A DNA stretch of 64,000 nt from Alphaproteobacteria bacterium. GTDB lineage: Bacteria > Pseudomonadota > Alphaproteobacteria > JAAXGF01. Shown one piece after another: positions 1 through 64,000 of this stretch; position 1 is the first letter of the stretch; every line of letters starts with the position of its first letter. The stretch covers positions 1,056,001-1,120,000 of the forward strand of contig CAUVXB020000002.1 in NCBI GenBank assembly GCA_963555825.3. Reading direction: 5' to 3'. The position numbers and the translations under genes were made by a program. Under the pieces are notes generated by a model, which was not told the DNA's origin, ran no database searches, and was given only the letters and a program-made list of their open reading frames with translations.

Positions 1-761
1 TTGCGCCCGTAGTCGAGCACGATGACCCGGTCGGAGATGTCCATCACGACGCCCATGTCATGCTCGATCAGCGCGATCGTCGTGCCGAACTCGTCGTTGA
101 CGTCGAGCACGAAGCGGCACATGTCCTCCTTCTCCTCGACGTTCATGCCGGCCATCGGCTCGTCCAACAGCAACAGATCAGGCTCGGCGGCGAGCGCCCG
201 GCCGAGCTCGACGCGCTTTTGCAGGCCGTAGGGCAGACGGCCGACCGGCGTCTTGCGGATCGCCTGGATCTCGAGGAAGTCGATGATGCGCTCGGCGAAG
301 GCGCGGTGCTCGAGCTCCTCGCGTTTCGCCGGGCCGACGTAGAGCGCCTGCCACAACAGGTTGCGCTTCATCTTCAACAGCCGCCCGGTCATGATGTTGT
401 CGAGCGTCGACATGCCCCGGAACAGCGCGATGTTCTGGAAGGTCCGCGCGATGCCCTGGGCCGCGGCGTCGTGCGGGCGCATCTGCTGGCGCGTCTTCCC
501 CTTGTACGTGATCTGGCCGTGCTGCGGGTGATAGAAGCCGTTGATGACGTTGAGCATCGAGCTCTTGCCGGCGCCGTTGGGGCCGATGATCGCCAGGATC
601 TCGTGCTCGCGGATTTCGAAGCTGACATCGACGAGCGCGGTGACGCCGCCGAACGACAGGCTGATGTTCTCGACCTCGAGAATCGAATCGCCGATCGATT
701 TTGACGCCTCGGCCGGCGCGTCGATCGCCGTCGCCGCCACTGCTTCCTGGGCCGTCGTCAC
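1..761 (-). CDS. Branched-chain amino acid-type ABC transporter ATP-binding protein (LivG-like), runs off the window start
   Basis: Manual translation: ILEVENISLSFGGV..., Walker A GPNGAGKS, ARTFQNIALF, LLLDEPMAGM, LIEHDM. Probable GTG start at 761. Confidence 0.85.
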   Translation of the reverse strand, partial: MTTAQEAVAATAIDAPAEASKSIGDSILEVENISLSFGGVTALVDVSFEIREHEILAIIGPNGAGKSSMLNVINGFYHPQHGQITYKGKTRQQMRPHDAAAQGIARTFQNIALFRGMSTLDNIMTGRLLKMKRNLLWQALYVGPAKREELEHRAFAERIIDFLEIQAIRKTPVGRLPYGLQKRVELGRALAAEPDLLLLDEPMAGMNVEEKEDMCRFVLDVNDEFGTTIALIEHDMGVVMDISDRVIVLDYGR

Positions 762-766
762 GCCGA

Positions 767-2740
767 TCAGCTCGCCATCTTGAGCGCCGCGGGGGCGGCG
801 TCGAGCGAACGGATCTCGATCTCCGCGCTGGCGGTGCCCTTGCGGCCGTCCTCGTAGGTCACCTCGACCTCGATCGCGGCTCGGCTCGCGTCCGAATACA
901 GCGCGTCGATCAACGCCCGGTATTTCTCGCCGACATGGCTGCGGCGCACCTTGCGCGTTCGCGTCAACTCGCCGTCATCGGCGTCGAGCTCCTTGTGCAG
1001 GATCAGGAAGCGTCTGATTTGCGAGCCCGCGAGATGCGGGTCGTCGGCGAGTTCACGGTTGACCTGCGCAATCTCGTCGGCGATCAACCCGTAGACCTGC
1101 TCGTGGGCGGCCAGCTCCCGATAGCCGCCATAGGCGATGCCGCGCCGCTCGGCCCAGTTGCCGACCGCCTCGAGGTCGATGTTGATGAACGCCGCGGCGA
1201 AGCCGCGCTGGTTGCCGAAGGCTACTGCCTCCTTGATGTGCTGGAAGAATTTAAGTTTGTTTTCCAGGTACTTGGGTGCGAACATCGTGCCGTCGGCGAG
1301 CTTGCCGACGTCCTTCGCCCGGTCGATGATCTTGAGGTGGCCGTCGTCGTCGAAGAAGCCGGCGTCGCCGGTGCGCACCCAACCATCGGGCGTCTTGGTC
1401 TTGGCCGTCGCCTCGGGGTTCTTGTAGTACTCGACGAACACACCCGGGCTGCGGTAGAGCACCTCGCCGCCGTCGCTGATCTTGATCTCGACACCGTCGG
1501 CCGGCGGGCCGACCGTGTCGGGCTTGATCTCGCCATCGGGTTGCATGGTGACGAACACGCTCGCCTCGGTCTGGCCATAGAGCTGCTTCAGGTTCATGCC
1601 GAGCGCGCGGTAGAAATCGAAGATGTCGGGCCCGATCGCCTCGCCCGCGGTATAGGCCAGGCGAATGCGGCTGAAGCCCAACGTGTTCGTGAGCGGCCCG
1701 AAGACCAGCACGCGGCCGATTGCATAGAACAGCCGGTCGACAAGCGGGACCGGCCGGCGATCGACGATGTCACCGCCGACGCGGCGCCCCAACGCCATGA
1801 AATAGTCGAACAGGCGCCGCTTGATCCAGGCCGCGTCTTCCATGCGGATCATCACCTGGGTCAGGATGTTCTCGAAGATGCTCGGCGGCGCGAAGAAGAA
1901 GCTCGGGCCGATCTCGCGGATGTCGTGCAACACGGTGGCCGCGCTTTCCGGGCAATTGACGCAGAACCCGGTGACGTAGGACTGGCCGAGCGAGAACACG
2001 TTGTCGCCGACCCAGGCCATCGGCAGATAGGCGAGGATATCGTCGTCGACGGTCAGCCGGTCGGCGTTCGCTGCGTTGCGCGCGCTGATGATGACGTTGT
2101 CGAAGCTCAACACCACGCCCTTTGGCTGGCCGGTGGTGCCCGAGGTGTAAAGGATGATCGAGGTGTTCGCGCCGCTGCCCTCGGCGACCGCGGCGTCGAA
2201 GAAGCCGGGGTTGTCGCGGTCGAAATCGCGGCCACGCGCCTGGATCTCGTCGAACGCGTGGAGATCGGGCTCGGCATAATTGCGCATGCCGCGCGGGTCG
2301 TCGTAGATCAACGTCTCGAGCTTGGGACAGTCGGCCTTGATCTCGACGAGCTTGTCGATCTGCTCCTGGTCCTCGCCGACGGCGAAGCGCGCCTCGGAAT
2401 GGTTCATGACGAACTTCAGCTCGTCGGCGACCGCGTCCTGGTACATCGGCACCGGCACCGCGCCGATCACCTGAGCCGCGACCATCGACCAGTAGAGCTG
2501 CGGCCGGTTGTCGCCGATGATCGCCATCTTGTCTTCGCGCTTGAGGCCGAGCGCCGCGAAACCGCAGGCCAGCGCGCGCACCTCGTCGGCGACCTGAGCC
2601 CAGGTCCAGGTCTGCCAGATGCCATAGTCCTTCTCGCGAATCGCGGGGCGCGACGCCCATTTTCGGGCGTTCTCGACGAGCAACTTTGGGAAAGTGTCGA
2701 CGCGCGTCTGATCGGCCTCGGACGAGGTCATCCCGGCCAC
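767..2740 (-). CDS. Long-chain acyl-CoA synthetase (AMP-binding)
   Basis: YTSGTTGQPKG and YGQTE motifs, RTGDAG. Confidence 0.9.
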   Translation of the reverse strand: MAGMTSSEADQTRVDTFPKLLVENARKWASRPAIREKDYGIWQTWTWAQVADEVRALACGFAALGLKREDKMAIIGDNRPQLYWSMVAAQVIGAVPVPMYQDAVADELKFVMNHSEARFAVGEDQEQIDKLVEIKADCPKLETLIYDDPRGMRNYAEPDLHAFDEIQARGRDFDRDNPGFFDAAVAEGSGANTSIILYTSGTTGQPKGVVLSFDNVIISARNAANADRLTVDDDILAYLPMAWVGDNVFSLGQSYVTGFCVNCPESAATVLHDIREIGPSFFFAPPSIFENILTQVMIRMEDAAWIKRRLFDYFMALGRRVGGDIVDRRPVPLVDRLFYAIGRVLVFGPLTNTLGFSRIRLAYTAGEAIGPDIFDFYRALGMNLKQLYGQTEASVFVTMQPDGEIKPDTVGPPADGVEIKISDGGEVLYRSPGVFVEYYKNPEATAKTKTPDGWVRTGDAGFFDDDGHLKIIDRAKDVGKLADGTMFAPKYLENKLKFFQHIKEAVAFGNQRGFAAAFINIDLEAVGNWAERRGIAYGGYRELAAHEQVYGLIADEIAQVNRELADDPHLAGSQIRRFLILHKELDADDGELTRTRKVRRSHVGEKYRALIDALYSDASRAAIEVEVTYEDGRKGTASAEIEIRSLDAAPAALKMAS

Positions 2741-2895
2741 CTGTATCCGGCGTCTCTCACGTCTTGTTCTCCCTGGCTTTCGAAGCCTCGCCGGGGTGCC
2801 CGTGGCTCCCGATCTGGTTGGCAGCGTAAGCCTCTTTCATCTTCCCGTCCATGTCCAGCGCCTTGACGCCGCGCGCATCGCCGCCCGGGCGGTCT

Positions 2896-4251
2896 TCAGG
2901 GCGTCGATACGAGCCCTTCCGGAGTGCCGACGACGACGACCTGCAGGGCCTCGGGGTCGAGCAGCCGGGCGGCGACGCGGTTGGCGTCGGCGAGCGTCAC
3001 CGCCTCGATATAGCCATTGCGCCGATCGATGTAGTCGATGCCGAGGTCGTTGAGCTGAATGCCGATCAGTAAGTTCGCAATCTTGCCGTTCGAATCGAGT
3101 CGCAGGGCAAACGAGCCGGTCAGGTAGGTCTTGGCGTCGGCGAGTTCATCCGCCGTCATCCCATCATCGCGCATGCGCGCGAACTCGGCGCGGATGACCT
3201 CGAGCGATTCGGCGACCCGCGCATTCTCGGTCGCCACCCCGCCGAAATAGAGAGCGGCGTAGTCGAGCGGCGACAGATAGCTATAGACGCCGTAGGCGAG
3301 GCCGCGCTTCTGACGCACCTCCTGGGTCAGCCGCGAGGTGAAGCCGCCGCCGCCCAGCGCGTAGTTCATCACATAGGCCGCGTAGAACTCCGGGTCGTCG
3401 CGGTCCAGCCCCCGGTGGCCGAAGACGACGACGCTTTGCGGAATGTCGCGGTCGACGACGATCAGACGACCCGGCGCGGCGGGCGCGGTCTTGGCGGCCG
3501 TCAACGGCGCCCCCGTCGCCGGCAGGCCGCCCAACGTCTCGTCGAGCAGCGCGGCGAGCCGGTCCGGCGCGATGTCGCCGACGACGGCGACGACCATGCG
3601 GTCGCGCGCCAGCTGCCCGGCAACGAAGCCGCGGAGATCGGCAACGGTCAGCGCCGCCACACTTTCTTGCGTACCGTCGACCGGGCGGCCATACGAATGG
3701 TCCGGGAAAGCGGCGTCGAACCAGGCGCGGCGCGCGATGCGGTCGGGATCGTCGGCGAGACGCTTCAGCCGCACCTGAAGCTGGCGACGGATGCGTTCGA
3801 CCGGCTCCTCGTCGAAGCGCGCCTCGGTCATCGCCAGGCGCAGCATCTCGAAGGCGGCGTCGGTGTTGGCGGTGAGCGTCTTCAGGCTGGCTTTGAAGGT
3901 GTCGAGCCCAGTGCTGAAGCCGAGGTGGATGGCGAGGTCCTCGAGGCGACTCTGGAAGGCGCGCGAATCATAGTCGCCCGCGCCCTCGTCCAAGAGCGCC
4001 GAGACCATGTTGGCGCGCCCCTCCTTGCCGGCCGGATCGAGCGTCGCGCCGCCACGGAAGGCGATGTTGACCGACAGAATCGGTATCGCGTGCGCTTCGA
4101 CCAGCCAAGCCTCGATGCCGCCCGGGCTGATCACGCGCGTCACCTCGGTCGCCTTGGCCGGCGCCGTCAGTACGACGGCCGCCAGCATCAAGACGAGCAC
4201 CGCGCGCGCCGCAGCCCGGATCGGAGTGTATCGTTCCGTCGCCATCGCCAC
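2896..4251 (-). CDS. M16 family peptidase, non-catalytic subunit
   Basis: Insulinase-like sequence (LGGGGFTSRL...RGLAY), no HxxEH, signal peptide, paired with the next gene. Confidence 0.85.
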   Translation of the reverse strand: MAMATERYTPIRAAARAVLVLMLAAVVLTAPAKATEVTRVISPGGIEAWLVEAHAIPILSVNIAFRGGATLDPAGKEGRANMVSALLDEGAGDYDSRAFQSRLEDLAIHLGFSTGLDTFKASLKTLTANTDAAFEMLRLAMTEARFDEEPVERIRRQLQVRLKRLADDPDRIARRAWFDAAFPDHSYGRPVDGTQESVAALTVADLRGFVAGQLARDRMVVAVVGDIAPDRLAALLDETLGGLPATGAPLTAAKTAPAAPGRLIVVDRDIPQSVVVFGHRGLDRDDPEFYAAYVMNYALGGGGFTSRLTQEVRQKRGLAYGVYSYLSPLDYAALYFGGVATENARVAESLEVIRAEFARMRDDGMTADELADAKTYLTGSFALRLDSNGKIANLLIGIQLNDLGIDYIDRRNGYIEAVTLADANRVAARLLDPEALQVVVVGTPEGLVSTP

Positions 4252-4261
4252 GCTCCGTCGC

Positions 4262-5605
4262 TCAGCCGGTTTCTTCGGGCAGCAGGACGCCGGTCACCGA
4301 GCCCTCGGGCCGCAGCACGGCGCGCGCCGCCTGATTGATCTGCTCGACGGTGACCGCCTCGATGCGATCGGGCCAGGCTTCGATCTCGGCGACCGAAACG
4401 CCCGAGGTCCGCGCCGCGCCGAAAACGCGCGCCGCGGCATACAGGCTGTCCCGCGCGTAGGTCGTCTCGGCGATCAGGCGTTGCTTGATGCGCGCGATCT
4501 CGTCCGCGCCGACGCCGTCGTCGAGCAGGCGCGCGATTTCCTCGTCGATTGCCGCTTCCAACTCGGTGATCTCGACGCCCGGCGACGGCGTCGCGTAGAC
4601 GACGAAGCGCGTCAGGTCGAGCGACACGTCGTCGTACCAGGCGCCGGCCGATGCCGCGAGCTTGCGCTCGACGACCAGTGCGCGATAGAGCCGGCTGGTC
4701 GCGCCGCCGCCCAACACCTCGGCCAGCACCTGCAAGGGATAGGCGTGTTCGGTCGCGCCGGCGGTCAGGCTGGGCGCGATATAGCTGCGGCTCAGCGACG
4801 GCTGGCTGACGCGACCGTCGCGCAGCACGACGCGCCGGGCGGCGCGCTGCGGCGGCTCCTGCGGGCGCAGCCTGGGCGCGATATCTTGCGCCGGGATCAC
4901 GCCATAGTGCTTCTCGGCGAGCGGCTTCAGCTCGGCCATGGTGATGTCGCCACTGACCACCAGGACGGCGTTGCTGGGCGCATAATGGCGCCGATAGAAG
5001 GCGAGCGCGTCCTCGGTCGTCAGCGCGCGCATCTCGTGCTCCCAGCCGATGATCGGCACGCCATAGGGATGCGCCAGATACTGCGCCGCGGCGATCTGCT
5101 CGCCCAACAGCGCGCCGGGTTCGTTGTCGACACGCGAGCGCCGCTCCTCGATGATCACGTCGCGCTCGGGCAACACCACCTCGTCGCGCAGCACCAGGTT
5201 GGTCATGCGGTCGGCCTCGAGCGCCATGACCAGCCCGAGCCGCTCCTTGGCGACCTTCTGGTAGTAGCCGGTGTAGTCTTGGCTGGTGAAGGCGTTTTCG
5301 TTGCCGCCGTGGCGCGCGACCAGGCGCGAGAATTCGCCGTCGGGATAGCTTGGCGTGCCCTTGAACATGAGATGCTCGAGGAAATGCGCGATGCCCGACT
5401 TGCCGACCGGATCGTCGGCCGCGCCGACGCGGTACCACACCATGTGCACCACGACCGGCGCGCGATGGTTCGGCACGACCACGACCTCCATGCCGTTCTC
5501 GAGCGTGAAGGTCTCGGGATTGAAGACCGCGGCGCGCGCGCCGGGCGCTGCCAGCAGGATCAGCACGAGCGCGGCGAACAACCTGCGGAACGCAGGAGAT
5601 GTCAT
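4262..5605 (-). CDS. M16 family zinc peptidase, catalytic subunit
   Basis: HFLEH motif, NAFTSQDYT, signal peptide. Confidence 0.9.
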   Translation of the reverse strand: MTSPAFRRLFAALVLILLAAPGARAAVFNPETFTLENGMEVVVVPNHRAPVVVHMVWYRVGAADDPVGKSGIAHFLEHLMFKGTPSYPDGEFSRLVARHGGNENAFTSQDYTGYYQKVAKERLGLVMALEADRMTNLVLRDEVVLPERDVIIEERRSRVDNEPGALLGEQIAAAQYLAHPYGVPIIGWEHEMRALTTEDALAFYRRHYAPSNAVLVVSGDITMAELKPLAEKHYGVIPAQDIAPRLRPQEPPQRAARRVVLRDGRVSQPSLSRSYIAPSLTAGATEHAYPLQVLAEVLGGGATSRLYRALVVERKLAASAGAWYDDVSLDLTRFVVYATPSPGVEITELEAAIDEEIARLLDDGVGADEIARIKQRLIAETTYARDSLYAAARVFGAARTSGVSVAEIEAWPDRIEAVTVEQINQAARAVLRPEGSVTGVLLPEETG

Positions 5606-5681
5606 CGTGTCTCCTCTACGGCTGCCTGGGTGGTGCGGACCGGTGAACCTAGCGTCATACCGTCGCCACGCGGCATCACAT

Positions 5682-6263
5682 CTAGTTGAACACCCCTTCG
5701 AGGATGCCCTTTTGGCGGCGCTCGATGACCGCCGTTTCGCCCTCGGTCGGATCGTCGCCGAGCGCGGTCGCCTCCTCGAGTCGCTGGGATTCCTTGGTCG
5801 GGTCGACGATCAAGCCGGGCCCCTCCTTGTCGCGCCAGAACATCAGATTGTCGACGAAGGTATCGTCGTCCTCGGCGTAGATCGCGCTTTCCTCGTTGAT
5901 GATCCGACGGATGCTCGGATCGGCGTTGGCGCCGCCGGCGCGGCCGAGCAGCGCCTGTTCGCCGGCCGAGGCGTCGGCGGCCGATAGCGACGGCCCGCCG
6001 GCGCCGAGCAGCGCCGCCTTGGCGATGTCCTGCACGCGTGTTTCCTGCGGGCGTAGCGCGCCCGGTTGGGGCGGCCTCAGCCCGTAGTCGGGCGGCAGGG
6101 TCAGTGGCGCGCGCGCGACGACCGAAAATTCGTCGGGCGCGTATTTGCCCCGGCCCGTTATCTGATCGCTGATTCCCGAGCAACCGGCGACGACCAGGCT
6201 CAGGGCCACGAGCCCCGTTCCGGTCGACACGCGCGACCAGCGGCCATTCTTACGTGAAGTCAT
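5682..6263 (-). CDS. DUF3035-like lipoprotein
   Basis: Lipobox VAGC, PDEFSVVARAPLTLPPDYGLRPP, usual position next to lspA. Confidence 0.75.
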   Translation of the reverse strand: MTSRKNGRWSRVSTGTGLVALSLVVAGCSGISDQITGRGKYAPDEFSVVARAPLTLPPDYGLRPPQPGALRPQETRVQDIAKAALLGAGGPSLSAADASAGEQALLGRAGGANADPSIRRIINEESAIYAEDDDTFVDNLMFWRDKEGPGLIVDPTKESQRLEEATALGDDPTEGETAVIERRQKGILEGVFN

Positions 6264-6269
6264 AGCCTA

Positions 6270-6737
6270 CTATTTAGGCTCTCCACGCCGATTGAGCAAG
6301 CTGTCGATGAGCATCACGGCGACGCCAACCGTTATCGCCGCGTCGGCGACATTGAAGGCGGGCCAGTGATAGCCGCCGGCGTGCAGGTCGACGAAGTCGG
6401 CGACGGCGCCGAGACGCAGCCGATCGACGATGTTGCCCAGCGCGCCGCCGATGATCAGGCCGATCGAGGCGGCGAGCAGCCGTTGCGCGACGCGGGCGAG
6501 CCAGATGACCAGGCCGATGACGACCATTCCGGCGATGCCGGCCATCAAATACGGCGCCAGGTCGGCGTCGCCCAACAGGCCGAAACTGACGCCCCGGTTC
6601 CATACCATGACGAGATTGAAGAATGGCAACACCTCGACGAAGCCGGGCGGTTCGGCGAGCCAGCCGATGATCCACCATTTGACCAGCTGGTCGATCACCG
6701 CGACCGATGCGGCGATCGCCAGGCCAACGCGCAACAT
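6270..6737 (-). CDS. lspA: Lipoprotein signal peptidase II
   Basis: NRGVSFG, GGALGNIVDR, FNVAD. Confidence 0.95.
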   Translation of the reverse strand: MLRVGLAIAASVAVIDQLVKWWIIGWLAEPPGFVEVLPFFNLVMVWNRGVSFGLLGDADLAPYLMAGIAGMVVIGLVIWLARVAQRLLAASIGLIIGGALGNIVDRLRLGAVADFVDLHAGGYHWPAFNVADAAITVGVAVMLIDSLLNRRGEPK

Positions 6738-6743
6738 GGCGGG

Positions 6744-9560
6744 CTATGCCGCGGCCGGCGCGTCGGCGACGACGGTGGCGCAGCGCCGGCACAGCTCATC
6801 GTGACCGGGCACGCGACCGACTTCGGCCAGCACCTGCCAGCAGCGCGCGCATTTCCCGCCCTCGGCGAGACCGACGGTGACCCGCACGCCCGGCACGTCG
6901 TCGTCCGAGAAGGCGCCTTCGAGCGCCGCGTCGCCGACGAAGCTGGCGCCCGAGGTGATGAAGATCTCCGGCAGATCGAGGCCGTCGAGCACGCCGGCGT
7001 ATTCGCTGTTGGCGGCGACGGTGGTAGTCGCCTGCAGGCTCGAGCCGATGCGCTTCTCGCGGCGTTCGACCTCGAGCGCGCCGGTCACCGCGCGGCGCAG
7101 GCGGCGCACCTTGGCCCATTTCTCGGCCAGCGCGTCGTCGCGCCACGCCGCCGGCACCTCGGGGAATAGCTGGAAATGCACGCCGTCTTCGTCGTCCGGG
7201 TAGCGCGTCCGCCAGGCCTCCTCGGCGGTGAAGCAGAGGATCGGCGCGAGCCAGGTGGCGAGGCAGGAAAACAGCGTATCGAGCACGCTGCACGCCGCGC
7301 GGCGCCGCGTCGAGCCGATCGCGTCGCAATAGAGCGCATCCTTGCGGATGTCGAAGTAGAAGGCCGAGAGCTCGGTGGCGCAGAAATTGTGCAGCCGGCT
7401 GAACAGCACGCTGTAATCGTAGTCTTCGCAGGCTTGGCGGACCAGCGCGTCGAGCTTGCTCAGGCGATGCAGTACCCAGCGTTCCAGCTCGGGCATCTCG
7501 GCCGCGTCGAGCCGCTCGGTCTCGTCGAAGCCAGTGAGATTGCCTAGGATGAAGCGCAGCGTGTTGCGCAGCCGGCGGTAGCTGTCGACCTGATAGCGCA
7601 GGATCTCATCGGAGATGCGGACATCCTCGGTGTAGTCCGCGCTGACCGTCCAGATGCGCAGGATGTCGGCGCCGTACTGGTCCATGACGGTCTGCGGCGC
7701 GACCACGTTGCCCAACGACTTCGACATCTTGCGGCCCTCGCCATCGAGCACGAAGCCGTGGGTCAGCACCGTGTCGTAGGGCGCCCGTCCGCGCGTGCCG
7801 CATGATTCCACGAGTGAGGAATGGAACCAGCCACGGTGCTGGTCGGTGCCCTCGAGATAGATCGACGCCGGCCAGACGAGGTCGTCGCGGCTCTCGAGCA
7901 CGAAGCTGTGGGTCGAGCCCGATTCGAACCAGACGTCGACGATGTCGTCGACCTTATGGTAATCGGCGGCGTCGTAGGCATCGCCCAGGAAGTCCTGGGG
8001 GTCGGCGGTGAACCAGACGTCGGCGCCGGCTTCCTCGACCGCTGCGGCGATGCGGTCGAGCACCGCCTGATCGCGCAGCAGCTCGCCTGACGCCTTGTTG
8101 ACGAAGACCGCGATCGGCACGCCCCAGGCGCGCTGGCGAGAGATCACCCAGTCGGGCTTATCGGCGATCATCGCCGTGATCCGGTTGCGTCCGGCACCCG
8201 GCACCCAGCGCACCCGTTCGATCGCGGCGAGCGCGACGGCGCGCAGATCGTTGGTGCTCATCGAGATGAACCACTGCGGCGTGTTGCGGAAGATCAGCGG
8301 CGCCTTGGAGCGCCAGGAATGCGGGTAGCTGTGGGTCAGCTTGCCGCGCGCGAGCAGCGCGCCGGCCGCCGCCAGCGCCTCGGCGACATCCGCGTCGACC
8401 TTGAACACATGGTGGCCGGCGAACAGCGGCACCGCGTCGACGAAGACGCCGTCGCCGTCGACCGTTTCGGGCACCTCTAGGCCGTGCTTGACGCCAGCAT
8501 CGAAGTCCTCGGCGCCATGGCCCGGCGCGATATGCACCAGCCCGGTGCCCTGCTCGAGCGTGACATGCGGCGCGGCCAACAGCGGCACGTCGAAGTCGTA
8601 GCCCTGGCCGCGCAGCGGGTGCGCACAGACCGTGCCGGTGAGCGCCGCGCCGGTCAGCTTCGCGACCACCTTGTGGGCCGTGATGCCGGCCCGCGCGCAA
8701 ACCGCGGCGCACAACGCCTCGCACAACAGGAGCCGCTCGCCGATCACCGCGGCGCTGCCTTCGGCGATCGCCTCGACCTCGACGACGCAGTAATCGAACG
8801 CGTCGCCGTAGGCGATGCCGCGGTTGCCCGGGATGGTCCAGGGCGTCGTCGTCCAGATCACCGCGCTGGCGCCCGCGAGCGCCGCCTCGTCCGTCGCGAC
8901 CACGGGGAAGCGCACGTCGATCGTCGTCGAGGTATGGTCGTGGTATTCGACCTCGGCCTCGGCCAGCGCGGTCTTCTCGACGACCGACCAGAGTACCGGC
9001 TTGGCGCCCTTATAGAGGCCGCCGTTCATGACGAACTTGCCGATCTCGCGGATGATCTGCGCTTCGGCCGGGAACGCCATGGTGGTGTATGGGTTGGCCC
9101 AGTCGCCGACGACGCCGAGGCGCTGAAATTCGGCCGACTGGACGTCGACCCAGTGCTCGGCGAACGCGCGGCATTCCTGGCGAAACTGGACGATCGGCAC
9201 GGCATCCTTGTCGCGCTTGTCCTTGCGGTATTTCTGCTCGACCATCCACTCGATCGGCAGGCCGTGGCAATCCCAGCCGGGCACGTAGTTGGAATCGAAG
9301 CCGAGCATCTGCCGCGAGCGCACGACGACGTCCTTGAGGATCTTGTTCATCGCCGTGCCGATGTGGATGTTGCCGTTGGCGTAGGGCGGGCCGTCGTGCA
9401 GGATGAATTTCTCGCGGCCCGCCGACGCGGCGCGCAGCCGGCGGTAGACGTCGCGCTCGGCCCAGCGCGCCAGCATCTCGGGCTCGCGCTTGGGCAGCTG
9501 CGCCTTCATCGGAAAATCGGTGTTGGGCAGCAACACGGTAGACCGGTAGTCGGTGGCCAT
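6744..9560 (-). CDS. ileS: Isoleucine--tRNA ligase
   Basis: PYANGNIHIGT (HIGH-like), KMSKS, C-terminal CARC zinc motif. Start taken at ATG 9560. Confidence 0.97.
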   Translation of the reverse strand: MATDYRSTVLLPNTDFPMKAQLPKREPEMLARWAERDVYRRLRAASAGREKFILHDGPPYANGNIHIGTAMNKILKDVVVRSRQMLGFDSNYVPGWDCHGLPIEWMVEQKYRKDKRDKDAVPIVQFRQECRAFAEHWVDVQSAEFQRLGVVGDWANPYTTMAFPAEAQIIREIGKFVMNGGLYKGAKPVLWSVVEKTALAEAEVEYHDHTSTTIDVRFPVVATDEAALAGASAVIWTTTPWTIPGNRGIAYGDAFDYCVVEVEAIAEGSAAVIGERLLLCEALCAAVCARAGITAHKVVAKLTGAALTGTVCAHPLRGQGYDFDVPLLAAPHVTLEQGTGLVHIAPGHGAEDFDAGVKHGLEVPETVDGDGVFVDAVPLFAGHHVFKVDADVAEALAAAGALLARGKLTHSYPHSWRSKAPLIFRNTPQWFISMSTNDLRAVALAAIERVRWVPGAGRNRITAMIADKPDWVISRQRAWGVPIAVFVNKASGELLRDQAVLDRIAAAVEEAGADVWFTADPQDFLGDAYDAADYHKVDDIVDVWFESGSTHSFVLESRDDLVWPASIYLEGTDQHRGWFHSSLVESCGTRGRAPYDTVLTHGFVLDGEGRKMSKSLGNVVAPQTVMDQYGADILRIWTVSADYTEDVRISDEILRYQVDSYRRLRNTLRFILGNLTGFDETERLDAAEMPELERWVLHRLSKLDALVRQACEDYDYSVLFSRLHNFCATELSAFYFDIRKDALYCDAIGSTRRRAACSVLDTLFSCLATWLAPILCFTAEEAWRTRYPDDEDGVHFQLFPEVPAAWRDDALAEKWAKVRRLRRAVTGALEVERREKRIGSSLQATTTVAANSEYAGVLDGLDLPEIFITSGASFVGDAALEGAFSDDDVPGVRVTVGLAEGGKCARCWQVLAEVGRVPGHDELCRRCATVVADAPAAA

Positions 9561-9592
9561 CGTCGGTACTTTCAGGCTGGTCGCGGCGTTTA

Positions 9593-9854
9593 TACCAGGG
9601 AGCCGTGATAAAGGCCCATAGAGATCGCGTCCGCTTTTCGCCGGTGAGGCAAGGAAGCCGCGGGCGATGCAGCGCATCGGCTAGGCTTCCTGACGCCCGC
9701 CGGCGATAAGCGGCCGCGACCGGGACGGCGGCTTGCCGAGGCTCTCGGACGTCGTTGCGCCCGTCTTGCGATGCGCTGCATCGCCGCGACGGGCGCGCCT
9801 AGCCGAGAACCACGGCAAGCCGTCTCTAGGGGTCTTTATCACTGCTCCATGGTA
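9593..9854. mobile_element. 262-bp MITE with IS630-like ends and TTA flanks
   Basis: Imperfect TIR taccagggagccgtgataaaggccc / gggtctttatcactgctccatggta; TTA at 9590-9592 and 9855-9857; internal 16-bp inverted repeat. Confidence 0.7.
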
Positions 9855-10850
<996 letters not shown>

Positions 10851-11092
10851 ACGCGCGTTTACCGCAAATGGCCGGCGAACTCAACCAAGCGCCGTGCCGG
10901 ATAGTGTTTCCGTTTGAAACTTGACCTGGCCTGAAAGCACGAAGCGCACCCGCATGTCGGCTAATCGTCCGCAAGCGGTCATCGTTCTGGTGCGGCCGTT
11001 GAGTCCGGGTATAATGGGGTGGACGGCCCCACACGGCATCTAGGTGCCAGAAGTGGTAGCTGTTGGCTGATCACGTACAAAGGAGCCGTCCT

Positions 11093-12124
11093 ATGACCGA
11101 GGTTAACACGATCGGACTTGATCTTGCGAAGAACGTTTTCCAGGTTCACGGGGTCGATGTCTCAGGCGAGACCGTGATCCGCCGGCAACTGAGGCGCCGC
11201 CAGGTTGTGCCGTTCTTCAGCAAGCAGCCGGCTTGTCTGGTCGGTATCGAGGCCTGCGCGACGTCGCACCATTGGGCGCGGGAACTCGGGGCGCTTGGCC
11301 ATGAGGTGCGCATCATGCCGGCGGCTTACGTGAAGCCCTACGTCAAGCGCAACAAGAACGACGCGGCGGATGCCGAAGCGATCTGCGAAGCGGTAACGCG
11401 GCCATCGATGCGTTTCGTGGCGGTGAAGACGGCCGCGCAGCAGAGCGTGTTGATGGACCACCGGACGCGCGAACTCCTGGTTCGGCAGCGGACCATGCTG
11501 GTCAACGCGATCCGCGCGCACATGGCGGAGTTCGGGGTCGTCGCCCGGGTCGGGCTGCCGCAGGTGAAGGAACTCCTCGCGGTCATCGCTGATGAGGGCG
11601 ATGAGCGCATCCCGCCATTGGCACGAACATGCCTGGAAGGACTGGCGCGGCAGTTGCTGTCGCTGGAGCGCGAGATCACCACCACCGAGCAGCGCATTCA
11701 TGCCTGGCATCGGGCGAACCAGGTCAGCCAACGTCTGGCGACCATTCCCGGCATCGGACCGCTCACGGCGAGTGCGCTGGCGGCCTCGATCGCCGACCCT
11801 TCGGTGTTCAGATCGGGGCGTGAACTGGCGGCTTGGATCGGTCTGGTGCCCAGACAGATATCGACCGGCGGCAAGCAGCGGCTCGGCCGCATCTCAAAGG
11901 CGGGCGACCACTACCTCCGGTGGCTGCTCGTCGCCGGCGCCATGACGGTGATACGCCACGGGCGAAGATCAAACTTCGAGAAGAACCCTTGGCTGGGCGA
12001 TCTCATGGCGCGCAAATCGACCAAGCTCGCCGCCGTGGCGCTGGCCAACAAGAACGCACGAACCGCCTGGGCGCTGCTCGCCAACGGTGGAACCTACCGT
12101 CAGCCAGCAGTCACCGCCGCTTGA
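11093..12124 (+). CDS. IS110-family DEDD recombinase/transposase
   Basis: IGLDLAK, EAC, KNDAADA, TIPGIG, GLVPRQISTGG; RBS aggag. Confidence 0.95.
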   Translation: MTEVNTIGLDLAKNVFQVHGVDVSGETVIRRQLRRRQVVPFFSKQPACLVGIEACATSHHWARELGALGHEVRIMPAAYVKPYVKRNKNDAADAEAICEAVTRPSMRFVAVKTAAQQSVLMDHRTRELLVRQRTMLVNAIRAHMAEFGVVARVGLPQVKELLAVIADEGDERIPPLARTCLEGLARQLLSLEREITTTEQRIHAWHRANQVSQRLATIPGIGPLTASALAASIADPSVFRSGRELAAWIGLVPRQISTGGKQRLGRISKAGDHYLRWLLVAGAMTVIRHGRRSNFEKNPWLGDLMARKSTKLAAVALANKNARTAWALLANGGTYRQPAVTAA

Positions 12125-12137
12125 GACAGACGCCTTA

Positions 12138-13312
12138 TACCAGTGAGCCTATGAAATCACCTTCATGATCCATGGATAGGCGCAGAGGGTTCGCATACGA
12201 TCCGGTTCTGCGATGAGGTCGATCCATGCTTGGCAACAGGCGTCGATGATGGCCTCGGTGTCGTCGAGGACGCGGAGCGATAGGAAGCGTTCGCGTAGGT
12301 AGAGCCAAACCCGCTCGACGGGGTTGAGTTCGGGACTGTAAGGCGGCAACAGCGCCAAGGTGACGTTGTCGGGGACGGTGAGGGCGCGCTCGTCGTGCCA
12401 ACCGGCGCCGTCGCACATCATGACGGCGTGCGCATCCTGGTCCAGGGTATCGGCGAAGTGTGCGAGAAACAGGTCCATGACCTTGGCGTTGACGCTCGGC
12501 ATCACCAGGGTGACGTCGTCGCCGGTGTCCGGGCGCACGGCGGAGAAGATGTAGGCCCACTGGTAGCCGATTTGACGCGTCCCGGGGGCACGCTCGCCCC
12601 TGCGCCACCACCGGTGACACACCCGGCCCTTGTTGCCGACGCGCGCTTCATCCTGAAACCACAGCTGTAGGCGCTTGTCGGGATGCGCCGCGGCGGTCGC
12701 CTTCAGGATGTCGCGAAGCCCCCTTTTTTGAAGCGCTCCTGCGCTTCGGCGTCCCTTCGCGGGTGGCTCGGGCGCGCCTTCTGGCGGGAAAATCCCATCC
12801 GCCGTAGAACCCGGGTCATGCTCGAGGGGTGGTAGGTCTTGGCGAAGCGCTCCTCCAGCCAGCGGCACAGATCGGCCCGGGTCCAGGCGCAAACCCCGTC
12901 GCGCTCAGGCTCCGGCCCGGCGATGATGACCGCCGCCAGCGCCGCTTCCTCGTCTGCCGTCAGCCGCCGCGGCGAGTAGCCCTTTGGACGGTCGTGAAGC
13001 CCCTCCAATCCCTTTGCATTGTAACGAACAACCGCGTCGCGAAGCGTTTGGCGATCCATCCCCGCAAGCCGCGCGGCATCAGCCCGGGGCATCTCCTCCA
13101 AAGCATTCGCGATCCCATAGGCCCGCGCCGCCGCTCGACCGTACGATTCCACGCGAGCCCAGCGCCGAAGCTCCAAAGGCGTCAAATCATCCCGTATCTT
13201 GAGTGCTGATCCCATGACATCCCCCACATCTGGTGGGAGACCATAGAATCACAATCCGCCATCATCCGCCATCAATGAATATCCCGAGAGTCAATTCAGG
13301 CGCTCACTGGTA
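12138..13312 (-). mobile_element. IS630-family element type A, copy 1 (1175 bp)
   Basis: TIR taccagtgagc/gctcactggta with TTA flanks. OrfA HTH (12703-13227) and OrfB DDE (FQDEARVG, DGAGWH, PYSPELNPVE) overlap at a slippery AAAAAAG near 12725. Confidence 0.93.
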
Positions 13313-13315
13313 TTA

Positions 13316-13550
13316 AACCCTTTGGCAGGGTGATCGTGAGGTAATGCAAGACCGGTCGAATACCGGGGATCGGAGAAACCCGTCATGGCTAGGGAGCCTC
13401 GAGCTCGTGGGTTTAGTTGGGACCCGATCCCGCGGATCGCATTAGGGCCAGCGGTCAAGAGCACCGCATCAACAGGCCGGACACATAGCCGCACCCGACC
13501 AACTTGCATGACCGTCAAAACAACCCTTGCCAAATCGGGGCCGTCCACAC
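13316..13550 (+). ncRNA. Putative IS1111 bridge/seek RNA region
   Basis: Non-coding right end. catggcta (13384-13391) is the reverse complement of the right flank tagccatg; acacata (13481-13487) and catta (13440-13444) match the predicted donor junction. Confidence 0.65.
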
Positions 13551-13657
13551 ATAGCCATGGGGGGTTATTCGGACGCACGCTAGATCTCCGATATTTCCCA
13601 AAATCAGGTTTGCGAGAGAGGCAACGGCTTCCATCGCTGGGATTGTTGCACCAACCC

Positions 13658-16600
13658 TCAAGTCAGGTCGTCGAGCAGGGCCTTAGCCTCTTTCAGATCG
13701 GTGGTGTCGAAGCCCTCGGTGAACCAGTCGTAGACCGGCGCGAGAAGGTCGCGGGCCTCCGACCGCTTGCCCTCGCCTTGCCACAGGCGCGCGAGGCCCA
13801 TAGCGGCGCGCAGCTCCAAGGACCTGGCGCTCTGGCCGAGGGCGATCTCGATGGCCTGCTTGAAGCAGGCTTCGGCCTCGCCGCCGTTGCCGTCCGAAAG
13901 CGACAGCAGCAGCACGCCCTTGAGGCGGTGAAGCTCGGCGTCCCAGAAGACAATTCCGTTGTCCTTGCTGGCGTCGAAGGCGTTCGCGAGGACCGTCATG
14001 CCCTCATCGGCCTGACCGGCCTGTGCGAGCAAATCGATGTAATAGCCCAGTGCATGGGGTTTTTCGTACGCGCGTCCCACCGCCCGCCAGGCCGCGAGCC
14101 CCTCGCGGATGCTGGCAATCGCTTCCTCGAGCCGGCCGCCACCGACCGCGGCCCAGCCATCGACGAACGCCGAGGTCGCGTGTTCCTGGGGGAAGCCATG
14201 CTCGCGCGTGATTTCGACGACCGCCTCGCCCAGCTCCTTCGCCATGTCGACCTCGCGGCGCAACTGGTAGGTCAGCGCGCCCTGCTCGAGGGCCAGCCCC
14301 AGGCTATGTGGATGGTGGATTCTGTGGGCAAGCTCGATTGCCTCGCCAACATGGGCGGCCGCCTGATCGGGATAGCCGAGCGCCCAGAGCGAATGAGCGG
14401 CGGTCGCGTGGCCGCAGACGCAGGGGTCATGCCCGCCGAACCGGAAGGTCTGAGCGTGGTGACGGCGAGCATCGTAGACCGCGATGGCTTGGCTCGTATG
14501 GTCTCGGCATGCGGCGAACTCGCCCAGGTAGAACCGGGTGGTCCATTGTGAGTGATGGGCCTGAAGGGAATATGCCGCGTCGTCCCGCCGTTGCGCCAGG
14601 TCGGACAACTCGTCGGCCAGCGCGAGCGCGCTCGGAATATCGCCGATAACGGTCCTGTATCGCCAAAGTCCCCACAGGGCGGCGAAGCGGTCCGCCGGCT
14701 CGCCGACGTCCCGGCACAGTGCGCGGGCCCGCGTATATGCGCGTTCCACCTCGGGTGCGCCGTCCCAATCAACCGACATGATTCCGACGCCAAGACCGAG
14801 CTGAATGGCGAGTTCCTGCCGCGCCCGGTCAGGCGTTTCGGGCAGGTCCTCTAGAAGCTCTAGTCCCCTGGTCAGGCTGCCCACCGCCTCGGCGTTCGCC
14901 AAGCGCTCGATGGCGCGCTGACCGGCACGCTGCCAATAGTCCACCGCCTGCTCGGTAAGGCCCGCCTCGGTGTAGTGATGGGCTAGTCGCTCGAACTGTT
15001 CGCCCGGGCGGCTGACGGACGCCGCCTCGATGTGCTCGGCGATGGCCTGGTGGAGCTTGCGGCGGCGCTCCCCAAGCAGACTGCCGTAGGCGACTTCGTA
15101 GGTCAGCGCGTGCTTGAAGGTGTATTCCGGGTCGGGGAACAGCCGCGTCTCGTAAACGAACTCGGCCGTCTGCAGTTCGCTCAACCCGCGCCGCAGCTCC
15201 TCCTCGGGCGTCTCGGCGATGGCCAGTAGCAGGTCGTAGGGCACGTCCTTGCCGATCACCGCCGCGGTCTGAAGCAGCCGCTTGTTGTCGGCCGGCAGGC
15301 GGTCGATGCGCGCCGCCAGAACGCCCTGCACTGTCGCCGGTACTTCGACAGTGGCGGCCTCGTCCGTCAGTTGGTAGGCCCCCGGCGCGCCGCTGAGTAT
15401 CCCCGCCTCGACCAGGGTGCGCACGCTCTCCTCGAGGAAGAACGGGTTGCCCGCGGTGCGCTCGATCAGGGTCTCCCTGAGCGGCGCCAGCGCGGCGTCC
15501 TCGCCCAGCATGGCCACCAGCAGCTCGTCGGCGCTTTCCGCCGGCAGCGGGTCGATGCGGCGCTGGCTGTAGAACGTCTTGCTGCCCCAGCCGTGGCTGT
15601 ATTCGGGACGGTAGTTGGCGAGCAGCAGAATGCGCGACGCCGGCAGGCTCTCGACCAGGCTGTCGAGGAACACCTGGGTCTCGCCGTCGATCCAGTGCAG
15701 GTCCTCGAAGACCACGGCCAAGGGCTGCACGGCGCTCTCCCTGAGCAGCAGGGTCTTGACCGCGTCCAGCGTCCGGCGCCGGTGCTGGGAGGGATCGAGC
15801 GCCTGCCAGGCCTCATCGTCCACGGCGACGTCGAACAGGGTGAGGAAGGGCGTAAGCAGCGGCTTCAGGCCCTCGTCCAGGGTCAGCAGCTTGCCGGTGA
15901 CCTTCTCGCGAATCTGCCGGGCGTCGTCGCGGCCCTCGATGCGGAAGTAGGCCTTGAGCAGGTCGATGATCGGCAGATAGGCCGTCGCCTTGCCGTAGGA
16001 CACCGAACCGCTTTCCAGGACCAGCCAGCCCTCGGTTCGGTGGGAATGGGTGAACTCGTAGAACAGGCGCGACTTGCCGACACCGGCCTCGCCGATCACG
16101 GCGACGATCTGGCCGTCGCCGCCGCCGGCCCGGTCGAGCGCCCGCCCCAGGGCCTCGATTTCGGTCTGGCGCCCGATGAACCGGCTGAGCCCGCGCGCCA
16201 AGGCGGCCTGGAAGCGCGTCCGCACGGTCGTCGCGCCGGTCAGCTCGAAGACCTCGATGGGCGCCTCCAGCCCCTTGACCGGGATCGGACCGAGCCCGTT
16301 CACCTGAACGAACCCCTCGGCGAGCTGCAGCGTATCGCCGGTAATCCGGATGGTGCCGGGAACCGCGAGCTGTTCCATCCGGCCCGCGAGATGCGTCGTC
16401 TCGCCGATGGCGTCGTAGTCCATCGTCAGGTCGTTGCCGATGGCCCGCACCACCACCTCGCCCGAGTTGAGCCCGACCCGGACTTGCATTTCGACGCCGT
16501 GCGTCCGGCGAACCTCTTCGGCGCTGCGGTGGATGGCGTCCTGCATGGCGAGCGCGGCGTAGCATGCGCGCACTGCGTGGTCCTCGTGGGCCAGTGGCGC

Positions 16601-17038
16601 GCCGAACAGTGCCATGATGCCGTCGCCCAGCACCTTATTGACCGTGCCTTCGTAGCGGTGCACCGCCTCCATCATGGTGCGGATCGCCGAATCGAGCAGC
16701 TCATGGACGCGTTCGGGGTCGCTACCCCGGATCAGCTCGAGCGAACCCTGGATGTCGGCGAACAGCACGGTGACCTGCTTGCGCTCACCCTCGACTGCAT
16801 CCCGGGCGGTGCGGATGCGGTCGGCAAGGTGCTGGGGCGTGTAGGACTGGGGCGCGGCGAAACTGGCCCGGCCGGTCGGCTCGGCCCCGGCGAGCTCGGT
16901 GCCGCAGTCGCCGCAGAACCGTGAATTGGAAGGGTTGGCATGGCCGCAGGACGGACAGGTCTTGTCGAGGGGCGCGCCGCAACCCCCGCAGAACCGATTA
17001 TCGTCCGGGTTCTCGAACTGGCACCTGGGACACTCCAA
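13658..17038 (-). CDS. Double zinc ribbon + class III adenylate/guanylate cyclase + AAA/STAND ATPase + TPR protein
   Basis: Four CxxC motifs, TVLFADIQGS, GDGIMALFG, GEAGVGKS, FEDLHW, GNPFF, helical C-terminus. Start codon uncertain. Confidence 0.9.
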   Translation of the reverse strand: MECPRCQFENPDDNRFCGGCGAPLDKTCPSCGHANPSNSRFCGDCGTELAGAEPTGRASFAAPQSYTPQHLADRIRTARDAVEGERKQVTVLFADIQGSLELIRGSDPERVHELLDSAIRTMMEAVHRYEGTVNKVLGDGIMALFGAPLAHEDHAVRACYAALAMQDAIHRSAEEVRRTHGVEMQVRVGLNSGEVVVRAIGNDLTMDYDAIGETTHLAGRMEQLAVPGTIRITGDTLQLAEGFVQVNGLGPIPVKGLEAPIEVFELTGATTVRTRFQAALARGLSRFIGRQTEIEALGRALDRAGGGDGQIVAVIGEAGVGKSRLFYEFTHSHRTEGWLVLESGSVSYGKATAYLPIIDLLKAYFRIEGRDDARQIREKVTGKLLTLDEGLKPLLTPFLTLFDVAVDDEAWQALDPSQHRRRTLDAVKTLLLRESAVQPLAVVFEDLHWIDGETQVFLDSLVESLPASRILLLANYRPEYSHGWGSKTFYSQRRIDPLPAESADELLVAMLGEDAALAPLRETLIERTAGNPFFLEESVRTLVEAGILSGAPGAYQLTDEAATVEVPATVQGVLAARIDRLPADNKRLLQTAAVIGKDVPYDLLLAIAETPEEELRRGLSELQTAEFVYETRLFPDPEYTFKHALTYEVAYGSLLGERRRKLHQAIAEHIEAASVSRPGEQFERLAHHYTEAGLTEQAVDYWQRAGQRAIERLANAEAVGSLTRGLELLEDLPETPDRARQELAIQLGLGVGIMSVDWDGAPEVERAYTRARALCRDVGEPADRFAALWGLWRYRTVIGDIPSALALADELSDLAQRRDDAAYSLQAHHSQWTTRFYLGEFAACRDHTSQAIAVYDARRHHAQTFRFGGHDPCVCGHATAAHSLWALGYPDQAAAHVGEAIELAHRIHHPHSLGLALEQGALTYQLRREVDMAKELGEAVVEITREHGFPQEHATSAFVDGWAAVGGGRLEEAIASIREGLAAWRAVGRAYEKPHALGYYIDLLAQAGQADEGMTVLANAFDASKDNGIVFWDAELHRLKGVLLLSLSDGNGGEAEACFKQAIEIALGQSARSLELRAAMGLARLWQGEGKRSEARDLLAPVYDWFTEGFDTTDLKEAKALLDDLT

Positions 17039-17443
17039 AGCCGCCGTTCCCCGCTCCTTTTGGTTGTTGCGGCAAGGGTGCACCAAAAGCGATGTACTGG
17101 CTAGGGCGCATGCCCCAAGCGGCTTGGGCCTATCAATCCATTGGACGAGTGATCTAATACGCTCGACAGCGACGGCGCCTAATCAACTCGGATTCGGACG
17201 TCGAAAGTCGTCGTTGGTGACGCGCACCTGTCAGTCTGCTCTATCAGGCAAAACTCCGCTTCGGGTCTACCATCGAAATTCAACAGCGGCTGTGCCGATG
17301 ACCGCGCGCCAACGTCTGATGTCGCACGCAACGCAAACATAATCCGCTAAAAGGCCGACGTTCCGGGCGTTGTTTCGACTGAATTTCAAACTGAGACACT
17401 ACACCGTGCCGGATCCGGCATCGGCGCCACGGCGCGGGCCGCG

Positions 17444-17938
17444 TCAGTCGGCGGCTCGGACCATCGCCTCGGGCCGCGCCGGCACCATGACCACGGCGTC
17501 GCCGTCGACCACGACGGTCGCGCCGACCGTGCAGATGGTCTCGAGCATGACGCGACGCCGCTCGGGCGCCAGTTCGGTGATCGTCGCCCGCGCGCGCACC
17601 GTGTCGCCGGCGCGCACCGGCGCCTTGAACTTGCAGTTCTGGGTAATGTAGATGCAGCCCGGGCCGGGCAGCTTGGTGCCGATCACCGTCGAGAGGAAAC
17701 TCGCCGACAGCATGCCGTGGGCGATCGGCCCGCCGAACATGGTGGTCCGCGCGTATTCGTGATCGAGATGCAGCGGATTGGTGTCGCCCGAGATCGCGCA
17801 GAACATATTGATGTCCGATTCGGTGACGGTCTTGGAATAGACCGCGGTCATGCCGATCGCCAGGTCCTCGAAGGCGTAACCCTCGTATTCGGAGACGTCG
17901 AGGGTCGCGGTAACGGCGTGTTGCGAACTGTCAGGCAT
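17444..17938 (-). CDS. MaoC/PhaJ-type (R)-enoyl-CoA hydratase
   Basis: SGDTNPLHLD, IAHGML, FKAPVRAGD. Confidence 0.9.
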   Translation of the reverse strand: MPDSSQHAVTATLDVSEYEGYAFEDLAIGMTAVYSKTVTESDINMFCAISGDTNPLHLDHEYARTTMFGGPIAHGMLSASFLSTVIGTKLPGPGCIYITQNCKFKAPVRAGDTVRARATITELAPERRRVMLETICTVGATVVVDGDAVVMVPARPEAMVRAAD

Positions 17939-17972
17939 CAAAGGTTCCTACTCGAATTTTTTATTCAGATTG

Positions 17973-18061
17973 TGCAACGCACCATAGACGGGGCGGTATT
18001 CTGTCACAAGTCCATTTGGCACAAACGAAAACTTCATGCCGCACCGCATCCTTGCGTTGCA
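17973..18061. promoter_or_regulatory. Two TGC-N3-GCA palindromes, possible PhaR sites
   Basis: tgcaacgca (17973-17981) and tgcgttgca (18053-18061) upstream of the phaJ-like gene. The motif is short. Confidence 0.4.
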
Positions 18062-18109
18062 GCAAGAGGCGCCTTGACGCGGCCGCGCCGGGCCGCGAAG
18101 CTCGCGGTC

Positions 18110-18565
18110 ATGAGCGGATCGGCCGATAGCTTGATGGACGCCGCGCTGGCCGAGGCCCGCGCCGCGGCGGCGCGCGGCGAGGTGCCGGTCGGCGCGGTCG
18201 TCGTCGAGGCGGCGACCGGCGCGGTGCTGGCGGCGGCCGGCAATCGCGTCGAGGAGCTCGGCGACGCGACCGCGCATGCCGAGATGCTGGCGCTGCGCGC
18301 GGCGTCGGTCGGGCGCGGCCCGCGGCTCACCGGTTGCGATCTCTACGTCACGCTCGAGCCCTGCCCGATGTGCGCCCAGGCGATCTCGCTGGCGCGCATC
18401 CGCCGGCTCTACTTCGGCGCCGCCGATCCGAAGAGTGGCGGCGTCGAGCACGGCCAGCGCATCTTCGCGCAAGCCACATGCCACCACGCGCCCGAGGTCT
18501 ACGGCGGCATCGCCGAACGCGACGCCGGCGCGTTGCTCAAGACGTTCTTCGCCGCGCGGCGATAA
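18110..18565 (+). CDS. tadA: tRNA adenosine deaminase
   Basis: EVPVGAV, HAE, EPCPMC. Confidence 0.9.
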   Translation: MSGSADSLMDAALAEARAAAARGEVPVGAVVVEAATGAVLAAAGNRVEELGDATAHAEMLALRAASVGRGPRLTGCDLYVTLEPCPMCAQAISLARIRRLYFGAADPKSGGVEHGQRIFAQATCHHAPEVYGGIAERDAGALLKTFFAARR

Positions 18566-18572
18566 CCTATTG

Positions 18573-18730
18573 TCCGGTCACATTTGGTGACCTGCGCTCA
18601 ATCGCCGCGCATGCCAATCTTTATCCCACAAGGCCATTCTTGATCCCACAAGGACTGGCCGAACGGTCGGCGGCCCGCAGTCGCGGGCTGAAGTAGTTCG
18701 ATCGACCTCATCGATCGCATTATGCTCTAG
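18573..18730 (+). repeat. Structured intergenic repeat, copy A of 4
   Basis: Shares cggtcac..gtgacc tgcgctcaatcgccgcgcatgc ... gccgaacggtcggcgg ... gtcgcgggctg with the other copies. Confidence 0.85.
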
Positions 18731-19911
18731 TGTCCCGATTCCGAAGTTCGCATGATTTTCGCCTGCTGTTCAGCGATTTCGATTGTTCGGAGGCAGAAGC
18801 GCTGGATGGCGCCGAGGATGTCATCGGCGGATTTGGTCCATTTGAAGGGTTTGGGGTTCTGGTTTGTCGTGTCGATGTAGTCGAGGATGGTGCGCTCCAA
18901 CTCCTTGGTGGAGCGATGGACGCCGCGCCTGATCTGCTTGTCGGTCAGCAGCCCGAACCAGCGCTCGACCTGGTTCAGCCAGGAGGCGCTGGTGGGTGTG
19001 AAATGGGCCTGCCAGCGCGGCCGTTTGGCGAACCAGTCGCGGATCGCCTTGGTCTTGTGGGTCCCGTAGTTGTCCATGACGATGTGGATGTCGAGATCAG
19101 CAGGGACGTTCGCCTCGACGAGGTCGAGGAATTTGCGGAACTCTCGGGCCCGATGGCGCGGGAAACATTTGCCGATGATCTCTCCCGTGGCGATGTCGAG
19201 GGCCGCGAAGAGAGAGGTCGTGCCGTGGCGCTTGTAGTCGTGGCTGCGCCGCTCCGCCTGCCCGGGGCGCATCGGCAAGAGGGGCTGGGAACGGTCCAGG
19301 GCCTGGATCTGGCTCTTTTCGTCGACACAGAGAACCAGGGCACGATCCGGCGGCGCCAAATACAGACCGACGATGTCGCGGACCTTCTCCACGAAGAAGG
19401 GATCGCTCGACAGCTTGAAGGTCTCCGAGCGATGCGGCTGCAAGCCGAAGGCCCGCCAGATGCGATGAATGGTCGAGGGCGCGTGGCCGCTCGCCCGCGC
19501 CATCGAGCGAAGGCTCCAATGGGTCGCGTCCGGCGGCGTCTCTTCCAGCGTCAGCCGGACCGCTTCCGCGATGGCGTCATCGCCGATTTGACGCGGCGCG
19601 CCGGGGCGGGGTTCGTCGTACAGACCGTCGAGGCCCTCCGCCGCATAGCGGCGACGCCACTTGCCCACGGTGTCCGCGCTCGCCTCGAGACGAACGGCGA
19701 TCTCCTTGTTCTCCAACCCTTCCGCCGCCGCCAAGACGATCCGAGCCCGCCGCGCAAGCCCCTGCGACGTCTTGCGACGACGAGACAGCGCCTCCAATTC
19801 GGCGCGCTCGTCATCGCTCAAAGAGATCGTCACCGCCACTCTCGCCATCAATCGCGCCTCCTAAAAACAAATAGAGACATAATCATATCAATTTATCGAT
19901 CAGGACACTAG
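18727..19911 (-). mobile_element. IS630-family element type B, copy 1; intact transposase 18727-19848
   Basis: ctagtgtcc / ggacactag ends; [22 protein letters not shown]. Confidence 0.93.
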
Positions 19912-19940
19912 ATCCCCAGACAACAAACCAGGAGCCCGCC

Positions 19941-20231
19941 ATGTTGTTCATGGTCGTCGAGACCTTCCGCAACCAGGACGCCAAGGCGGTCTACCGCCGC
20001 TTTCGCGACAAGGGCCGCATGACGCCCGACGGGCTGAGTTTCATCGACAGCTGGGTCAGCGCCGATCTCGACCGCTGTTTTCAGGTGATGGAATGCGACG
20101 ACGTCGCCGTGCTGCAGCGCTGGACCACCGAATGGTCGGACTTGGTCGATTTCGAGATCGTCCCCGTCCTGCCCGGCGCCGAGACCGCCAAGGCGCTCGC
20201 CGGCCAGCTCGACGGGCCGACGGAGGGTTAG
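19941..20231 (+). CDS. DUF3303-like small protein
   Basis: MLFMVVETF...RCFQVMEC...[12 protein letters not shown]; RBS ggag. Confidence 0.7.
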
Positions 20232-21493
20232 CCCCCGACCACACGCCAGGCGATGTCGCGGCGGCAGAAGCCGCCCGGCCAGTCGATCGCGTCGACCGCG
20301 GCGTAAGCCTGCGCCTGCGCCTCGGCGATCGAGGGCGCGGTCGCGGTGACGCCGAGCACACGGCCACCCGTGGCGGTGATATCGCCGTCCACCGCCGTGG
20401 TACCGGCATGGAAGACGGTGACGCCGTCGAGCGCACCCGCCGCGTCGAGCCCGCCGATCACCGAGCCCTTGTCGTAGGCGCCCGGATAGCCTTGTGCCGC
20501 CATCACGACGCAGACGCAGGCCGCGTCGAGCCAACGCAGGGTGAACTTGTCGAGCACGCCGTCGCGCGCGGCGACCAGCGCGGGCAGCAGGTCGGACATC
20601 AGGCGCGGCATCAGGACCTGGGTCTCGGGGTCGCCGAAGCGGACGTTGAACTCGATCACCTTGGGGCCGTCGGCGGTCATCATCAGCCCGCAGTAGAGCA
20701 CGCCCTTGTACGGCGTCCCCTCGGCCGCCATGGCGGCGACGGTCGGGCGCACGATGCGCGCCATGATCTCGCCGGCGGCGGCCTCGTCGACCACCGGCGC
20801 TGGCGAGTACGCCCCCATGCCGCCGGTGTTGGGGCCGGTGTCGCCCTCGCCGACGCGCTTGTGGTCCTGCGCGGCGGCGAGCGGCAGCGCGGTTTCGCCG
20901 TCGACCAGCGCGAAGAAGCTCGCCTCCTCGCCGGTCAGGCATTCCTCGACGACCAGCTCGGACGCCGCGGCGCCGAAGCCAGAGATGAGCGCGTCGACCG
21001 CGTCGCAGGCCGCCTCGACGGTCTCGGCGACGACGACGCCCTTGCCGGCGGCCAAGCCGTCGGCCTTGACGACGATCGGCGCGCCTTGAGCACGGACATA
21101 GGCCTTGGCCGCTTGCGCGTCGGTGAAGCGCGCGTAGGCCGCGGTCGGGATGCCGTATTTGGCGCAGATGTCGTTGGCGAAGCCTTTCGAGCCCTCGAGC
21201 CTGGCGGCCGCCGCGCGCGGCCCGAAGGTGGCGATGCCGGCGGCCTCGAGCCGGTCGGCGAGGCCGGCGCAGAGTGGCGCCTCGGGGCCGACGACGACGA
21301 AATCGATGGCGTGCTCGGCGCAGGCCGCGATGATGCCGTCGATGTCGTCGGCGCCGACCGCCAGGCAGGTCGCCTCGGCCGCGATGCCCGCGTTGCCCGG
21401 CGCGCAATAGAGCGCGTCACACAGCGGCGAGGCGGCGAGCGCCCAACACAGCGCGTGCTCGCGACCACCCGAACCGACCACCAGAACCCGCAT
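20228..21493 (-). CDS. purD: Phosphoribosylamine--glycine ligase
   Basis: [38 protein letters not shown]. Confidence 0.97.
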
Positions 21494-21510
21494 CGCGTTT
21501 GCTCCTTGGT

Positions 21511-21636
21511 TCCGGTCACCTTTGCTGCGCAAAGATGACCTGCGCTCAATCGCCGCGCATGCTTCCGCCGAACGGTCGGCGGCCCGCGGTCGCGGGCTGG
21601 CAGAATGCGACCGAGCCCGATCGGAAAACGCGCCAG
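21511..21636 (+). repeat. Structured intergenic repeat, copy B
   Basis: Same core as copy A with an internal deletion; lies between divergent purD and xseA. Confidence 0.8.
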
Positions 21637-21704
21637 GCGCTCTGGCGCGATTGTTTCCGCGTCGGCATCTTGTAACATAGCGGCATGGGAAACCAAGCCT
21701 CGCC

Positions 21705-23123
21705 ATGAGTGACAGCCAGCTGCCGCTGGAGAGCGGCGACAATCTGCCGGAATTTACCGTCAGCGAGCTGTCGTTCGCGGTCAAGCGCACCATCGAGGGC
21801 AGCTTCGAGGTGGTCCGCGTGCGCGGCGAGGTCTCGGGTCTCAAGCGCCATTCGTCGGGCCACGTCTACTTCACGCTGAAGGACGAGAAAGCGGTGCTGT
21901 CGGCGATCTGCTGGCGCGGCATGGCGGCAAAGCTGCGCTTCCAGCCCGAGGACGGCCTCGAGGTGATCTGCACCGGCCGGCTGACGACCTATGCCGGCCG
22001 CTCGCAGTACCAGATCATCGTCGAGCGCGTCGAGCCGGCCGGCGAGGGCGCGCTCTTGGCGCTCTTGGAGGCGCGCCGCAAGCAACTCGCCGCCGAGGGC
22101 CTGTTCGACGAGGACCGCAAGCAACCGCTGCCCTATCTCCCCGAGGTCATCGGCGTCATCACCTCGCCGACCGGCGCCGTCATCCGCGACATCCTGCACC
22201 GCCTGGCCGACCGCTTCCCGCGCCACGTGTTGATGTGGCCGGTACGCGTCCAGGGCGAGAGCGCGGCGCAAGAGGTCGCCGCCGCCATCGCCGGCTTCAA
22301 CGGGCTGGCGGCCGGCGGGCCGGTGCCGCGCCCCGACGTCATCATCGTCGCGCGCGGCGGCGGCAGCCTCGAGGACCTCTGGGCGTTCAACGAGGAGGTC
22401 GTCGTGCGCGCCGCGGCGGCCTCCGACATCCCGCTGATCTCGGCGGTCGGCCACGAGACCGACGTGACGCTGATCGACTTCGCCGCCGACCGCCGGGCGC
22501 CGACACCGACCGCGGCGGCCGAGATGGCGGTGCCGGTGCGCGCCGAGCTCGTGATGCGCCTGCTCGAGCTCGAACGCCGGCTGATCGGCGGTGCCGCGCG
22601 GTTCCTCGAAAGTCGCGCCGTCGAGCTGCGCGGCCTTGGCCGCGGCCTGCCCGACCCGCGCAGCCTGATCGAGCCCGCGACCCAGCGTCTCGACAACGCG
22701 GCCGAACGGCTCGCCCAGGCGCTGCGCTTCTGGGTCGAGCGCCAACGCCGGCGCATCCCCGAGCTCAGGCCCGGCCCGCTGCGCGCCGAGATCGCGCGCC
22801 GCGCGGCGACGCTCGATGGTCTGCCGCCGCGCCTCCTGCAGGGGCTCAGGCGCATGCTGGGCGAGGCGACGCGCCGGCTCGAGGCGCAGGCCCGGCTGCT
22901 CGACGGCTTCGGCTTCGAGCGGGTGTTGGCGCGCGGCTTCGTGCTCGCCCGCGACGACGCCGGGCACCCGGTGACCTCGGCGGCGGGCGCCACGCCCGGC
23001 ACCGGCCTCGCGCTCATATTCCACGACGGCGAACGCCACGCCACCGTCGACGGCGCGCAGACGCGAAAGAAGAAGGCTAAGCCAGGCAAGCCGCCGGGCG
23101 ACGCCCAGGGCAGCCTGCTCTAG
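21705..23123 (+). CDS. xseA: Exodeoxyribonuclease VII large subunit
   Basis: [32 protein letters not shown]. Confidence 0.96.
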
Positions 23124-24313
23124 TCAGAATCTCGGTCGAAGCGCGCCCCGAGGTCGAGGCCCAGGTCCGCGGCGCGCTGCTCGACCACCTCGTCGATGAT
23201 TTTACGCATGTTCTGATCCGTCGCGAGCAACTCGCGAAAGTCGTCGCAATCGAGCACCAGCAGGCGGCATTGCGTCACGGTGCGTATCGTGGCGCCACGC
23301 GGCGAATCGTGAAGCAAGGCGAACTCGCCGAAGAAGTCACCGTCGCCGAGCAGCACCGGTTCGGGCTCGATCTCGACACTGACCTCGCCGGTCGCGATGA
23401 AGAACATGTCTTCGGCCGGGTCGCCCTTGTGAAAGATCACGGTCTCCGCCTCGACGACGCGCGCCTGCAGCAGGTTCGTGATGCGAGAGACCGACAGCCC
23501 GTCGAGCCGGGCGAACAGCGGCACCCGCGCGATCATGCTCCACGAGACGACAAAATCGCGGCGGTGGATATCGCTGGCGAAACCGGAAGCCAGGATGCCG
23601 ATCGGCAGCGCGAACATGCCGAGGCCGAAGATCATGACCAGCCCGCCGACCATCTTGCCGAGCGGTGTTGCCGGCACGACGTCGCCATAGCCGACCGTGG
23701 TCAGCGTCGCCAGCGCCCACCACATCGATTCCGGAATGCTGCCGAACTTGTCGGGCGAGACGTGACGCTCGATGTAATAAATCGCCGTCGACGCGACCAA
23801 CAGCATCGCCGCCATGATCAGCAGCGCGCCGACCAGGGCGCGGCGTTCGTTGTGCAACACGCGCCCGAGCGTGGCGAGCGCCGGCGAGTAGCGCACCAGC
23901 TTCAAGAGCCGAAGCAGGCGGAAGACGCGCAGCAGCCTCAAATCGGCGAAGGGCAGGATCAAGGCGATATAGAACGGCAGGATCGCCGCGAGATCGATCA
24001 GCGCGAACGGCGTCGAGGCGAACTTCAGCCGCGCCTTGATCGGACCATCCCCGGCGACCGACAGATGCTCGTCGGAGACCCACAGGCGGAGCAGGTATTC
24101 GACCGTGAAGATCGCCACCGAGGCGACCTCGAAGGCCCAGAACTCGGCCTCGTAGCGCGCGTGGATCGGCTCGACGGTCTCGACCACCACGGCCAACACG
24201 TTGGTGACGATCAGCGCGATCAGCGCCCGATCGATGTTGCGGCTCAGGCGATCGTCGGGATGGGCGACTTCGAGCACCTGGTAGACGCGACGCTTCAATC
24301 CCTGGCTCATCAT
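23120..24313 (-). CDS. Cyclic nucleotide-gated potassium channel
   Basis: S4 segment RLLRVFRLLR, filter TVGYGD, cNMP domain FGEFALL. Confidence 0.92.
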   Translation of the reverse strand: MMSQGLKRRVYQVLEVAHPDDRLSRNIDRALIALIVTNVLAVVVETVEPIHARYEAEFWAFEVASVAIFTVEYLLRLWVSDEHLSVAGDGPIKARLKFASTPFALIDLAAILPFYIALILPFADLRLLRVFRLLRLLKLVRYSPALATLGRVLHNERRALVGALLIMAAMLLVASTAIYYIERHVSPDKFGSIPESMWWALATLTTVGYGDVVPATPLGKMVGGLVMIFGLGMFALPIGILASGFASDIHRRDFVVSWSMIARVPLFARLDGLSVSRITNLLQARVVEAETVIFHKGDPAEDMFFIATGEVSVEIEPEPVLLGDGDFFGEFALLHDSPRGATIRTVTQCRLLVLDCDDFRELLATDQNMRKIIDEVVEQRAADLGLDLGARFDRDSD

Positions 24314-24454
24314 TTCGTCATTTCTGCCCGCGATCCGTGGAGGTTAGCCCATTTAAGCGGCGCGAAACAGACGGCCGATCGATCGACACTCACTTGATCC
24401 GCGCCGGCCGACGGTGCTAGCACCGGTCGGACAGCGACAAAGCGACGGGGTAAC

Positions 24455-25303
24455 ATGCGGTCTACGGCATCGTTCATCACCCGGGCGGCGCTCGGGCTCA
24501 TACTCGCCCTCATGCTCGCCCGTGCGCCACTGCCCGCCACTGCCGGCACGATCACCATCGACGGCCGGACGGTTCAGGGCGGCTTGGTGCGCGGCATTAC
24601 CGAACCCGGCTCGCAAGTGCGTTTCCGCGACCGCCTCGTGCGGGTCTCGCCCGACGGCGTGTTCTTAATCGGCTTCGGCCGCGACGACAGCGGCAAATTC
24701 GCGCTCGACATCCGCCACCCGAACGGCTCGAAATCGCATATCGAACTCGCCGTCGAGGAACGCGAATACGACGTCCAGCGGATCGACGGCTTGGCGCCCA
24801 AGATGGTGACGCCCGGCGAGGCGGCGCTCGCGCGCATCGCCCGCGAAGGCGCCATGATCGCCAAGGTCCGCGCGCGCGACACGCCCGAGGCGCTGTTTGC
24901 CGGCGGCTTCGTGTGGCCGGCCATCGGGCCGATCAGCGGGGTCTATGGCAGTCGGCGCATCCTCAACGGCGAGCCCAAGCGACCGCATTACGGCGTCGAC
25001 GTCGCGGCGCCCGAAGGCAGCGCCGTGGTCGCGCCCGCCGATGGTATCGTCGCGCTTGCCGAGGACGACCTCTACTACACCGGCGGCACGGTGATGCTCG
25101 ACCATGGCCACGGCCTGACCTCGGTCTTCTCGCATTTGAGCGCGGTGACCGCCACGCTCGGCGCGCGCGTCGCCCAAGGCGATCCGATCGGCCGTATCGG
25201 CGCGACGGGGCGCGCCACCGGCGCCCATCTCGACTGGCGCGTCAACCTGTTCACGACCCGCCTCGACCCGGCGCTGCTGGTCGGCCCGATGCCGGAAAAC
25301 TAA
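24455..25303 (+). CDS. M23 family peptidase
   Basis: HYGVD, ATGAHLDW, signal peptide. Confidence 0.9.
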   Translation: MRSTASFITRAALGLILALMLARAPLPATAGTITIDGRTVQGGLVRGITEPGSQVRFRDRLVRVSPDGVFLIGFGRDDSGKFALDIRHPNGSKSHIELAVEEREYDVQRIDGLAPKMVTPGEAALARIAREGAMIAKVRARDTPEALFAGGFVWPAIGPISGVYGSRRILNGEPKRPHYGVDVAAPEGSAVVAPADGIVALAEDDLYYTGGTVMLDHGHGLTSVFSHLSAVTATLGARVAQGDPIGRIGATGRATGAHLDWRVNLFTTRLDPALLVGPMPEN

Positions 25304-25319
25304 AAACAGGGATCGCCAC

Positions 25320-25382
25320 CACAAAGGCACAAAGGCACAAAGGCACAAAGGCACAAAGGCACAAAGGCACAAAGGCACAAAG
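25320..25382 (+). repeat. Octamer tandem repeat (CACAAAGG), about 8 units
   Basis: Read directly from the sequence. Confidence 0.95.
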
Positions 25383-25385
25383 CTT

Positions 25386-25655
25386 GCTCGACCTGGTTCA
25401 AAGGCGCTGGTGGGTGTGAAATGGGCCTGCCAGCGCGGCCGTTTGGCGAAAGTCGCGGATCGCCTTGGTCTTGTGGGTCCCGTAGTTGATCCATGACGAC
25501 GAGATCGAAAGTCGTGGCTGCGCCGCTCCGTTCGCCACGACGAGGCTCTTTTCATACAGACCGACGATGTCGCACGAAGAAGGGATCGCTCGACAGCTTG
25601 AAGGTCTCCGAGCGATGCGGCTGCAAGCCGAAGGCCTTCGCCAGATGCGATGAAT
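25386..25655 (-). pseudogene. Multiply deleted remnant of the IS630 type B transposase
   Basis: Collinear blocks matching 18962-19470, separated by many deletions. Confidence 0.8.
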
Positions 25656-25748
25656 CTAGAACCAAACAAAATTACGAATTTTTAGTAAAAATTTACTAAA
25701 ATTATATGGTGTGATCTGCGTGTTTCGGTAGCGCTTCAATATTTTTCT

Positions 25749-25863
25749 TCTGTGTCTCTGTGTCTCTGTGTCTCTGTGTCTCTCTCTGTGTCTCTGTGTC
25801 TCTGTGTCTCTGTGTCTCTGTGTCTCTGTGTCTCTGTGTCTCTGTGTCTCTGTGTCTCTGTGT
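25749..25863 (+). repeat. Octamer tandem repeat (TCTGTGTC), about 14 units
   Basis: Read directly; abuts IS256. Confidence 0.95.
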
Positions 25864-27233
25864 GAGCTATTGTCAAAAGTTGTGTATGGGCTGATCATGC
25901 GGCGGCGCGATCCTGGCGTTCTCCATCTACGAATTTGACGCCGCGAATGATCTCGGCGAGATGGTTCGATCCATCGAGTTTTCTCCATTTTCTCTGAGCG
26001 CACTGGCATAGTTTGAAGACCATGGCCATCGCCGTCTTGCGCGACAGGCAGCCCTTGGTCCGGTAGGTGCGCAGACGAACCGTGGCGAACGTGCTCTCGA
26101 TGGGGTTGGTCGTGCGTACATGCTTCCAGTGCTCGGCGGGGAAGTCGTAGAACGTCAGCAGGACGTCGCGGTCCTTGGCCAGGCAGGCCGCGGCCTTGTC
26201 GTACTTCGGCCCGTAGGCTTCCAGGAAGAAGTCGAAGGCGCTCTCGGCATCCTTCCTGGTTTCGGCCATCCAGATGTCTTGCAGGCGCCCCTTGGCTTTC
26301 TTTTGCAGACCCTTGGGCAGCTTGTTCAAGACGTTGCCCGTCTTGTGAACCCAGCAGCGTTGCTCGCGGGCGCCTGGGTAGACTTGGCGGAGCGCCTTCC
26401 AGAAGCCGAGCGCGCCGTCGCCGAGCGCCAGTTGCGGACCCATTTCAAGGCCGCGCCGCTTGAGATCGAGCAGAACTTCGAGCCAGGACTGCTCACTTTC
26501 GCGATAGCCGTCGGCGATGGCGATCAGTTCCTTCTGTCCCTTGTCCGTGGCCCCGACGATCACCAGGATGCACTGCTTCTCTTCCTCCATGCGGGCGCTG
26601 AAATAGATGCCGTCCACCCAGAAATAGACGTAGCGCTTGGCCGTGAGGTCGCGCCGTTGCCAGCGCTCCGCCTCAACCCCCCAGACCTCTTTCAGCCGGG
26701 TGATCGTGGAGGCCGAAAGCCCCGGCGCGGAGCTCCCCAGGAGCGCCGCCAAGGCTTCCCCGAAGTCGCCGGTGGAAATGCCCTTCAGATACAGCCATGG
26801 CAAAAGGTCTTCCAGGCTCTTGGCGCGGCGCAGATAGCGCGGCAGGATCGCCGACGTGAAGCGGATGGCGCCGTCCCCCCGGTCCCGCACACGGGGTTGG
26901 CGCACGCTCACCGGGCCGATCCCGGTCTGGATGAAGCGTTCCGGCAGATATCCATTGCGGACAACCCGGCGGCGGCCGGCGGCGTCAACAAGCGCCGCAT
27001 GGCTACCCAAAAACACGGAGACCTCGGCCTCAACGGCTTGGGCCAACAACTCGCGAGCTCCAGCTTGTAGGACTTCCGTCAACGGATCTTTCTGAAAATC
27101 AGATGGGTTTTGAAAAGCAACAACGGTATTCTCTTTCATGGCGTATCCTTCCTTGGCTTAGCTCAAGTGGTGACATCAACAATCACCAGGATACGCCGCC
27201 TTCATTTCAACGCCGTACACAAGATTCGGTTAT
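25864..27233 (-). mobile_element. IS256-family element, copy 1; transposase 25895-27139
   Basis: Same protein as 33597-34841 (WVDGIY, GDGALGF, QRCWVH, TTNPIE). The terminal AGCTC of one IR is missing. Confidence 0.93.
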
Positions 27234-27357
27234 GTGTCTCTGTGTCTCTGTGTCTCTGTGTCTCTGTGTCTCTGTGTCTCTGTGTCTCTGTGTCTCTGTG
27301 TCTCTGTGTCTCTGTGTCTCTGTGTCTCTGTGTCTCTGTGTCTCTGTGTCTCTGTGG
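27234..27357 (+). repeat. Octamer tandem repeat (TCTGTGTC), about 15 units
   Basis: Continuation of the 25749 tract on the far side of IS256. Confidence 0.95.
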
Positions 27358-27376
27358 TTCGTCTTGGCGACTTCGC

Positions 27377-28267
27377 TCAGTCGGGCCAGCGGCGGTGGAG
27401 CCAGAGCCACTGCTCGGGGCGCGCGCGGATCCAGTCCTCGAAGATCGCGTTGACGCGCCGCATGGTCTCGAAGACGTCGGCCTCGCGGTCGCCCGTGTCG
27501 GGCAATTCCATCGGCGGCTGAAAGGTCAGGCGGAAACGCGCGCCGTCGAGCCGCTCGAGCCGCGCCGGCACCACCGGACAGCGGTATTTGAGCGCCAGCT
27601 GGGCGAGCGCCGGCGCGGTCATCGCGTCGCGCCCGAAGAACGGCACCGCGATGCCGTCGTTGAGCTTCTGATCGACCAGCATCGCCAGGTGCTCGCCGCG
27701 GATCAGCGCGCGCACCAGTTGGCGCGCGCCGGCCGAACCCTTGGGATGGTGGGTGCCGCCGACCGGCGCGCGCAGGCGCTGGATGATCGGCTCGACATAG
27801 GGGTTGTTGGCGGCGCGATAGATATGCGTCAGCGGCACGCCGTTCTGTGTCGCGCCGAGCGAGGGGATCTCCCAGTTGCCGAGATGGGCGGCGAAGAAGA
27901 TGCCGCCGATGCCGTCGTCGCGCAGTCGCTCGACGTAGTGCGCGTCGATCACCTCGACGCGGCCGTCCGCGGCGTGGACGTCGATCTCGCCGAGATGCGG
28001 GTACTCGGCGGCGACGCGGCCCAGATTGTCCCACATGCCGCGGATCACTCGGGCGACCTCGCCATCGGACATCTCGGGGAAGGCGTGGCGCAGGTTGCGC
28101 GCGGCGACCCGGCTGATGCCGGCGTGCGGTCCGATCGTGCGACCGAGCCAGCCGCCCAGCGCCGAGGCGCGGTCGATCGGCAGCGCGCCGAACAGGGCGA
28201 GCGCGAGCCGCGCGCACCAGGCCTGCAGCCGGTACGACGCATCGCGCCAGACGCCGCCGCGCGCCAT
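27377..28267 (-). CDS. lpxL: Lipid A lauroyl/late acyltransferase (HtrB/LpxL family)
   Basis: HLGNWE, LVDQK, PEQWLWLHRRW. Confidence 0.85.
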   Translation of the reverse strand: MARGGVWRDASYRLQAWCARLALALFGALPIDRASALGGWLGRTIGPHAGISRVAARNLRHAFPEMSDGEVARVIRGMWDNLGRVAAEYPHLGEIDVHAADGRVEVIDAHYVERLRDDGIGGIFFAAHLGNWEIPSLGATQNGVPLTHIYRAANNPYVEPIIQRLRAPVGGTHHPKGSAGARQLVRALIRGEHLAMLVDQKLNDGIAVPFFGRDAMTAPALAQLALKYRCPVVPARLERLDGARFRLTFQPPMELPDTGDREADVFETMRRVNAIFEDWIRARPEQWLWLHRRWPD

Positions 28268-28272
28268 CGCGC

Positions 28273-29250
28273 TCACCGGCCCTCGAACAGCGGCGCCAGC
28301 AGGCGGTCGAGCCTCGCCGGCTCGGCCCATTCGAGGCGCACGCGCAGGACCTCGATCATCGGCCGCGCCTCCTCGGGCAGGCGGACATGGTCCTTCTCGG
28401 TCGTCACCAGCGCCGCTCCTTCGTCGGCCGCCAATTCGACCAGTTCCATGATTTCGTCGGCGTCGTAGCGGTGATGGTCGGCGAAGACGCGGGTCGCGAG
28501 CGGGCGGCAGCCGAGCGCTTCGAGGGTCGCGAAGAACTTCTCGGGCCGGGCGATGCCGGCGAAGGCGACGACCGGGCGGTCGGCCAGGGTCATCGCCTCG
28601 AGCGTCGGCGCGAGCGTGGCGCGCAGCAGCGCGCGGCCGGTCGCCTCGATCCGCGCCGCGACGCCGGCCCCGTCGGCGCCCAGCAGCACCACGGCGTCGG
28701 CCCTGGCGAGGCCGCGGCGGACGTCCTCGCGCAGCGGACCGGCGGGCATCGGCCGGCCGTTGCCGAAGCCGTAGACGCCGTCGACGACGACCAGCGACAG
28801 GTCCTTGGCGATATGGCCGTTCTGGTAGCCGTCGTCCATGACCACGACCTCGGCGCCGGCGGCCGCCGCGGCGCGCGCCCCGGCGGCGCGGTCGCGCGCC
28901 ACCCAGGTCGGCCGCCCGGCCGCGAGCAGCAGTGGCTCGTCGCCGACCTCGCGCGCGTCATGGCGCGCCGGCTCGACCCGGACCGGGCCGCGCGCGCGGC
29001 CGCCATAGCCGCGGCTCAGGAAATGCACGTTGTGGCCAAGTGCGGCGAGCCGCGCGCCGAGCGCCAGCGCAACCGGCGTCTTGCCGGCGCCGCCGACGAC
29101 CAGATTGCCGACGCAGACCACCGGCACCGGCGCGCGCTGGGCGCTGGCCAAGGCGCGGCTGGCGCGGCCGGCGGCGTCGTAGCTCCAGGCGAGCGGCGCC
29201 AGGAGCGCTGGCAAGAGGCCGCCGCGGCGCCAGAACTCAGGCGCCTTCAC
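28273..29250 (-). CDS. lpxK: Tetraacyldisaccharide 4'-kinase
   Basis: VGNLVVGGAGKTP, SRGYGG, MDDGYQ, TTEKD. Confidence 0.95.
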   Translation of the reverse strand: MKAPEFWRRGGLLPALLAPLAWSYDAAGRASRALASAQRAPVPVVCVGNLVVGGAGKTPVALALGARLAALGHNVHFLSRGYGGRARGPVRVEPARHDAREVGDEPLLLAAGRPTWVARDRAAGARAAAAAGAEVVVMDDGYQNGHIAKDLSLVVVDGVYGFGNGRPMPAGPLREDVRRGLARADAVVLLGADGAGVAARIEATGRALLRATLAPTLEAMTLADRPVVAFAGIARPEKFFATLEALGCRPLATRVFADHHRYDADEIMELVELAADEGAALVTTEKDHVRLPEEARPMIEVLRVRLEWAEPARLDRLLAPLFEGR

Positions 29251-30529
29251 GGCGCGCGCCCTCCGGCATGGCGTCGAGATAGGGCGCGATGGCGTCCTCT
29301 ATGGCATCGAGGACGCCGGACTCGGTTTCGGCGACCACGCGGGCCGCCTCGGCGCGGCGGTGGCGCAGATCGGTGTCGTCCAGGAGGCGCGCAACGGCGC
29401 GCGCCAGTGCGCCGCCGTCGGCGACCGGCTCGACCGCGTCGGCCGCGGCGAAACCCTCGGCCACGGCCGAGAAGTTGAACATATGCGGGCCCCACAGCAG
29501 CGCGCAGCCGAGTCGCGCGGGTTCGAGCGGGTTGTGGCCGCCGTGCGGCACCAACGAGCCGCCGACGAAAACGATCTCGGCGAGCCGGTAGAACAGGCCG
29601 AGCTCGCCCAGCGTGTCGGCGAGGTAGACGTGGGTATCGGCGGCGATGGCGTCTTCGCGCGCGCGCCGCGCGATATTGAGGTCGGCGGCGTCGAGCTCGC
29701 CGGCGAGCGCCGCGCCGCGCTGCGGATGGCGCGGCACGATCACGGTGAGCAGGCCCGGATGCGTCCGCGTCAGCGCGCGGTGCGCCTCGGCGACGATGCG
29801 CTCCTCGCCCGAGTGCGTGCTCGCCGCGAGCCACAGCGGCCGATCGCCGACCGCGGCGCGCAGGCGATCTAACGCGGCGGCGTCGGCGGGCAACGGATCG
29901 GCCGCGAATTTCAGGTTGCCGACGGCGCGCACATCGGTGGCGCCCAGCGCGGCCAGCCTGGCGGCCTGCTCGTCGTTCTGTGCCAGGCACAGCGCGAAAC
30001 CGCCGAGCAGCGGCGCGACCAGGCCGCGCAAGCGGCGCCAGCGCTTGAACGACGCCGAGGACATGCGCGCATTGACCATCAGGCAGGGCACGCCGCGCGC
30101 CTGGGTCTCGGCGACCAGGTTGGGCCACAGCTCTGATTCGGCCCACAACGCGAGGTCGGGCTTCCAATGGTCGAGGAAGCGGCGCACCGCGTCGGGCCGG
30201 TCGACCGGCACGTACTGGTGCAGCGCGCCGGCCGGCAGGCGGTCGGCGATCAGCTGGGCCGAGGTCACCGTGCCGGTGGTCATCAACACTCGGGCGTCGC
30301 CGCGGCGCGCCAGCAGGCGTTCGATCAGCGGCAGCATCGAAACCGCCTCGCCGACGCTGGCCGCGTGTATCCAGGCGAGTGGCCCCGCCGGCCGTGGCGC
30401 GCCGGCGTGGCCGAAGCGCTCGTCGAAGCGCGCGGCGTCTTCCTTGCCGGCCGCGCGGCGGCGGCGCAGATAGAGGCCGATTAGCGGCGCGGCGACCGTC
30501 GTCAGGCCGCGGTAAATCTGCGGCGTCAT
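29237..30529 (-). CDS. waaA: Kdo transferase
   Basis: WIHAASVGE, ESELWPN, PRHPQR, GGHNPLEP. Confidence 0.95.
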   Translation of the reverse strand: MTPQIYRGLTTVAAPLIGLYLRRRRAAGKEDAARFDERFGHAGAPRPAGPLAWIHAASVGEAVSMLPLIERLLARRGDARVLMTTGTVTSAQLIADRLPAGALHQYVPVDRPDAVRRFLDHWKPDLALWAESELWPNLVAETQARGVPCLMVNARMSSASFKRWRRLRGLVAPLLGGFALCLAQNDEQAARLAALGATDVRAVGNLKFAADPLPADAAALDRLRAAVGDRPLWLAASTHSGEERIVAEAHRALTRTHPGLLTVIVPRHPQRGAALAGELDAADLNIARRAREDAIAADTHVYLADTLGELGLFYRLAEIVFVGGSLVPHGGHNPLEPARLGCALLWGPHMFNFSAVAEGFAAADAVEPVADGGALARAVARLLDDTDLRHRRAEAARVVAETESGVLDAIEDAIAPYLDAMPEGARREGA

Positions 30530-31263
30530 CGCACCTCCGAGGGGCTCGCGCCGGCGTCCGGCAGCTCGGCCGGCGCCGGCTCGATGGCGGCGCAGCCGAC
30601 CAGCCGGTCGGCCTCGGCGGTGACCGCGTTTAGACCGTCCTCGAGTCGGCGGCGGGCGGCCTCGCGGGCGGCCGCATCGGCGTGTTTGGGCAGCGTGATC
30701 GGCGCGCCCCAGACGAACACGCCGCGGCTGAACGGCCAGGCCAGGACGAAGCGGTCCCAACTGCCCAGCACCCGGCGCCGCGACGTCGCGAAGGCCGCCG
30801 GCAGGATCGGCACGCCCGAAAGCCGCGCGATGTCGACCGCGCCGCCGGCGGCGCGCATGCGCGGGCCGCGCGGCCCGTCGGGCGTGACGCCGATGCATTG
30901 GCCGGCCTTGAGCGCCCGCAGGATGGCGCGCAGCGCCGCCGAGCCGCCGTGGCTCGTCGAGCCGGCGATGCTGGCGATACCGAAACGGCGAACCGTGCGG
31001 GCGATCAGCTGGCCGTCGCGGTGCTGCGAGATCAGCATGTTGATCGGCGTCGTCCACGGCCAACAGTAGGGCATCATTAGGATGCGGCCGTGCCAGAACG
31101 CCAGGATGAAGGGCGTGCCGTCGCGCCACAGCGCCTCGGGCGCCTCGGCGCCGACGACGCGCCAGCGGCCGGTCGCGTGGACCAGGCGGATGTAGAGCGC
31201 GACCAGGGCGCAGGCGACGCCCTGAAGGGCGCCCGAGCGCAGAATGCGTTTGGCGAGCTTCAC
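30526..31263 (-). CDS. DUF374 lysophospholipid acyltransferase-like protein
   Basis: FWHGRI, ISQHRDG, TPDGPRGP. Confidence 0.85.
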   Translation of the reverse strand: MKLAKRILRSGALQGVACALVALYIRLVHATGRWRVVGAEAPEALWRDGTPFILAFWHGRILMMPYCWPWTTPINMLISQHRDGQLIARTVRRFGIASIAGSTSHGGSAALRAILRALKAGQCIGVTPDGPRGPRMRAAGGAVDIARLSGVPILPAAFATSRRRVLGSWDRFVLAWPFSRGVFVWGAPITLPKHADAAAREAARRRLEDGLNAVTAEADRLVGCAAIEPAPAELPDAGASPSEVR

Positions 31264-31266
31264 CGA

Positions 31267-33072
31267 TCAGGCCCGGGCGCGGGCCATCCCGTCGTCGGCG
31301 CCGGCGGCGTCGGCGCGCTGTATGGCGTAGAGCCGGGCATAGAGCCCGTTTCGGGCGAGCAATTCGCCATGGCTGCCCTGTTCGACGACGCGGCCGTCCT
31401 CGACGACGTAGATGACGTCGGCGTCGGTCACGGTCGAAAGGCGATGCGCGATGACCAGCGTGGTGCGGCCCGTCTTGAGGCGATCGAGCGCCGCCTGGAC
31501 AAGCCGTTCCGATTCGGAATCGAGCGACGAGGTCGCCTCGTCGAGCAGCAGGATCGGCGCGTTCTTGAGCATCGCGCGCGCGATCGCGATGCGCTGGCGC
31601 TGACCGCCCGAGAGCTTGACGCCGTGCTCGCCGACGACGGTCTCGTAGCCGTCGGGCAGCGCCTCGATGAAACCGGCGGCGGCGGCGGCCGCCGCCGCCG
31701 CGCGGATGTCGGCATCGGAAGCCCCGGCGCGGCCGTAGGCAATGTTGGCGCGCACCGTGTCGTTGAACAGACTGACCTCCTGGCTGACCAGGCCAATGGC
31801 GCCGCGCAGGCTGGCGATGGTGACGTCGCGCAGGTCCTGGCCGTCGATCCGCACGCCGCCGCCGTCGACGTCGTAGAAGCGCGGGATCAGGTTGAGGATG
31901 GTCGATTTTCCGGCGCCCGACGGGCCGACCAGCGCCGCGGTGCGGCCGGCCGGCACCTCGAGCGTCACGCCGTTGAGCGCCGGCGCCGCGCCGCCGTAGG
32001 CGAAGCGCACGTCGTCGAAGGCGATCGCGCCGGCCTCGATCGCCAGCGGCCGCGCGTCGGCGCGGTCGACGATGCCGGGCGCGGTGTCGAGCAGCGCGTA
32101 TATGCGCTGCGCCGCGGCGAGGCCTTCCTGCAAGTGGGCGTTGAGGTTGGCCAGCGTCTTCATCGGCTGATAGGCGAGCAGCAGCGCGGTGATGAACGAG
32201 AAGAAGGCGCCCGTCGTCGTCGCGCCGTCGATGACCTGCCAGCCGCCGTAGAAGATCACGACCGCGATCGCGATGCCGCCCAGGTTCTCCATGATCGGCG
32301 AGGCCAGCGCGCGCGCCCGAACCGCCTTCAAGATGAGCTTGTAGAGCTCCTCGACGACGGCCTTGGCGCGGCCCGTCTCGTAGGCCTCCATGCCGTATGC
32401 CTTGACGTGGCGGGCACCCTGGAAGGTCTCATTGAGCAGCGCGGTAAAGCGGCCGACATGGGTCTGGGTGCGCGCCGAGACCTTGCGCATGCGCTTGCCG
32501 ATCTTGACCACCGGCAGGATGGCGACCGGGAAGATGACGCAGGCGATCAGCGCCAGCGCCCAATCCTGGTAGATCATGACGCCGACCAGGAAGACCAGCG
32601 TCAGGAGTTCCTTGACGATGCCGGTCAGCGCGGTCGAGACCGCGGCACGCAACAGGTTGACGTCGTTGGTGAAGCGCGAGATCAGCGTGCCCGTCGCGGT
32701 GTCGTGATAGAACGCCAGGTCGGCGCGCATAAGGTGCGCGAACATGCGCGTCTGGAGGTCGGCGATGATGCGCTGGCCGATCTGGTTCATCAGCACCGCC
32801 TGGCCGTAGTTGGCGAAGCCCTTGACGGCGAAGATGGCGATCACGATCAGCGGCAGAGCCACGAGCATGTCGCGGTTCTTGTTGGCGAACACCTCGTTGA
32901 GCACCGGCTCCATCATATAGGCGTACGCCGCGGTCGCCGCGGCGACGACAATCATGCACGCCGCGGCGAGCGCGAGACGGCGGACATGGGGCCGCACCTC
33001 GTCGCGCACGAGGCGGTTCAATAGATAACGTGTGGACAGATGGGCCGGCGCTGGCGGCGTGACTGCAGTCAA
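31267..33072 (-). CDS. msbA: Lipid A ABC exporter (MsbA-like)
   Basis: Transmembrane domain, [21 protein letters not shown]; lipid A operon context. Confidence 0.85.
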
Positions 33073-33420
33073 CGGCGTGGTGCCTTCGGGCTGACTCTTA
33101 CGGCCCGACCATACCACGGCCCCGCGAATCACGCCAAGGGGCGCTGGCGGTGGGTCGTGTCGCGGGTTGAAATGTCATCGAACGAACGCCCGGAACGCCG
33201 CCTTATCGGAGGATCATGACCGCTCTGCGACCGACGGCAGACCTTGGCGTCCGGTCACCGGTGCAGCCGCCGATGACCCTGAGCGGGCTCGTGCAGTGCT
33301 TTGGGCTACCATCGTGCACAACGACTATAGGGCCTTCAGTTGTAGCCGCCGCGCTAACGCGATAGCCTGCCGATACCATCAACTCATCCTGGTGATCTCG
33401 CTTCGAGAGGAGGGGTAGCG

Positions 33421-36400
33421 ATGTTCGTCGCTCGCAGGGTTGCGCTCTTCCTGACCATCCTGTGGCTGTGGCCTTCAAGCCTGCACGCGCAGTCCGAGAG
33501 CTATAACCGAATCTTGTGTACGGCGTTGAAATGAAGGCGGCGTATCCTGGTGATTGTTGATGTCACCACTTGAGCTAAGCCAAGGAAGGATACGCCATGA
33601 AAGAGAATACCGTTGTTGCTTTTCAAAACCCATCTGATTTTCAGAAAGATCCGTTGACGGAAGTCCTACAAGCTGGAGCTCGCGAGTTGTTGGCCCAAGC
33701 CGTTGAGGCCGAGGTCTCCGTGTTTTTGGGTAGCCATGCGGCGCTTGTTGACGCCGCCGGCCGCCGCCGGGTTGTCCGCAATGGATATCTGCCGGAACGC
33801 TTCATCCAGACCGGGATCGGCCCGGTGAGCGTGCGCCAACCCCGTGTGCGGGACCGGGGGGACGGCGCCATCCGCTTCACGTCGGCGATCCTGCCGCGCT
33901 ATCTGCGCCGCGCCAAGAGCCTGGAAGACCTTTTGCCATGGCTGTATCTGAAGGGCATTTCCACCGGCGACTTCGGGGAAGCCTTGGCGGCGCTCCTGGG
34001 GAGCTCCGCGCCGGGGCTTTCGGCCTCCACGATCACCCGGCTGAAAGAGGTCTGGGGGGTTGAGGCGGAGCGCTGGCAACGGCGCGACCTCACGGCCAAG
34101 CGCTACGTCTATTTCTGGGTGGACGGCATCTATTTCAGCGCCCGCATGGAGGAAGAGAAGCAGTGCATCCTGGTGATCGTCGGGGCCACGGACAAGGGAC
34201 AGAAGGAACTGATCGCCATCGCCGACGGCTATCGCGAAAGTGAGCAGTCCTGGCTCGAAGTTCTGCTCGATCTCAAGCGGCGCGGCCTTGAAATGGGTCC
34301 GCAACTGGCGCTCGGCGACGGCGCGCTCGGCTTCTGGAAGGCGCTCCGCCAAGTCTACCCAGGCGCCCGCGAGCAACGCTGCTGGGTTCACAAGACGGGC
34401 AACGTCTTGAACAAGCTGCCCAAGGGTCTGCAAAAGAAAGCCAAGGGGCGCCTGCAAGACATCTGGATGGCCGAAACCAGGAAGGATGCCGAGAGCGCCT
34501 TCGACTTCTTCCTGGAAGCCTACGGGCCGAAGTACGACAAGGCCGCGGCCTGCCTGGCCAAGGACCGCGACGTCCTGCTGACGTTCTACGACTTCCCCGC
34601 CGAGCACTGGAAGCATGTACGCACGACCAACCCCATCGAGAGCACGTTCGCCACGGTTCGTCTGCGCACCTACCGGACCAAGGGCTGCCTGTCGCGCAAG
34701 ACGGCGATGGCCATGGTCTTCAAACTATGCCAGTGCGCTCAGAGAAAATGGAGAAAACTCGATGGATCGAACCATCTCGCCGAGATCATTCGCGGCGTCA
34801 AATTCGTAGATGGAGAACGCCAGGATCGCGCCGCCGCATGATCAGCCCATACACAACTTTTGACAATAGCTCGCAGTCCGAGGCGTTGAAGGATGCCTAC
34901 CGCCAAGGTCTGACCCACTACGAGGCCGGTCGATACGAGCAGGCTATTCCGCATTGGCGAAAGGCGCTTGAACTCGGCGAGCGTGAGTTCGGCTCCGACC
35001 ATCCCAAGGCGGCGAACCTGCTCAACAACCTCGCCAGACTTTATCGCGCTCAGGGCCGATACGAGGCGGCGGAGCCGCTCCAAAAGCGGGCGCTGACGAT
35101 CCAGGAGAAGGTTCTCGGGCCGGAACATTCCGATGTCGCCACGAGCCTCAACAATCTCGCTAGGCTCTACGAAAGCCAAGGCCGCTACGAGGCAGCGGAG
35201 CCGCTCTACGAGTGGGCGCTGGCGATCTGGGAGAAGGCACACGGGCCTGAACATCCCTATGTCGCCACGGGCCTCAACAATCTCGCCGGGCTCTACAAAA
35301 GCCAAGGCCGTTACGAGGCAGCGGAGCCGCTCTACGAGCGGGCGCTGGCGATCTGGGAGAAGGCACACGGGCCTGAACATCCCTATGTCGCCACGGGCCT
35401 CAACAATCTCGCCGGGCTCTACAAAAGCCAAGGCCGCTACGAGGCAGCGGAGCCGCTCTACAAGCGGGCGCTGGCAGTCCTTGAGAAGCTGGACCATCCC
35501 AATGTCGCCCAGAGCCTCAACAATCTCGCCGGGCTCTACAAAAGCCAAGGCCGCTACGAGGCGGCGGAGCCACTCTACAAGCGGTCGCTGGCGATCCGGG
35601 AGAAGGCCCTCGGGCCGGATCATCTCGATGTCGCCCAGAGCCTCAATAATCTCGCCGAACTATACCGCGCTCAGGGCCGCTACGAGGCGGCGGAGCCGCT
35701 CAACAAGCGGTCGCTGGCGATCTGGGAGAAGTTGCTCGGTCCTGATCATCCCGATGTAGCCACGAGCCTCAACAACCTCGCCGCCCTATACCAAAATCAA
35801 GGCCGCTACGAGGCGGCGGAGCCTCTCCACAAGCGGGCACTGGCGATCAATGAGAAGGCGTTCGGGCCGGAACATCCGAATGTCGCCAGGAGCCTCAACG
35901 ACCTCGCCGAGCTGTACCGCGCTCAGGGCCGCTACGGGGCGGCGGAGCCGCTCTACAAGCGGTCGCTGGCGATCCGGGAGAAGGCCCTCGGGCCGGATCA
36001 TCCCGATGTCGCCCAGAGCCTCAATAATCTCGCCGAACTGTACCGCGCCCAGGGCCGCTACGAGGCGGCGGAGCCGCTCAACAAGCGGTCGCTGGCGATC
36101 TGGGAGAAGTCGCTCGGTCCTGACCATCCCTCGGTAGCCACGAGCCTCAACAACCTCGCCGGCCTGTACCAGCATCAAAGCCGCTACGAGGCGGCGGAAC
36201 CGCTCTACAAGCGGGCACTGGCGATTAACGAGAAGGCGTTCGGGCCGGAACATCCCAATGTCGCCAGGAGCCTCAACGACCTCGCCGAGCTTTACCGCGC
36301 TCAGGGCCGCTACGGGGCGGCGGAGCCGCTCTACAAGCGGTCGCTGGCGACCTACAAGAAGTTGCTCGGTCCTGATCATCCGTCGGTAGCCAACAGCCTC

Positions 36401-37012
36401 AACAACCTCGCCGGCCTGTACCAGCATCAAGGCCGCCACTGGGCGGCGGAACCACTCTACAAGCAAGCACTGGCGATTAACGAGAAGGCGTTCGGGCCGG
36501 AACATCCCGATGTCGCCAGGAGCCTCAACGACCTCGCCGAACTGTACCGCGCTCTGGGCCGCTACGAGGCGGCGGAACCGCTCTACGAGCGGGCGCTGGC
36601 GATCTGGGAAAAGTTGCTCGGTCCTGATCATCCCTCGGTAGCCAACAGCCTCAACAACCTCGCCGGCCTGTACCAGCATCAAGGCCGCTACTGGGCGGCG
36701 GAACCGCTCTACAAGCGGGCACTGGCGATTAACGAGAAGGCGTTCGGGCCGGAACATCCCGAAGTCGCCAGGAGCCTCAACGACCTCGCCGAATTGTACC
36801 GCGCTCGGCGCCGCTACGAGGCGGCGGAACCGCTCTACAAGCGGGCGCTGGCGATCTGGGAGAAGACGCTCGGGCCCGACCATCCCAATGTCGCCACGGG
36901 CCTGGAGAACTACGCCGCCTTGTTACGGGAGACGGGTCGCCACGACGAGGCAGCGACATTGGTTGTCCGCGCCAAGGCGAGCCGAGCCAAGCATGGCGAG
37001 GAGAACCCATAG
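33421..37012 (+). pseudogene. Secreted TPR protein (about 15 42-aa repeats) interrupted by IS256
   Basis: RBS gaggagg and ATG 33421 give a signal peptide MFVARRVALFLTILWLWPSSLHAQS. The frame resumes after the 9-bp TSD gcagtccga. Confidence 0.88.
33498..34872 (+). mobile_element. IS256-family element, copy 2; transposase 33597-34841
   Basis: IR gagctataaccgaatcttgtgta / tacacaacttttgacaatagctc; TSD at 33489-33497 and 34873-34881. Confidence 0.96.
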
Positions 37013-37151
37013 CACCCTTTTCTGCGCCAGAATCACGTTGAACCGATTTTCGATCTTGGCCAAACGCTGATTTCAAGAGAGCGACGCGTGCGGGTCGGCT
37101 TGCCGCCTGGAAGCGGGCATCGGTTCATCCGCCGATGACACCAACCGGACG

Positions 37152-38003
37152 TCAGTCTCGGTTTCCCGAAGAGCCACGATCGTAGCTGTCGATGATCCCA
37201 CGTATGCAGGCATTGACCACATCCGGCTTGTGACCGAAGAGAGAGAAGTGACCGAGGCCCTCAAGCAGGTGAAAATGGCCGTGCCTGGCGGCCTCGGCCA
37301 CGACCCGGCCGCGCGATGGCGGCGTTTGCAGATCCTGGGAGAATGCAACGACGTGGATCGGGACCTCGCAGTGCGGCAAGCGATCCAGAGCATCGTATTC
37401 GACGCAGGCTTGCCATTGTGCGGCCAGCATCTTTGAATCCCTCGCCTCGTAGGCGCCGGATACATAGGGCTTGCATCGCCGCCACAAGGCATCGTCACCA
37501 AGCACTTCGGATGGATATGTAAGCGCCGCATAATGCGCGACGGCGAAATCCGCGGGCAGGCTATGGCCGGCCGCGGCGAAGGCGATCTCGGCCTCCTCCC
37601 ATTCGCGGAAGAAGCCGGTCTTGCGTCCGCCGGTCCCCATGGCGATGGCGATCCGCACCAACTCGGGGTAAGTCAGGGCGACCTCCTGGACGATCAACGA
37701 GCCCATCGAGAGGCCTGTCAGGATGACTGGCGGATCACAGACCTGGCGGATGAGAGCGGCACAGTCCGCGGCATGGTCCGAGATCGGCCACGGCGGCGAG
37801 GTCTTCGATACCGTTCGCCCGACGCCCCGGGGATCGAAGCTCGTGCTCCGAAACCCGGGGCTGAAGGCGGCGAACTGGGTCGAATAGACGTCGCCTGTCT
37901 GATCGCCGCCAGGAACCCAGACGATGTCCGGCCCCTCACCCTCTTGCAGGTAGGATAACTCGCAAGTGGGCAGCTCGATGAGGGCTGCGTGCCGGTGCTC
38001 CAT
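37152..38003 (-). CDS. Alpha/beta hydrolase
   Basis: FDPRGVG, nucleophile motif GLSMG, C-terminal GH. Confidence 0.85.
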   Translation of the reverse strand: MEHRHAALIELPTCELSYLQEGEGPDIVWVPGGDQTGDVYSTQFAAFSPGFRSTSFDPRGVGRTVSKTSPPWPISDHAADCAALIRQVCDPPVILTGLSMGSLIVQEVALTYPELVRIAIAMGTGGRKTGFFREWEEAEIAFAAAGHSLPADFAVAHYAALTYPSEVLGDDALWRRCKPYVSGAYEARDSKMLAAQWQACVEYDALDRLPHCEVPIHVVAFSQDLQTPPSRGRVVAEAARHGHFHLLEGLGHFSLFGHKPDVVNACIRGIIDSYDRGSSGNRD

Positions 38004-38253
38004 TGACGGTCCTCCCTATTTGCCGAGATTAACCAAGCCCAGAGGAAGAATCCATGCGCGGAGAAATCACTAGGATGTCGCCACTTGGCTGCCTCGGCTA
38101 TGAGGAGACCCCCAGCGGATCGGGCCGCGGCGCCCGCTTTTCGCTCGTAAGCGGAAGTTACCGCACTGAATTTCCAAGTCTGAGTCTTGGTGGTCCGCTA
38201 TCCGCTCCGAACCGGGCGCCGGAGACGGGCTCTCTCGAGGTCTGCAGCTGACC

Positions 38254-41115
38254 CAGACTGTGTAAAAACGTCGATGGTGTTATGATTCTCTCGTGCTTTG
38301 GCGGGAGGGTCTGATGAAGCGTTTTGTCGAGGGTGTCGATCGCAGCCAGGGCACGTTGTTTCCGGAGCGCCTGGAAGACTGGATCGGCGACGACAACCCG
38401 GTTCGGGCGATCGACGTCTTCGTCGATGAGCTCGATCTTGGCGGCCTCGGGTTCGACCGGGTCGAGCCGCTGGCGACCGGCAGGCCGGCCTATCATCCTT
38501 GCGATTTGTTGAAGCTCTACATCTACGGCTATCTCAACCGGGTTCAGTCGAGCCGTCGGCTCGAGAGGGAGGCCGGGCGCAATGTGGAAGTGATGTGGCT
38601 GGTCGGCCGGCTGGCGCCGGATCACAAGACGATCGCCGACTTCCGCAAGGACAACGGCCGTGCGATCCGCAAGGTCTGCGCCCGGTTCGTCGCGCTGTGC
38701 CGGCAACTCGGGCTGTTCGCCGAGGCGAGCGTGGCGATCGATGGCTCGAAGTTCAAGGCGGTCAACAGCCGGGACAGGAACTTCACGCGGGCCAAGATGG
38801 CGCGGCGGGTGGCGCAGATCGAGGAGAGCGTTGCGCGCTATCTGGACCAGTTGGACAGCGCCGACCGGCAAGAGCCGTCGCTGGCGCGCACGACCAAGAC
38901 GACTCGTCTGGCCGACAAGATCGCGATCCTCAAGGAGGAGATGCGGCGCCTGAAGGCGCTTGAAGTCGAGCGGCGTGCGAGCCCGGACCAGCAGATCTCT
39001 CTGAGCGATCCCGATGCCCGCTCGATGGCGACGAGCGGCCGGGGTTCCGGCGTGGTCGGCTACAACGTTCAGGCCGCCGTCGACACCAAGCACCACCTGA
39101 TCGTCGCCCACGAGGTGACCAATCAGGGCACCGACCGCGCCCAGCTCTCAGCCATGGCGAAGCGGACCAAGGCGGCTCTGGAGACCGACGAGTTGGATGT
39201 CGTTGCCGATCGCGGCTACTACAACGGCAAGGAGATTCTGGCCTGCGATGAGGCCGGCATCACCGTCACATTGCCTAAGCCGCTGACCTCTGGAGCCAAG
39301 GCCAAGGGCCGCTTCGGCAAACAGGACTTCGTCTATCTGGCCGCCGACGATGTCTATCGCTGCCCGGCCGGCGAGCGTTTGGTCTACCGCTTCACCAGCC
39401 AGGAGAGGGGGCTGAGCATGCGGCGCTACTGGACCAACGCCTGTCAGGGATGCGCCATCAAGCATCGCTGCACCACGGCCAAGCAGCGCCGCATCACCCG
39501 CTGGCAGCACGAGCATGTTCTCGAGGCCGTCGAGAGGCGGCTCGACGAGCACCCGGAGGCGATGCGTCGGCGGCGCGAGACGGCCGAGCATCCCTTCGGC
39601 ACCATCAAGTCCTGGATGGGCGCGACGCATTTCCAGACGAAGACGCTGAAACGGGTGAGGACCGAGATGGCCCTGCACGTGCTGGCCTACAATCTCAAGC
39701 GCGTCATGAACATCACGGGCATCGACCCGCTGATCGCGGCGATGAGGACCGCATAGGCCTCTCTGCGCCGCAAATTGCGCCCATATCCGGCCAAATCGCA
39801 GCTCACACCGGCGCCAGCCGGCCGACAGGTCCGCACGAGTGGCGAAAATCCTTAATCCCGGAATACCCGCCGCGACGGATCATCGAAGCCAAAGACGCGC
39901 CGTACAGATCACGCAGCAAACGTTCTTATACCAGTGAGCCTATGAAATCACCTTCATGATCCATGGATAGGCGCAGAGGGTTCGCATACGATCCGGTTCT
40001 GCGATGAGGTCGATCCATGCTTGGCAACAGGCGTCGATGATGGCCTCGGTGTCGTCGAGGACGCGGAGCGATAGGAAGCGTTCGCGTAGGTAGAGCCAAA
40101 CCCGCTCGACGGGGTTGAGTTCGGGACTGTAAGGCGGCAACAGCGCCAAGGTGACGTTGTCGGGGACGGTGAGGGCGCGCTCGTCGTGCCAACCGGCGCC
40201 GTCGCACATCATGACGGCGTGCGCATCCTGGTCCAGGGTATCGGCGAAGTGTGCGAGAAACAGGTCCATGACCTTGGCGTTGACGCTCGGCATCACCAGG
40301 GTGACGTCGTCGCCGGTGTCCGGGCGCACGGCGGAGAAGATGTAGGCCCACTGGTAGCCGATTTGACGCGTCCCGGGGGCACGCTCGCCCCTGCGCCACC
40401 ACCGGTGACACACCCGGCCCTTGTTGCCGACGCGCGCTTCATCCTGAAACCACAGCTGTAGGCGCTTGTCGGGATGCGCCGCGGCGGTCGCCTTCAGGAT
40501 GTCGCGAAGCCCCCTTTTTTGAAGCGCTCCTGCGCTTCGGCGTCCCTTCGCGGGTGGCTCGGGCGCGCCTTCTGGCGGGAAAATCCCATCCGCCGTAGAA
40601 CCCGGGTCATGCTCGAGGGGTGGTAGGTCTTGGCGAAGCGCTCCTCCAGCCAGCGGCACAGATCGGCCCGGGTCCAGGCGCAAACCCCGTCGCGCTCAGG
40701 CTCCGGCCCGGCGATGATGACCGCCGCCAGCGCCGCTTCCTCGTCTGCCGTCAGCCGCCGCGGCGAGTAGCCCTTTGGACGGTCGTGAAGCCCCTCCAAT
40801 CCCTTTGCATTGTAACGAACAACCGCGTCGCGAAGCGTTTGGCGATCCATCCCCGCAAGCCGCGCGGCATCAGCCCGGGGCATCTCCTCCAAAGCATTCG
40901 CGATCCCATAGGCCCGCGCCGCCGCTCGACCGTACGATTCCACGCGAGCCCAGCGCCGAAGCTCCAAAGGCGTCAAATCATCCCGTATCTTGAGTGCTGA
41001 TCCCATGACATCCCCCACATCTGGTGGGAGACCATAGAATCACAATCCGCCATCATCCGCCATCAATGAATATCCCGAGAGTCAATTCAGGCGCTCACTG
41101 GTATTACACAGTCTG
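38254..41115 (+). mobile_element. IS1182-family element; transposase 38314-39756; right IR split by IS630
   Basis: IR cagactgtgtaaaaacgt / acgttc(tta)cacagtctg; GACC flanks; SSRRLE, IDGSKF, ADRGY, EHPFG. Confidence 0.92.
39929..41103 (-). mobile_element. IS630-family element type A, copy 2
   Basis: Same length and ORFs as 12138-13312; TTA duplicated. Confidence 0.93.
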
Positions 41116-41142
41116 GACCCCGAGCCGACATTTGGACGTACA

Positions 41143-41730
41143 TCACCGATCGCGTTGCATTGCCAAGAGGTGCAATAGTAAATGAGCGTAACCCTTCGCA
41201 TCATCAATCGCTCGATGACTATGAGGCACATCGCCAAACCATTCCGTTGGGTACTCCGCGCGTCTGACATCCTCTGGGCCCATGTTGAGAACCGCCATCG
41301 CAAATGACGGCAGGTCCAAACCGGTATCTGAAAATAGACGCTTGCCGCTCATAGGGCCTCGAAAAAGCGGCATATCGAGAAACCGGCGCAAATACCAATC
41401 TATCCACATCCCGTCGAAGGTAATGGGATATGCCACAAACACCCGTTCGCCTGGATAGCCCTCGATCCAATCGACCCAACCCGCCATAGTCTCTTGGGCC
41501 AGTGACGGATTTTTTGTCACATAACTGAAGGCGTCGGGTTGCGTGCGCCACCAATCCATGACTTCAGGGTGCTCGGTCAGCTCAGCAAGCGGCGCAACAT
41601 TTTTTTCGAACTCACCGATGATCCCGTCACCCCGACGACAGGCAACAGAAGCAAATCCGAGCATAGAATGGACGCCGGGATGCGGCCCATTAGTTTCGAT
41701 ATCTGTAACGAAATATGTCGGCTCAGTCAT
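41143..41730 (-). CDS. DEDDh 3'-5' exonuclease-like protein
   Basis: TDIETNG, FDGMW, HRAIDDA; lower GC. Confidence 0.7.
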   Translation of the reverse strand: MTEPTYFVTDIETNGPHPGVHSMLGFASVACRRGDGIIGEFEKNVAPLAELTEHPEVMDWWRTQPDAFSYVTKNPSLAQETMAGWVDWIEGYPGERVFVAYPITFDGMWIDWYLRRFLDMPLFRGPMSGKRLFSDTGLDLPSFAMAVLNMGPEDVRRAEYPTEWFGDVPHSHRAIDDAKGYAHLLLHLLAMQRDR

Positions 41731-42193
41731 ATAGAGGGTCGGTGTTTTGGTGATTGAGGTGCTGCTCTACTAATTGGGCAAGGTCTTCAGGATAGACCGT
41801 TTCCGAGGTTCTTCGGATTTCAGTAAGTGGCCACCAGCGGTACGCCTTCATGACGTTGGCTTCCAGCGGTTCCTGCCCATCTTGATCGATGGCGTCGTCG
41901 GCAACGCGAACCAAAAAGTAGCGTTCGTCGGCGGTGACGTGGTCTCCGTCGGGGGTGACGAAATCGACATCCCTTTGAGCGATTTCTTCACCGATGTCCG
42001 CAACGATGCCGGTTTCTTCGAAGAGTTCGCGCCGCGCCGCGTCCCGGTAACTCTCGCCATGCCTGCGCGCGCCGCCCGGCGTCGCCCAAAACGCCTGCTC
42101 GGCCAGTGCGCCTTCATCGAACACAAATTGAAACAGCAAGATGCTGTCTTGCGGATTCAGGACAACGAGACGGGATGAAGGACGCTCGCGCAT
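41723..42193 (-). CDS. NUDIX hydrolase
   Basis: PGG...GES...AARRELFEETG. Confidence 0.88.
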   Translation of the reverse strand: MRERPSSRLVVLNPQDSILLFQFVFDEGALAEQAFWATPGGARRHGESYRDAARRELFEETGIVADIGEEIAQRDVDFVTPDGDHVTADERYFLVRVADDAIDQDGQEPLEANVMKAYRWWPLTEIRRTSETVYPEDLAQLVEQHLNHQNTDPLYD

Positions 42194-42288
42194 GACGAAG
42201 ATCTACCATGGATTTCGCATCGAAATTGAGGAATCCGAACGCCGCCCCGGGCCTTGTGCATGTCTTGGCGACGGTCCCGAAACGGGGC

Positions 42289-42471
42289 GCTAGCGCATAA
42301 TCCGATCGATCGGACTCGGTTGGATTATGCCAGCCCGCGCCAGTCTTGATTCCGACAAGAGGAGGGCCGTCGACCGTTCGACCAGTCCTTGTGGAATAAA
42401 GATTGGCATGCGCGGCGACTGAGTGCCGGTCACCTTCACGCAGTGAAGGTGACCGCACCAAAAGGCGCTAG
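42289..42471 (-). repeat. Structured intergenic repeat, copy C
   Basis: Reverse-strand copy bounded by ctagcgc / gcgctag. Confidence 0.8.
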
Positions 42472-43295
42472 CGGTCGCGCGGCTGGGTGACGTAGGCGCC
42501 GAGACGGTCGATCAGCGCGTCGTAGACGCCTTGCGCCGCGGCGACCACCGAGAGCCGGCGCGGCGACGCCGCGTTGTAGGCGAACGGGACGCCCGCCGAA
42601 TCACTCATCCGGCCACCCGCTTCACGCACCAGAAGGTCGCCGGCGACGATGTCCCACTCGCTCTTGGGCCACATCGTCGCGGTCGCGTCGAAGCGGCCGG
42701 CGGCGACCAGCGCCAGCTTGTAGGCCATCGAGCTGATCGGCGTCATGGCGCATTCGCCGAGCTCCTGCGGCCAGTCGGCGCGGCGCAGCTCGCTGCGGCT
42801 CATCAGCAGGCGCGCGCCGTCGAGGCCGTCGGCGTCGCTCGCCGTCACCCGCTCGCCGTTGAGCCGCGTGCCGCCGCCCGAAACGGCGTCGAACATCTCG
42901 TCGGTCGCCGGGTTGTAGACGGCCGCCGACACCGGCTGGCCGTCGACCGTCAGCGCCACCGCGATGGAGAATTCCTTGCGCCCGTCGAGGAAGGCGCGCG
43001 TGCCGTCGATCGGGTCGACGATCCAGACGCATTCGGCATCGAGCCGGGCGTCGGTGTCTTCGGTTTCCTCCGACAGCCAACCGTAGTCGGGCCGCGCGTC
43101 GCCGAGCCGCGCGAGCAGCAACCGGTTGACCGCGATGTCGGCCTCGGACACCGGGTCGCCCGGGCGCTTCTCCCAGTTCTCGGCGTCGTTTCGGAAGTAG
43201 TGCATGGCGAGCGGCCCGCATTCGCGCACCGCGTCGACCAGAATGCCGTGATCGTCGGCCAGCGTGCCGGCCAGCGCGGGCTCAGGCCCGCTCAC
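42468..43295 (-). CDS. cysQ: CysQ/inositol monophosphatase family protein
   Basis: WIVDPIDGT, EWDIVAG. Confidence 0.8.
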   Translation of the reverse strand: MSGPEPALAGTLADDHGILVDAVRECGPLAMHYFRNDAENWEKRPGDPVSEADIAVNRLLLARLGDARPDYGWLSEETEDTDARLDAECVWIVDPIDGTRAFLDGRKEFSIAVALTVDGQPVSAAVYNPATDEMFDAVSGGGTRLNGERVTASDADGLDGARLLMSRSELRRADWPQELGECAMTPISSMAYKLALVAAGRFDATATMWPKSEWDIVAGDLLVREAGGRMSDSAGVPFAYNAASPRRLSVVAAAQGVYDALIDRLGAYVTQPRDR

Positions 43296-44647
43296 GTACC
43301 GGCCACGGTCATGCCGTCGATGCGAACCGTCGGCGCGTTTACGCCGTAGCGGAAGACCAGATCGTCGGCCGGCGTCAGATGGCGGAACATCTCGGCCAGA
43401 TTACCCGCCACGGTGACTTCGCTGACCGGATGCGTCCGCTGGCCGTTCTCGATCCAGAAGCCCGCGGCGCCCCGGCTATAATCGCCGGTCACCGCGTTGA
43501 CGCCGAAGCCGATCAGCTCGGTGACGTAGAAACCCTGGTCGATATCGGCGATCAAACCGTCGGGCGACAGCGTGCCGGGCGCCAGATATAGATTGGTCGA
43601 TTGCGGCGACGGCGGCGACGATGTGCCGCGCGCGGCGTGGCCCGTCGTGGCGAGGCCGAGCTGTCGCCCCGAGCGCGAATCGAGCAGCCAGCTGGTCAAC
43701 ACGCCGCCGTCGATGACATCGCGCGCCGCGGTCGCGACGCCCTCGCCGTCGAACGGCTTGGAGCGCAGGCCGCGCGGCCGGCGCGCATCGTCGGTGATGG
43801 TGACGCCGTCGGCGAACACCGCCTCGCCCATGCGGTCCTTGAGGAAACTCGTGCCGCGCGCGATCGCCGGGCCGCCGATCGCCGAGGCGAGGTGGCCCAA
43901 CAGGCCGCGCGAGACACGTGGATCGTAGACAACCGGCACCGTGCCCGACGGCGCCTTGCGCGGGCCGAGCCGGGCGACCGCGCGCTCGCCGGCGCTGCGA
44001 CCGATCGCGGCCGCATCGGCGAGGTCGGCGGCGAAACGCGCGCTCGCGTGATCGTGGTCGCGCTCCATCGCGGTGCCTTCGCCGACGATGACGCTCGCGC
44101 CGATGCTGAACTGCGTGACGCCGTAGCCGCCTCCGAAGCCGTCCGAGGTCACCAGCGCGACGCGCGCGCGGCTCCAGCTCGCCTCGGCGCCCTCCGAATT
44201 GGTCACGCCGGCGACGGCGCGGGCGGCGTCCTCGGCCGCCGCGGCCTGTGCGACCAGCGCCTCGGGCGTCGGCTCGGCGTCGTCGGCGAGGTCGAGGTCG
44301 GGGACGTCGGCGGCGAGCAGTGCCCGGTCGGCGAGGCCGCAAAAAGGATCCTCGGGCACCGCGCCGGCCATCGCCATGGCGCGCTCGATCAGACCGGCGA
44401 GCGCATCGGCCGAGACGTCGGTCGACGACACCACGGCCTGGCGGCGGCCACGGAAGACGCGCAGGCCGAGATCCTGGGATTCGGCGCGCTCGATGCCCTC
44501 CGACACGCCGAGGCGCTGGGCGACGCTGAGGCTGGCGCTTTCGAACATCACCGCGTCGGCGGCATCGGCGCCAGCTCGGACGGCGCGGCGCACGAGATCG
44601 TCGAGCCGCTCGCGCGGCTCGATCGACGGGGAGATGTCTTGCGGCAT
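43292..44647 (-). CDS. pmbA: TldE/PmbA metalloprotease modulator
   Basis: FDGEG, TGDYSRG, TVAGNL. Confidence 0.88.
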   Translation of the reverse strand: MPQDISPSIEPRERLDDLVRRAVRAGADAADAVMFESASLSVAQRLGVSEGIERAESQDLGLRVFRGRRQAVVSSTDVSADALAGLIERAMAMAGAVPEDPFCGLADRALLAADVPDLDLADDAEPTPEALVAQAAAAEDAARAVAGVTNSEGAEASWSRARVALVTSDGFGGGYGVTQFSIGASVIVGEGTAMERDHDHASARFAADLADAAAIGRSAGERAVARLGPRKAPSGTVPVVYDPRVSRGLLGHLASAIGGPAIARGTSFLKDRMGEAVFADGVTITDDARRPRGLRSKPFDGEGVATAARDVIDGGVLTSWLLDSRSGRQLGLATTGHAARGTSSPPSPQSTNLYLAPGTLSPDGLIADIDQGFYVTELIGFGVNAVTGDYSRGAAGFWIENGQRTHPVSEVTVAGNLAEMFRHLTPADDLVFRYGVNAPTVRIDGMTVAGT

Positions 44648-44740
44648 GGACCGGGAACCTCGGTGCAAAATCGGTGGCGGCAACCTTCGCCGCCCAAGGC
44701 TATATAGGCCGCGACGCCATGGGACGCCAGCTTCGGGTGA

Positions 44741-44890
44741 CTAACGCACGGTCCGATCGTTCGGAACCGGTCGGTTTACTTCAGCCCGCGACTGCGGCCC
44801 GCCGACCGTTCGGCGAGTCCTTGTGGGATAAAGAGTGGCATGCGCGGCGATTGAGCGCAGGTCACCTTTAGGTGACCGCACCAATGTCTA
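44741..44890 (-). repeat. Structured intergenic repeat, copy D
   Basis: Reverse-strand copy starting right after the phzF-like stop codon. Confidence 0.85.
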
Positions 44891-45799
44891 AGGAACGTCG
44901 AAGTCGCCTTCGCTGACCATCACCGAGGCGCCGCCCACGCGTATTTCGACGACCTGACCATCCCGCTTGTCGGCCTCGACCTCGATGATGCTCGGGCGGC
45001 CCATCGCGAAGCCCTGCTCGACGGTCCAGGCGAGCCGGGCGTCGCCACGTGGGTCGCGCAGCGCCAGATAGCCGCCCAACGCGGTGGCCGCGGCGCCGGT
45101 CGCCGGGTCCTCGGGGATGCCCCACAAGGGCGCGAACATGCGCGCCGAGATGTCCGAGCCGGGGCGCTCGCCGCCCATCGCGAAGACGAACAGCAACGAG
45201 CTGACGTAATCGGCGAAGGCGGCGTGCCAGCGCCCGGTGTCGACCACGATGCGCCCCAACGCGGCCACCTCTTGCAGCGGCACGAACAGGAAGGGCATTC
45301 CGCAGCTCACCACCTGGACCGCCATGTCACCGGCGCCCAGATCGGCCGCTTCGAGGCCCAACGCGGCGGCGATGACGTCGTCGGCCGGCGGCGGCGGGCC
45401 GACCTCGGGCGGCTGGGCGGCGGTCAACTGGGCGAAGACCGGCGCGCCGCCCTCGGCCCGGATTGTCACCGGCACCGGCCCGACGCCTTCTTCGAAGACG
45501 ATGCGCGTTTCCTCACCGCTTAGCGCGACCTCGCCGATCGCCGCCAGGACATGCGCCGTGCCGACCGTCGGGTGGCCGGCGAAGGGCACCTCGCCCACCG
45601 GCGTGAAGATGCGCAAGCGCCGGGTATGCGCGGCATCCTCGGGCGGCAGCACGAACACCGTGTCCGACAGGTTGAACTCGCGCGCGATCCGCTGCATCTG
45701 CCCATCGTCGAGCCCCCGGCCATCGGGGAACACGGCCAGAGGATTGCCGCCGAAGACGCTGTCGGTAAACACGTCGCAGGTATGAAAGTGGTATTTCAT
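44888..45799 (-). CDS. PhzF-family isomerase
   Basis: DVFT...GGNPLAV, FAGHPT, EDPATG. Confidence 0.9.
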   Translation of the reverse strand: MKYHFHTCDVFTDSVFGGNPLAVFPDGRGLDDGQMQRIAREFNLSDTVFVLPPEDAAHTRRLRIFTPVGEVPFAGHPTVGTAHVLAAIGEVALSGEETRIVFEEGVGPVPVTIRAEGGAPVFAQLTAAQPPEVGPPPPADDVIAAALGLEAADLGAGDMAVQVVSCGMPFLFVPLQEVAALGRIVVDTGRWHAAFADYVSSLLFVFAMGGERPGSDISARMFAPLWGIPEDPATGAAATALGGYLALRDPRGDARLAWTVEQGFAMGRPSIIEVEADKRDGQVVEIRVGGASVMVSEGDFDVP

Positions 45800-45886
45800 G
45801 GCGGAGCTCCCAGGACGACCGGGTCAGGCGCTGAGCATAGCGCGCGCCGCCGGCCGCGACACCCCCCGGCCACGCATGGCAGCCGG

Positions 45887-46099
45887 TCACTCCCAGATCG
45901 GCTTACCGCTCCCCGGCAACCCATAGGCCGGCCATTTCTCGGTCACGGTGCGGACGATGCCTTCCGAAGCGCCGAAGCGCTGGGCGACCGAGAGGTTGGC
46001 GCTTTCGAACAACACCGCGTCGGCGGCGTCGAGGCCCGCCGCGACGGCGTGGCGCACGAGATCGTCAAGCAGGGCGAGGGGATCGAAGGGCTGGGGCAT
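45887..46099 (-). pseudogene. In-frame chimera of a diverged pmbA 5' fragment and a diverged ubiD 3' fragment
   Basis: DDLVRHAVAAGLDAADAVLFESANLSVAQRFGASEGI resembles the PmbA N-terminus; [22 protein letters not shown] resembles the UbiD C-terminus. Confidence 0.85.
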
Positions 46100-46406
46100 C
46101 AGAAGACCGCTGGAACTGTGAATGTCGCCCGCCGTATATAAGAGAGTCTGCACCGATCAGCAACCAACCAATGCGGATTACGCTATTCCTTGTCTCGGGA
46201 TCGAAATCTTTGTGAAGCGACTCTTTCGCGAAGGTATCGCGGAAGGCTCTCGCGAATCTCCGGCGGCATGGCATCAAGAACCTTGGCACTCAAAGGCCGA
46301 GTGCGTTTCTCCTCGGGCAAATACTCTTGAGAAAGAATCAACCTGAAGTCATCAAGTCTCTTGGACAGCGAATCGATTCTCTCAAAGATTGAAGTGAGTT
46401 CCCGCT

Positions 46407-47584
46407 CTAGTGTCCCGATTCCGAAGTTCGCATGATTTTCGCCTGCTGTTCAGCGATTTCGATTGTTCGGAGGCAGGGCTGGATGGCGCTCGGATGTCAT
46501 CGGCGGATTTGGTCCATTTGAAGGGTTTGGGGTTCTGGTTTGCGTGTCGATGTAGTCGAGGATGGTGCGCTCCAACTCCTTGGTGGAGCGATGGACGCCG
46601 CGCCTGATCTGCTTGTCGGTCAGCAGCCCGAACCCGCTCGACCTGGTTCAGCCAGGAGGCGCTGGTGGGTGTGAAATGGGCCTGCCAGCGCGGCCGTTTG
46701 GCGAACCAGTCGCGGATCGCCTTGGTCTTGTGGGTCCCGTAGTTGTCCATGACGATGTGGATGTCGAGATCAGCAGGGACGTTCGCCTCGACGAGGTCGA
46801 GGAATTTGCGGAACTCTCGGGCCCGATGGCGCGGGAAACATTTGCCGATGATCTCTCCCGTGGCGATGTCGAGGGCCGCGAAGAGAGAGGTCGTGCCGTG
46901 GCGCTTGTAGTCGTGGCTGCGCCGCTCCGCCTGCCCGGGGCGCATCGGCAAGAGGGGCTGGGAACGGTCCAGGGCCTGGATCTGGCTCTTTTCGTCGACA
47001 CAGAGAACCAGGGCACGATCCGGCGGCGCCAAATACAGACCGACGATGTCGCGGACCTTCTCCACGAAGAAGGGATCGCTCGACAGCTTGAAGGTCTCCG
47101 AGCGATGCGGCTGCAAGCCGAAGGCCCGCCAGATGCGATGAATGGTCGAGGGCGCGTGGCCGCTCGCCCGCGCCATCGAGCGAAGGCTCCAATGGGTCGC
47201 GTCCGGCGGCGTCTCTTCCAGCGTCAGCCGGACCGCTTCCGCGATGGCGTCATCGCCGATTTGACGCGGCGCGCCGGGGCGGGGTTCGTCGTACAGACCG
47301 TCGAGGCCCTCCGCCGCATAGCGGCGACGCCACTTGCCCACGGTGTCCGCGCTCGCCTCGAGACGAACGGCGATCTCCTTGTTCTCCAACCCTTCCGCCG
47401 CCGCCAAGACGATCCGAGCCCGCCGCGCAAGCCCCTGCGACGTCTTGCGACGACGAGACAGCGCCTCCAATTCGGCGCGCTCGTCATCGCTCAAAGAGAT
47501 CGTCACCGCCACTCTCGCCATCAATCGCGCCTCCTAAAAACAAATAGAGACATAATCATATCAATTTATCGATCAGGACACTAG
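46407..47584 (-). mobile_element. IS630-family element type B, copy 2, frameshifted near the 3' end
   Basis: 7 bp shorter than copy 1; small indels cluster at about 46470-46640. Confidence 0.9.
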
Positions 47585-48383
47585 CGTCGCTGAAGAGAGT
47601 TTCCCTCCTTTGAAATAGTTCTATTGTTGAGTCTTTGACAGACCCAGAAGCCAATAAAACTGTCCAGCAAATTTCTTTGAGCTCATTCTGGTCAAGTATC
47701 GCAAATTCACCGGTATGAAACTCCCTGATCTTATCAACGACCCGAACACCGATTTTCCCTCCTTTCTCAACATAGATACCTTCATCAAAATCTCCATCTA
47801 TAACGATGGGGTCACCTTCTTCTTGCTCGATAATTATTTCCATACCACGCCACTTAACGACCATCAGGTCATCGACTCCAATATCTTTCGAAGACACGAC
47901 ACCCAACCTGTGGGTGTAACAATTTCGTAACCTCACTAGAGATTGGATGTGATCTGAAAAATCGCACGATACATCGTAGCCAACACGCAATTCGTCAAGC
48001 TGTCTGGCAATCCCGTTGTAATCGAACTGATCCTTGAACTTTGGAAGATCAGCAGCAGCAAATTTTCCGGAAACAACATCCAGAATCAAACACACCCGAT
48101 ATATTTCTGACAAGAATACAGAAAACGTCTCTACAAGTTCTCGCAAGCCGTTCGACGTAACCCAGACGGCAAAATTATCTTTAAATTCATCAATATTGGC
48201 GTCAGTAACCTCTTCCGGCATTAGCTTGAGATTCATTCGGCTCTCCAAATGAAACTCTCGAAAATCTGGTCGCCTCGCTGCATTGAGTCCTAAACCGAGA
48301 AATACGTAGGTTCTTCGAACCCCACGCAACGCTATCTCGTGGATACGATCCATATTTATATGAATTTTGTGTTTATCGGTCAT
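47581..48383 (-). CDS. Low-GC hypothetical protein with an RxxxxH (HEPN-like) motif; 3' end hit by IS630
   Basis: About 270-aa ORF containing RNCYTH; AT-rich relative to neighbours. Confidence 0.6.
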
Positions 48384-48392
48384 GTACGGCCA

Positions 48393-49901
48393 TCACTCCC
48401 ACACCGGCTTGCCGCTCCCCGGCAGCCCCAGCCTTGGCCATTTTTCTGTCACCGTCCGCACCACCTCGTCGTCCATGCGGATTAGGCGGCCCCACTCGCG
48501 CTTGGTCTCGGGCGGCCATTTGGTGGTCGCGTCGAGGCCGATCTTTGAGCCCAGGCCGGCGACCGGGCTGGCGAAGTCGAGGTAGTCGATCGGCGTGTTC
48601 CGGATGATCGTGATGTCGCGCGCCGGGTCCATGCGAGTCGAGACCGCCCACATGACGTCGGCCCACGAGCGCGCGTCGATGTCGTCGTCCACCACGATGA
48701 CCCATTTGGTGTAGACGAACTGGCGCAGGAACGACCAGACGCCCATCATGACGCGCTTGGCGTGGCCGGCGTAGGCCTTCTTCATCGAGACCACGGCGAT
48801 GCGGTACGAGCAGCCCTCGGGCGGCAGCCAGAAATCGACGATCTCGGGGAACTGCTGGACCAAGAGCGGCACGAAGACCTCGTTGAGCGCCTCGCCCAAG
48901 ACCGAGGGCTCGTCGGGCGGCCGGCCGGTGTAGGTCGACAGATAGATCGGTGAGCGGCGCCGGGTGATCGCCGAGACGGTGAACACCGGGAACGGCTCGA
49001 CCGCGTTGTAATAGCCGGTGTGGTCGCCGAACGGGCCCTCGTCGGCGTAATCGCTCAGCGAGACATGGCCCTCGAGCACGATCTCGGCGGTGGCCGGCAC
49101 CTTGAGCGGCACCGTCTTGCAGCCGACCAGCTCGACCTTCTTGCCGCGCAGCAGGCCGGCGAACTGGTACTCCGACAGCGTGTCGGGCACAGGCGTCACG
49201 GCGGCGATGATGGTGCCCGGGTCGGCGCCGATGACGGCCGCCGCGGGCAGCGGCTCGCGCTTCGCTTGGCCCCAGCGGGCATGGTGCTGGGCGCCGCCGC
49301 GGTGCTTTAGCCAGCGCATCAGCGTGGTGTCGCGCCCGGTCACCTGCATGCGGTAGATACCGAGATTGTAATTGTCTTCGGGGCGCGTGCCGGGACCCTT
49401 GGTGACGACCAGCGGCCAGGTGATGAGGGGTGCGATGTCGCCCGGCCAGCAGGTCTGCACGGGCAGCGCGCCCAAGTCGATGTCGGCGCCTTCGAGCACG
49501 ACCTCCTGGCACGGCGCGGCGCCCACCGTCTTTGGCTTCATCGCCATCACGGTCCTGACCATCGGCAGCATGCCGACCGCCTCGCGCCAGCCGCCGGGCG
49601 GCTCGGGCTGCTTGAGGAAGGCGAGCGTCTCGCCGACGCCGCGCAGTTCGTGCGCCTCGCGGTCCATGCCCCAGGCGACGCGCTCGACGGTGCCGAACAG
49701 GTTGACCAGCACGGGCATGTCGTAGGCCGTGCCGTCGTCGCGCCGAACGTTCTCGAACAGCACGGCGGGGCCGCCTTCGGCGATCAGCCGGGTCTGGATC
49801 TCGGTCATCTCGAGCGCCGGCGAGACCGGCTCGGCGATGCGCACCAGCCGGCCCTCGCGCTCGAGCCGTTCGATGAAATCGCGCAAGCTGGCGTAGGGCA
49901 T
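48393..49901 (-). CDS. ubiD: UbiD decarboxylase
   Basis: [35 protein letters not shown]. Confidence 0.95.
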
Positions 49902-49941
49902 CGGCTAAACCGGATTCACGGCGCCGCGCGCGGATCGAGTG

Positions 49942-50403
49942 TCACGCGCCGGACGACGCGACCGGCGCGACCTTGAGGACGACGCTGTCGACACCGATCA
50001 CCGTGACCCGCGTGCCGGCCGGCATGTCGTCGCCCTCGACCTTCCAGGTCGTGTCGTCGACGCGGATCTTGCCCTGACCGTTGACGATCGGCTCGTCGAG
50101 CGTGAGCGTGCGGCCGACGTATTGCTCGCCGCGGCGGTTGAGCGACGGCTGGTCGGTCGCCGCCGGGTTGGCCCTCTGGAAGACCCGCCAGCCGACGATC
50201 GCCGAGATCGAAAGGGCGGCGAAGACGAGCATCTGAATCTGCCATGTCATCTCGGGCAGCACCAGCAGCAGGGCCCCGACGACGCCGGCCGAGACGCCGA
50301 GCCACAGGAAGATGGCGCCCGGCGCGAAGACCTCGATGACGACGAAGACGATGGCGGCTGCCCACCAGTGCCAGAAGACGATTTCCTCGATCACCGGAAT
50401 CAT
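49942..50403 (-). CDS. NfeD/YbbJ family membrane protein
   Basis: [13 protein letters not shown]-fold-like C-terminus, adjacent to the SPFH gene. Confidence 0.88.
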
Positions 50404-51329
50404 GCGCGGTCCTTGCCGAAGGTCTCCCGCGCGATCTCGGCGATACCGGCGATCGAGCCGATCACGCTGGACGCCTCGAGCGGCAGCAGCAGGATCTTCT
50501 GGTTATCCGATTCGGCGAAGGCGCTCAGCGTCTCGATGTATTTCTGGGCGACGAAATAGTTGATCGCCTGGACGTTGCCGCTGCCGATCGCTTCCGAGAC
50601 CATGGTCGTCGCCCTGGCCTCGGCCTCGGCCTCGCGCTCGCGCGCCTCGGCGTCGCGGAAGGCGGCCTCGCGGCGGCCCTCGGCATCGAGGATGGCGGCC
50701 TGCTTCTCGCCCTCGGCCTTGAGGATCTCGGCCTGTCGGAAGCCCTCGGCTTCGAGAATGTTGGCGCGCTTCTCGCGCTCGGCCTTCATCTGCCGCGCCA
50801 TGGCTTCGACCAGGTCGCGCGGCGGCGCGATGTCCTTGATCTCGATGCGCGTCACCTTGACGCCCCAGGGCGTCGTCGCGTCGTCGACCACGGTGAGCAG
50901 CTGGGCGTTGATGGCATCGCGCTGCGACAGCAGCTGGTCGAGGTCCATCGAGCCCATCACCGTCCGGATGTTGGTCATCGTCAGGTTGATGATGGCGTTC
51001 TCCAGGTTGTTGACCTCGTAGGCCGACTTGGCGGCGTCGAGCACCTGGAAGAAGACGATGCCGTCGACCGCGACCATGGCGTTGTCGCGCGTGATGACCT
51101 CCTGGGTCGGCACTTCGAGCACGGTCTCCATCATGTTCAACTTGGCGCCGATCTGGTCGACGACCGGCGTGATCAGGTGCAGACCGGGGCGCAGCGTGCG
51201 CGTGTAGCGGCCGAAGCGTTCGATCGTGTACTCATAGCCCTGCGGCACCGTCTTGACGCCGGCGAAGACGATCACCACGGCGAAGATCAGCGCGGCGACG
51301 ACGAAGATCGAGAAAGCGGTGAATTCCAT
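50400..51329 (-). CDS. SPFH/band 7 protein (QmcA-like)
   Basis: [23 protein letters not shown]. Confidence 0.92.
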
Positions 51330-51462
51330 GATGCGTCCCTCCGATTTGGGCATCTGCCCGGACAGCTTGCCCTATTGTGCACAGCATCGACGCCGCGCCG
51401 TCAAGGACGCGCGTCGCGCACCCGGCGACAGCGCGCGGAGCGCGTGCTAGCTTTCCCGGCCG

Positions 51463-52293
51463 ATGACCGAGGATACGCAAATCGAAAAGCTCGCCCGCGC
51501 CACCGGCTACCCCTTTCCGGCGCCGCCGCACTCGTATCTCTTCGTCAACGGGGTGGCGCACGAGATCGTCGAGCCGGGCCGCGATCCGGTACACGACGGG
51601 CGGCTGCGCGACGGCGATGCGGTGGTGCCGGCGGCCGAGCTGCTGCGCCGCCTCGATATCGTGGGCGCCGCCGGGCTCGACGACCGGGTGCCGGTCATCG
51701 CGCACGGCTCGAACGCCTCGCCCGAGCAGCTCTGGCGCAAGTTCGGCCATATCGAGGGCGGCGTGGTGATCCCGGTGATCAAGGCGTGGCTCGCCGACCA
51801 CGACGTCGTCTACGCGACCCATTTCACGCGCTACGGCGCGATACCGGCGACGCTGGAGCGCTCGCCGGGCACCTCGGTCGAGCTCGCCGTGACCTTCCTC
51901 TCGGCGCCGCAGCTGGCGCTCATGCACGACACCGAGATCGCCGCCGTCAACTACGTCTATGGCCGGCTCGACCGTATCGCCCTCGCGCTCGACGGGCTCG
52001 GCGAGCGGGACGCGGCGTTCGTCTACCTCACGCTGCACGGCGCGTTGGCGCCCGGCGGCGCGCCGCTGGCGTTGGCGGCGCGCGCCGCGCGCGACCGCGC
52101 GTTCGAGCCGCGCACCATGCGCGCCATGCTCGGCTTCGCGCGCGACGAAGTGGCGCCCGGCATGGCGCTCGACGACTTCATCCTCGAGACCGTCGCCGAC
52201 GACGACTTGCGCAGCCAGCGCACGCAACGGCTGCGCGAGCGCCACGCCCGCGCCCCCGACTTCGCCGCCTTCGAGGTGCTCGCCGAGGGCTAG
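51463..52293 (+). CDS. Hypothetical protein, possibly GGCT-like fold
   Basis: Typical high-GC codon usage; VIAHGSNASP resembles the YGSN motif. Confidence 0.6.
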   Translation: MTEDTQIEKLARATGYPFPAPPHSYLFVNGVAHEIVEPGRDPVHDGRLRDGDAVVPAAELLRRLDIVGAAGLDDRVPVIAHGSNASPEQLWRKFGHIEGGVVIPVIKAWLADHDVVYATHFTRYGAIPATLERSPGTSVELAVTFLSAPQLALMHDTEIAAVNYVYGRLDRIALALDGLGERDAAFVYLTLHGALAPGGAPLALAARAARDRAFEPRTMRAMLGFARDEVAPGMALDDFILETVADDDLRSQRTQRLRERHARAPDFAAFEVLAEG

Positions 52294-52327
52294 GGCCTGG
52301 TTGGATCCATGACGATCGGTCGGTGCT

Positions 52328-53119
52328 CTAGTCGGTCAACTGAATCGCATCGCCCCGACGGACCACGCCTTCGCGAACGACCGCACCGTAAATCCCGGCC
52401 AACCCGCCGTGACCCCTTGCGACCTTCCGCAGCACCCGGGGATCGGCTTCGGCGGTGTCCGGGTCGAGCGTGATCATCTTGCAGCGCGGATCGCGCGCGA
52501 CGACGGTGAGCCGCACGTCGGAACCGATAGCGAGAGTTCGGCCGACGAGCCCGTCTTCGTCGAAACCCTCGCCAGACTCGAGGTTCATATAGACGTTCGC
52601 CCTGAAACGCCGGGGATCGAGCGCGGCGCTGATCTCGTCGCCAAGCTGGTCGACGGTTTGCGTGGCGATGAGCGAAACCGGGCGGCAGTCGGTCAAGGCG
52701 CGATCCGATCTCAAGAGGCTGACCTCGTGGGCGTCGTCGAGACCGTGGCGAAGCGCGGCGATCAGCGCGGGATCATCGATCGCCAGGACCTCTCCCGACG
52801 GCGTTTCGACATCGACGGCGAGATTGTCCGGATCGTCGAAGCAGGCGTTCAATCCAGGCGCCTCGTGTGCCGCTTCGGCCCAGTTGACCGGCTTCGCGGC
52901 GAGGTCCGGCTTGCGGAACCTAGGCTCGAACAGCAGCAACCGGGCCTGCTCGCGCCCGGTCAGATAAGGGAACACCTTCGCGCAAGCCGTGCTCTTGAAG
53001 GCGTAGATGCGGTCGCCGTAGATGCCGGAGAAACTCACATAGGCCTCGGCCAGCGCCTCGCCGCGCATGCTCTTGACCGGATAGCGCCACAGGCCGTCGA
53101 CCTTGCCGATCGTGCTCAT
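52328..53119 (-). CDS. MOSC domain protein
   Basis: RYPVKSM, GDR, RRFRAN, RCKMITLDP. Confidence 0.88.
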   Translation of the reverse strand: MSTIGKVDGLWRYPVKSMRGEALAEAYVSFSGIYGDRIYAFKSTACAKVFPYLTGREQARLLLFEPRFRKPDLAAKPVNWAEAAHEAPGLNACFDDPDNLAVDVETPSGEVLAIDDPALIAALRHGLDDAHEVSLLRSDRALTDCRPVSLIATQTVDQLGDEISAALDPRRFRANVYMNLESGEGFDEDGLVGRTLAIGSDVRLTVVARDPRCKMITLDPDTAEADPRVLRKVARGHGGLAGIYGAVVREGVVRRGDAIQLTD

Positions 53120-53222
53120 ATCCGCTGCTAACCCCTCACCTCGATGCCGCTGCGCGATGAGTATAGCGAACGTCGGTCCCAAAGACAGATTGCGATCAAT
53201 GGTGGCGTTCAACGAATGTAGG

Positions 53223-53956
53223 TCAGTCGCCGATATCGGGCGACATCGGCGCGGCGCCCAGATATTCGACGGCATAGGGGCCATCGCCGCGCGCGGCGAC
53301 GTGGCGCGCCATGTCGCCGCCGGCACGCGGCTCGCAGAGTTCGAGAACGTGGGGCCCGATCGCGAAGCTAGCGTCACGGCCTCCGCCGCCGCCACGCCGG
53401 GCGTTGGCTCGGTCCCGAGCAGCGCCGCGTAGTCGCGCGTCGCGCTGTCGAGGTCGGCGACCGCCAGGGTCAGGCGCGCCAAGCCGCGAACGCCGTTGGC
53501 GTGGACCCTGGCATTTCCCGCCGGCACGCGAACGGTGCGCTCAGTGACGTCCTCGATTAGAAAAGGCAGCGCGCCGCCGGCCGGCGCCGGGCCGTCCCGC
53601 CAGGCGACCTCGACGCCGTCGGGGCGGATGCGCGTACCCGCCACCGGCGCGCCGTAGTCGACGCCGCGCGCGTACGCGGCAGCAATGTCGGCCGCGACGT
53701 CATCCGAGGTCAGCATGAATTCCGAGAGGCCACCGCCCGCCTCGAGCATCGCCCAGCGGCGCGTTTCGGGCGCTGGCTCCCAGAACGCGAGCAGTTCGAT
53801 ATAGGCGCCGTCGGCGAACGGCACCAGCGCGTTGTGCGTCGCCCGCGCATGCCGGCCGCCGGGCGTCACCGTGAAGCCCAGCGCGCGGTACTCGGCCGTG
53901 AGCGCGTCGAGATCGCGGCCGATGACGATGACGTGGTCGATGCCCGTGATGGCCAT
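53223..53956 (-). pseudogene. VOC/glyoxalase-like protein with an apparent frameshift near 53380
   Basis: IDHVIV, GGRH..THNAL..YIEL; the C-terminus (IGPHVLEL...RGDGPYAV) continues in another frame. Confidence 0.65.
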
Positions 53957-54067
53957 CGTCGGAGTATGGAATAGCTGGCCGATCGCCGGATACGACATTC
54001 ATTTGCCTTGTGCTAGCGTTGATGACCCATGGCAAATTTGTGCCGAAATTCTGTCGGGAGGAGCGCC

Positions 54068-54481
54068 ATGAGAATCGATGGCAATTGCTTGTGTGGCCAC
54101 GTCACATAGGAAGCCGAAGTCGATCCGGAAAGCGTGACCATCTGCCACTGCACCGACTGCCAAACGCACTCAGGGACGGCTTATGGCGTCGTTGTCGGCG
54201 TCGTCGACGAGAGTTTTCGCCTGTTGAGTGGCAATCTCAAGACTTACGAAAAGATTGCCGACAGCGGAACCGTGCGCGCCCTGGCGTTTTGCCCCGAATG
54301 CGGCACCAGGATACACGCCACCACCGTCGGTGAAGGCACGTCGTTCTTCGGCCTTCGCCTGGGCACCGTGCGCCAACGCGATAGCTTGAAACCCTGTCGA
54401 CAGGTTTGGTGCCGGTCCGCGCAGAATTGGGTCAGCGACCTGAGATCGATCCCACAGTTTGATACGCAATCGACGGGTTAG
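54068..54481 (+). pseudogene. GFA/CENP-V family protein with an in-frame TAG at 54107
   Basis: MRIDGNCLCGHVT*EAEV...CHCTDC...FCPECG; RBS ggaggag. Confidence 0.8.
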
Positions 54482-54508
54482 TCGGGGCGCGCCCTCGACT
54501 CGCCGAGT

Positions 54509-55263
54509 TCACTCAGGGTCCTCGAACAACTGCGGCCAGATGGCGTCGATATCGCGGTCGCCATGGCCATCGGCGATGCGCTTGGTCAGATGTGCCTTGA
54601 GCGGCTCATGAAATGCGTTGTCGACACCGAGCGCGTCCGCCTCGCGAAGCACCACGTCGAGCGCGGCGGCATAGATCGACAGCGTTGCGGCGACGTCCTT
54701 ATCTCTTTCGCGCAACATCTGTCCTCAGGCGTTCATCGACTCGACGGCGTCTTCGGCAGCGTAGCCGGTGAACAGCTCGATCGGTATGCCGCGCCTTTCG
54801 GCCATCGCCGCACCGTGGAAGTACGACATCACACAGCCGAAGAAACTCGAGATGACCGCCGCGCCGACTTGGGTCGAGAGAAACCCCGGCTCGGCGTCGA
54901 AGGCCTCGAAGATGCCGAGATGCGCGTCGAACAGCCGCTTGGGGCCGGCGTAGACCAGGTTGCCGGCGCCCTTCAGTACATACATCGGGTAAGTGAAGAT
55001 GAAGGCGCCCAGAAATCCGACGCCGTTCGCCGCCGCCCAGGCGGCCAGCGCCTCGACCTCCGCCGATGTCGTCATGGCGGTCTGCACGAGCGTCTTGCCG
55101 CGCAACGCCGCCGCCACGCCCTCGGTCTCAAGCACCGAGAGTGTCGCCGCGTGGTCCGTTAGATTGACGATCACCAGATCGGCGGCCTCGGCGACCTCGG
55201 CCGGCGACGACGCCACCATCGCGCCCAACGCCTCGAGCGGAGCCGCCTTGGACGGCGTCGGTG
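54509..55263 (-). pseudogene. 5'-truncated NAD(P)-dependent beta-hydroxyacid dehydrogenase/imine reductase-like gene with an in-frame TGA at 54725
   Basis: TPSKAAPL..GA..ASSPAEVAEAADLVIV; no GxGxxG; frame continues past the TGA. Confidence 0.65.
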
Positions 55264-55317
55264 GGGGTTCAAAACTGGACCCGACTGAAGTACCGTCGGC
55301 AACAAAGGACAAATGCC

Positions 55318-55698
55318 ATGACACGGATATTCGCGGCCGCCGCGCTGATGCTCGGGTTCGGATTGCCGGCGTTGGCTGGCTCGGACGCCGCCCTCGACGC
55401 CGAGATGGTGACGAGCGACGGGGACCTGCAAACGGCAATGAGGGCGATCTACGAGAGGGCCGGCATCTACAAGAGAGAGGGCGGCCTCGCCGGCGGCGTC
55501 TCGCAGGCCGTGATCGAATCCTTCGGCAACATCACCGTCTTGCATGTCGCCGGCAACATCGTGACGCTCGAGGCAAGCTTCCGTTGGACCCTCGACGACT
55601 CACAGAAGACCGGATCAGCCACCGGCATCTTCACCATGGAATCCGACGGCACGTCCTACAAGGCCCTCAAGCTCGAGACCGGCGGCAAGACCTACTAG
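55318..55698 (+). CDS. Small secreted hypothetical protein
   Basis: RBS aagga and signal peptide ...LPALA. Confidence 0.65.
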   Translation: MTRIFAAAALMLGFGLPALAGSDAALDAEMVTSDGDLQTAMRAIYERAGIYKREGGLAGGVSQAVIESFGNITVLHVAGNIVTLEASFRWTLDDSQKTGSATGIFTMESDGTSYKALKLETGGKTY

Positions 55699-55712
55699 CC
55701 CGAGGATCGAGA

Positions 55713-56498
55713 TCAAAACGACGACAGAAAGTCCTCGGCCAATCGGTTGACGCGGTCGGGGAACTCCCAGGCCGGGAAACCGCCGGCGTCGGCGATGGTC
55801 GCGCGCCTCACGCGCGGCAGCAGCGTTTCGAGACGGTCGGCGGTGTCGTTGAAGTCGTCGACGTCGTGTTCGCCGTTGTAGAGCAGCACGGGCACCTCGA
55901 GCGACGCCAAGCGTCCGTCGATCGGCGCGACTGGCGCAGCTTGGCCGGCGTCGAGCCAGGGCGCGCCGGAGAACGACGCGACGATCGCCCAATGGGCCGC
56001 CGCGCGGCATTCCTCGGGGCGTGAGCGCATGACGTCGAACCAATCCGCCTCGTCGAACCACTGCCGGCGCGCCTCGGCGACCCCCGCCGTCCTGGCGGTG
56101 TCGCGGGCGCGTGCGAGTTCGCGATCGACGCTCGGCATGGCGTGGCCGGGCAGCACCGCGCCTTCGAGGATCATCGAGCGGAAGCGGCCCGCTCGCTCGG
56201 TGGCGAGCAGCAGGCCGAGCGCGGTGCCGGTATGCGTCGCCCAGTAATGGCACGTCTCGACCCCGGCGTTGGCTATAGCGCCGGCGACATGGGCGGCAAG
56301 TTCGCTGTGCCCGAATGGCCCGGGCACGTCGCTCGAGAGGCCGTGGCCGGGCAGGTCCACCAAGAGGATGCGGTAACGCGCCTTGAACGCCGCGACCTGG
56401 GCCGAAAACACCCGATGGTCGCCCGACATGCCGTGGACCATGACCAGCCACAGCGCTCCGTCGCGCGCCTCGAGGACCGTCTTGTAGCGCGCTGCCAC
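55713..56498 (-). CDS. Alpha/beta hydrolase-fold protein
   Basis: VHGMSG, DLPGHG; atypical nucleophile elbow ATHTG. Confidence 0.8.
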   Translation of the reverse strand: MAARYKTVLEARDGALWLVMVHGMSGDHRVFSAQVAAFKARYRILLVDLPGHGLSSDVPGPFGHSELAAHVAGAIANAGVETCHYWATHTGTALGLLLATERAGRFRSMILEGAVLPGHAMPSVDRELARARDTARTAGVAEARRQWFDEADWFDVMRSRPEECRAAAHWAIVASFSGAPWLDAGQAAPVAPIDGRLASLEVPVLLYNGEHDVDDFNDTADRLETLLPRVRRATIADAGGFPAWEFPDRVNRLAEDFLSSF

Positions 56499-56835
56499 GC
56501 TATTCAATTACCCGTCCGGCGACGATGTCGGTCTAGACGATCAGGCATAGAATTCGTCGAGTGCCAATCGGTGACATGGGCTACTTCAGACCCCAAAGCC
56601 TTCGTCTGATCTCAGAGCACAACGGTTCCCATCCGGATCAGAGAACTCAGCGGTCGTTCCCCATTCGTAGTGGCTTACTTCGATGGTCACACCTTTGCTC
56701 CTCAACTCGGTGCAAACCGCATCGACGTTCGGCACATTGAAGCGAAACTTTGTTGGGCATTGGTCGATGGGTTTAACATTTGAGTGCGAATAACCGCCAG
56801 TCTCGATCATCAGGTAGACGCCGCCCAGTTCAAAG

Positions 56836-57590
56836 CTTGCCTATCCGGTTATCACCCACACCCACTATATGTAGTGTGTCTCCTTGGACTGCAGGCAAGG
56901 GCCGGCGCAGGCGCATTGAGGAGGCGATCCGGCTAATTCTTGATTGTTCTGAAAACCGAACCGGAGTTTAATTCACGTCACGTACTTAACATCGGGGGAC
57001 GGAACGGTGGCGACCAAGGGAAAAACGAAGAAACCCACGGCCAGACGGGAAGCTGCTGATGAAACGACATCGTCTGAGCGATTGACGGCACTAGTCGAAG
57101 AAAGCGACGCGCTGGCACGAATCGTTGCGAAGAACCCGTCCGCGCCTGTTAGTCTCCTGCGCGTTTTGAGTCGCAGCGAAGACGAAGCGACACGCAAGAA
57201 CGTGATCCTCAATCCGTTTACTCCATATGACGTATTGAGCGAACTTGAAAACCAGTTCACAGAGCTATTTGTGAATAATCCGGCACTCGAATCCTACAAT
57301 TCAATGAAGCTCTGATTTCCTGGAATATTCCATCGGTGTCGTTCACCTCCGATTTCAGATAAATTTCAATGAAGTGACGGTCCTTTATGCAACGTGGCGT
57401 TTTGCCAAATCCGACTCAATGATTAGGATTTCCACCACGCTAAAGTGTCGCCTAAAAGCCGCTACAATGCCGTCCGAGTCCCTGCTCGGCATCGCCGGAG
57501 ATATCTCCGCTTCGACCTGCACCGAGCTTTACTCAGGAAAATGGGTGCACACTACATATAGTGGGTGTGGGTGATAACCGGATAGGCAAG
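56836..57590. mobile_element. Non-autonomous transposon with perfect 43-bp TIRs and 8-bp TSD GTTCAAAG
   Basis: TIRs at 56836-56878 and 57548-57590; TSD at 56828-56835 and 57591-57598. Confidence 0.93.
57007..57315 (+). CDS. Passenger ORF with leucine-rich-variant (LRV)-like repeats
   Basis: VAKNPSAPVSLL..LS and VILNPFTPYDVL..L. Confidence 0.55.
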   Translation: MATKGKTKKPTARREAADETTSSERLTALVEESDALARIVAKNPSAPVSLLRVLSRSEDEATRKNVILNPFTPYDVLSELENQFTELFVNNPALESYNSMKL

Positions 57591-57750
57591 GTTCAAAGCA
57601 CGTTAATTGCTCGCCAGGTCGATTTATCTCGAAGAGGAGATCCAATCCGAGAATGTCGCCGTAGAAATTTACGCATTCTGGATATTTCTCGGTGTAAAGA
57701 ATGAGTCCAGCCTTGGAGAAATCCATGAGTCTACTCCGGGTATCCTCGGA

Positions 57751-57802
57751 CAAGTGAATACTTGATAAAATATGCGAGGCTTTTTAGTCAAGTGAAAACT
57801 TG
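57751..57802. promoter_or_regulatory. Tandem palindromic operators CAAGT-N4-ACTTG
   Basis: caagtgaatacttg (57751-57764) and caagtgaaaacttg (57789-57802) upstream of the glyoxalase gene. Confidence 0.55.
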
Positions 57803-57979
57803 GTATATTATGATGACACGGGCAACCGACGTTAAGACGGCTGGATGAAGTGCTAACCAGCGCTCATATGACGGAGTGCGAATAATTTCAGTGCGTTAGT
57901 ATTGCCGTATGCGGAAAGGATGTTCCCCCTAGGCGCAAAATCCATCCATCTGTCGGCAATTGGCGCACGCGCTGCCACG

Positions 57980-58903
57980 CTAACCAATCACCCGTCCGGC
58001 GACGATGGCGGCGAAGACGATCAGGCCGAGCCATTTGTTCGACTTGAATTTAGCCAGGCAGTCGGCCGGCGCGTCGATGTCGACCCGCGCCGCCTGCCAG
58101 GCGAGCTGGGCGGCGGCCAGGCCGAGGCCGATATAGAACGGCCAGGCGAGACCGGCCAACCAGCCGGCGACGCCGATCAGGGCGGCGGCGGCGCAATAAA
58201 AGGCGTAGAGCCAGGGCCGGGTCGCCTCGCCCAGCCTGCGGGCCGAGGACTTGACGCCGATCAGCGCGTCGTCCTCTTTGTCCTGATGCGCATAGATCGT
58301 GTCGTAGCCGAGCGTCCAGGCGATGCCCGCGGCGTAGAGCGCGATTGGCGGCGCATCGACGGTCCCGGTCACCGCCGCCCAGCCCACCAGCGCGCCCCAG
58401 TTGAAGGTCAGGCCGAGCCACGCCTGGGGCCACCAGGTGATGCGCTTCATGAAGGGATAGAAGCCGATCAGCGGCAGCGAGGCGATGCCGAGCCAGATCG
58501 CCACGGTGCCGAGCTGGACCAGGATGGCGAAGCCAATCGCGAGCAGAACGCCGAGCAAGACGAGGGCCTGGGTGAGCGAGACGTCGCCGCTCGGCAGCGG
58601 CCGTGTCGCGGTGCGCGCGACGCGGCCGTCGATGTCGCGGTCGGCGATGTCGTTGACCGTGCAGCCGGCGCCGCGCATGACCAGCGCGCCGACCGCGAAC
58701 AACGCCATGAGCCACGGGTCCGGCCAGCCGGGCGCGGCGAGCGCCAGGCTCCACCAGCACGGCCACAACAGCAGCCAGGTGCCGATCGGCCGGTCGAGCC
58801 GCATGAGCCGGGCATAGGGCCGTACCGGCGCCGGCGCGTAACGGTCGAGCCAGCCGCCGACCGCGATGTCGGTGCGCGCTGCTGCCTGGGCGATCTTGGG
58901 CAT
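57980..58903 (-). CDS. ubiA: 4-hydroxybenzoate polyprenyltransferase
   Basis: RLDRPIG, NDIADRDID, YDTIYAHQDKEDD. Confidence 0.95.
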   Translation of the reverse strand: MPKIAQAAARTDIAVGGWLDRYAPAPVRPYARLMRLDRPIGTWLLLWPCWWSLALAAPGWPDPWLMALFAVGALVMRGAGCTVNDIADRDIDGRVARTATRPLPSGDVSLTQALVLLGVLLAIGFAILVQLGTVAIWLGIASLPLIGFYPFMKRITWWPQAWLGLTFNWGALVGWAAVTGTVDAPPIALYAAGIAWTLGYDTIYAHQDKEDDALIGVKSSARRLGEATRPWLYAFYCAAAALIGVAGWLAGLAWPFYIGLGLAAAQLAWQAARVDIDAPADCLAKFKSNKWLGLIVFAAIVAGRVIG

Positions 58904-58916
58904 GGTAGGCTCCACT

Positions 58917-59675
58917 ATGCGAGACGTTCCGCCACGCCGTCAACGCGCGCCCCGCCTGTTCGTCGACGCGCCGCTCGCCGCCGGGGCGGCGCTCGCGCTC
59001 GCGCCGCCACAGGCGCATTACGTGACCCGGGTGATGCGCCGCAAGCCGGGCGATGCACTCATGCTGTTCAACGGTCGCGACGGCGAATGGCGCGCCGAGA
59101 TCGAGGCGGCGCGCAAGGGCTGCGCGGTGAACGTCGTCGAATGCAGCCGCGCGCAGGCCGCCGGCCCCGACGTCTGGCTCGTCTTCGCAGCCGTCAAGCG
59201 CGCGCCGATCGACCTGATCGCCACCAAGGCGACCGAGCTCGGCGTTGCCGCCCTGTGCCCCGTCACCACACGGCACACCGCGGTCGGCCGCGTCAACCTC
59301 GACCGATTGCGCGCCAACGCGGTCGAGGCGGCCGAGCAGTGCGGCCGCCTGGATGTGCCCGATTGCCGCGCCCCAGCCGCGTTCGACGACCTGATCGCCG
59401 GCTGGCCGGAAGGGCGCCGTGCCCTCGTGTGCGACGAGACCGGCGGCGGCGCGCCAATCGCCCAGGCGCTCGCCGAGGCCGCGCGCGAGCCCGCGACGCC
59501 CTGGGCGATCGTTTCCGGACCCGAAGGCGGTTTCGCCGACGATGAAATCCGCGCGCTCACCGCGTTGCCGGGCGCGCTTCGCGTCGGCCTCGGCCCGCGC
59601 ATTCTGCGCGCCGAAACCGCGGCGCTCGCCGCCCTCGCCTGCTGGCAGGCTGCGCTCGGCGATTGGTCCGCCTAA
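58917..59675 (+). CDS. rsmE: 16S rRNA m3U1498 methyltransferase
   Basis: KATELG, EAAEQC, GPEGG, ILRAETA. Confidence 0.95.
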   Translation: MRDVPPRRQRAPRLFVDAPLAAGAALALAPPQAHYVTRVMRRKPGDALMLFNGRDGEWRAEIEAARKGCAVNVVECSRAQAAGPDVWLVFAAVKRAPIDLIATKATELGVAALCPVTTRHTAVGRVNLDRLRANAVEAAEQCGRLDVPDCRAPAAFDDLIAGWPEGRRALVCDETGGGAPIAQALAEAAREPATPWAIVSGPEGGFADDEIRALTALPGALRVGLGPRILRAETAALAALACWQAALGDWSA

Positions 59676-59837
59676 CGTGTCGCCGCGTCTATTAAACATA
59701 AGCAGTATATATTTAATTCGCTCAATGGCCTTCGTCGGGGCGCTCCGGCTTGGACGCGACACGTCCAATCGGCAAGAAAATATATACTGCTTACAATTAT
59801 CAGGGTGGCTGCTGCGCTCGGCGACTGGCGCGATTGA

Positions 59838-60308
59838 CTACAGATCGAATTCCAACCGGGGGCCGATCTCGGTGAAGCCATAGCGCTTGTAGAAGTCGAC
59901 CGTGCGCTGCCAGCGCGGCAGATCGGGCGCGCCGACTTCGATCATGCGCTAGCCGCGCGCGCGGCCGAACGCGGCGGCGGCGTCGGTCAGCTTGGCGGCG
60001 ACCCCGGCCGAGCGATGGTCGGGCCGGACGTAGAGCTCGGAGATCTCGCCGAATCGGCCACGCGCGTAGATCGCGGCGCATTCATTCAGCGTCAGCACGC
60101 CGATCGCCCGGCCGTCCCGGGTTTCCGCCAGATACGCCCAAACGTCGTCGCCGCCCAGCAGCCCGGCGGCGACCGGCATGAGCTCGTCGACGGTCAGGGT
60201 CCCGGCATAGGAGGGCACCAGCTCGAGCAGCAATTCGAACACCAGCGTGGCCACCGTCGCGGCATCCTCGGGCGTCGCCTGGCGGACGGCGATGTCGGGC
60301 GTGGTCAT
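59838..60308 (-). pseudogene. GNAT acetyltransferase with an in-frame TAG at 59949
   Basis: ELYVRPDHRSAGVA...RARG*RMIEV...FYKRYGF. Confidence 0.8.
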
Positions 60309-60319
60309 CGCCGGCCTCC

Positions 60320-61663
60320 TCAATACGGCCCCGGGACGATCTCGCTGCCGTCGAAGAAGCGCGCCGGGCGGAAGCGGGCGAGGTCGTGGCCGACTGGGCG
60401 GCCGGTCAGCAGGTCGGCCATGACGCGGCCGATCGCCGGGCCGATGCCGAAGCCGTGGCCGCTCAGGCCGGTCGCGTGGTAGAGCCCCGGCAAACCGGGT
60501 TCCTCGCCGAGGGTGGGCACCGCGTCGGGCGTCACGTCGATCATGCCGGCCCAGGCCTCGGCGAGCTTGACGCCGGCCAGCGCGGGAAAGCGCCGGGGCA
60601 GGCGGTCGACGATGCGCTTGACGACGAGCGGCGAAGGCGCCGGGTCGAGCACGCGCATGCGCTCGAACGGGCTCACGGCATCGGCCGACCAGCGGCGCGG
60701 CGTGCCCCAGGCGCCGGGATAGCCCTTGGGCGCGGCTGGGTGCAGATGCACGTCCTTGTCCGACGTCCTCATGACCTTGAGGAACTTGACGAAGTATTTG
60801 AACGAGTCGGGCGACAGATAGTGGTCGGCTCCGTCGCCGGTGGCGACCGTGTAGCCGCCGTCGGCCCGGCGCCGCAGCGCGAGGCCGGGGGTCGAGAGGT
60901 TGTTCTCGTAAGGCGCCGCCGGCGCCGGCTCGGTGCGCGCCGCGGTCGAGCGGACCGCGAGCTGCGGCAGGTCGACGCCGGCGTTGGCCGCGAAATGGCT
61001 CGACCAGACGCCGGCGGCAAGCAGCACGCGGTCGCAGCGCACCCGGCCCCGCTCGGTCACGACGCCGGCGACGCGGCCCGCGGAGACGTCGAGCGCGCGG
61101 ACCGCGCAGTCTTCGATGACGATGGCGCCCGACCCGCGCGCCGCCCGGGCGAGCGCCGGCACCGCGACCGATGGCTCGGCGCGGCCGTCGGTCGCGGTCA
61201 CCATGGCGGCGATCCAATCGCCGCCGAGACCGGGGAAGCGCGCCGCGACCTCTTCCTTGGTGAGCATCGCGGTGTCGAGCTGGTGCTGTTTGGCGAGCTC
61301 GTGCCAGCCCTCGTGTTTGCCGAGCTGCGCTTGGTCGTCGATCAGATAGATGCAGCCTGAGGCTGTGAAGGCGAGAACGGCCTCGCCGGTCTCGGCCGCC
61401 AGGCCGCGCCAGATACGGTTGGCCTCCATCATGATCGGCAGCTCGGCCCGGTCGCGGCCCTGCTGGCGCACCCAGCCCCAGTTGCGGCTCGACTGCTCGC
61501 CGGCCACGCGGCCCTTCTCGCAGAGCAGGACCTTGGTCCCGTGGCGCGCCAGGAAATAGGCGGTCGCGGTGCCGGCGATGCCGGCGCCGACGATAGCGAC
61601 GTCGACTGCCTCGGGCAGCGCGTCGGCGAAGGCGATGGGTGAGCGCTCGGTGATCGTCGGCAT
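60320..61663 (-). CDS. FAD-dependent oxidoreductase (DadA/DAO family)
   Basis: GAGIAG, QSSRNWG, SGHGFGIGP. Confidence 0.9.
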   Translation of the reverse strand: MPTITERSPIAFADALPEAVDVAIVGAGIAGTATAYFLARHGTKVLLCEKGRVAGEQSSRNWGWVRQQGRDRAELPIMMEANRIWRGLAAETGEAVLAFTASGCIYLIDDQAQLGKHEGWHELAKQHQLDTAMLTKEEVAARFPGLGGDWIAAMVTATDGRAEPSVAVPALARAARGSGAIVIEDCAVRALDVSAGRVAGVVTERGRVRCDRVLLAAGVWSSHFAANAGVDLPQLAVRSTAARTEPAPAAPYENNLSTPGLALRRRADGGYTVATGDGADHYLSPDSFKYFVKFLKVMRTSDKDVHLHPAAPKGYPGAWGTPRRWSADAVSPFERMRVLDPAPSPLVVKRIVDRLPRRFPALAGVKLAEAWAGMIDVTPDAVPTLGEEPGLPGLYHATGLSGHGFGIGPAIGRVMADLLTGRPVGHDLARFRPARFFDGSEIVPGPY

Positions 61664-61952
61664 GCGGCCGTCTCGCGCCTTTCGGGAAGCTGACTGGGGT
61701 TGGGGTGTACCGCCGCCCGGGTCGGGCGGTCAACCTTCGCCGGTCTCGACGACGCCGTCGGCGGCCGGCCGGTTGACCTCGCCGGCGCCGTAACCGAACG
61801 AGCGTCTTCGGATACCGGATTGCACCCTGGCCGGATCTCCGACGCACCGAGCGCCCCATCCCAAGACCCCGTGTAAGTTGTAGAATAAGAATTTAAATGA
61901 AACTACGGTCGTGCTACCGTCTTGGGCGCTTGGGAGGAATCATCTGGGAAAT

Positions 61953-62004
61953 CCCGGAGAAAGCCTCTCGCGCGAAGACCCGGAGAAAGCCTCTCGCGCG
62001 AAGA
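61953..62004 (+). repeat. 26-bp perfect tandem duplication
   Basis: cccggagaaagcctctcgcgcgaaga twice, directly before the RBS of the next gene. Confidence 0.9.
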
Positions 62005-62017
62005 AAGGGGTATCGAC

Positions 62018-62917
62018 ATGAACGCAATCACATCAGGAATCTATGGCGGCGGGCCATTCTATTCGGGTGGATGCGCCGTCATCGACGATCTGAAAGGCTC
62101 GGGATATACCACGGTGGTCGCCTGGGCCGTCCATGTTAAAGCGTCGGGCGACCTCGTCTTCAATGACCCGACCATTGTCAGCCGCGGCCAGTACGTCGGC
62201 GATTCTGCCTGGCCGGGGCTCCTTGCGGCGCTCAAGCAGGGCGCCACGTCCGTGAACCGGCTTCTGATTTCCATCGGTGGGTGGGAAGTCGGGGACTTTC
62301 CCAACGTCAAAGCCCTGATTTTCCCCAACCCGGGCAATTATCCCGACAATCCTCAAATAGGTTCAAACACCATACTCTATCAGAACTTCCAGGCGCTGAA
62401 GAACGCCATCCCGACCATCGATGGCGTCGACTTCGACGACGAGACGCTCTACGACCAGCCAACCACCGTCGCGTTCAGCCAAATGCTGAACACGCTTGGT
62501 TACCAAGTGACATTCTGCCCGTACACCAACGTTTCCTTCTGGGTCGATTGCCTTTACCAACTCAACACCGCGACGCCAAACCTTGTAACCGGCTTCAACC
62601 TCCAGTGCTATGCCGGTGGAGCGGGGAATGATCCTCAGCATTGGATCACGGCCATTCAGGAAAAAATGGTCAGCGGTTTCGATGCCAAAGGGTTCGTCTA
62701 TCCGGGCCTCTGGTGCATCCATAACGGCTGCGATTCCGGCGACTGCCCCGACAGAATCTCCAGTCAGTTCAGCTCTTGGCGGCCCGACGGCATCCAAGGC
62801 GGGTGGATCTGGCTGTACGACGACATTCAGAAATGCGAGGACTCGGCAGCCTGTGGTTCGGGTGTCTCAATGAACGCCGCCGCTTACGCCAGCGCGATCG
62901 TGACCGGTCTAGGGTAA
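62018..62917 (+). CDS. GH18-like glycoside hydrolase
   Basis: ISIGGW and DGVDFDDE (DxxDxDxE); lower GC. Confidence 0.7.
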   Translation: MNAITSGIYGGGPFYSGGCAVIDDLKGSGYTTVVAWAVHVKASGDLVFNDPTIVSRGQYVGDSAWPGLLAALKQGATSVNRLLISIGGWEVGDFPNVKALIFPNPGNYPDNPQIGSNTILYQNFQALKNAIPTIDGVDFDDETLYDQPTTVAFSQMLNTLGYQVTFCPYTNVSFWVDCLYQLNTATPNLVTGFNLQCYAGGAGNDPQHWITAIQEKMVSGFDAKGFVYPGLWCIHNGCDSGDCPDRISSQFSSWRPDGIQGGWIWLYDDIQKCEDSAACGSGVSMNAAAYASAIVTGLG

Positions 62918-63027
62918 ACGATCACATTGCCAGCGGCGCCGAACCAGTCGTTGCACCCGACCGGAGTTAGCGGTCGGAAGTGGTCCTGAAATCAACGTAA
63001 CTTGCCGCGCCTTTCCGGTCGCCGGCT

Positions 63028-64000
63028 TCAGCCTTCGCCGGTCTCGACGACGCCGGCGGAAACCAGGCGGTCGACGTCCTCGGACGCGTATCCCAACAGG
63101 CCCTCGAGGATCTCGCGGCTGTGCTGGCCCAGGTTCGGCGCCGGGTTGGCTGGCAGCTCGGGTGCCGCCGACATATGCGGCGCCGAGCGCGCGAAGCCGA
63201 AGCTGCCGAATTCGGGATCCTCGATCGGCATGATCATGCCGCGTGCCGCCACGTGCGGGTCGGCGAAGACGTCTTCGGCGTTGTAGATCGGGCCGCAGGG
63301 GATGCCTTGGGCGTTCAGCGTCTCGACCGCCTCGTCGCGGCTCAGCGTGCCGAGCCAGTCCTTGATGACCGGTTGCAGAAACTCGACGTTGGCCGAACGC
63401 GCGGTGCCCGAATCGGCGCGTTGGTCCTCGATCAGGTCGTCGCGCCCCATGGCGGTGCACAGCCGCGCCCAGATGATGTTGTCGGGGATGTTGATGGCGA
63501 TATAGCCGTCTTTGGCCCGGTAGGCGCCGCGCGGCCACAGGTTGCGCGGCTTGCCGCGTTCCGGGCTCTGGCCGGCGACCGAATAGAGCGCAATCATGCT
63601 TTCGTTGAGCGCCAGCATGTTGTCGAACATGGCGGAGTCGACCAATTGGCCCTGGCCGGTGCGTTCACGCATGAACAGCGCCTGCATGATGCCGTAGGCG
63701 GTGACCTGGCCCGAATAGATGTCGGCCATGCCGTAGATCGTCCAGGACGGCGGCTTGTCGGCGAAGCCGACCAGATTCATGATGCCGCTCATCGCCTCGG
63801 CGACGATGTCGAAGGCGGGCCGGTCGCTGTACGGGCCGCGGTAGCCCTCGAGCCGGCCGAAGCCCGAGATGATCGACCAGATCAGGCGCGGGTGCTTGGC
63901 GCGCATCTCCTTCTGGCCAAGGCCCATACGCGTCATCGAGCCGGGCCTCAGGTTCTCGACGACGACGTCGGCGGTGGCGGCCAGCCGGCGGAACACCTCC
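63028..64000 (-). CDS. CaiB/BaiF CoA-transferase (family III), partial
   Basis: ADVVVENLRPG, ISGFG, PAFDIVAEAMSG, APNLGQHS. Confidence 0.92.
   Translation of the reverse strand, partial: EVFRRLAATADVVVENLRPGSMTRMGLGQKEMRAKHPRLIWSIISGFGRLEGYRGPYSDRPAFDIVAEAMSGIMNLVGFADKPPSWTIYGMADIYSGQVTAYGIMQALFMRERTGQGQLVDSAMFDNMLALNESMIALYSVAGQSPERGKPRNLWPRGAYRAKDGYIAINIPDNIIWARLCTAMGRDDLIEDQRADSGTARSANVEFLQPVIKDWLGTLSRDEAVETLNAQGIPCGPIYNAEDVFADPHVAARGMIMPIEDPEFGSFGFARSAPHMSAAPELPANPAPNLGQHSREILEGLLGYASEDVDRLVSAGVVETGEG

Follow-up and report, generated by a model that had tools for sequence, protein, structure and literature searches.

A window of 64,000 nt from an uncultured Alphaproteobacteria bacterium (GTDB JAAXGF01; assembly GCA_963555825.3, contig CAUVXB020000002.1, positions 1,056,001-1,120,000 of the forward strand) contains three core genes, ubiD, ubiA and a caiB-family gene, each of which is followed by low-GC cargo and then by a 59-72 nt copy of its own 3' end that is 75-88% identical to the in-gene tail (Table 1). 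These structures are probably scars of one-ended events in which chromosomal DNA of related species was captured by a process of the type known as homology-facilitated illegitimate recombination (HFIR).

Table 1. Features of the window that bear on the gene-end repeats.
Feature	Position	Strand	Evidence or detail
Native pmbA	43292..44647	-	Pfam, NCBIfam
phzF-family gene, recipient's downstream neighbour	44888..45799	-	Pfam
Native 3' end of ubiD, displaced (codon 480 to stop, codons 480-503)	45887..45958	-	
Illegitimate junction of pmbA stub and native ubiD tail	45955..45959	-	junction alignment
Foreign pmbA 5' stub, 141 nt from ATG	45959..46099	-	81% to native pmbA
IS630 copy, later insertion, TA duplication	46410..47583	-	DDE_3
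Cargo 1 (GC 0.43), gene for a ~270-aa protein, interrupted by IS630 close to its 3' end	47584..48383	-	
Foreign-type ubiD tail, codons 472-503	48393..48488	-	residues 472, 475, 478
ubiD, intact; native body, foreign tail	48393..49901	-	Pfam, NCBIfam
Distal copy of the ubiA end with in-frame stop, decayed	56488..56546	-	
Cargo 2, GC 0.50	56547..57967	-	glyoxalase/VOC gene 57726 to 56586
Non-autonomous IS1595-like element	56836..57590	.	8-nt target duplication (56828, 57591)
Proximal ubiA repeat, 47 nt gene end and 12 nt post-stop	57968..58026	-	
ubiA, intact; tail like close relatives	57980..58900	-	NCBIfam
Weak fourth candidate, rsmE	59649..59837	+	end 59649-59675, copy 59811-59837
Displaced native caiB 3' end, decayed	61730..61799	-	
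Cargo 3, GC 0.58	61800..63027	+	ORF 61922-62917, strand opposite caiB
caiB-family CoA transferase, 5' part beyond window	63028..64000	-	Pfam

Detection and statistics of the gene-end repeats

The three repeats had been reported in an earlier note, and self-alignment of the window located each of them where that note had placed it, all on the minus strand: at ubiD (48393-48461 vs 45887-45955, 80% over 70 columns, E 2.5e-8), at ubiA (57968-58026 vs 56488-56546, 88% over 59, E 9e-14) and at the caiB-family gene (63028-63097 vs 61730-61799, 77% over 70, E 9e-8). The copies include the stop codon as described, except that the ubiA repeat runs 12 nt beyond it. Cargo GC was lower than that of the window, as had been observed (0.43-0.58 vs 0.66), and net cargo sizes of ~1.25, 0.66 and 1.23 kb, measured after subtraction of the IS630 and IS1595-like elements, agree with the earlier estimate of ~0.7-1.3 kb.

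When 41 curated gene ends were compared with their own downstream 4 kb, scores of 60-83 were obtained at three, and the next best score was 31. None of 345 internal-segment controls reached a score of 50 (maximum 44), and the maximum among 81 upstream or opposite-strand controls was 32; with a cruder gene caller, one of 37 internal window controls reached 50. One remnant per site was found over the 12 kb scanned, and no older stacked remnants other than rsmE were present within 12 kb of the 41 gene ends. All remnants were 72 nt or shorter; neither the window nor L061, the nearest genome, contained a long remnant or a complete second copy of a gene. A scan for 5' stubs upstream of the 41 gene starts returned a match to pmbA and a match at a hydrolase gene that is the ubiA repeat itself; gapped, GC-rich matches at kdtA (44) and lpxK (37) were taken as chance.

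The rsmE candidate consists of a stop-aligned 27-nt copy that reads ALGDWR, as in RsmE orthologues; the AT-rich spacer of 135 nt before it contains an inverted repeat of 16 nt (59699, 59778). Its score of 30 was reached by 3 of 208 controls within 300 nt and by 28 of 160 within 12 kb. Rfam gave no matches in the window or L061, and an ARAGORN tRNA-Ala at 52040-52122, inside a coding gene, was taken as spurious. AT-rich third positions were uninformative as a marker of donor tracts when compared with control genes.

The ubiD locus

At ubiD, the distal copy is evidently the native tail and the in-gene tail foreign. The UbiD body is 93-97% identical to P0002-P0007 and nests in a tree among P0002, P0003, P0005 and P0006; residue 460 is of the host type, and residues 472, 475 and 478 differ from all six closest relatives. 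Relative to P0004, 11 differences were counted in 471 residues vs 9 in 31, with a break at codon 472 (uncorrected p 4e-7). The last 124 nt of ubiD are 88% identical to L062 and at most 82% identical to other loci, and the translation of the displaced tail is that of P0003 at 23 of 23 residues. Across the six closest relatives (93-97%), 19 of 24 diagnostic cells fit the distal copy and 3 of 24 the in-gene tail. Synonymous differences are in excess in the ubiD pairs of both the window (8 vs 4 codons) and L061 (7 vs 3), to a degree reached in none of 5000 neutral simulations for each pair, which argues for foreign origin rather than decay. A further comparison with distant loci was uninformative for polarity (of 78, 40 vs 26 for the distal copy in DNA, 33 vs 40 in protein).

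From these data we infer a homologous crossover between codons 460 and 472 (about 48489-48521). A change close to codons 460-472 is seen in other UbiD pairs as well, and codons 460-471 are the last conserved block. Native codons 472-479 are missing from both copies, a state that a later deletion could also give; the foreign residues start 8 codons upstream of the remnant, which argues that the exchange was not reciprocal. The remnant described in the earlier note is real, and its start was corrected to codon 480 (45958).

That note had recovered the ubiD repeat and overlooked a pmbA start fused to the displaced tail. The stub aligns with native pmbA at 81% (45946-46086 vs 44482-44622, E 4e-31), has an open frame, and carries orthologue-type residues (DPLALL and GASEG in common with L062) and a TCG serine codon in common with L061. 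In L031, L062, L017 and L036, pmbA directly follows ubiD, which is the ancestral order, and the presence of the stub in this order points to a chromosomal donor. At 93 of 111 nt, the stub matches native pmbA better than it does any of the fetched loci, for which the count is at most 83, so that no sampled genome is the donor. Its join to the ubiD tail shows a 4-5 nt microhomology (ATCG, the fifth base being deduced from Asp479 of the relatives); microhomology is readable at this junction only. A TATATA-like motif precedes the stub, and the same motif is found before pmbA in relatives. A promoter scan of 44600-48500 returned no sites.

The caiB-family and ubiA loci and recurrence in L061

The in-gene caiB tail differs from that of most close relatives, and at five sites where it differs the distal copy has the residues of P0243-P0249, as do seven of the nine closest CaiB relatives. 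The five departures of the distal copy from P0243-P0249 correspond, as deduced from the code, to one base change each. P0242 (93%) has the same in-gene tail as the window, and the pair shows no synonymous excess (3 vs 10). By comparison with these relatives, the distal copy is the native tail and the in-gene tail foreign. The earlier note had called for each copy to be compared with orthologues, and at both ubiD and caiB the relatives mostly fit the distal copy.

The window ubiA pair could not be polarised from such comparisons. Close relatives have the same in-gene tail. The distal copy, which overlaps the start of an alpha/beta-hydrolase gene (55713-56507), shows one synonymous vs four non-synonymous changes, a neutral type of decay.

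In L061, ubiD and ubiA have the same layout with unrelated defence cargo and other junctions; the sites are empty in L062 and L031. The L061 ubiD cargo is restriction-modification-like (Dcm/GmrSD-N/HEPN/Vsr, 3.46 kb), and that of ubiA encodes Nmad3 (1.07 kb). The ubiD remnant starts at codon 480 in the window vs 484 in L061, and the ubiA repeat starts 47 nt before the gene end in the window vs 33 nt in L061. The distal L061 ubiA copy reads exactly as the tail of the 96-98% identical relatives P0147-P0150, foreign residues occupy positions 284, 288 and 290 of the in-gene copy, the remnant starts at about residue 291, and native 284-290 are missing; the synonymous excess in this pair is not significant. 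The in-gene L061 ubiA tail is thus judged foreign and the native tail displaced. The L061 ubiD pair was not polarised by P0009 or P0011, and polarity was established in three of the five main cases (window ubiD, window caiB and L061 ubiA).

Cargo genes and later mobile insertions

Cargo 1 encodes a probable HEPN-fold protein, as judged from its predicted structure (pLDDT 94): the top structural matches were mostly HEPN domains (rmsd 3.5-4.2), with Z scores of 8.6-10.2 that lie within the range helical bundles reach by chance. It has 944 relatives, and R153-x4-H158 is invariant in the 96 aligned. Pfam, PADLOC and NCBIfam gave no match, and Foldseek against the PDB none at E 0.001 or better. The IS630 copy that cut it is 99% identical to 18724-19911. 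The VOC gene of cargo 2 is split by the later IS1595-like element, which has ~43-nt terminal inverted repeats, ends ~85% identical to those of the ISAcr1 family, and a passenger LRV ORF (57007-57315, plus strand). For the cargo 3 ORF, a GH18/TIM-barrel-like fold is a lead (atlas scores of 0.95-0.98, GH18 on 26-46% of cluster members); Pfam, NCBIfam and a PDB sequence search gave no match.

In agreement with the earlier note, no integrase or recombinase family was identified among the 46 main ORFs of the window, and none of 90 six-frame cargo frames (at least 55 aa; at least 70 aa in L061) matched an integrase, a search that short decayed pieces could escape. Other parts of the window do contain DDE transposases and a single IS110. 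IS110 as an RNA-guided cause was set aside, since a reciprocal exchange would presumably be expected from it.

Proposed mechanism and alternatives

A linear fragment with the 3' part of a core gene, one or more passenger genes and, in some cases, the beginning of the core gene that follows would enter the cell, by transformation, a gene transfer agent or transduction as candidate routes. Homologous recombination would take place in the core gene's last conserved block and leave the gene functional with the donor tail. The far end would join the recipient at a microhomology of a few bases, a few tens of bases past the crossover and inside the gene, and the last 30-70 nt of the recipient gene, with everything downstream, would be retained, pushed behind the cargo and left to decay. 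RecA dependence, a single step, a linear substrate and the delivery route are parts of this scheme that we infer, and selection is presumably the reason for short remnants. The claim that a donor gene end was swapped in with its downstream neighbour, without an integrase, stands for caiB, for ubiA of L061 and for ubiD, where a donor pmbA start was captured as well, and is not established for window ubiA. The route had also been called sequence-independent, which is not so: a homologous anchor in the target gene is needed, and there is independence of a fixed target site only.

A two-step, integrase-free history, in which one RecA crossover brings in a donor piece that is circular or longer and the resulting merodiploid is later trimmed by microhomology deletion, is distinctly less probable. 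Its outcome would look no different, down to the fusion of pmbA with ubiD, and trimming would explain the short remnants; circles were proposed for tip displacement (PMC2935791), and circularisation of linear DNA with a single crossover was described in E. coli (PMC3240628). It needs an extra deletion every time, with an endpoint no more than about 75 nt from the stop, and long remnants or second full gene copies are absent from the window and L061. Long target duplication within one genome, by which break repair copies 30-70 nt around unrelated DNA and the copies decay, is improbable as a general account. It is the best fit for window ubiA, where the repeat spans the stop, the proximal copy is host-type and the distal copy decayed, and the L061 ubiD cargo resembles the restriction-modification genes for which such duplications without mobility genes were published (PMC2853133). 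It cannot, however, yield a foreign in-gene tail, the ubiD synonymous excess or an orthologue-type pmbA stub, and the published repeats are 86-100% identical, vs 75-78% for four of the five main pairs here.

Two further readings were weighed against HFIR-type capture. Some integrative elements, e14 and phage 21 at icd among them, restore the 3' end of a protein-coding gene; such elements encode an integrase and carry out a reciprocal exchange at one fixed crossover. That the loci are decayed islands of this kind, attL/attR pairs whose integrase was lost, is slightly less probable still than target duplication. The geometry and polarity fit, with a donor tail in the gene and the native tail distal; ubiD and ubiA were struck in two genomes, the cargo is defence-like as on islands, and other UbiD pairs change in the same interval. 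That interval is, however, simply the last conserved block, and the loci differ from e14-type elements in that no integrase, fixed crossover or reciprocal exchange was found: the 90 cargo frames lack an integrase match, three unrelated targets lie within 18 kb, the window and L061 junctions differ at ubiD and ubiA (remnant erosion could contribute), the exchange at ubiD left an 8-codon gap, and a chromosomal pmbA stub was captured. In addition, the ubiD insertion had no match in the phage collection, and no attP-like isolated ubiD tail occurred among the matches listed (3 of 3 for phage, best 20 of 129 for plasmids). An assembly chimera of co-occurring related genomes is very improbable: indel-type errors do occur in the IS copies of the window, but the same in-gene tails are found in near-identical proteins on other contigs (P0001, two differences; P0121, one difference), the distal copies contain decay mutations, and the layout recurs in L061, which was assembled independently.

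Relation to known systems

The earlier note had proposed a capture route; that this route is a new one is not supported, as the anatomy is that predicted for HFIR and the architecture is already in print. HFIR was reported in S. pneumoniae, A. baylyi, P. stutzeri and E. coli, with microhomologies of 3-10 bp, and in the laboratory it is rare and usually deletes about 1 kb (PMC3240628). The present loci share with it a homologous anchor at one end, insertion with recipient loss, inserts of about 1 kb and the absence of a dedicated recombinase; a short microhomology at the other end, as in HFIR, was readable at the pmbA/ubiD join. They differ in being natural events with an anchor only about 75-88% identical, a recipient loss of tens of bases, and a join inside the anchor gene that leaves a remnant. 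The 3' tip displacement in rhs and T6SS effector-immunity arrays has the architecture seen here, and there the swapped tip is itself the selected payload and forms long arrays (PMC2935791, PMC5361080); by contrast, the anchors here are housekeeping genes (UbiD, UbiA, CoA transferase) and not polymorphic toxin cores, the tip is near-neutral, the payload is the next gene, and each site has one remnant.

Restriction-modification long target duplications (PMC2853133) lack mobility genes, have repeats of tens to hundreds of bases that often span a start or stop, occur mostly in naturally competent species, and are read as a duplicated target tied to restriction cleavage. Similarities are a direct repeat of >30 bp within <20 kb, the lack of a mobility gene (later IS excluded) and defence cargo. 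In contrast, the in-gene copy is foreign at ubiD, caiB and L061 ubiA, window ubiA alone being compatible, and the window cargos are HEPN-like, VOC and GH18-like rather than restriction systems. Less than half of the hotspots of horizontal gene transfer encode an integrase, and those without mobile elements were explained through double homologous recombination within the core genes at their flanks (PMC5635113). As in such hotspots, cargo lies between core genes and recombination occurs in a flanking gene; unlike here, a double crossover exchanges the content and no remnant stays behind. The ubiD case looks like a hotspot-type event in which an illegitimate join took the place of the second crossover, the one in pmbA, and genes were added, not swapped.

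A literature search that was thin on subscription papers turned up no account of remnants of gene ends, diverged and polarised, at housekeeping genes, and cross-species, polarised cases at such genes, apparently dense in one lineage, appear to be new here. Double crossover explains the spread of genes and not the first addition of a new one, a step for which HFIR was proposed mostly from laboratory assays or toxin arrays. A scar at a housekeeping gene would show direction, donor distance, crossover interval and, through decay of the remnant, age, and it is simple to search for, so that one could measure across genomes how much of gene gain follows this route. The C-termini of marker-type genes in this lineage would be mosaics across genera. 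It is conceivable, if rather doubtful, that the lineage captures genes by a biased pathway and not merely by rare HFIR events that selection has filtered. Such a pathway would pair in the last conserved block of whichever gene is involved, rejoin at most about 75 nt from the stop, use 5-20% of gene ends as landing sites and take in one-to-four-gene defence and metabolic cargo from other genera. Every event would then be a polarised scar that can be dated, and together these would form a genome-wide record of integrase-free gene gain. The gene ends affected number 3-4 of 41-44 here and 1-2 of 9 in L061, against about 3 among 928 at other loci of Alphaproteobacteria.

Gene-end repeats and cargo in the window

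Self-comparison of the window recovered the three gene-end repeats at the sites claimed in the earlier note, behind ubiD, ubiA and a caiB-family gene (E = 2.5e-8, 9e-14 and 9e-8, respectively). When 41 curated gene ends were compared with their own downstream 4 kb, these three scored 62, 83 and 60 and the runner-up scored 31, and none of 345 internal control segments of the window scored at least 50. The cargos lying between each gene and its distal copy have a GC content of 43-58% versus 66% for the window, and a net length of 0.66-1.25 kb once IS630 and a non-autonomous IS1595-like element are subtracted. The absence of an integrase, also asserted previously, was borne out, as no integrase family was found among the 46 main ORFs of the window or 90 six-frame reading frames of the cargos. 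The earlier description was accurate for the three repeats but overlooked a 141-nt copy of the pmbA start (81% identical) to which the distal ubiD copy is joined in frame; the order is ubiD, HEPN-like gene, pmbA stub/ubiD tail, phzF, pmbA. The scars are real and mechanistically legible.

The product of the cargo behind ubiD has an R-x4-H motif invariant in 96 aligned relatives and a confident structure model, and its best structural matches are mostly HEPN domains, with Z scores (8.6-10.2) that helical bundles may reach by chance; it is probably a HEPN-fold protein. The cargo behind ubiA is a glyoxalase/VOC gene. The cargo behind caiB lies on the opposite strand to that gene and is GH18-like on an atlas basis only.

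Origin of the copies

At diagnostic positions of the six closest UbiD proteins (93-97% identity), the distal copy matched at 19 of 24 cells and the tail inside the intact gene at 3 of 24; one related protein, P0003, is identical to the distal copy over all 23 residues. The body of the window UbiD nests among four of the six (support 92, in a quick tree in which these four of the six were included). The in-gene tail resembles a group with 87% identity, and its DNA is 88% identical over 124 nt to comparison locus L062 and at most 82% identical to other loci. The two ubiD copies differ by 8 synonymous versus 4 non-synonymous codons, an excess reached in none of 5000 neutral simulations; each copy therefore evolved as a working gene, in separate lineages.

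For CaiB, seven of the nine closest relatives agree with the distal copy and not with the in-gene tail at five sites. Five further sites set the distal copy apart from these relatives, each explicable by one base change, which points to decay. The related protein P0242 has the in-gene tail of the window, so the caiB event may predate that split. Relatives at 92-96% have a UbiA tail similar to the in-gene one; the distal copy carries an in-frame stop and mostly non-synonymous changes, and the repeat extends 12 nt beyond the stop codon of the gene. The window ubiA pair is not polarised; a close donor and duplication within the genome both fit.

UbiD residue 460 is host-type, foreign-type residues appear at 472, 475 and 478, and the remnant starts at codon 480, with native codons 472-479 absent from both copies. 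A circle integrated by a single crossover, whether by integrase or RecA, would start the remnant at or before the switch point, and hence the ubiD exchange was not reciprocal. The pmbA/ubiD join falls in 4-5 nt common to both. The pmbA stub has an open frame, DPLALL and GASEG residues as in L062, and a serine codon, TCG, as in the nearest genome, L061 (AGC in native pmbA). On these sequence characters it is an orthologue from another lineage rather than a decayed duplicate. Native pmbA is the closest match of the stub (93 of 111 nt), ahead of every fetched locus, which counts against a simple story and implies an unsampled donor. Given an orthologue-type stub, the incoming DNA was chromosomal DNA of a relative, comprising ubiD end, cargo and pmbA start.

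Comparison with other genomes

L061 was the best genome in one scan of genome contigs (UbiD identity 89%), a choice that rested on UbiD similarity alone. Its ubiD is followed by a 3.46-kb cargo of 47% GC (Dcm, a GmrSD-N protein, HEPN and Vsr), a remnant of 56-60 nt and pmbA, and its ubiA by a 1.07-kb cargo (Nmad3), a 33-nt remnant and a hypothetical gene. Both remnants adjoin the ancestral neighbour gene, the cargos are predicted to be defence-type, and cargos and junctions are unlike those of the window. The 33-nt ubiA match scores just 36 by itself; the remnant is credible because it reads exactly as the tails of the UbiA proteins P0147-P0150, which are 96-98% identical to the L061 body. Foreign UbiA residues (284, 288 and 290) again lie upstream of the remnant start. 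The L061 ubiD pair shows a synonymous excess (7 versus 3) and is not polarised.

A backbone of rsmE-ubiA-hypothetical-(SPFH-nfeD)-ubiD-pmbA-suhB-msbA-lpxK recurred among 80 fetched loci and is kept in the window with many additions. In L031, L062, L017 and L036, pmbA directly follows ubiD, and in L062 the hypothetical gene directly follows ubiA. No further clear ubiD case was found among 75 ends in the other 78 loci (two short matches, scoring 34-35, were set aside), and no ubiA case was clear by score among 38 ends, including that of L061. Of 928 other gene ends, as defined with a crude gene caller, 11 scored at least 40 and were judged to be tandem paralogues (six), a short tandem repeat (one), unclassified (one) and orphan remnants (three, all at one Reyranella-type caiB locus). 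Fisher tests gave p = 0.0016 for the window, a value biased because the window was picked for this feature, and p = 0.04-0.06 for L061; enrichment of gene-end remnants in this lineage is suggested. No gene-end remnant was found within 12 kb of the large suhB/msbA and maoC/ribF additions.

Among 121 UbiA rows, P0138 and P0142 are tail-swapped and P0143 and P0146 show the opposite pattern; tail-swapped UbiD pairs are P0076/P0079 and P0071/P0105. These mosaics switch sharply from near-identity to 20-45% difference, suggesting from sequence further exchange of 3' parts among lineages; several lie on short contigs and may be assembly chimeras.

Ends of caiB-family paralogues with the same layout were seen in another lineage, at the Reyranella-type loci L003, L005, L008, L009, L010 and L019. 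In L010, caiB immediately precedes a single gene, which we take to be periplasmic binding-protein-like. L003, L008 and L009 have caiB, an extra copy 71-74% identical, a diverged caiB-end remnant and then the original gene, and L005 and L019 have the remnant alone, 40-60 nt past the caiB stop. The series is possibly an old tandem duplication.

Mechanism

Integrase elements that restore gene ends are known, and decayed islands of this kind are a still less probable source of the scars than in-genome long target duplication, itself improbable although it fits the window ubiA best. One-ended capture of the homology-facilitated illegitimate recombination (HFIR) type is the likeliest explanation and probably the correct one. 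A donor fragment would pair with the core gene at its final conserved block (UbiD 453-471 is strongly conserved), the donor tail would complete the gene, and the far end would join through microhomology a few tens of bases past the crossover; survivors would retain a functional enzyme and every downstream gene. The longest remnant is 72 nt; plausibly, remnants stay short because long repeats are lost and long foreign tracts are selected against. A single crossover with deletion afterwards yields an identical end state and is rather unlikely. Artefact is scarcely believable, as near-identical proteins from other contigs have the same tails.

As far as the available parts of the sources describe them, the proposed process works like HFIR (PMC3240628; PMC2884548) and like the displacement of tips in arrays of rhs and T6SS (PMC2935791; PMC5361080). 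Insertion with long target duplication (PMC2853133) overlaps in architecture in the portion available, lacking a mobility gene and with repeats that often run across the stop codon; the repeats there, at 86-100% identity, were interpreted as target copies, unlike here. The accessible text of two further papers accounts for integrase-free hotspots by double crossover (PMC5635113) and describes tandem paralogues with a unit of 3' end, intergenic region and 5' start (PMC2568036). Literature searches, incomplete in coverage, turned up no account of housekeeping genes with polarised remnants of cross-species origin.

Other features

The REP-like family and the diverged repeat pairs had no match in Rfam. 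The split dehydrogenase gene and the GNAT-like frame are either pseudogenes or sequence errors.

Table. Coordinates of features in the window and in comparison loci
Feature	Location	Strand	Remarks
Predicted chimeric ORF, pmbA stub plus ubiD remnant	window 45887-46099	-	open, 70 codons; stub's own ATG; TATATA-like motif upstream
rsmE, possible cargo-less fourth case	window 59649-59837	+	27-nt stop-aligned copy beyond 135-nt spacer; spacer contains perfect 16-nt inverted repeat
Non-autonomous IS1595-like element	window 56836-57590		splits VOC gene; ISAcr1-like ends; 8-nt target duplication; passenger is LRV-repeat ORF
suhB/msbA and maoC/ribF additions	window 33133-42460 and 10851-17440		IS630, IS110, other DDE transposases, adenylate-cyclase-like protein; low-GC exonuclease plus NUDIX
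SPFH-nfeD pair	L061 6787-8156; L031 6344-7629		inverted relative to window and L062
Reyranella-type examples	L019 6859; L010 13619	-	
IS256-family copy	window 25861-27240		flanked by perfect 8-nt microsatellites
Perfect 8-nt microsatellites	window 25312-25390, 25750-25865, 27229-27357		
Second IS256-family copy	window 33496-34875		inverted
IS630 fragments	window 25386-25655		garbled
TPR array	window 34860-37050		126-nt period
REP-like palindromic repeat family	window 18572-18695, 21506-21623, 42290-42461, 44741-44884		intergenic, at gene ends
Two further diverged repeat pairs	window 9582-9822; 17280-17402 and 33154-33276		
NAD-binding dehydrogenase gene	window 54512-55438	-	split by a stop
GNAT-like reading frame	window 59839-60309	-	labelled by eye; internal stop
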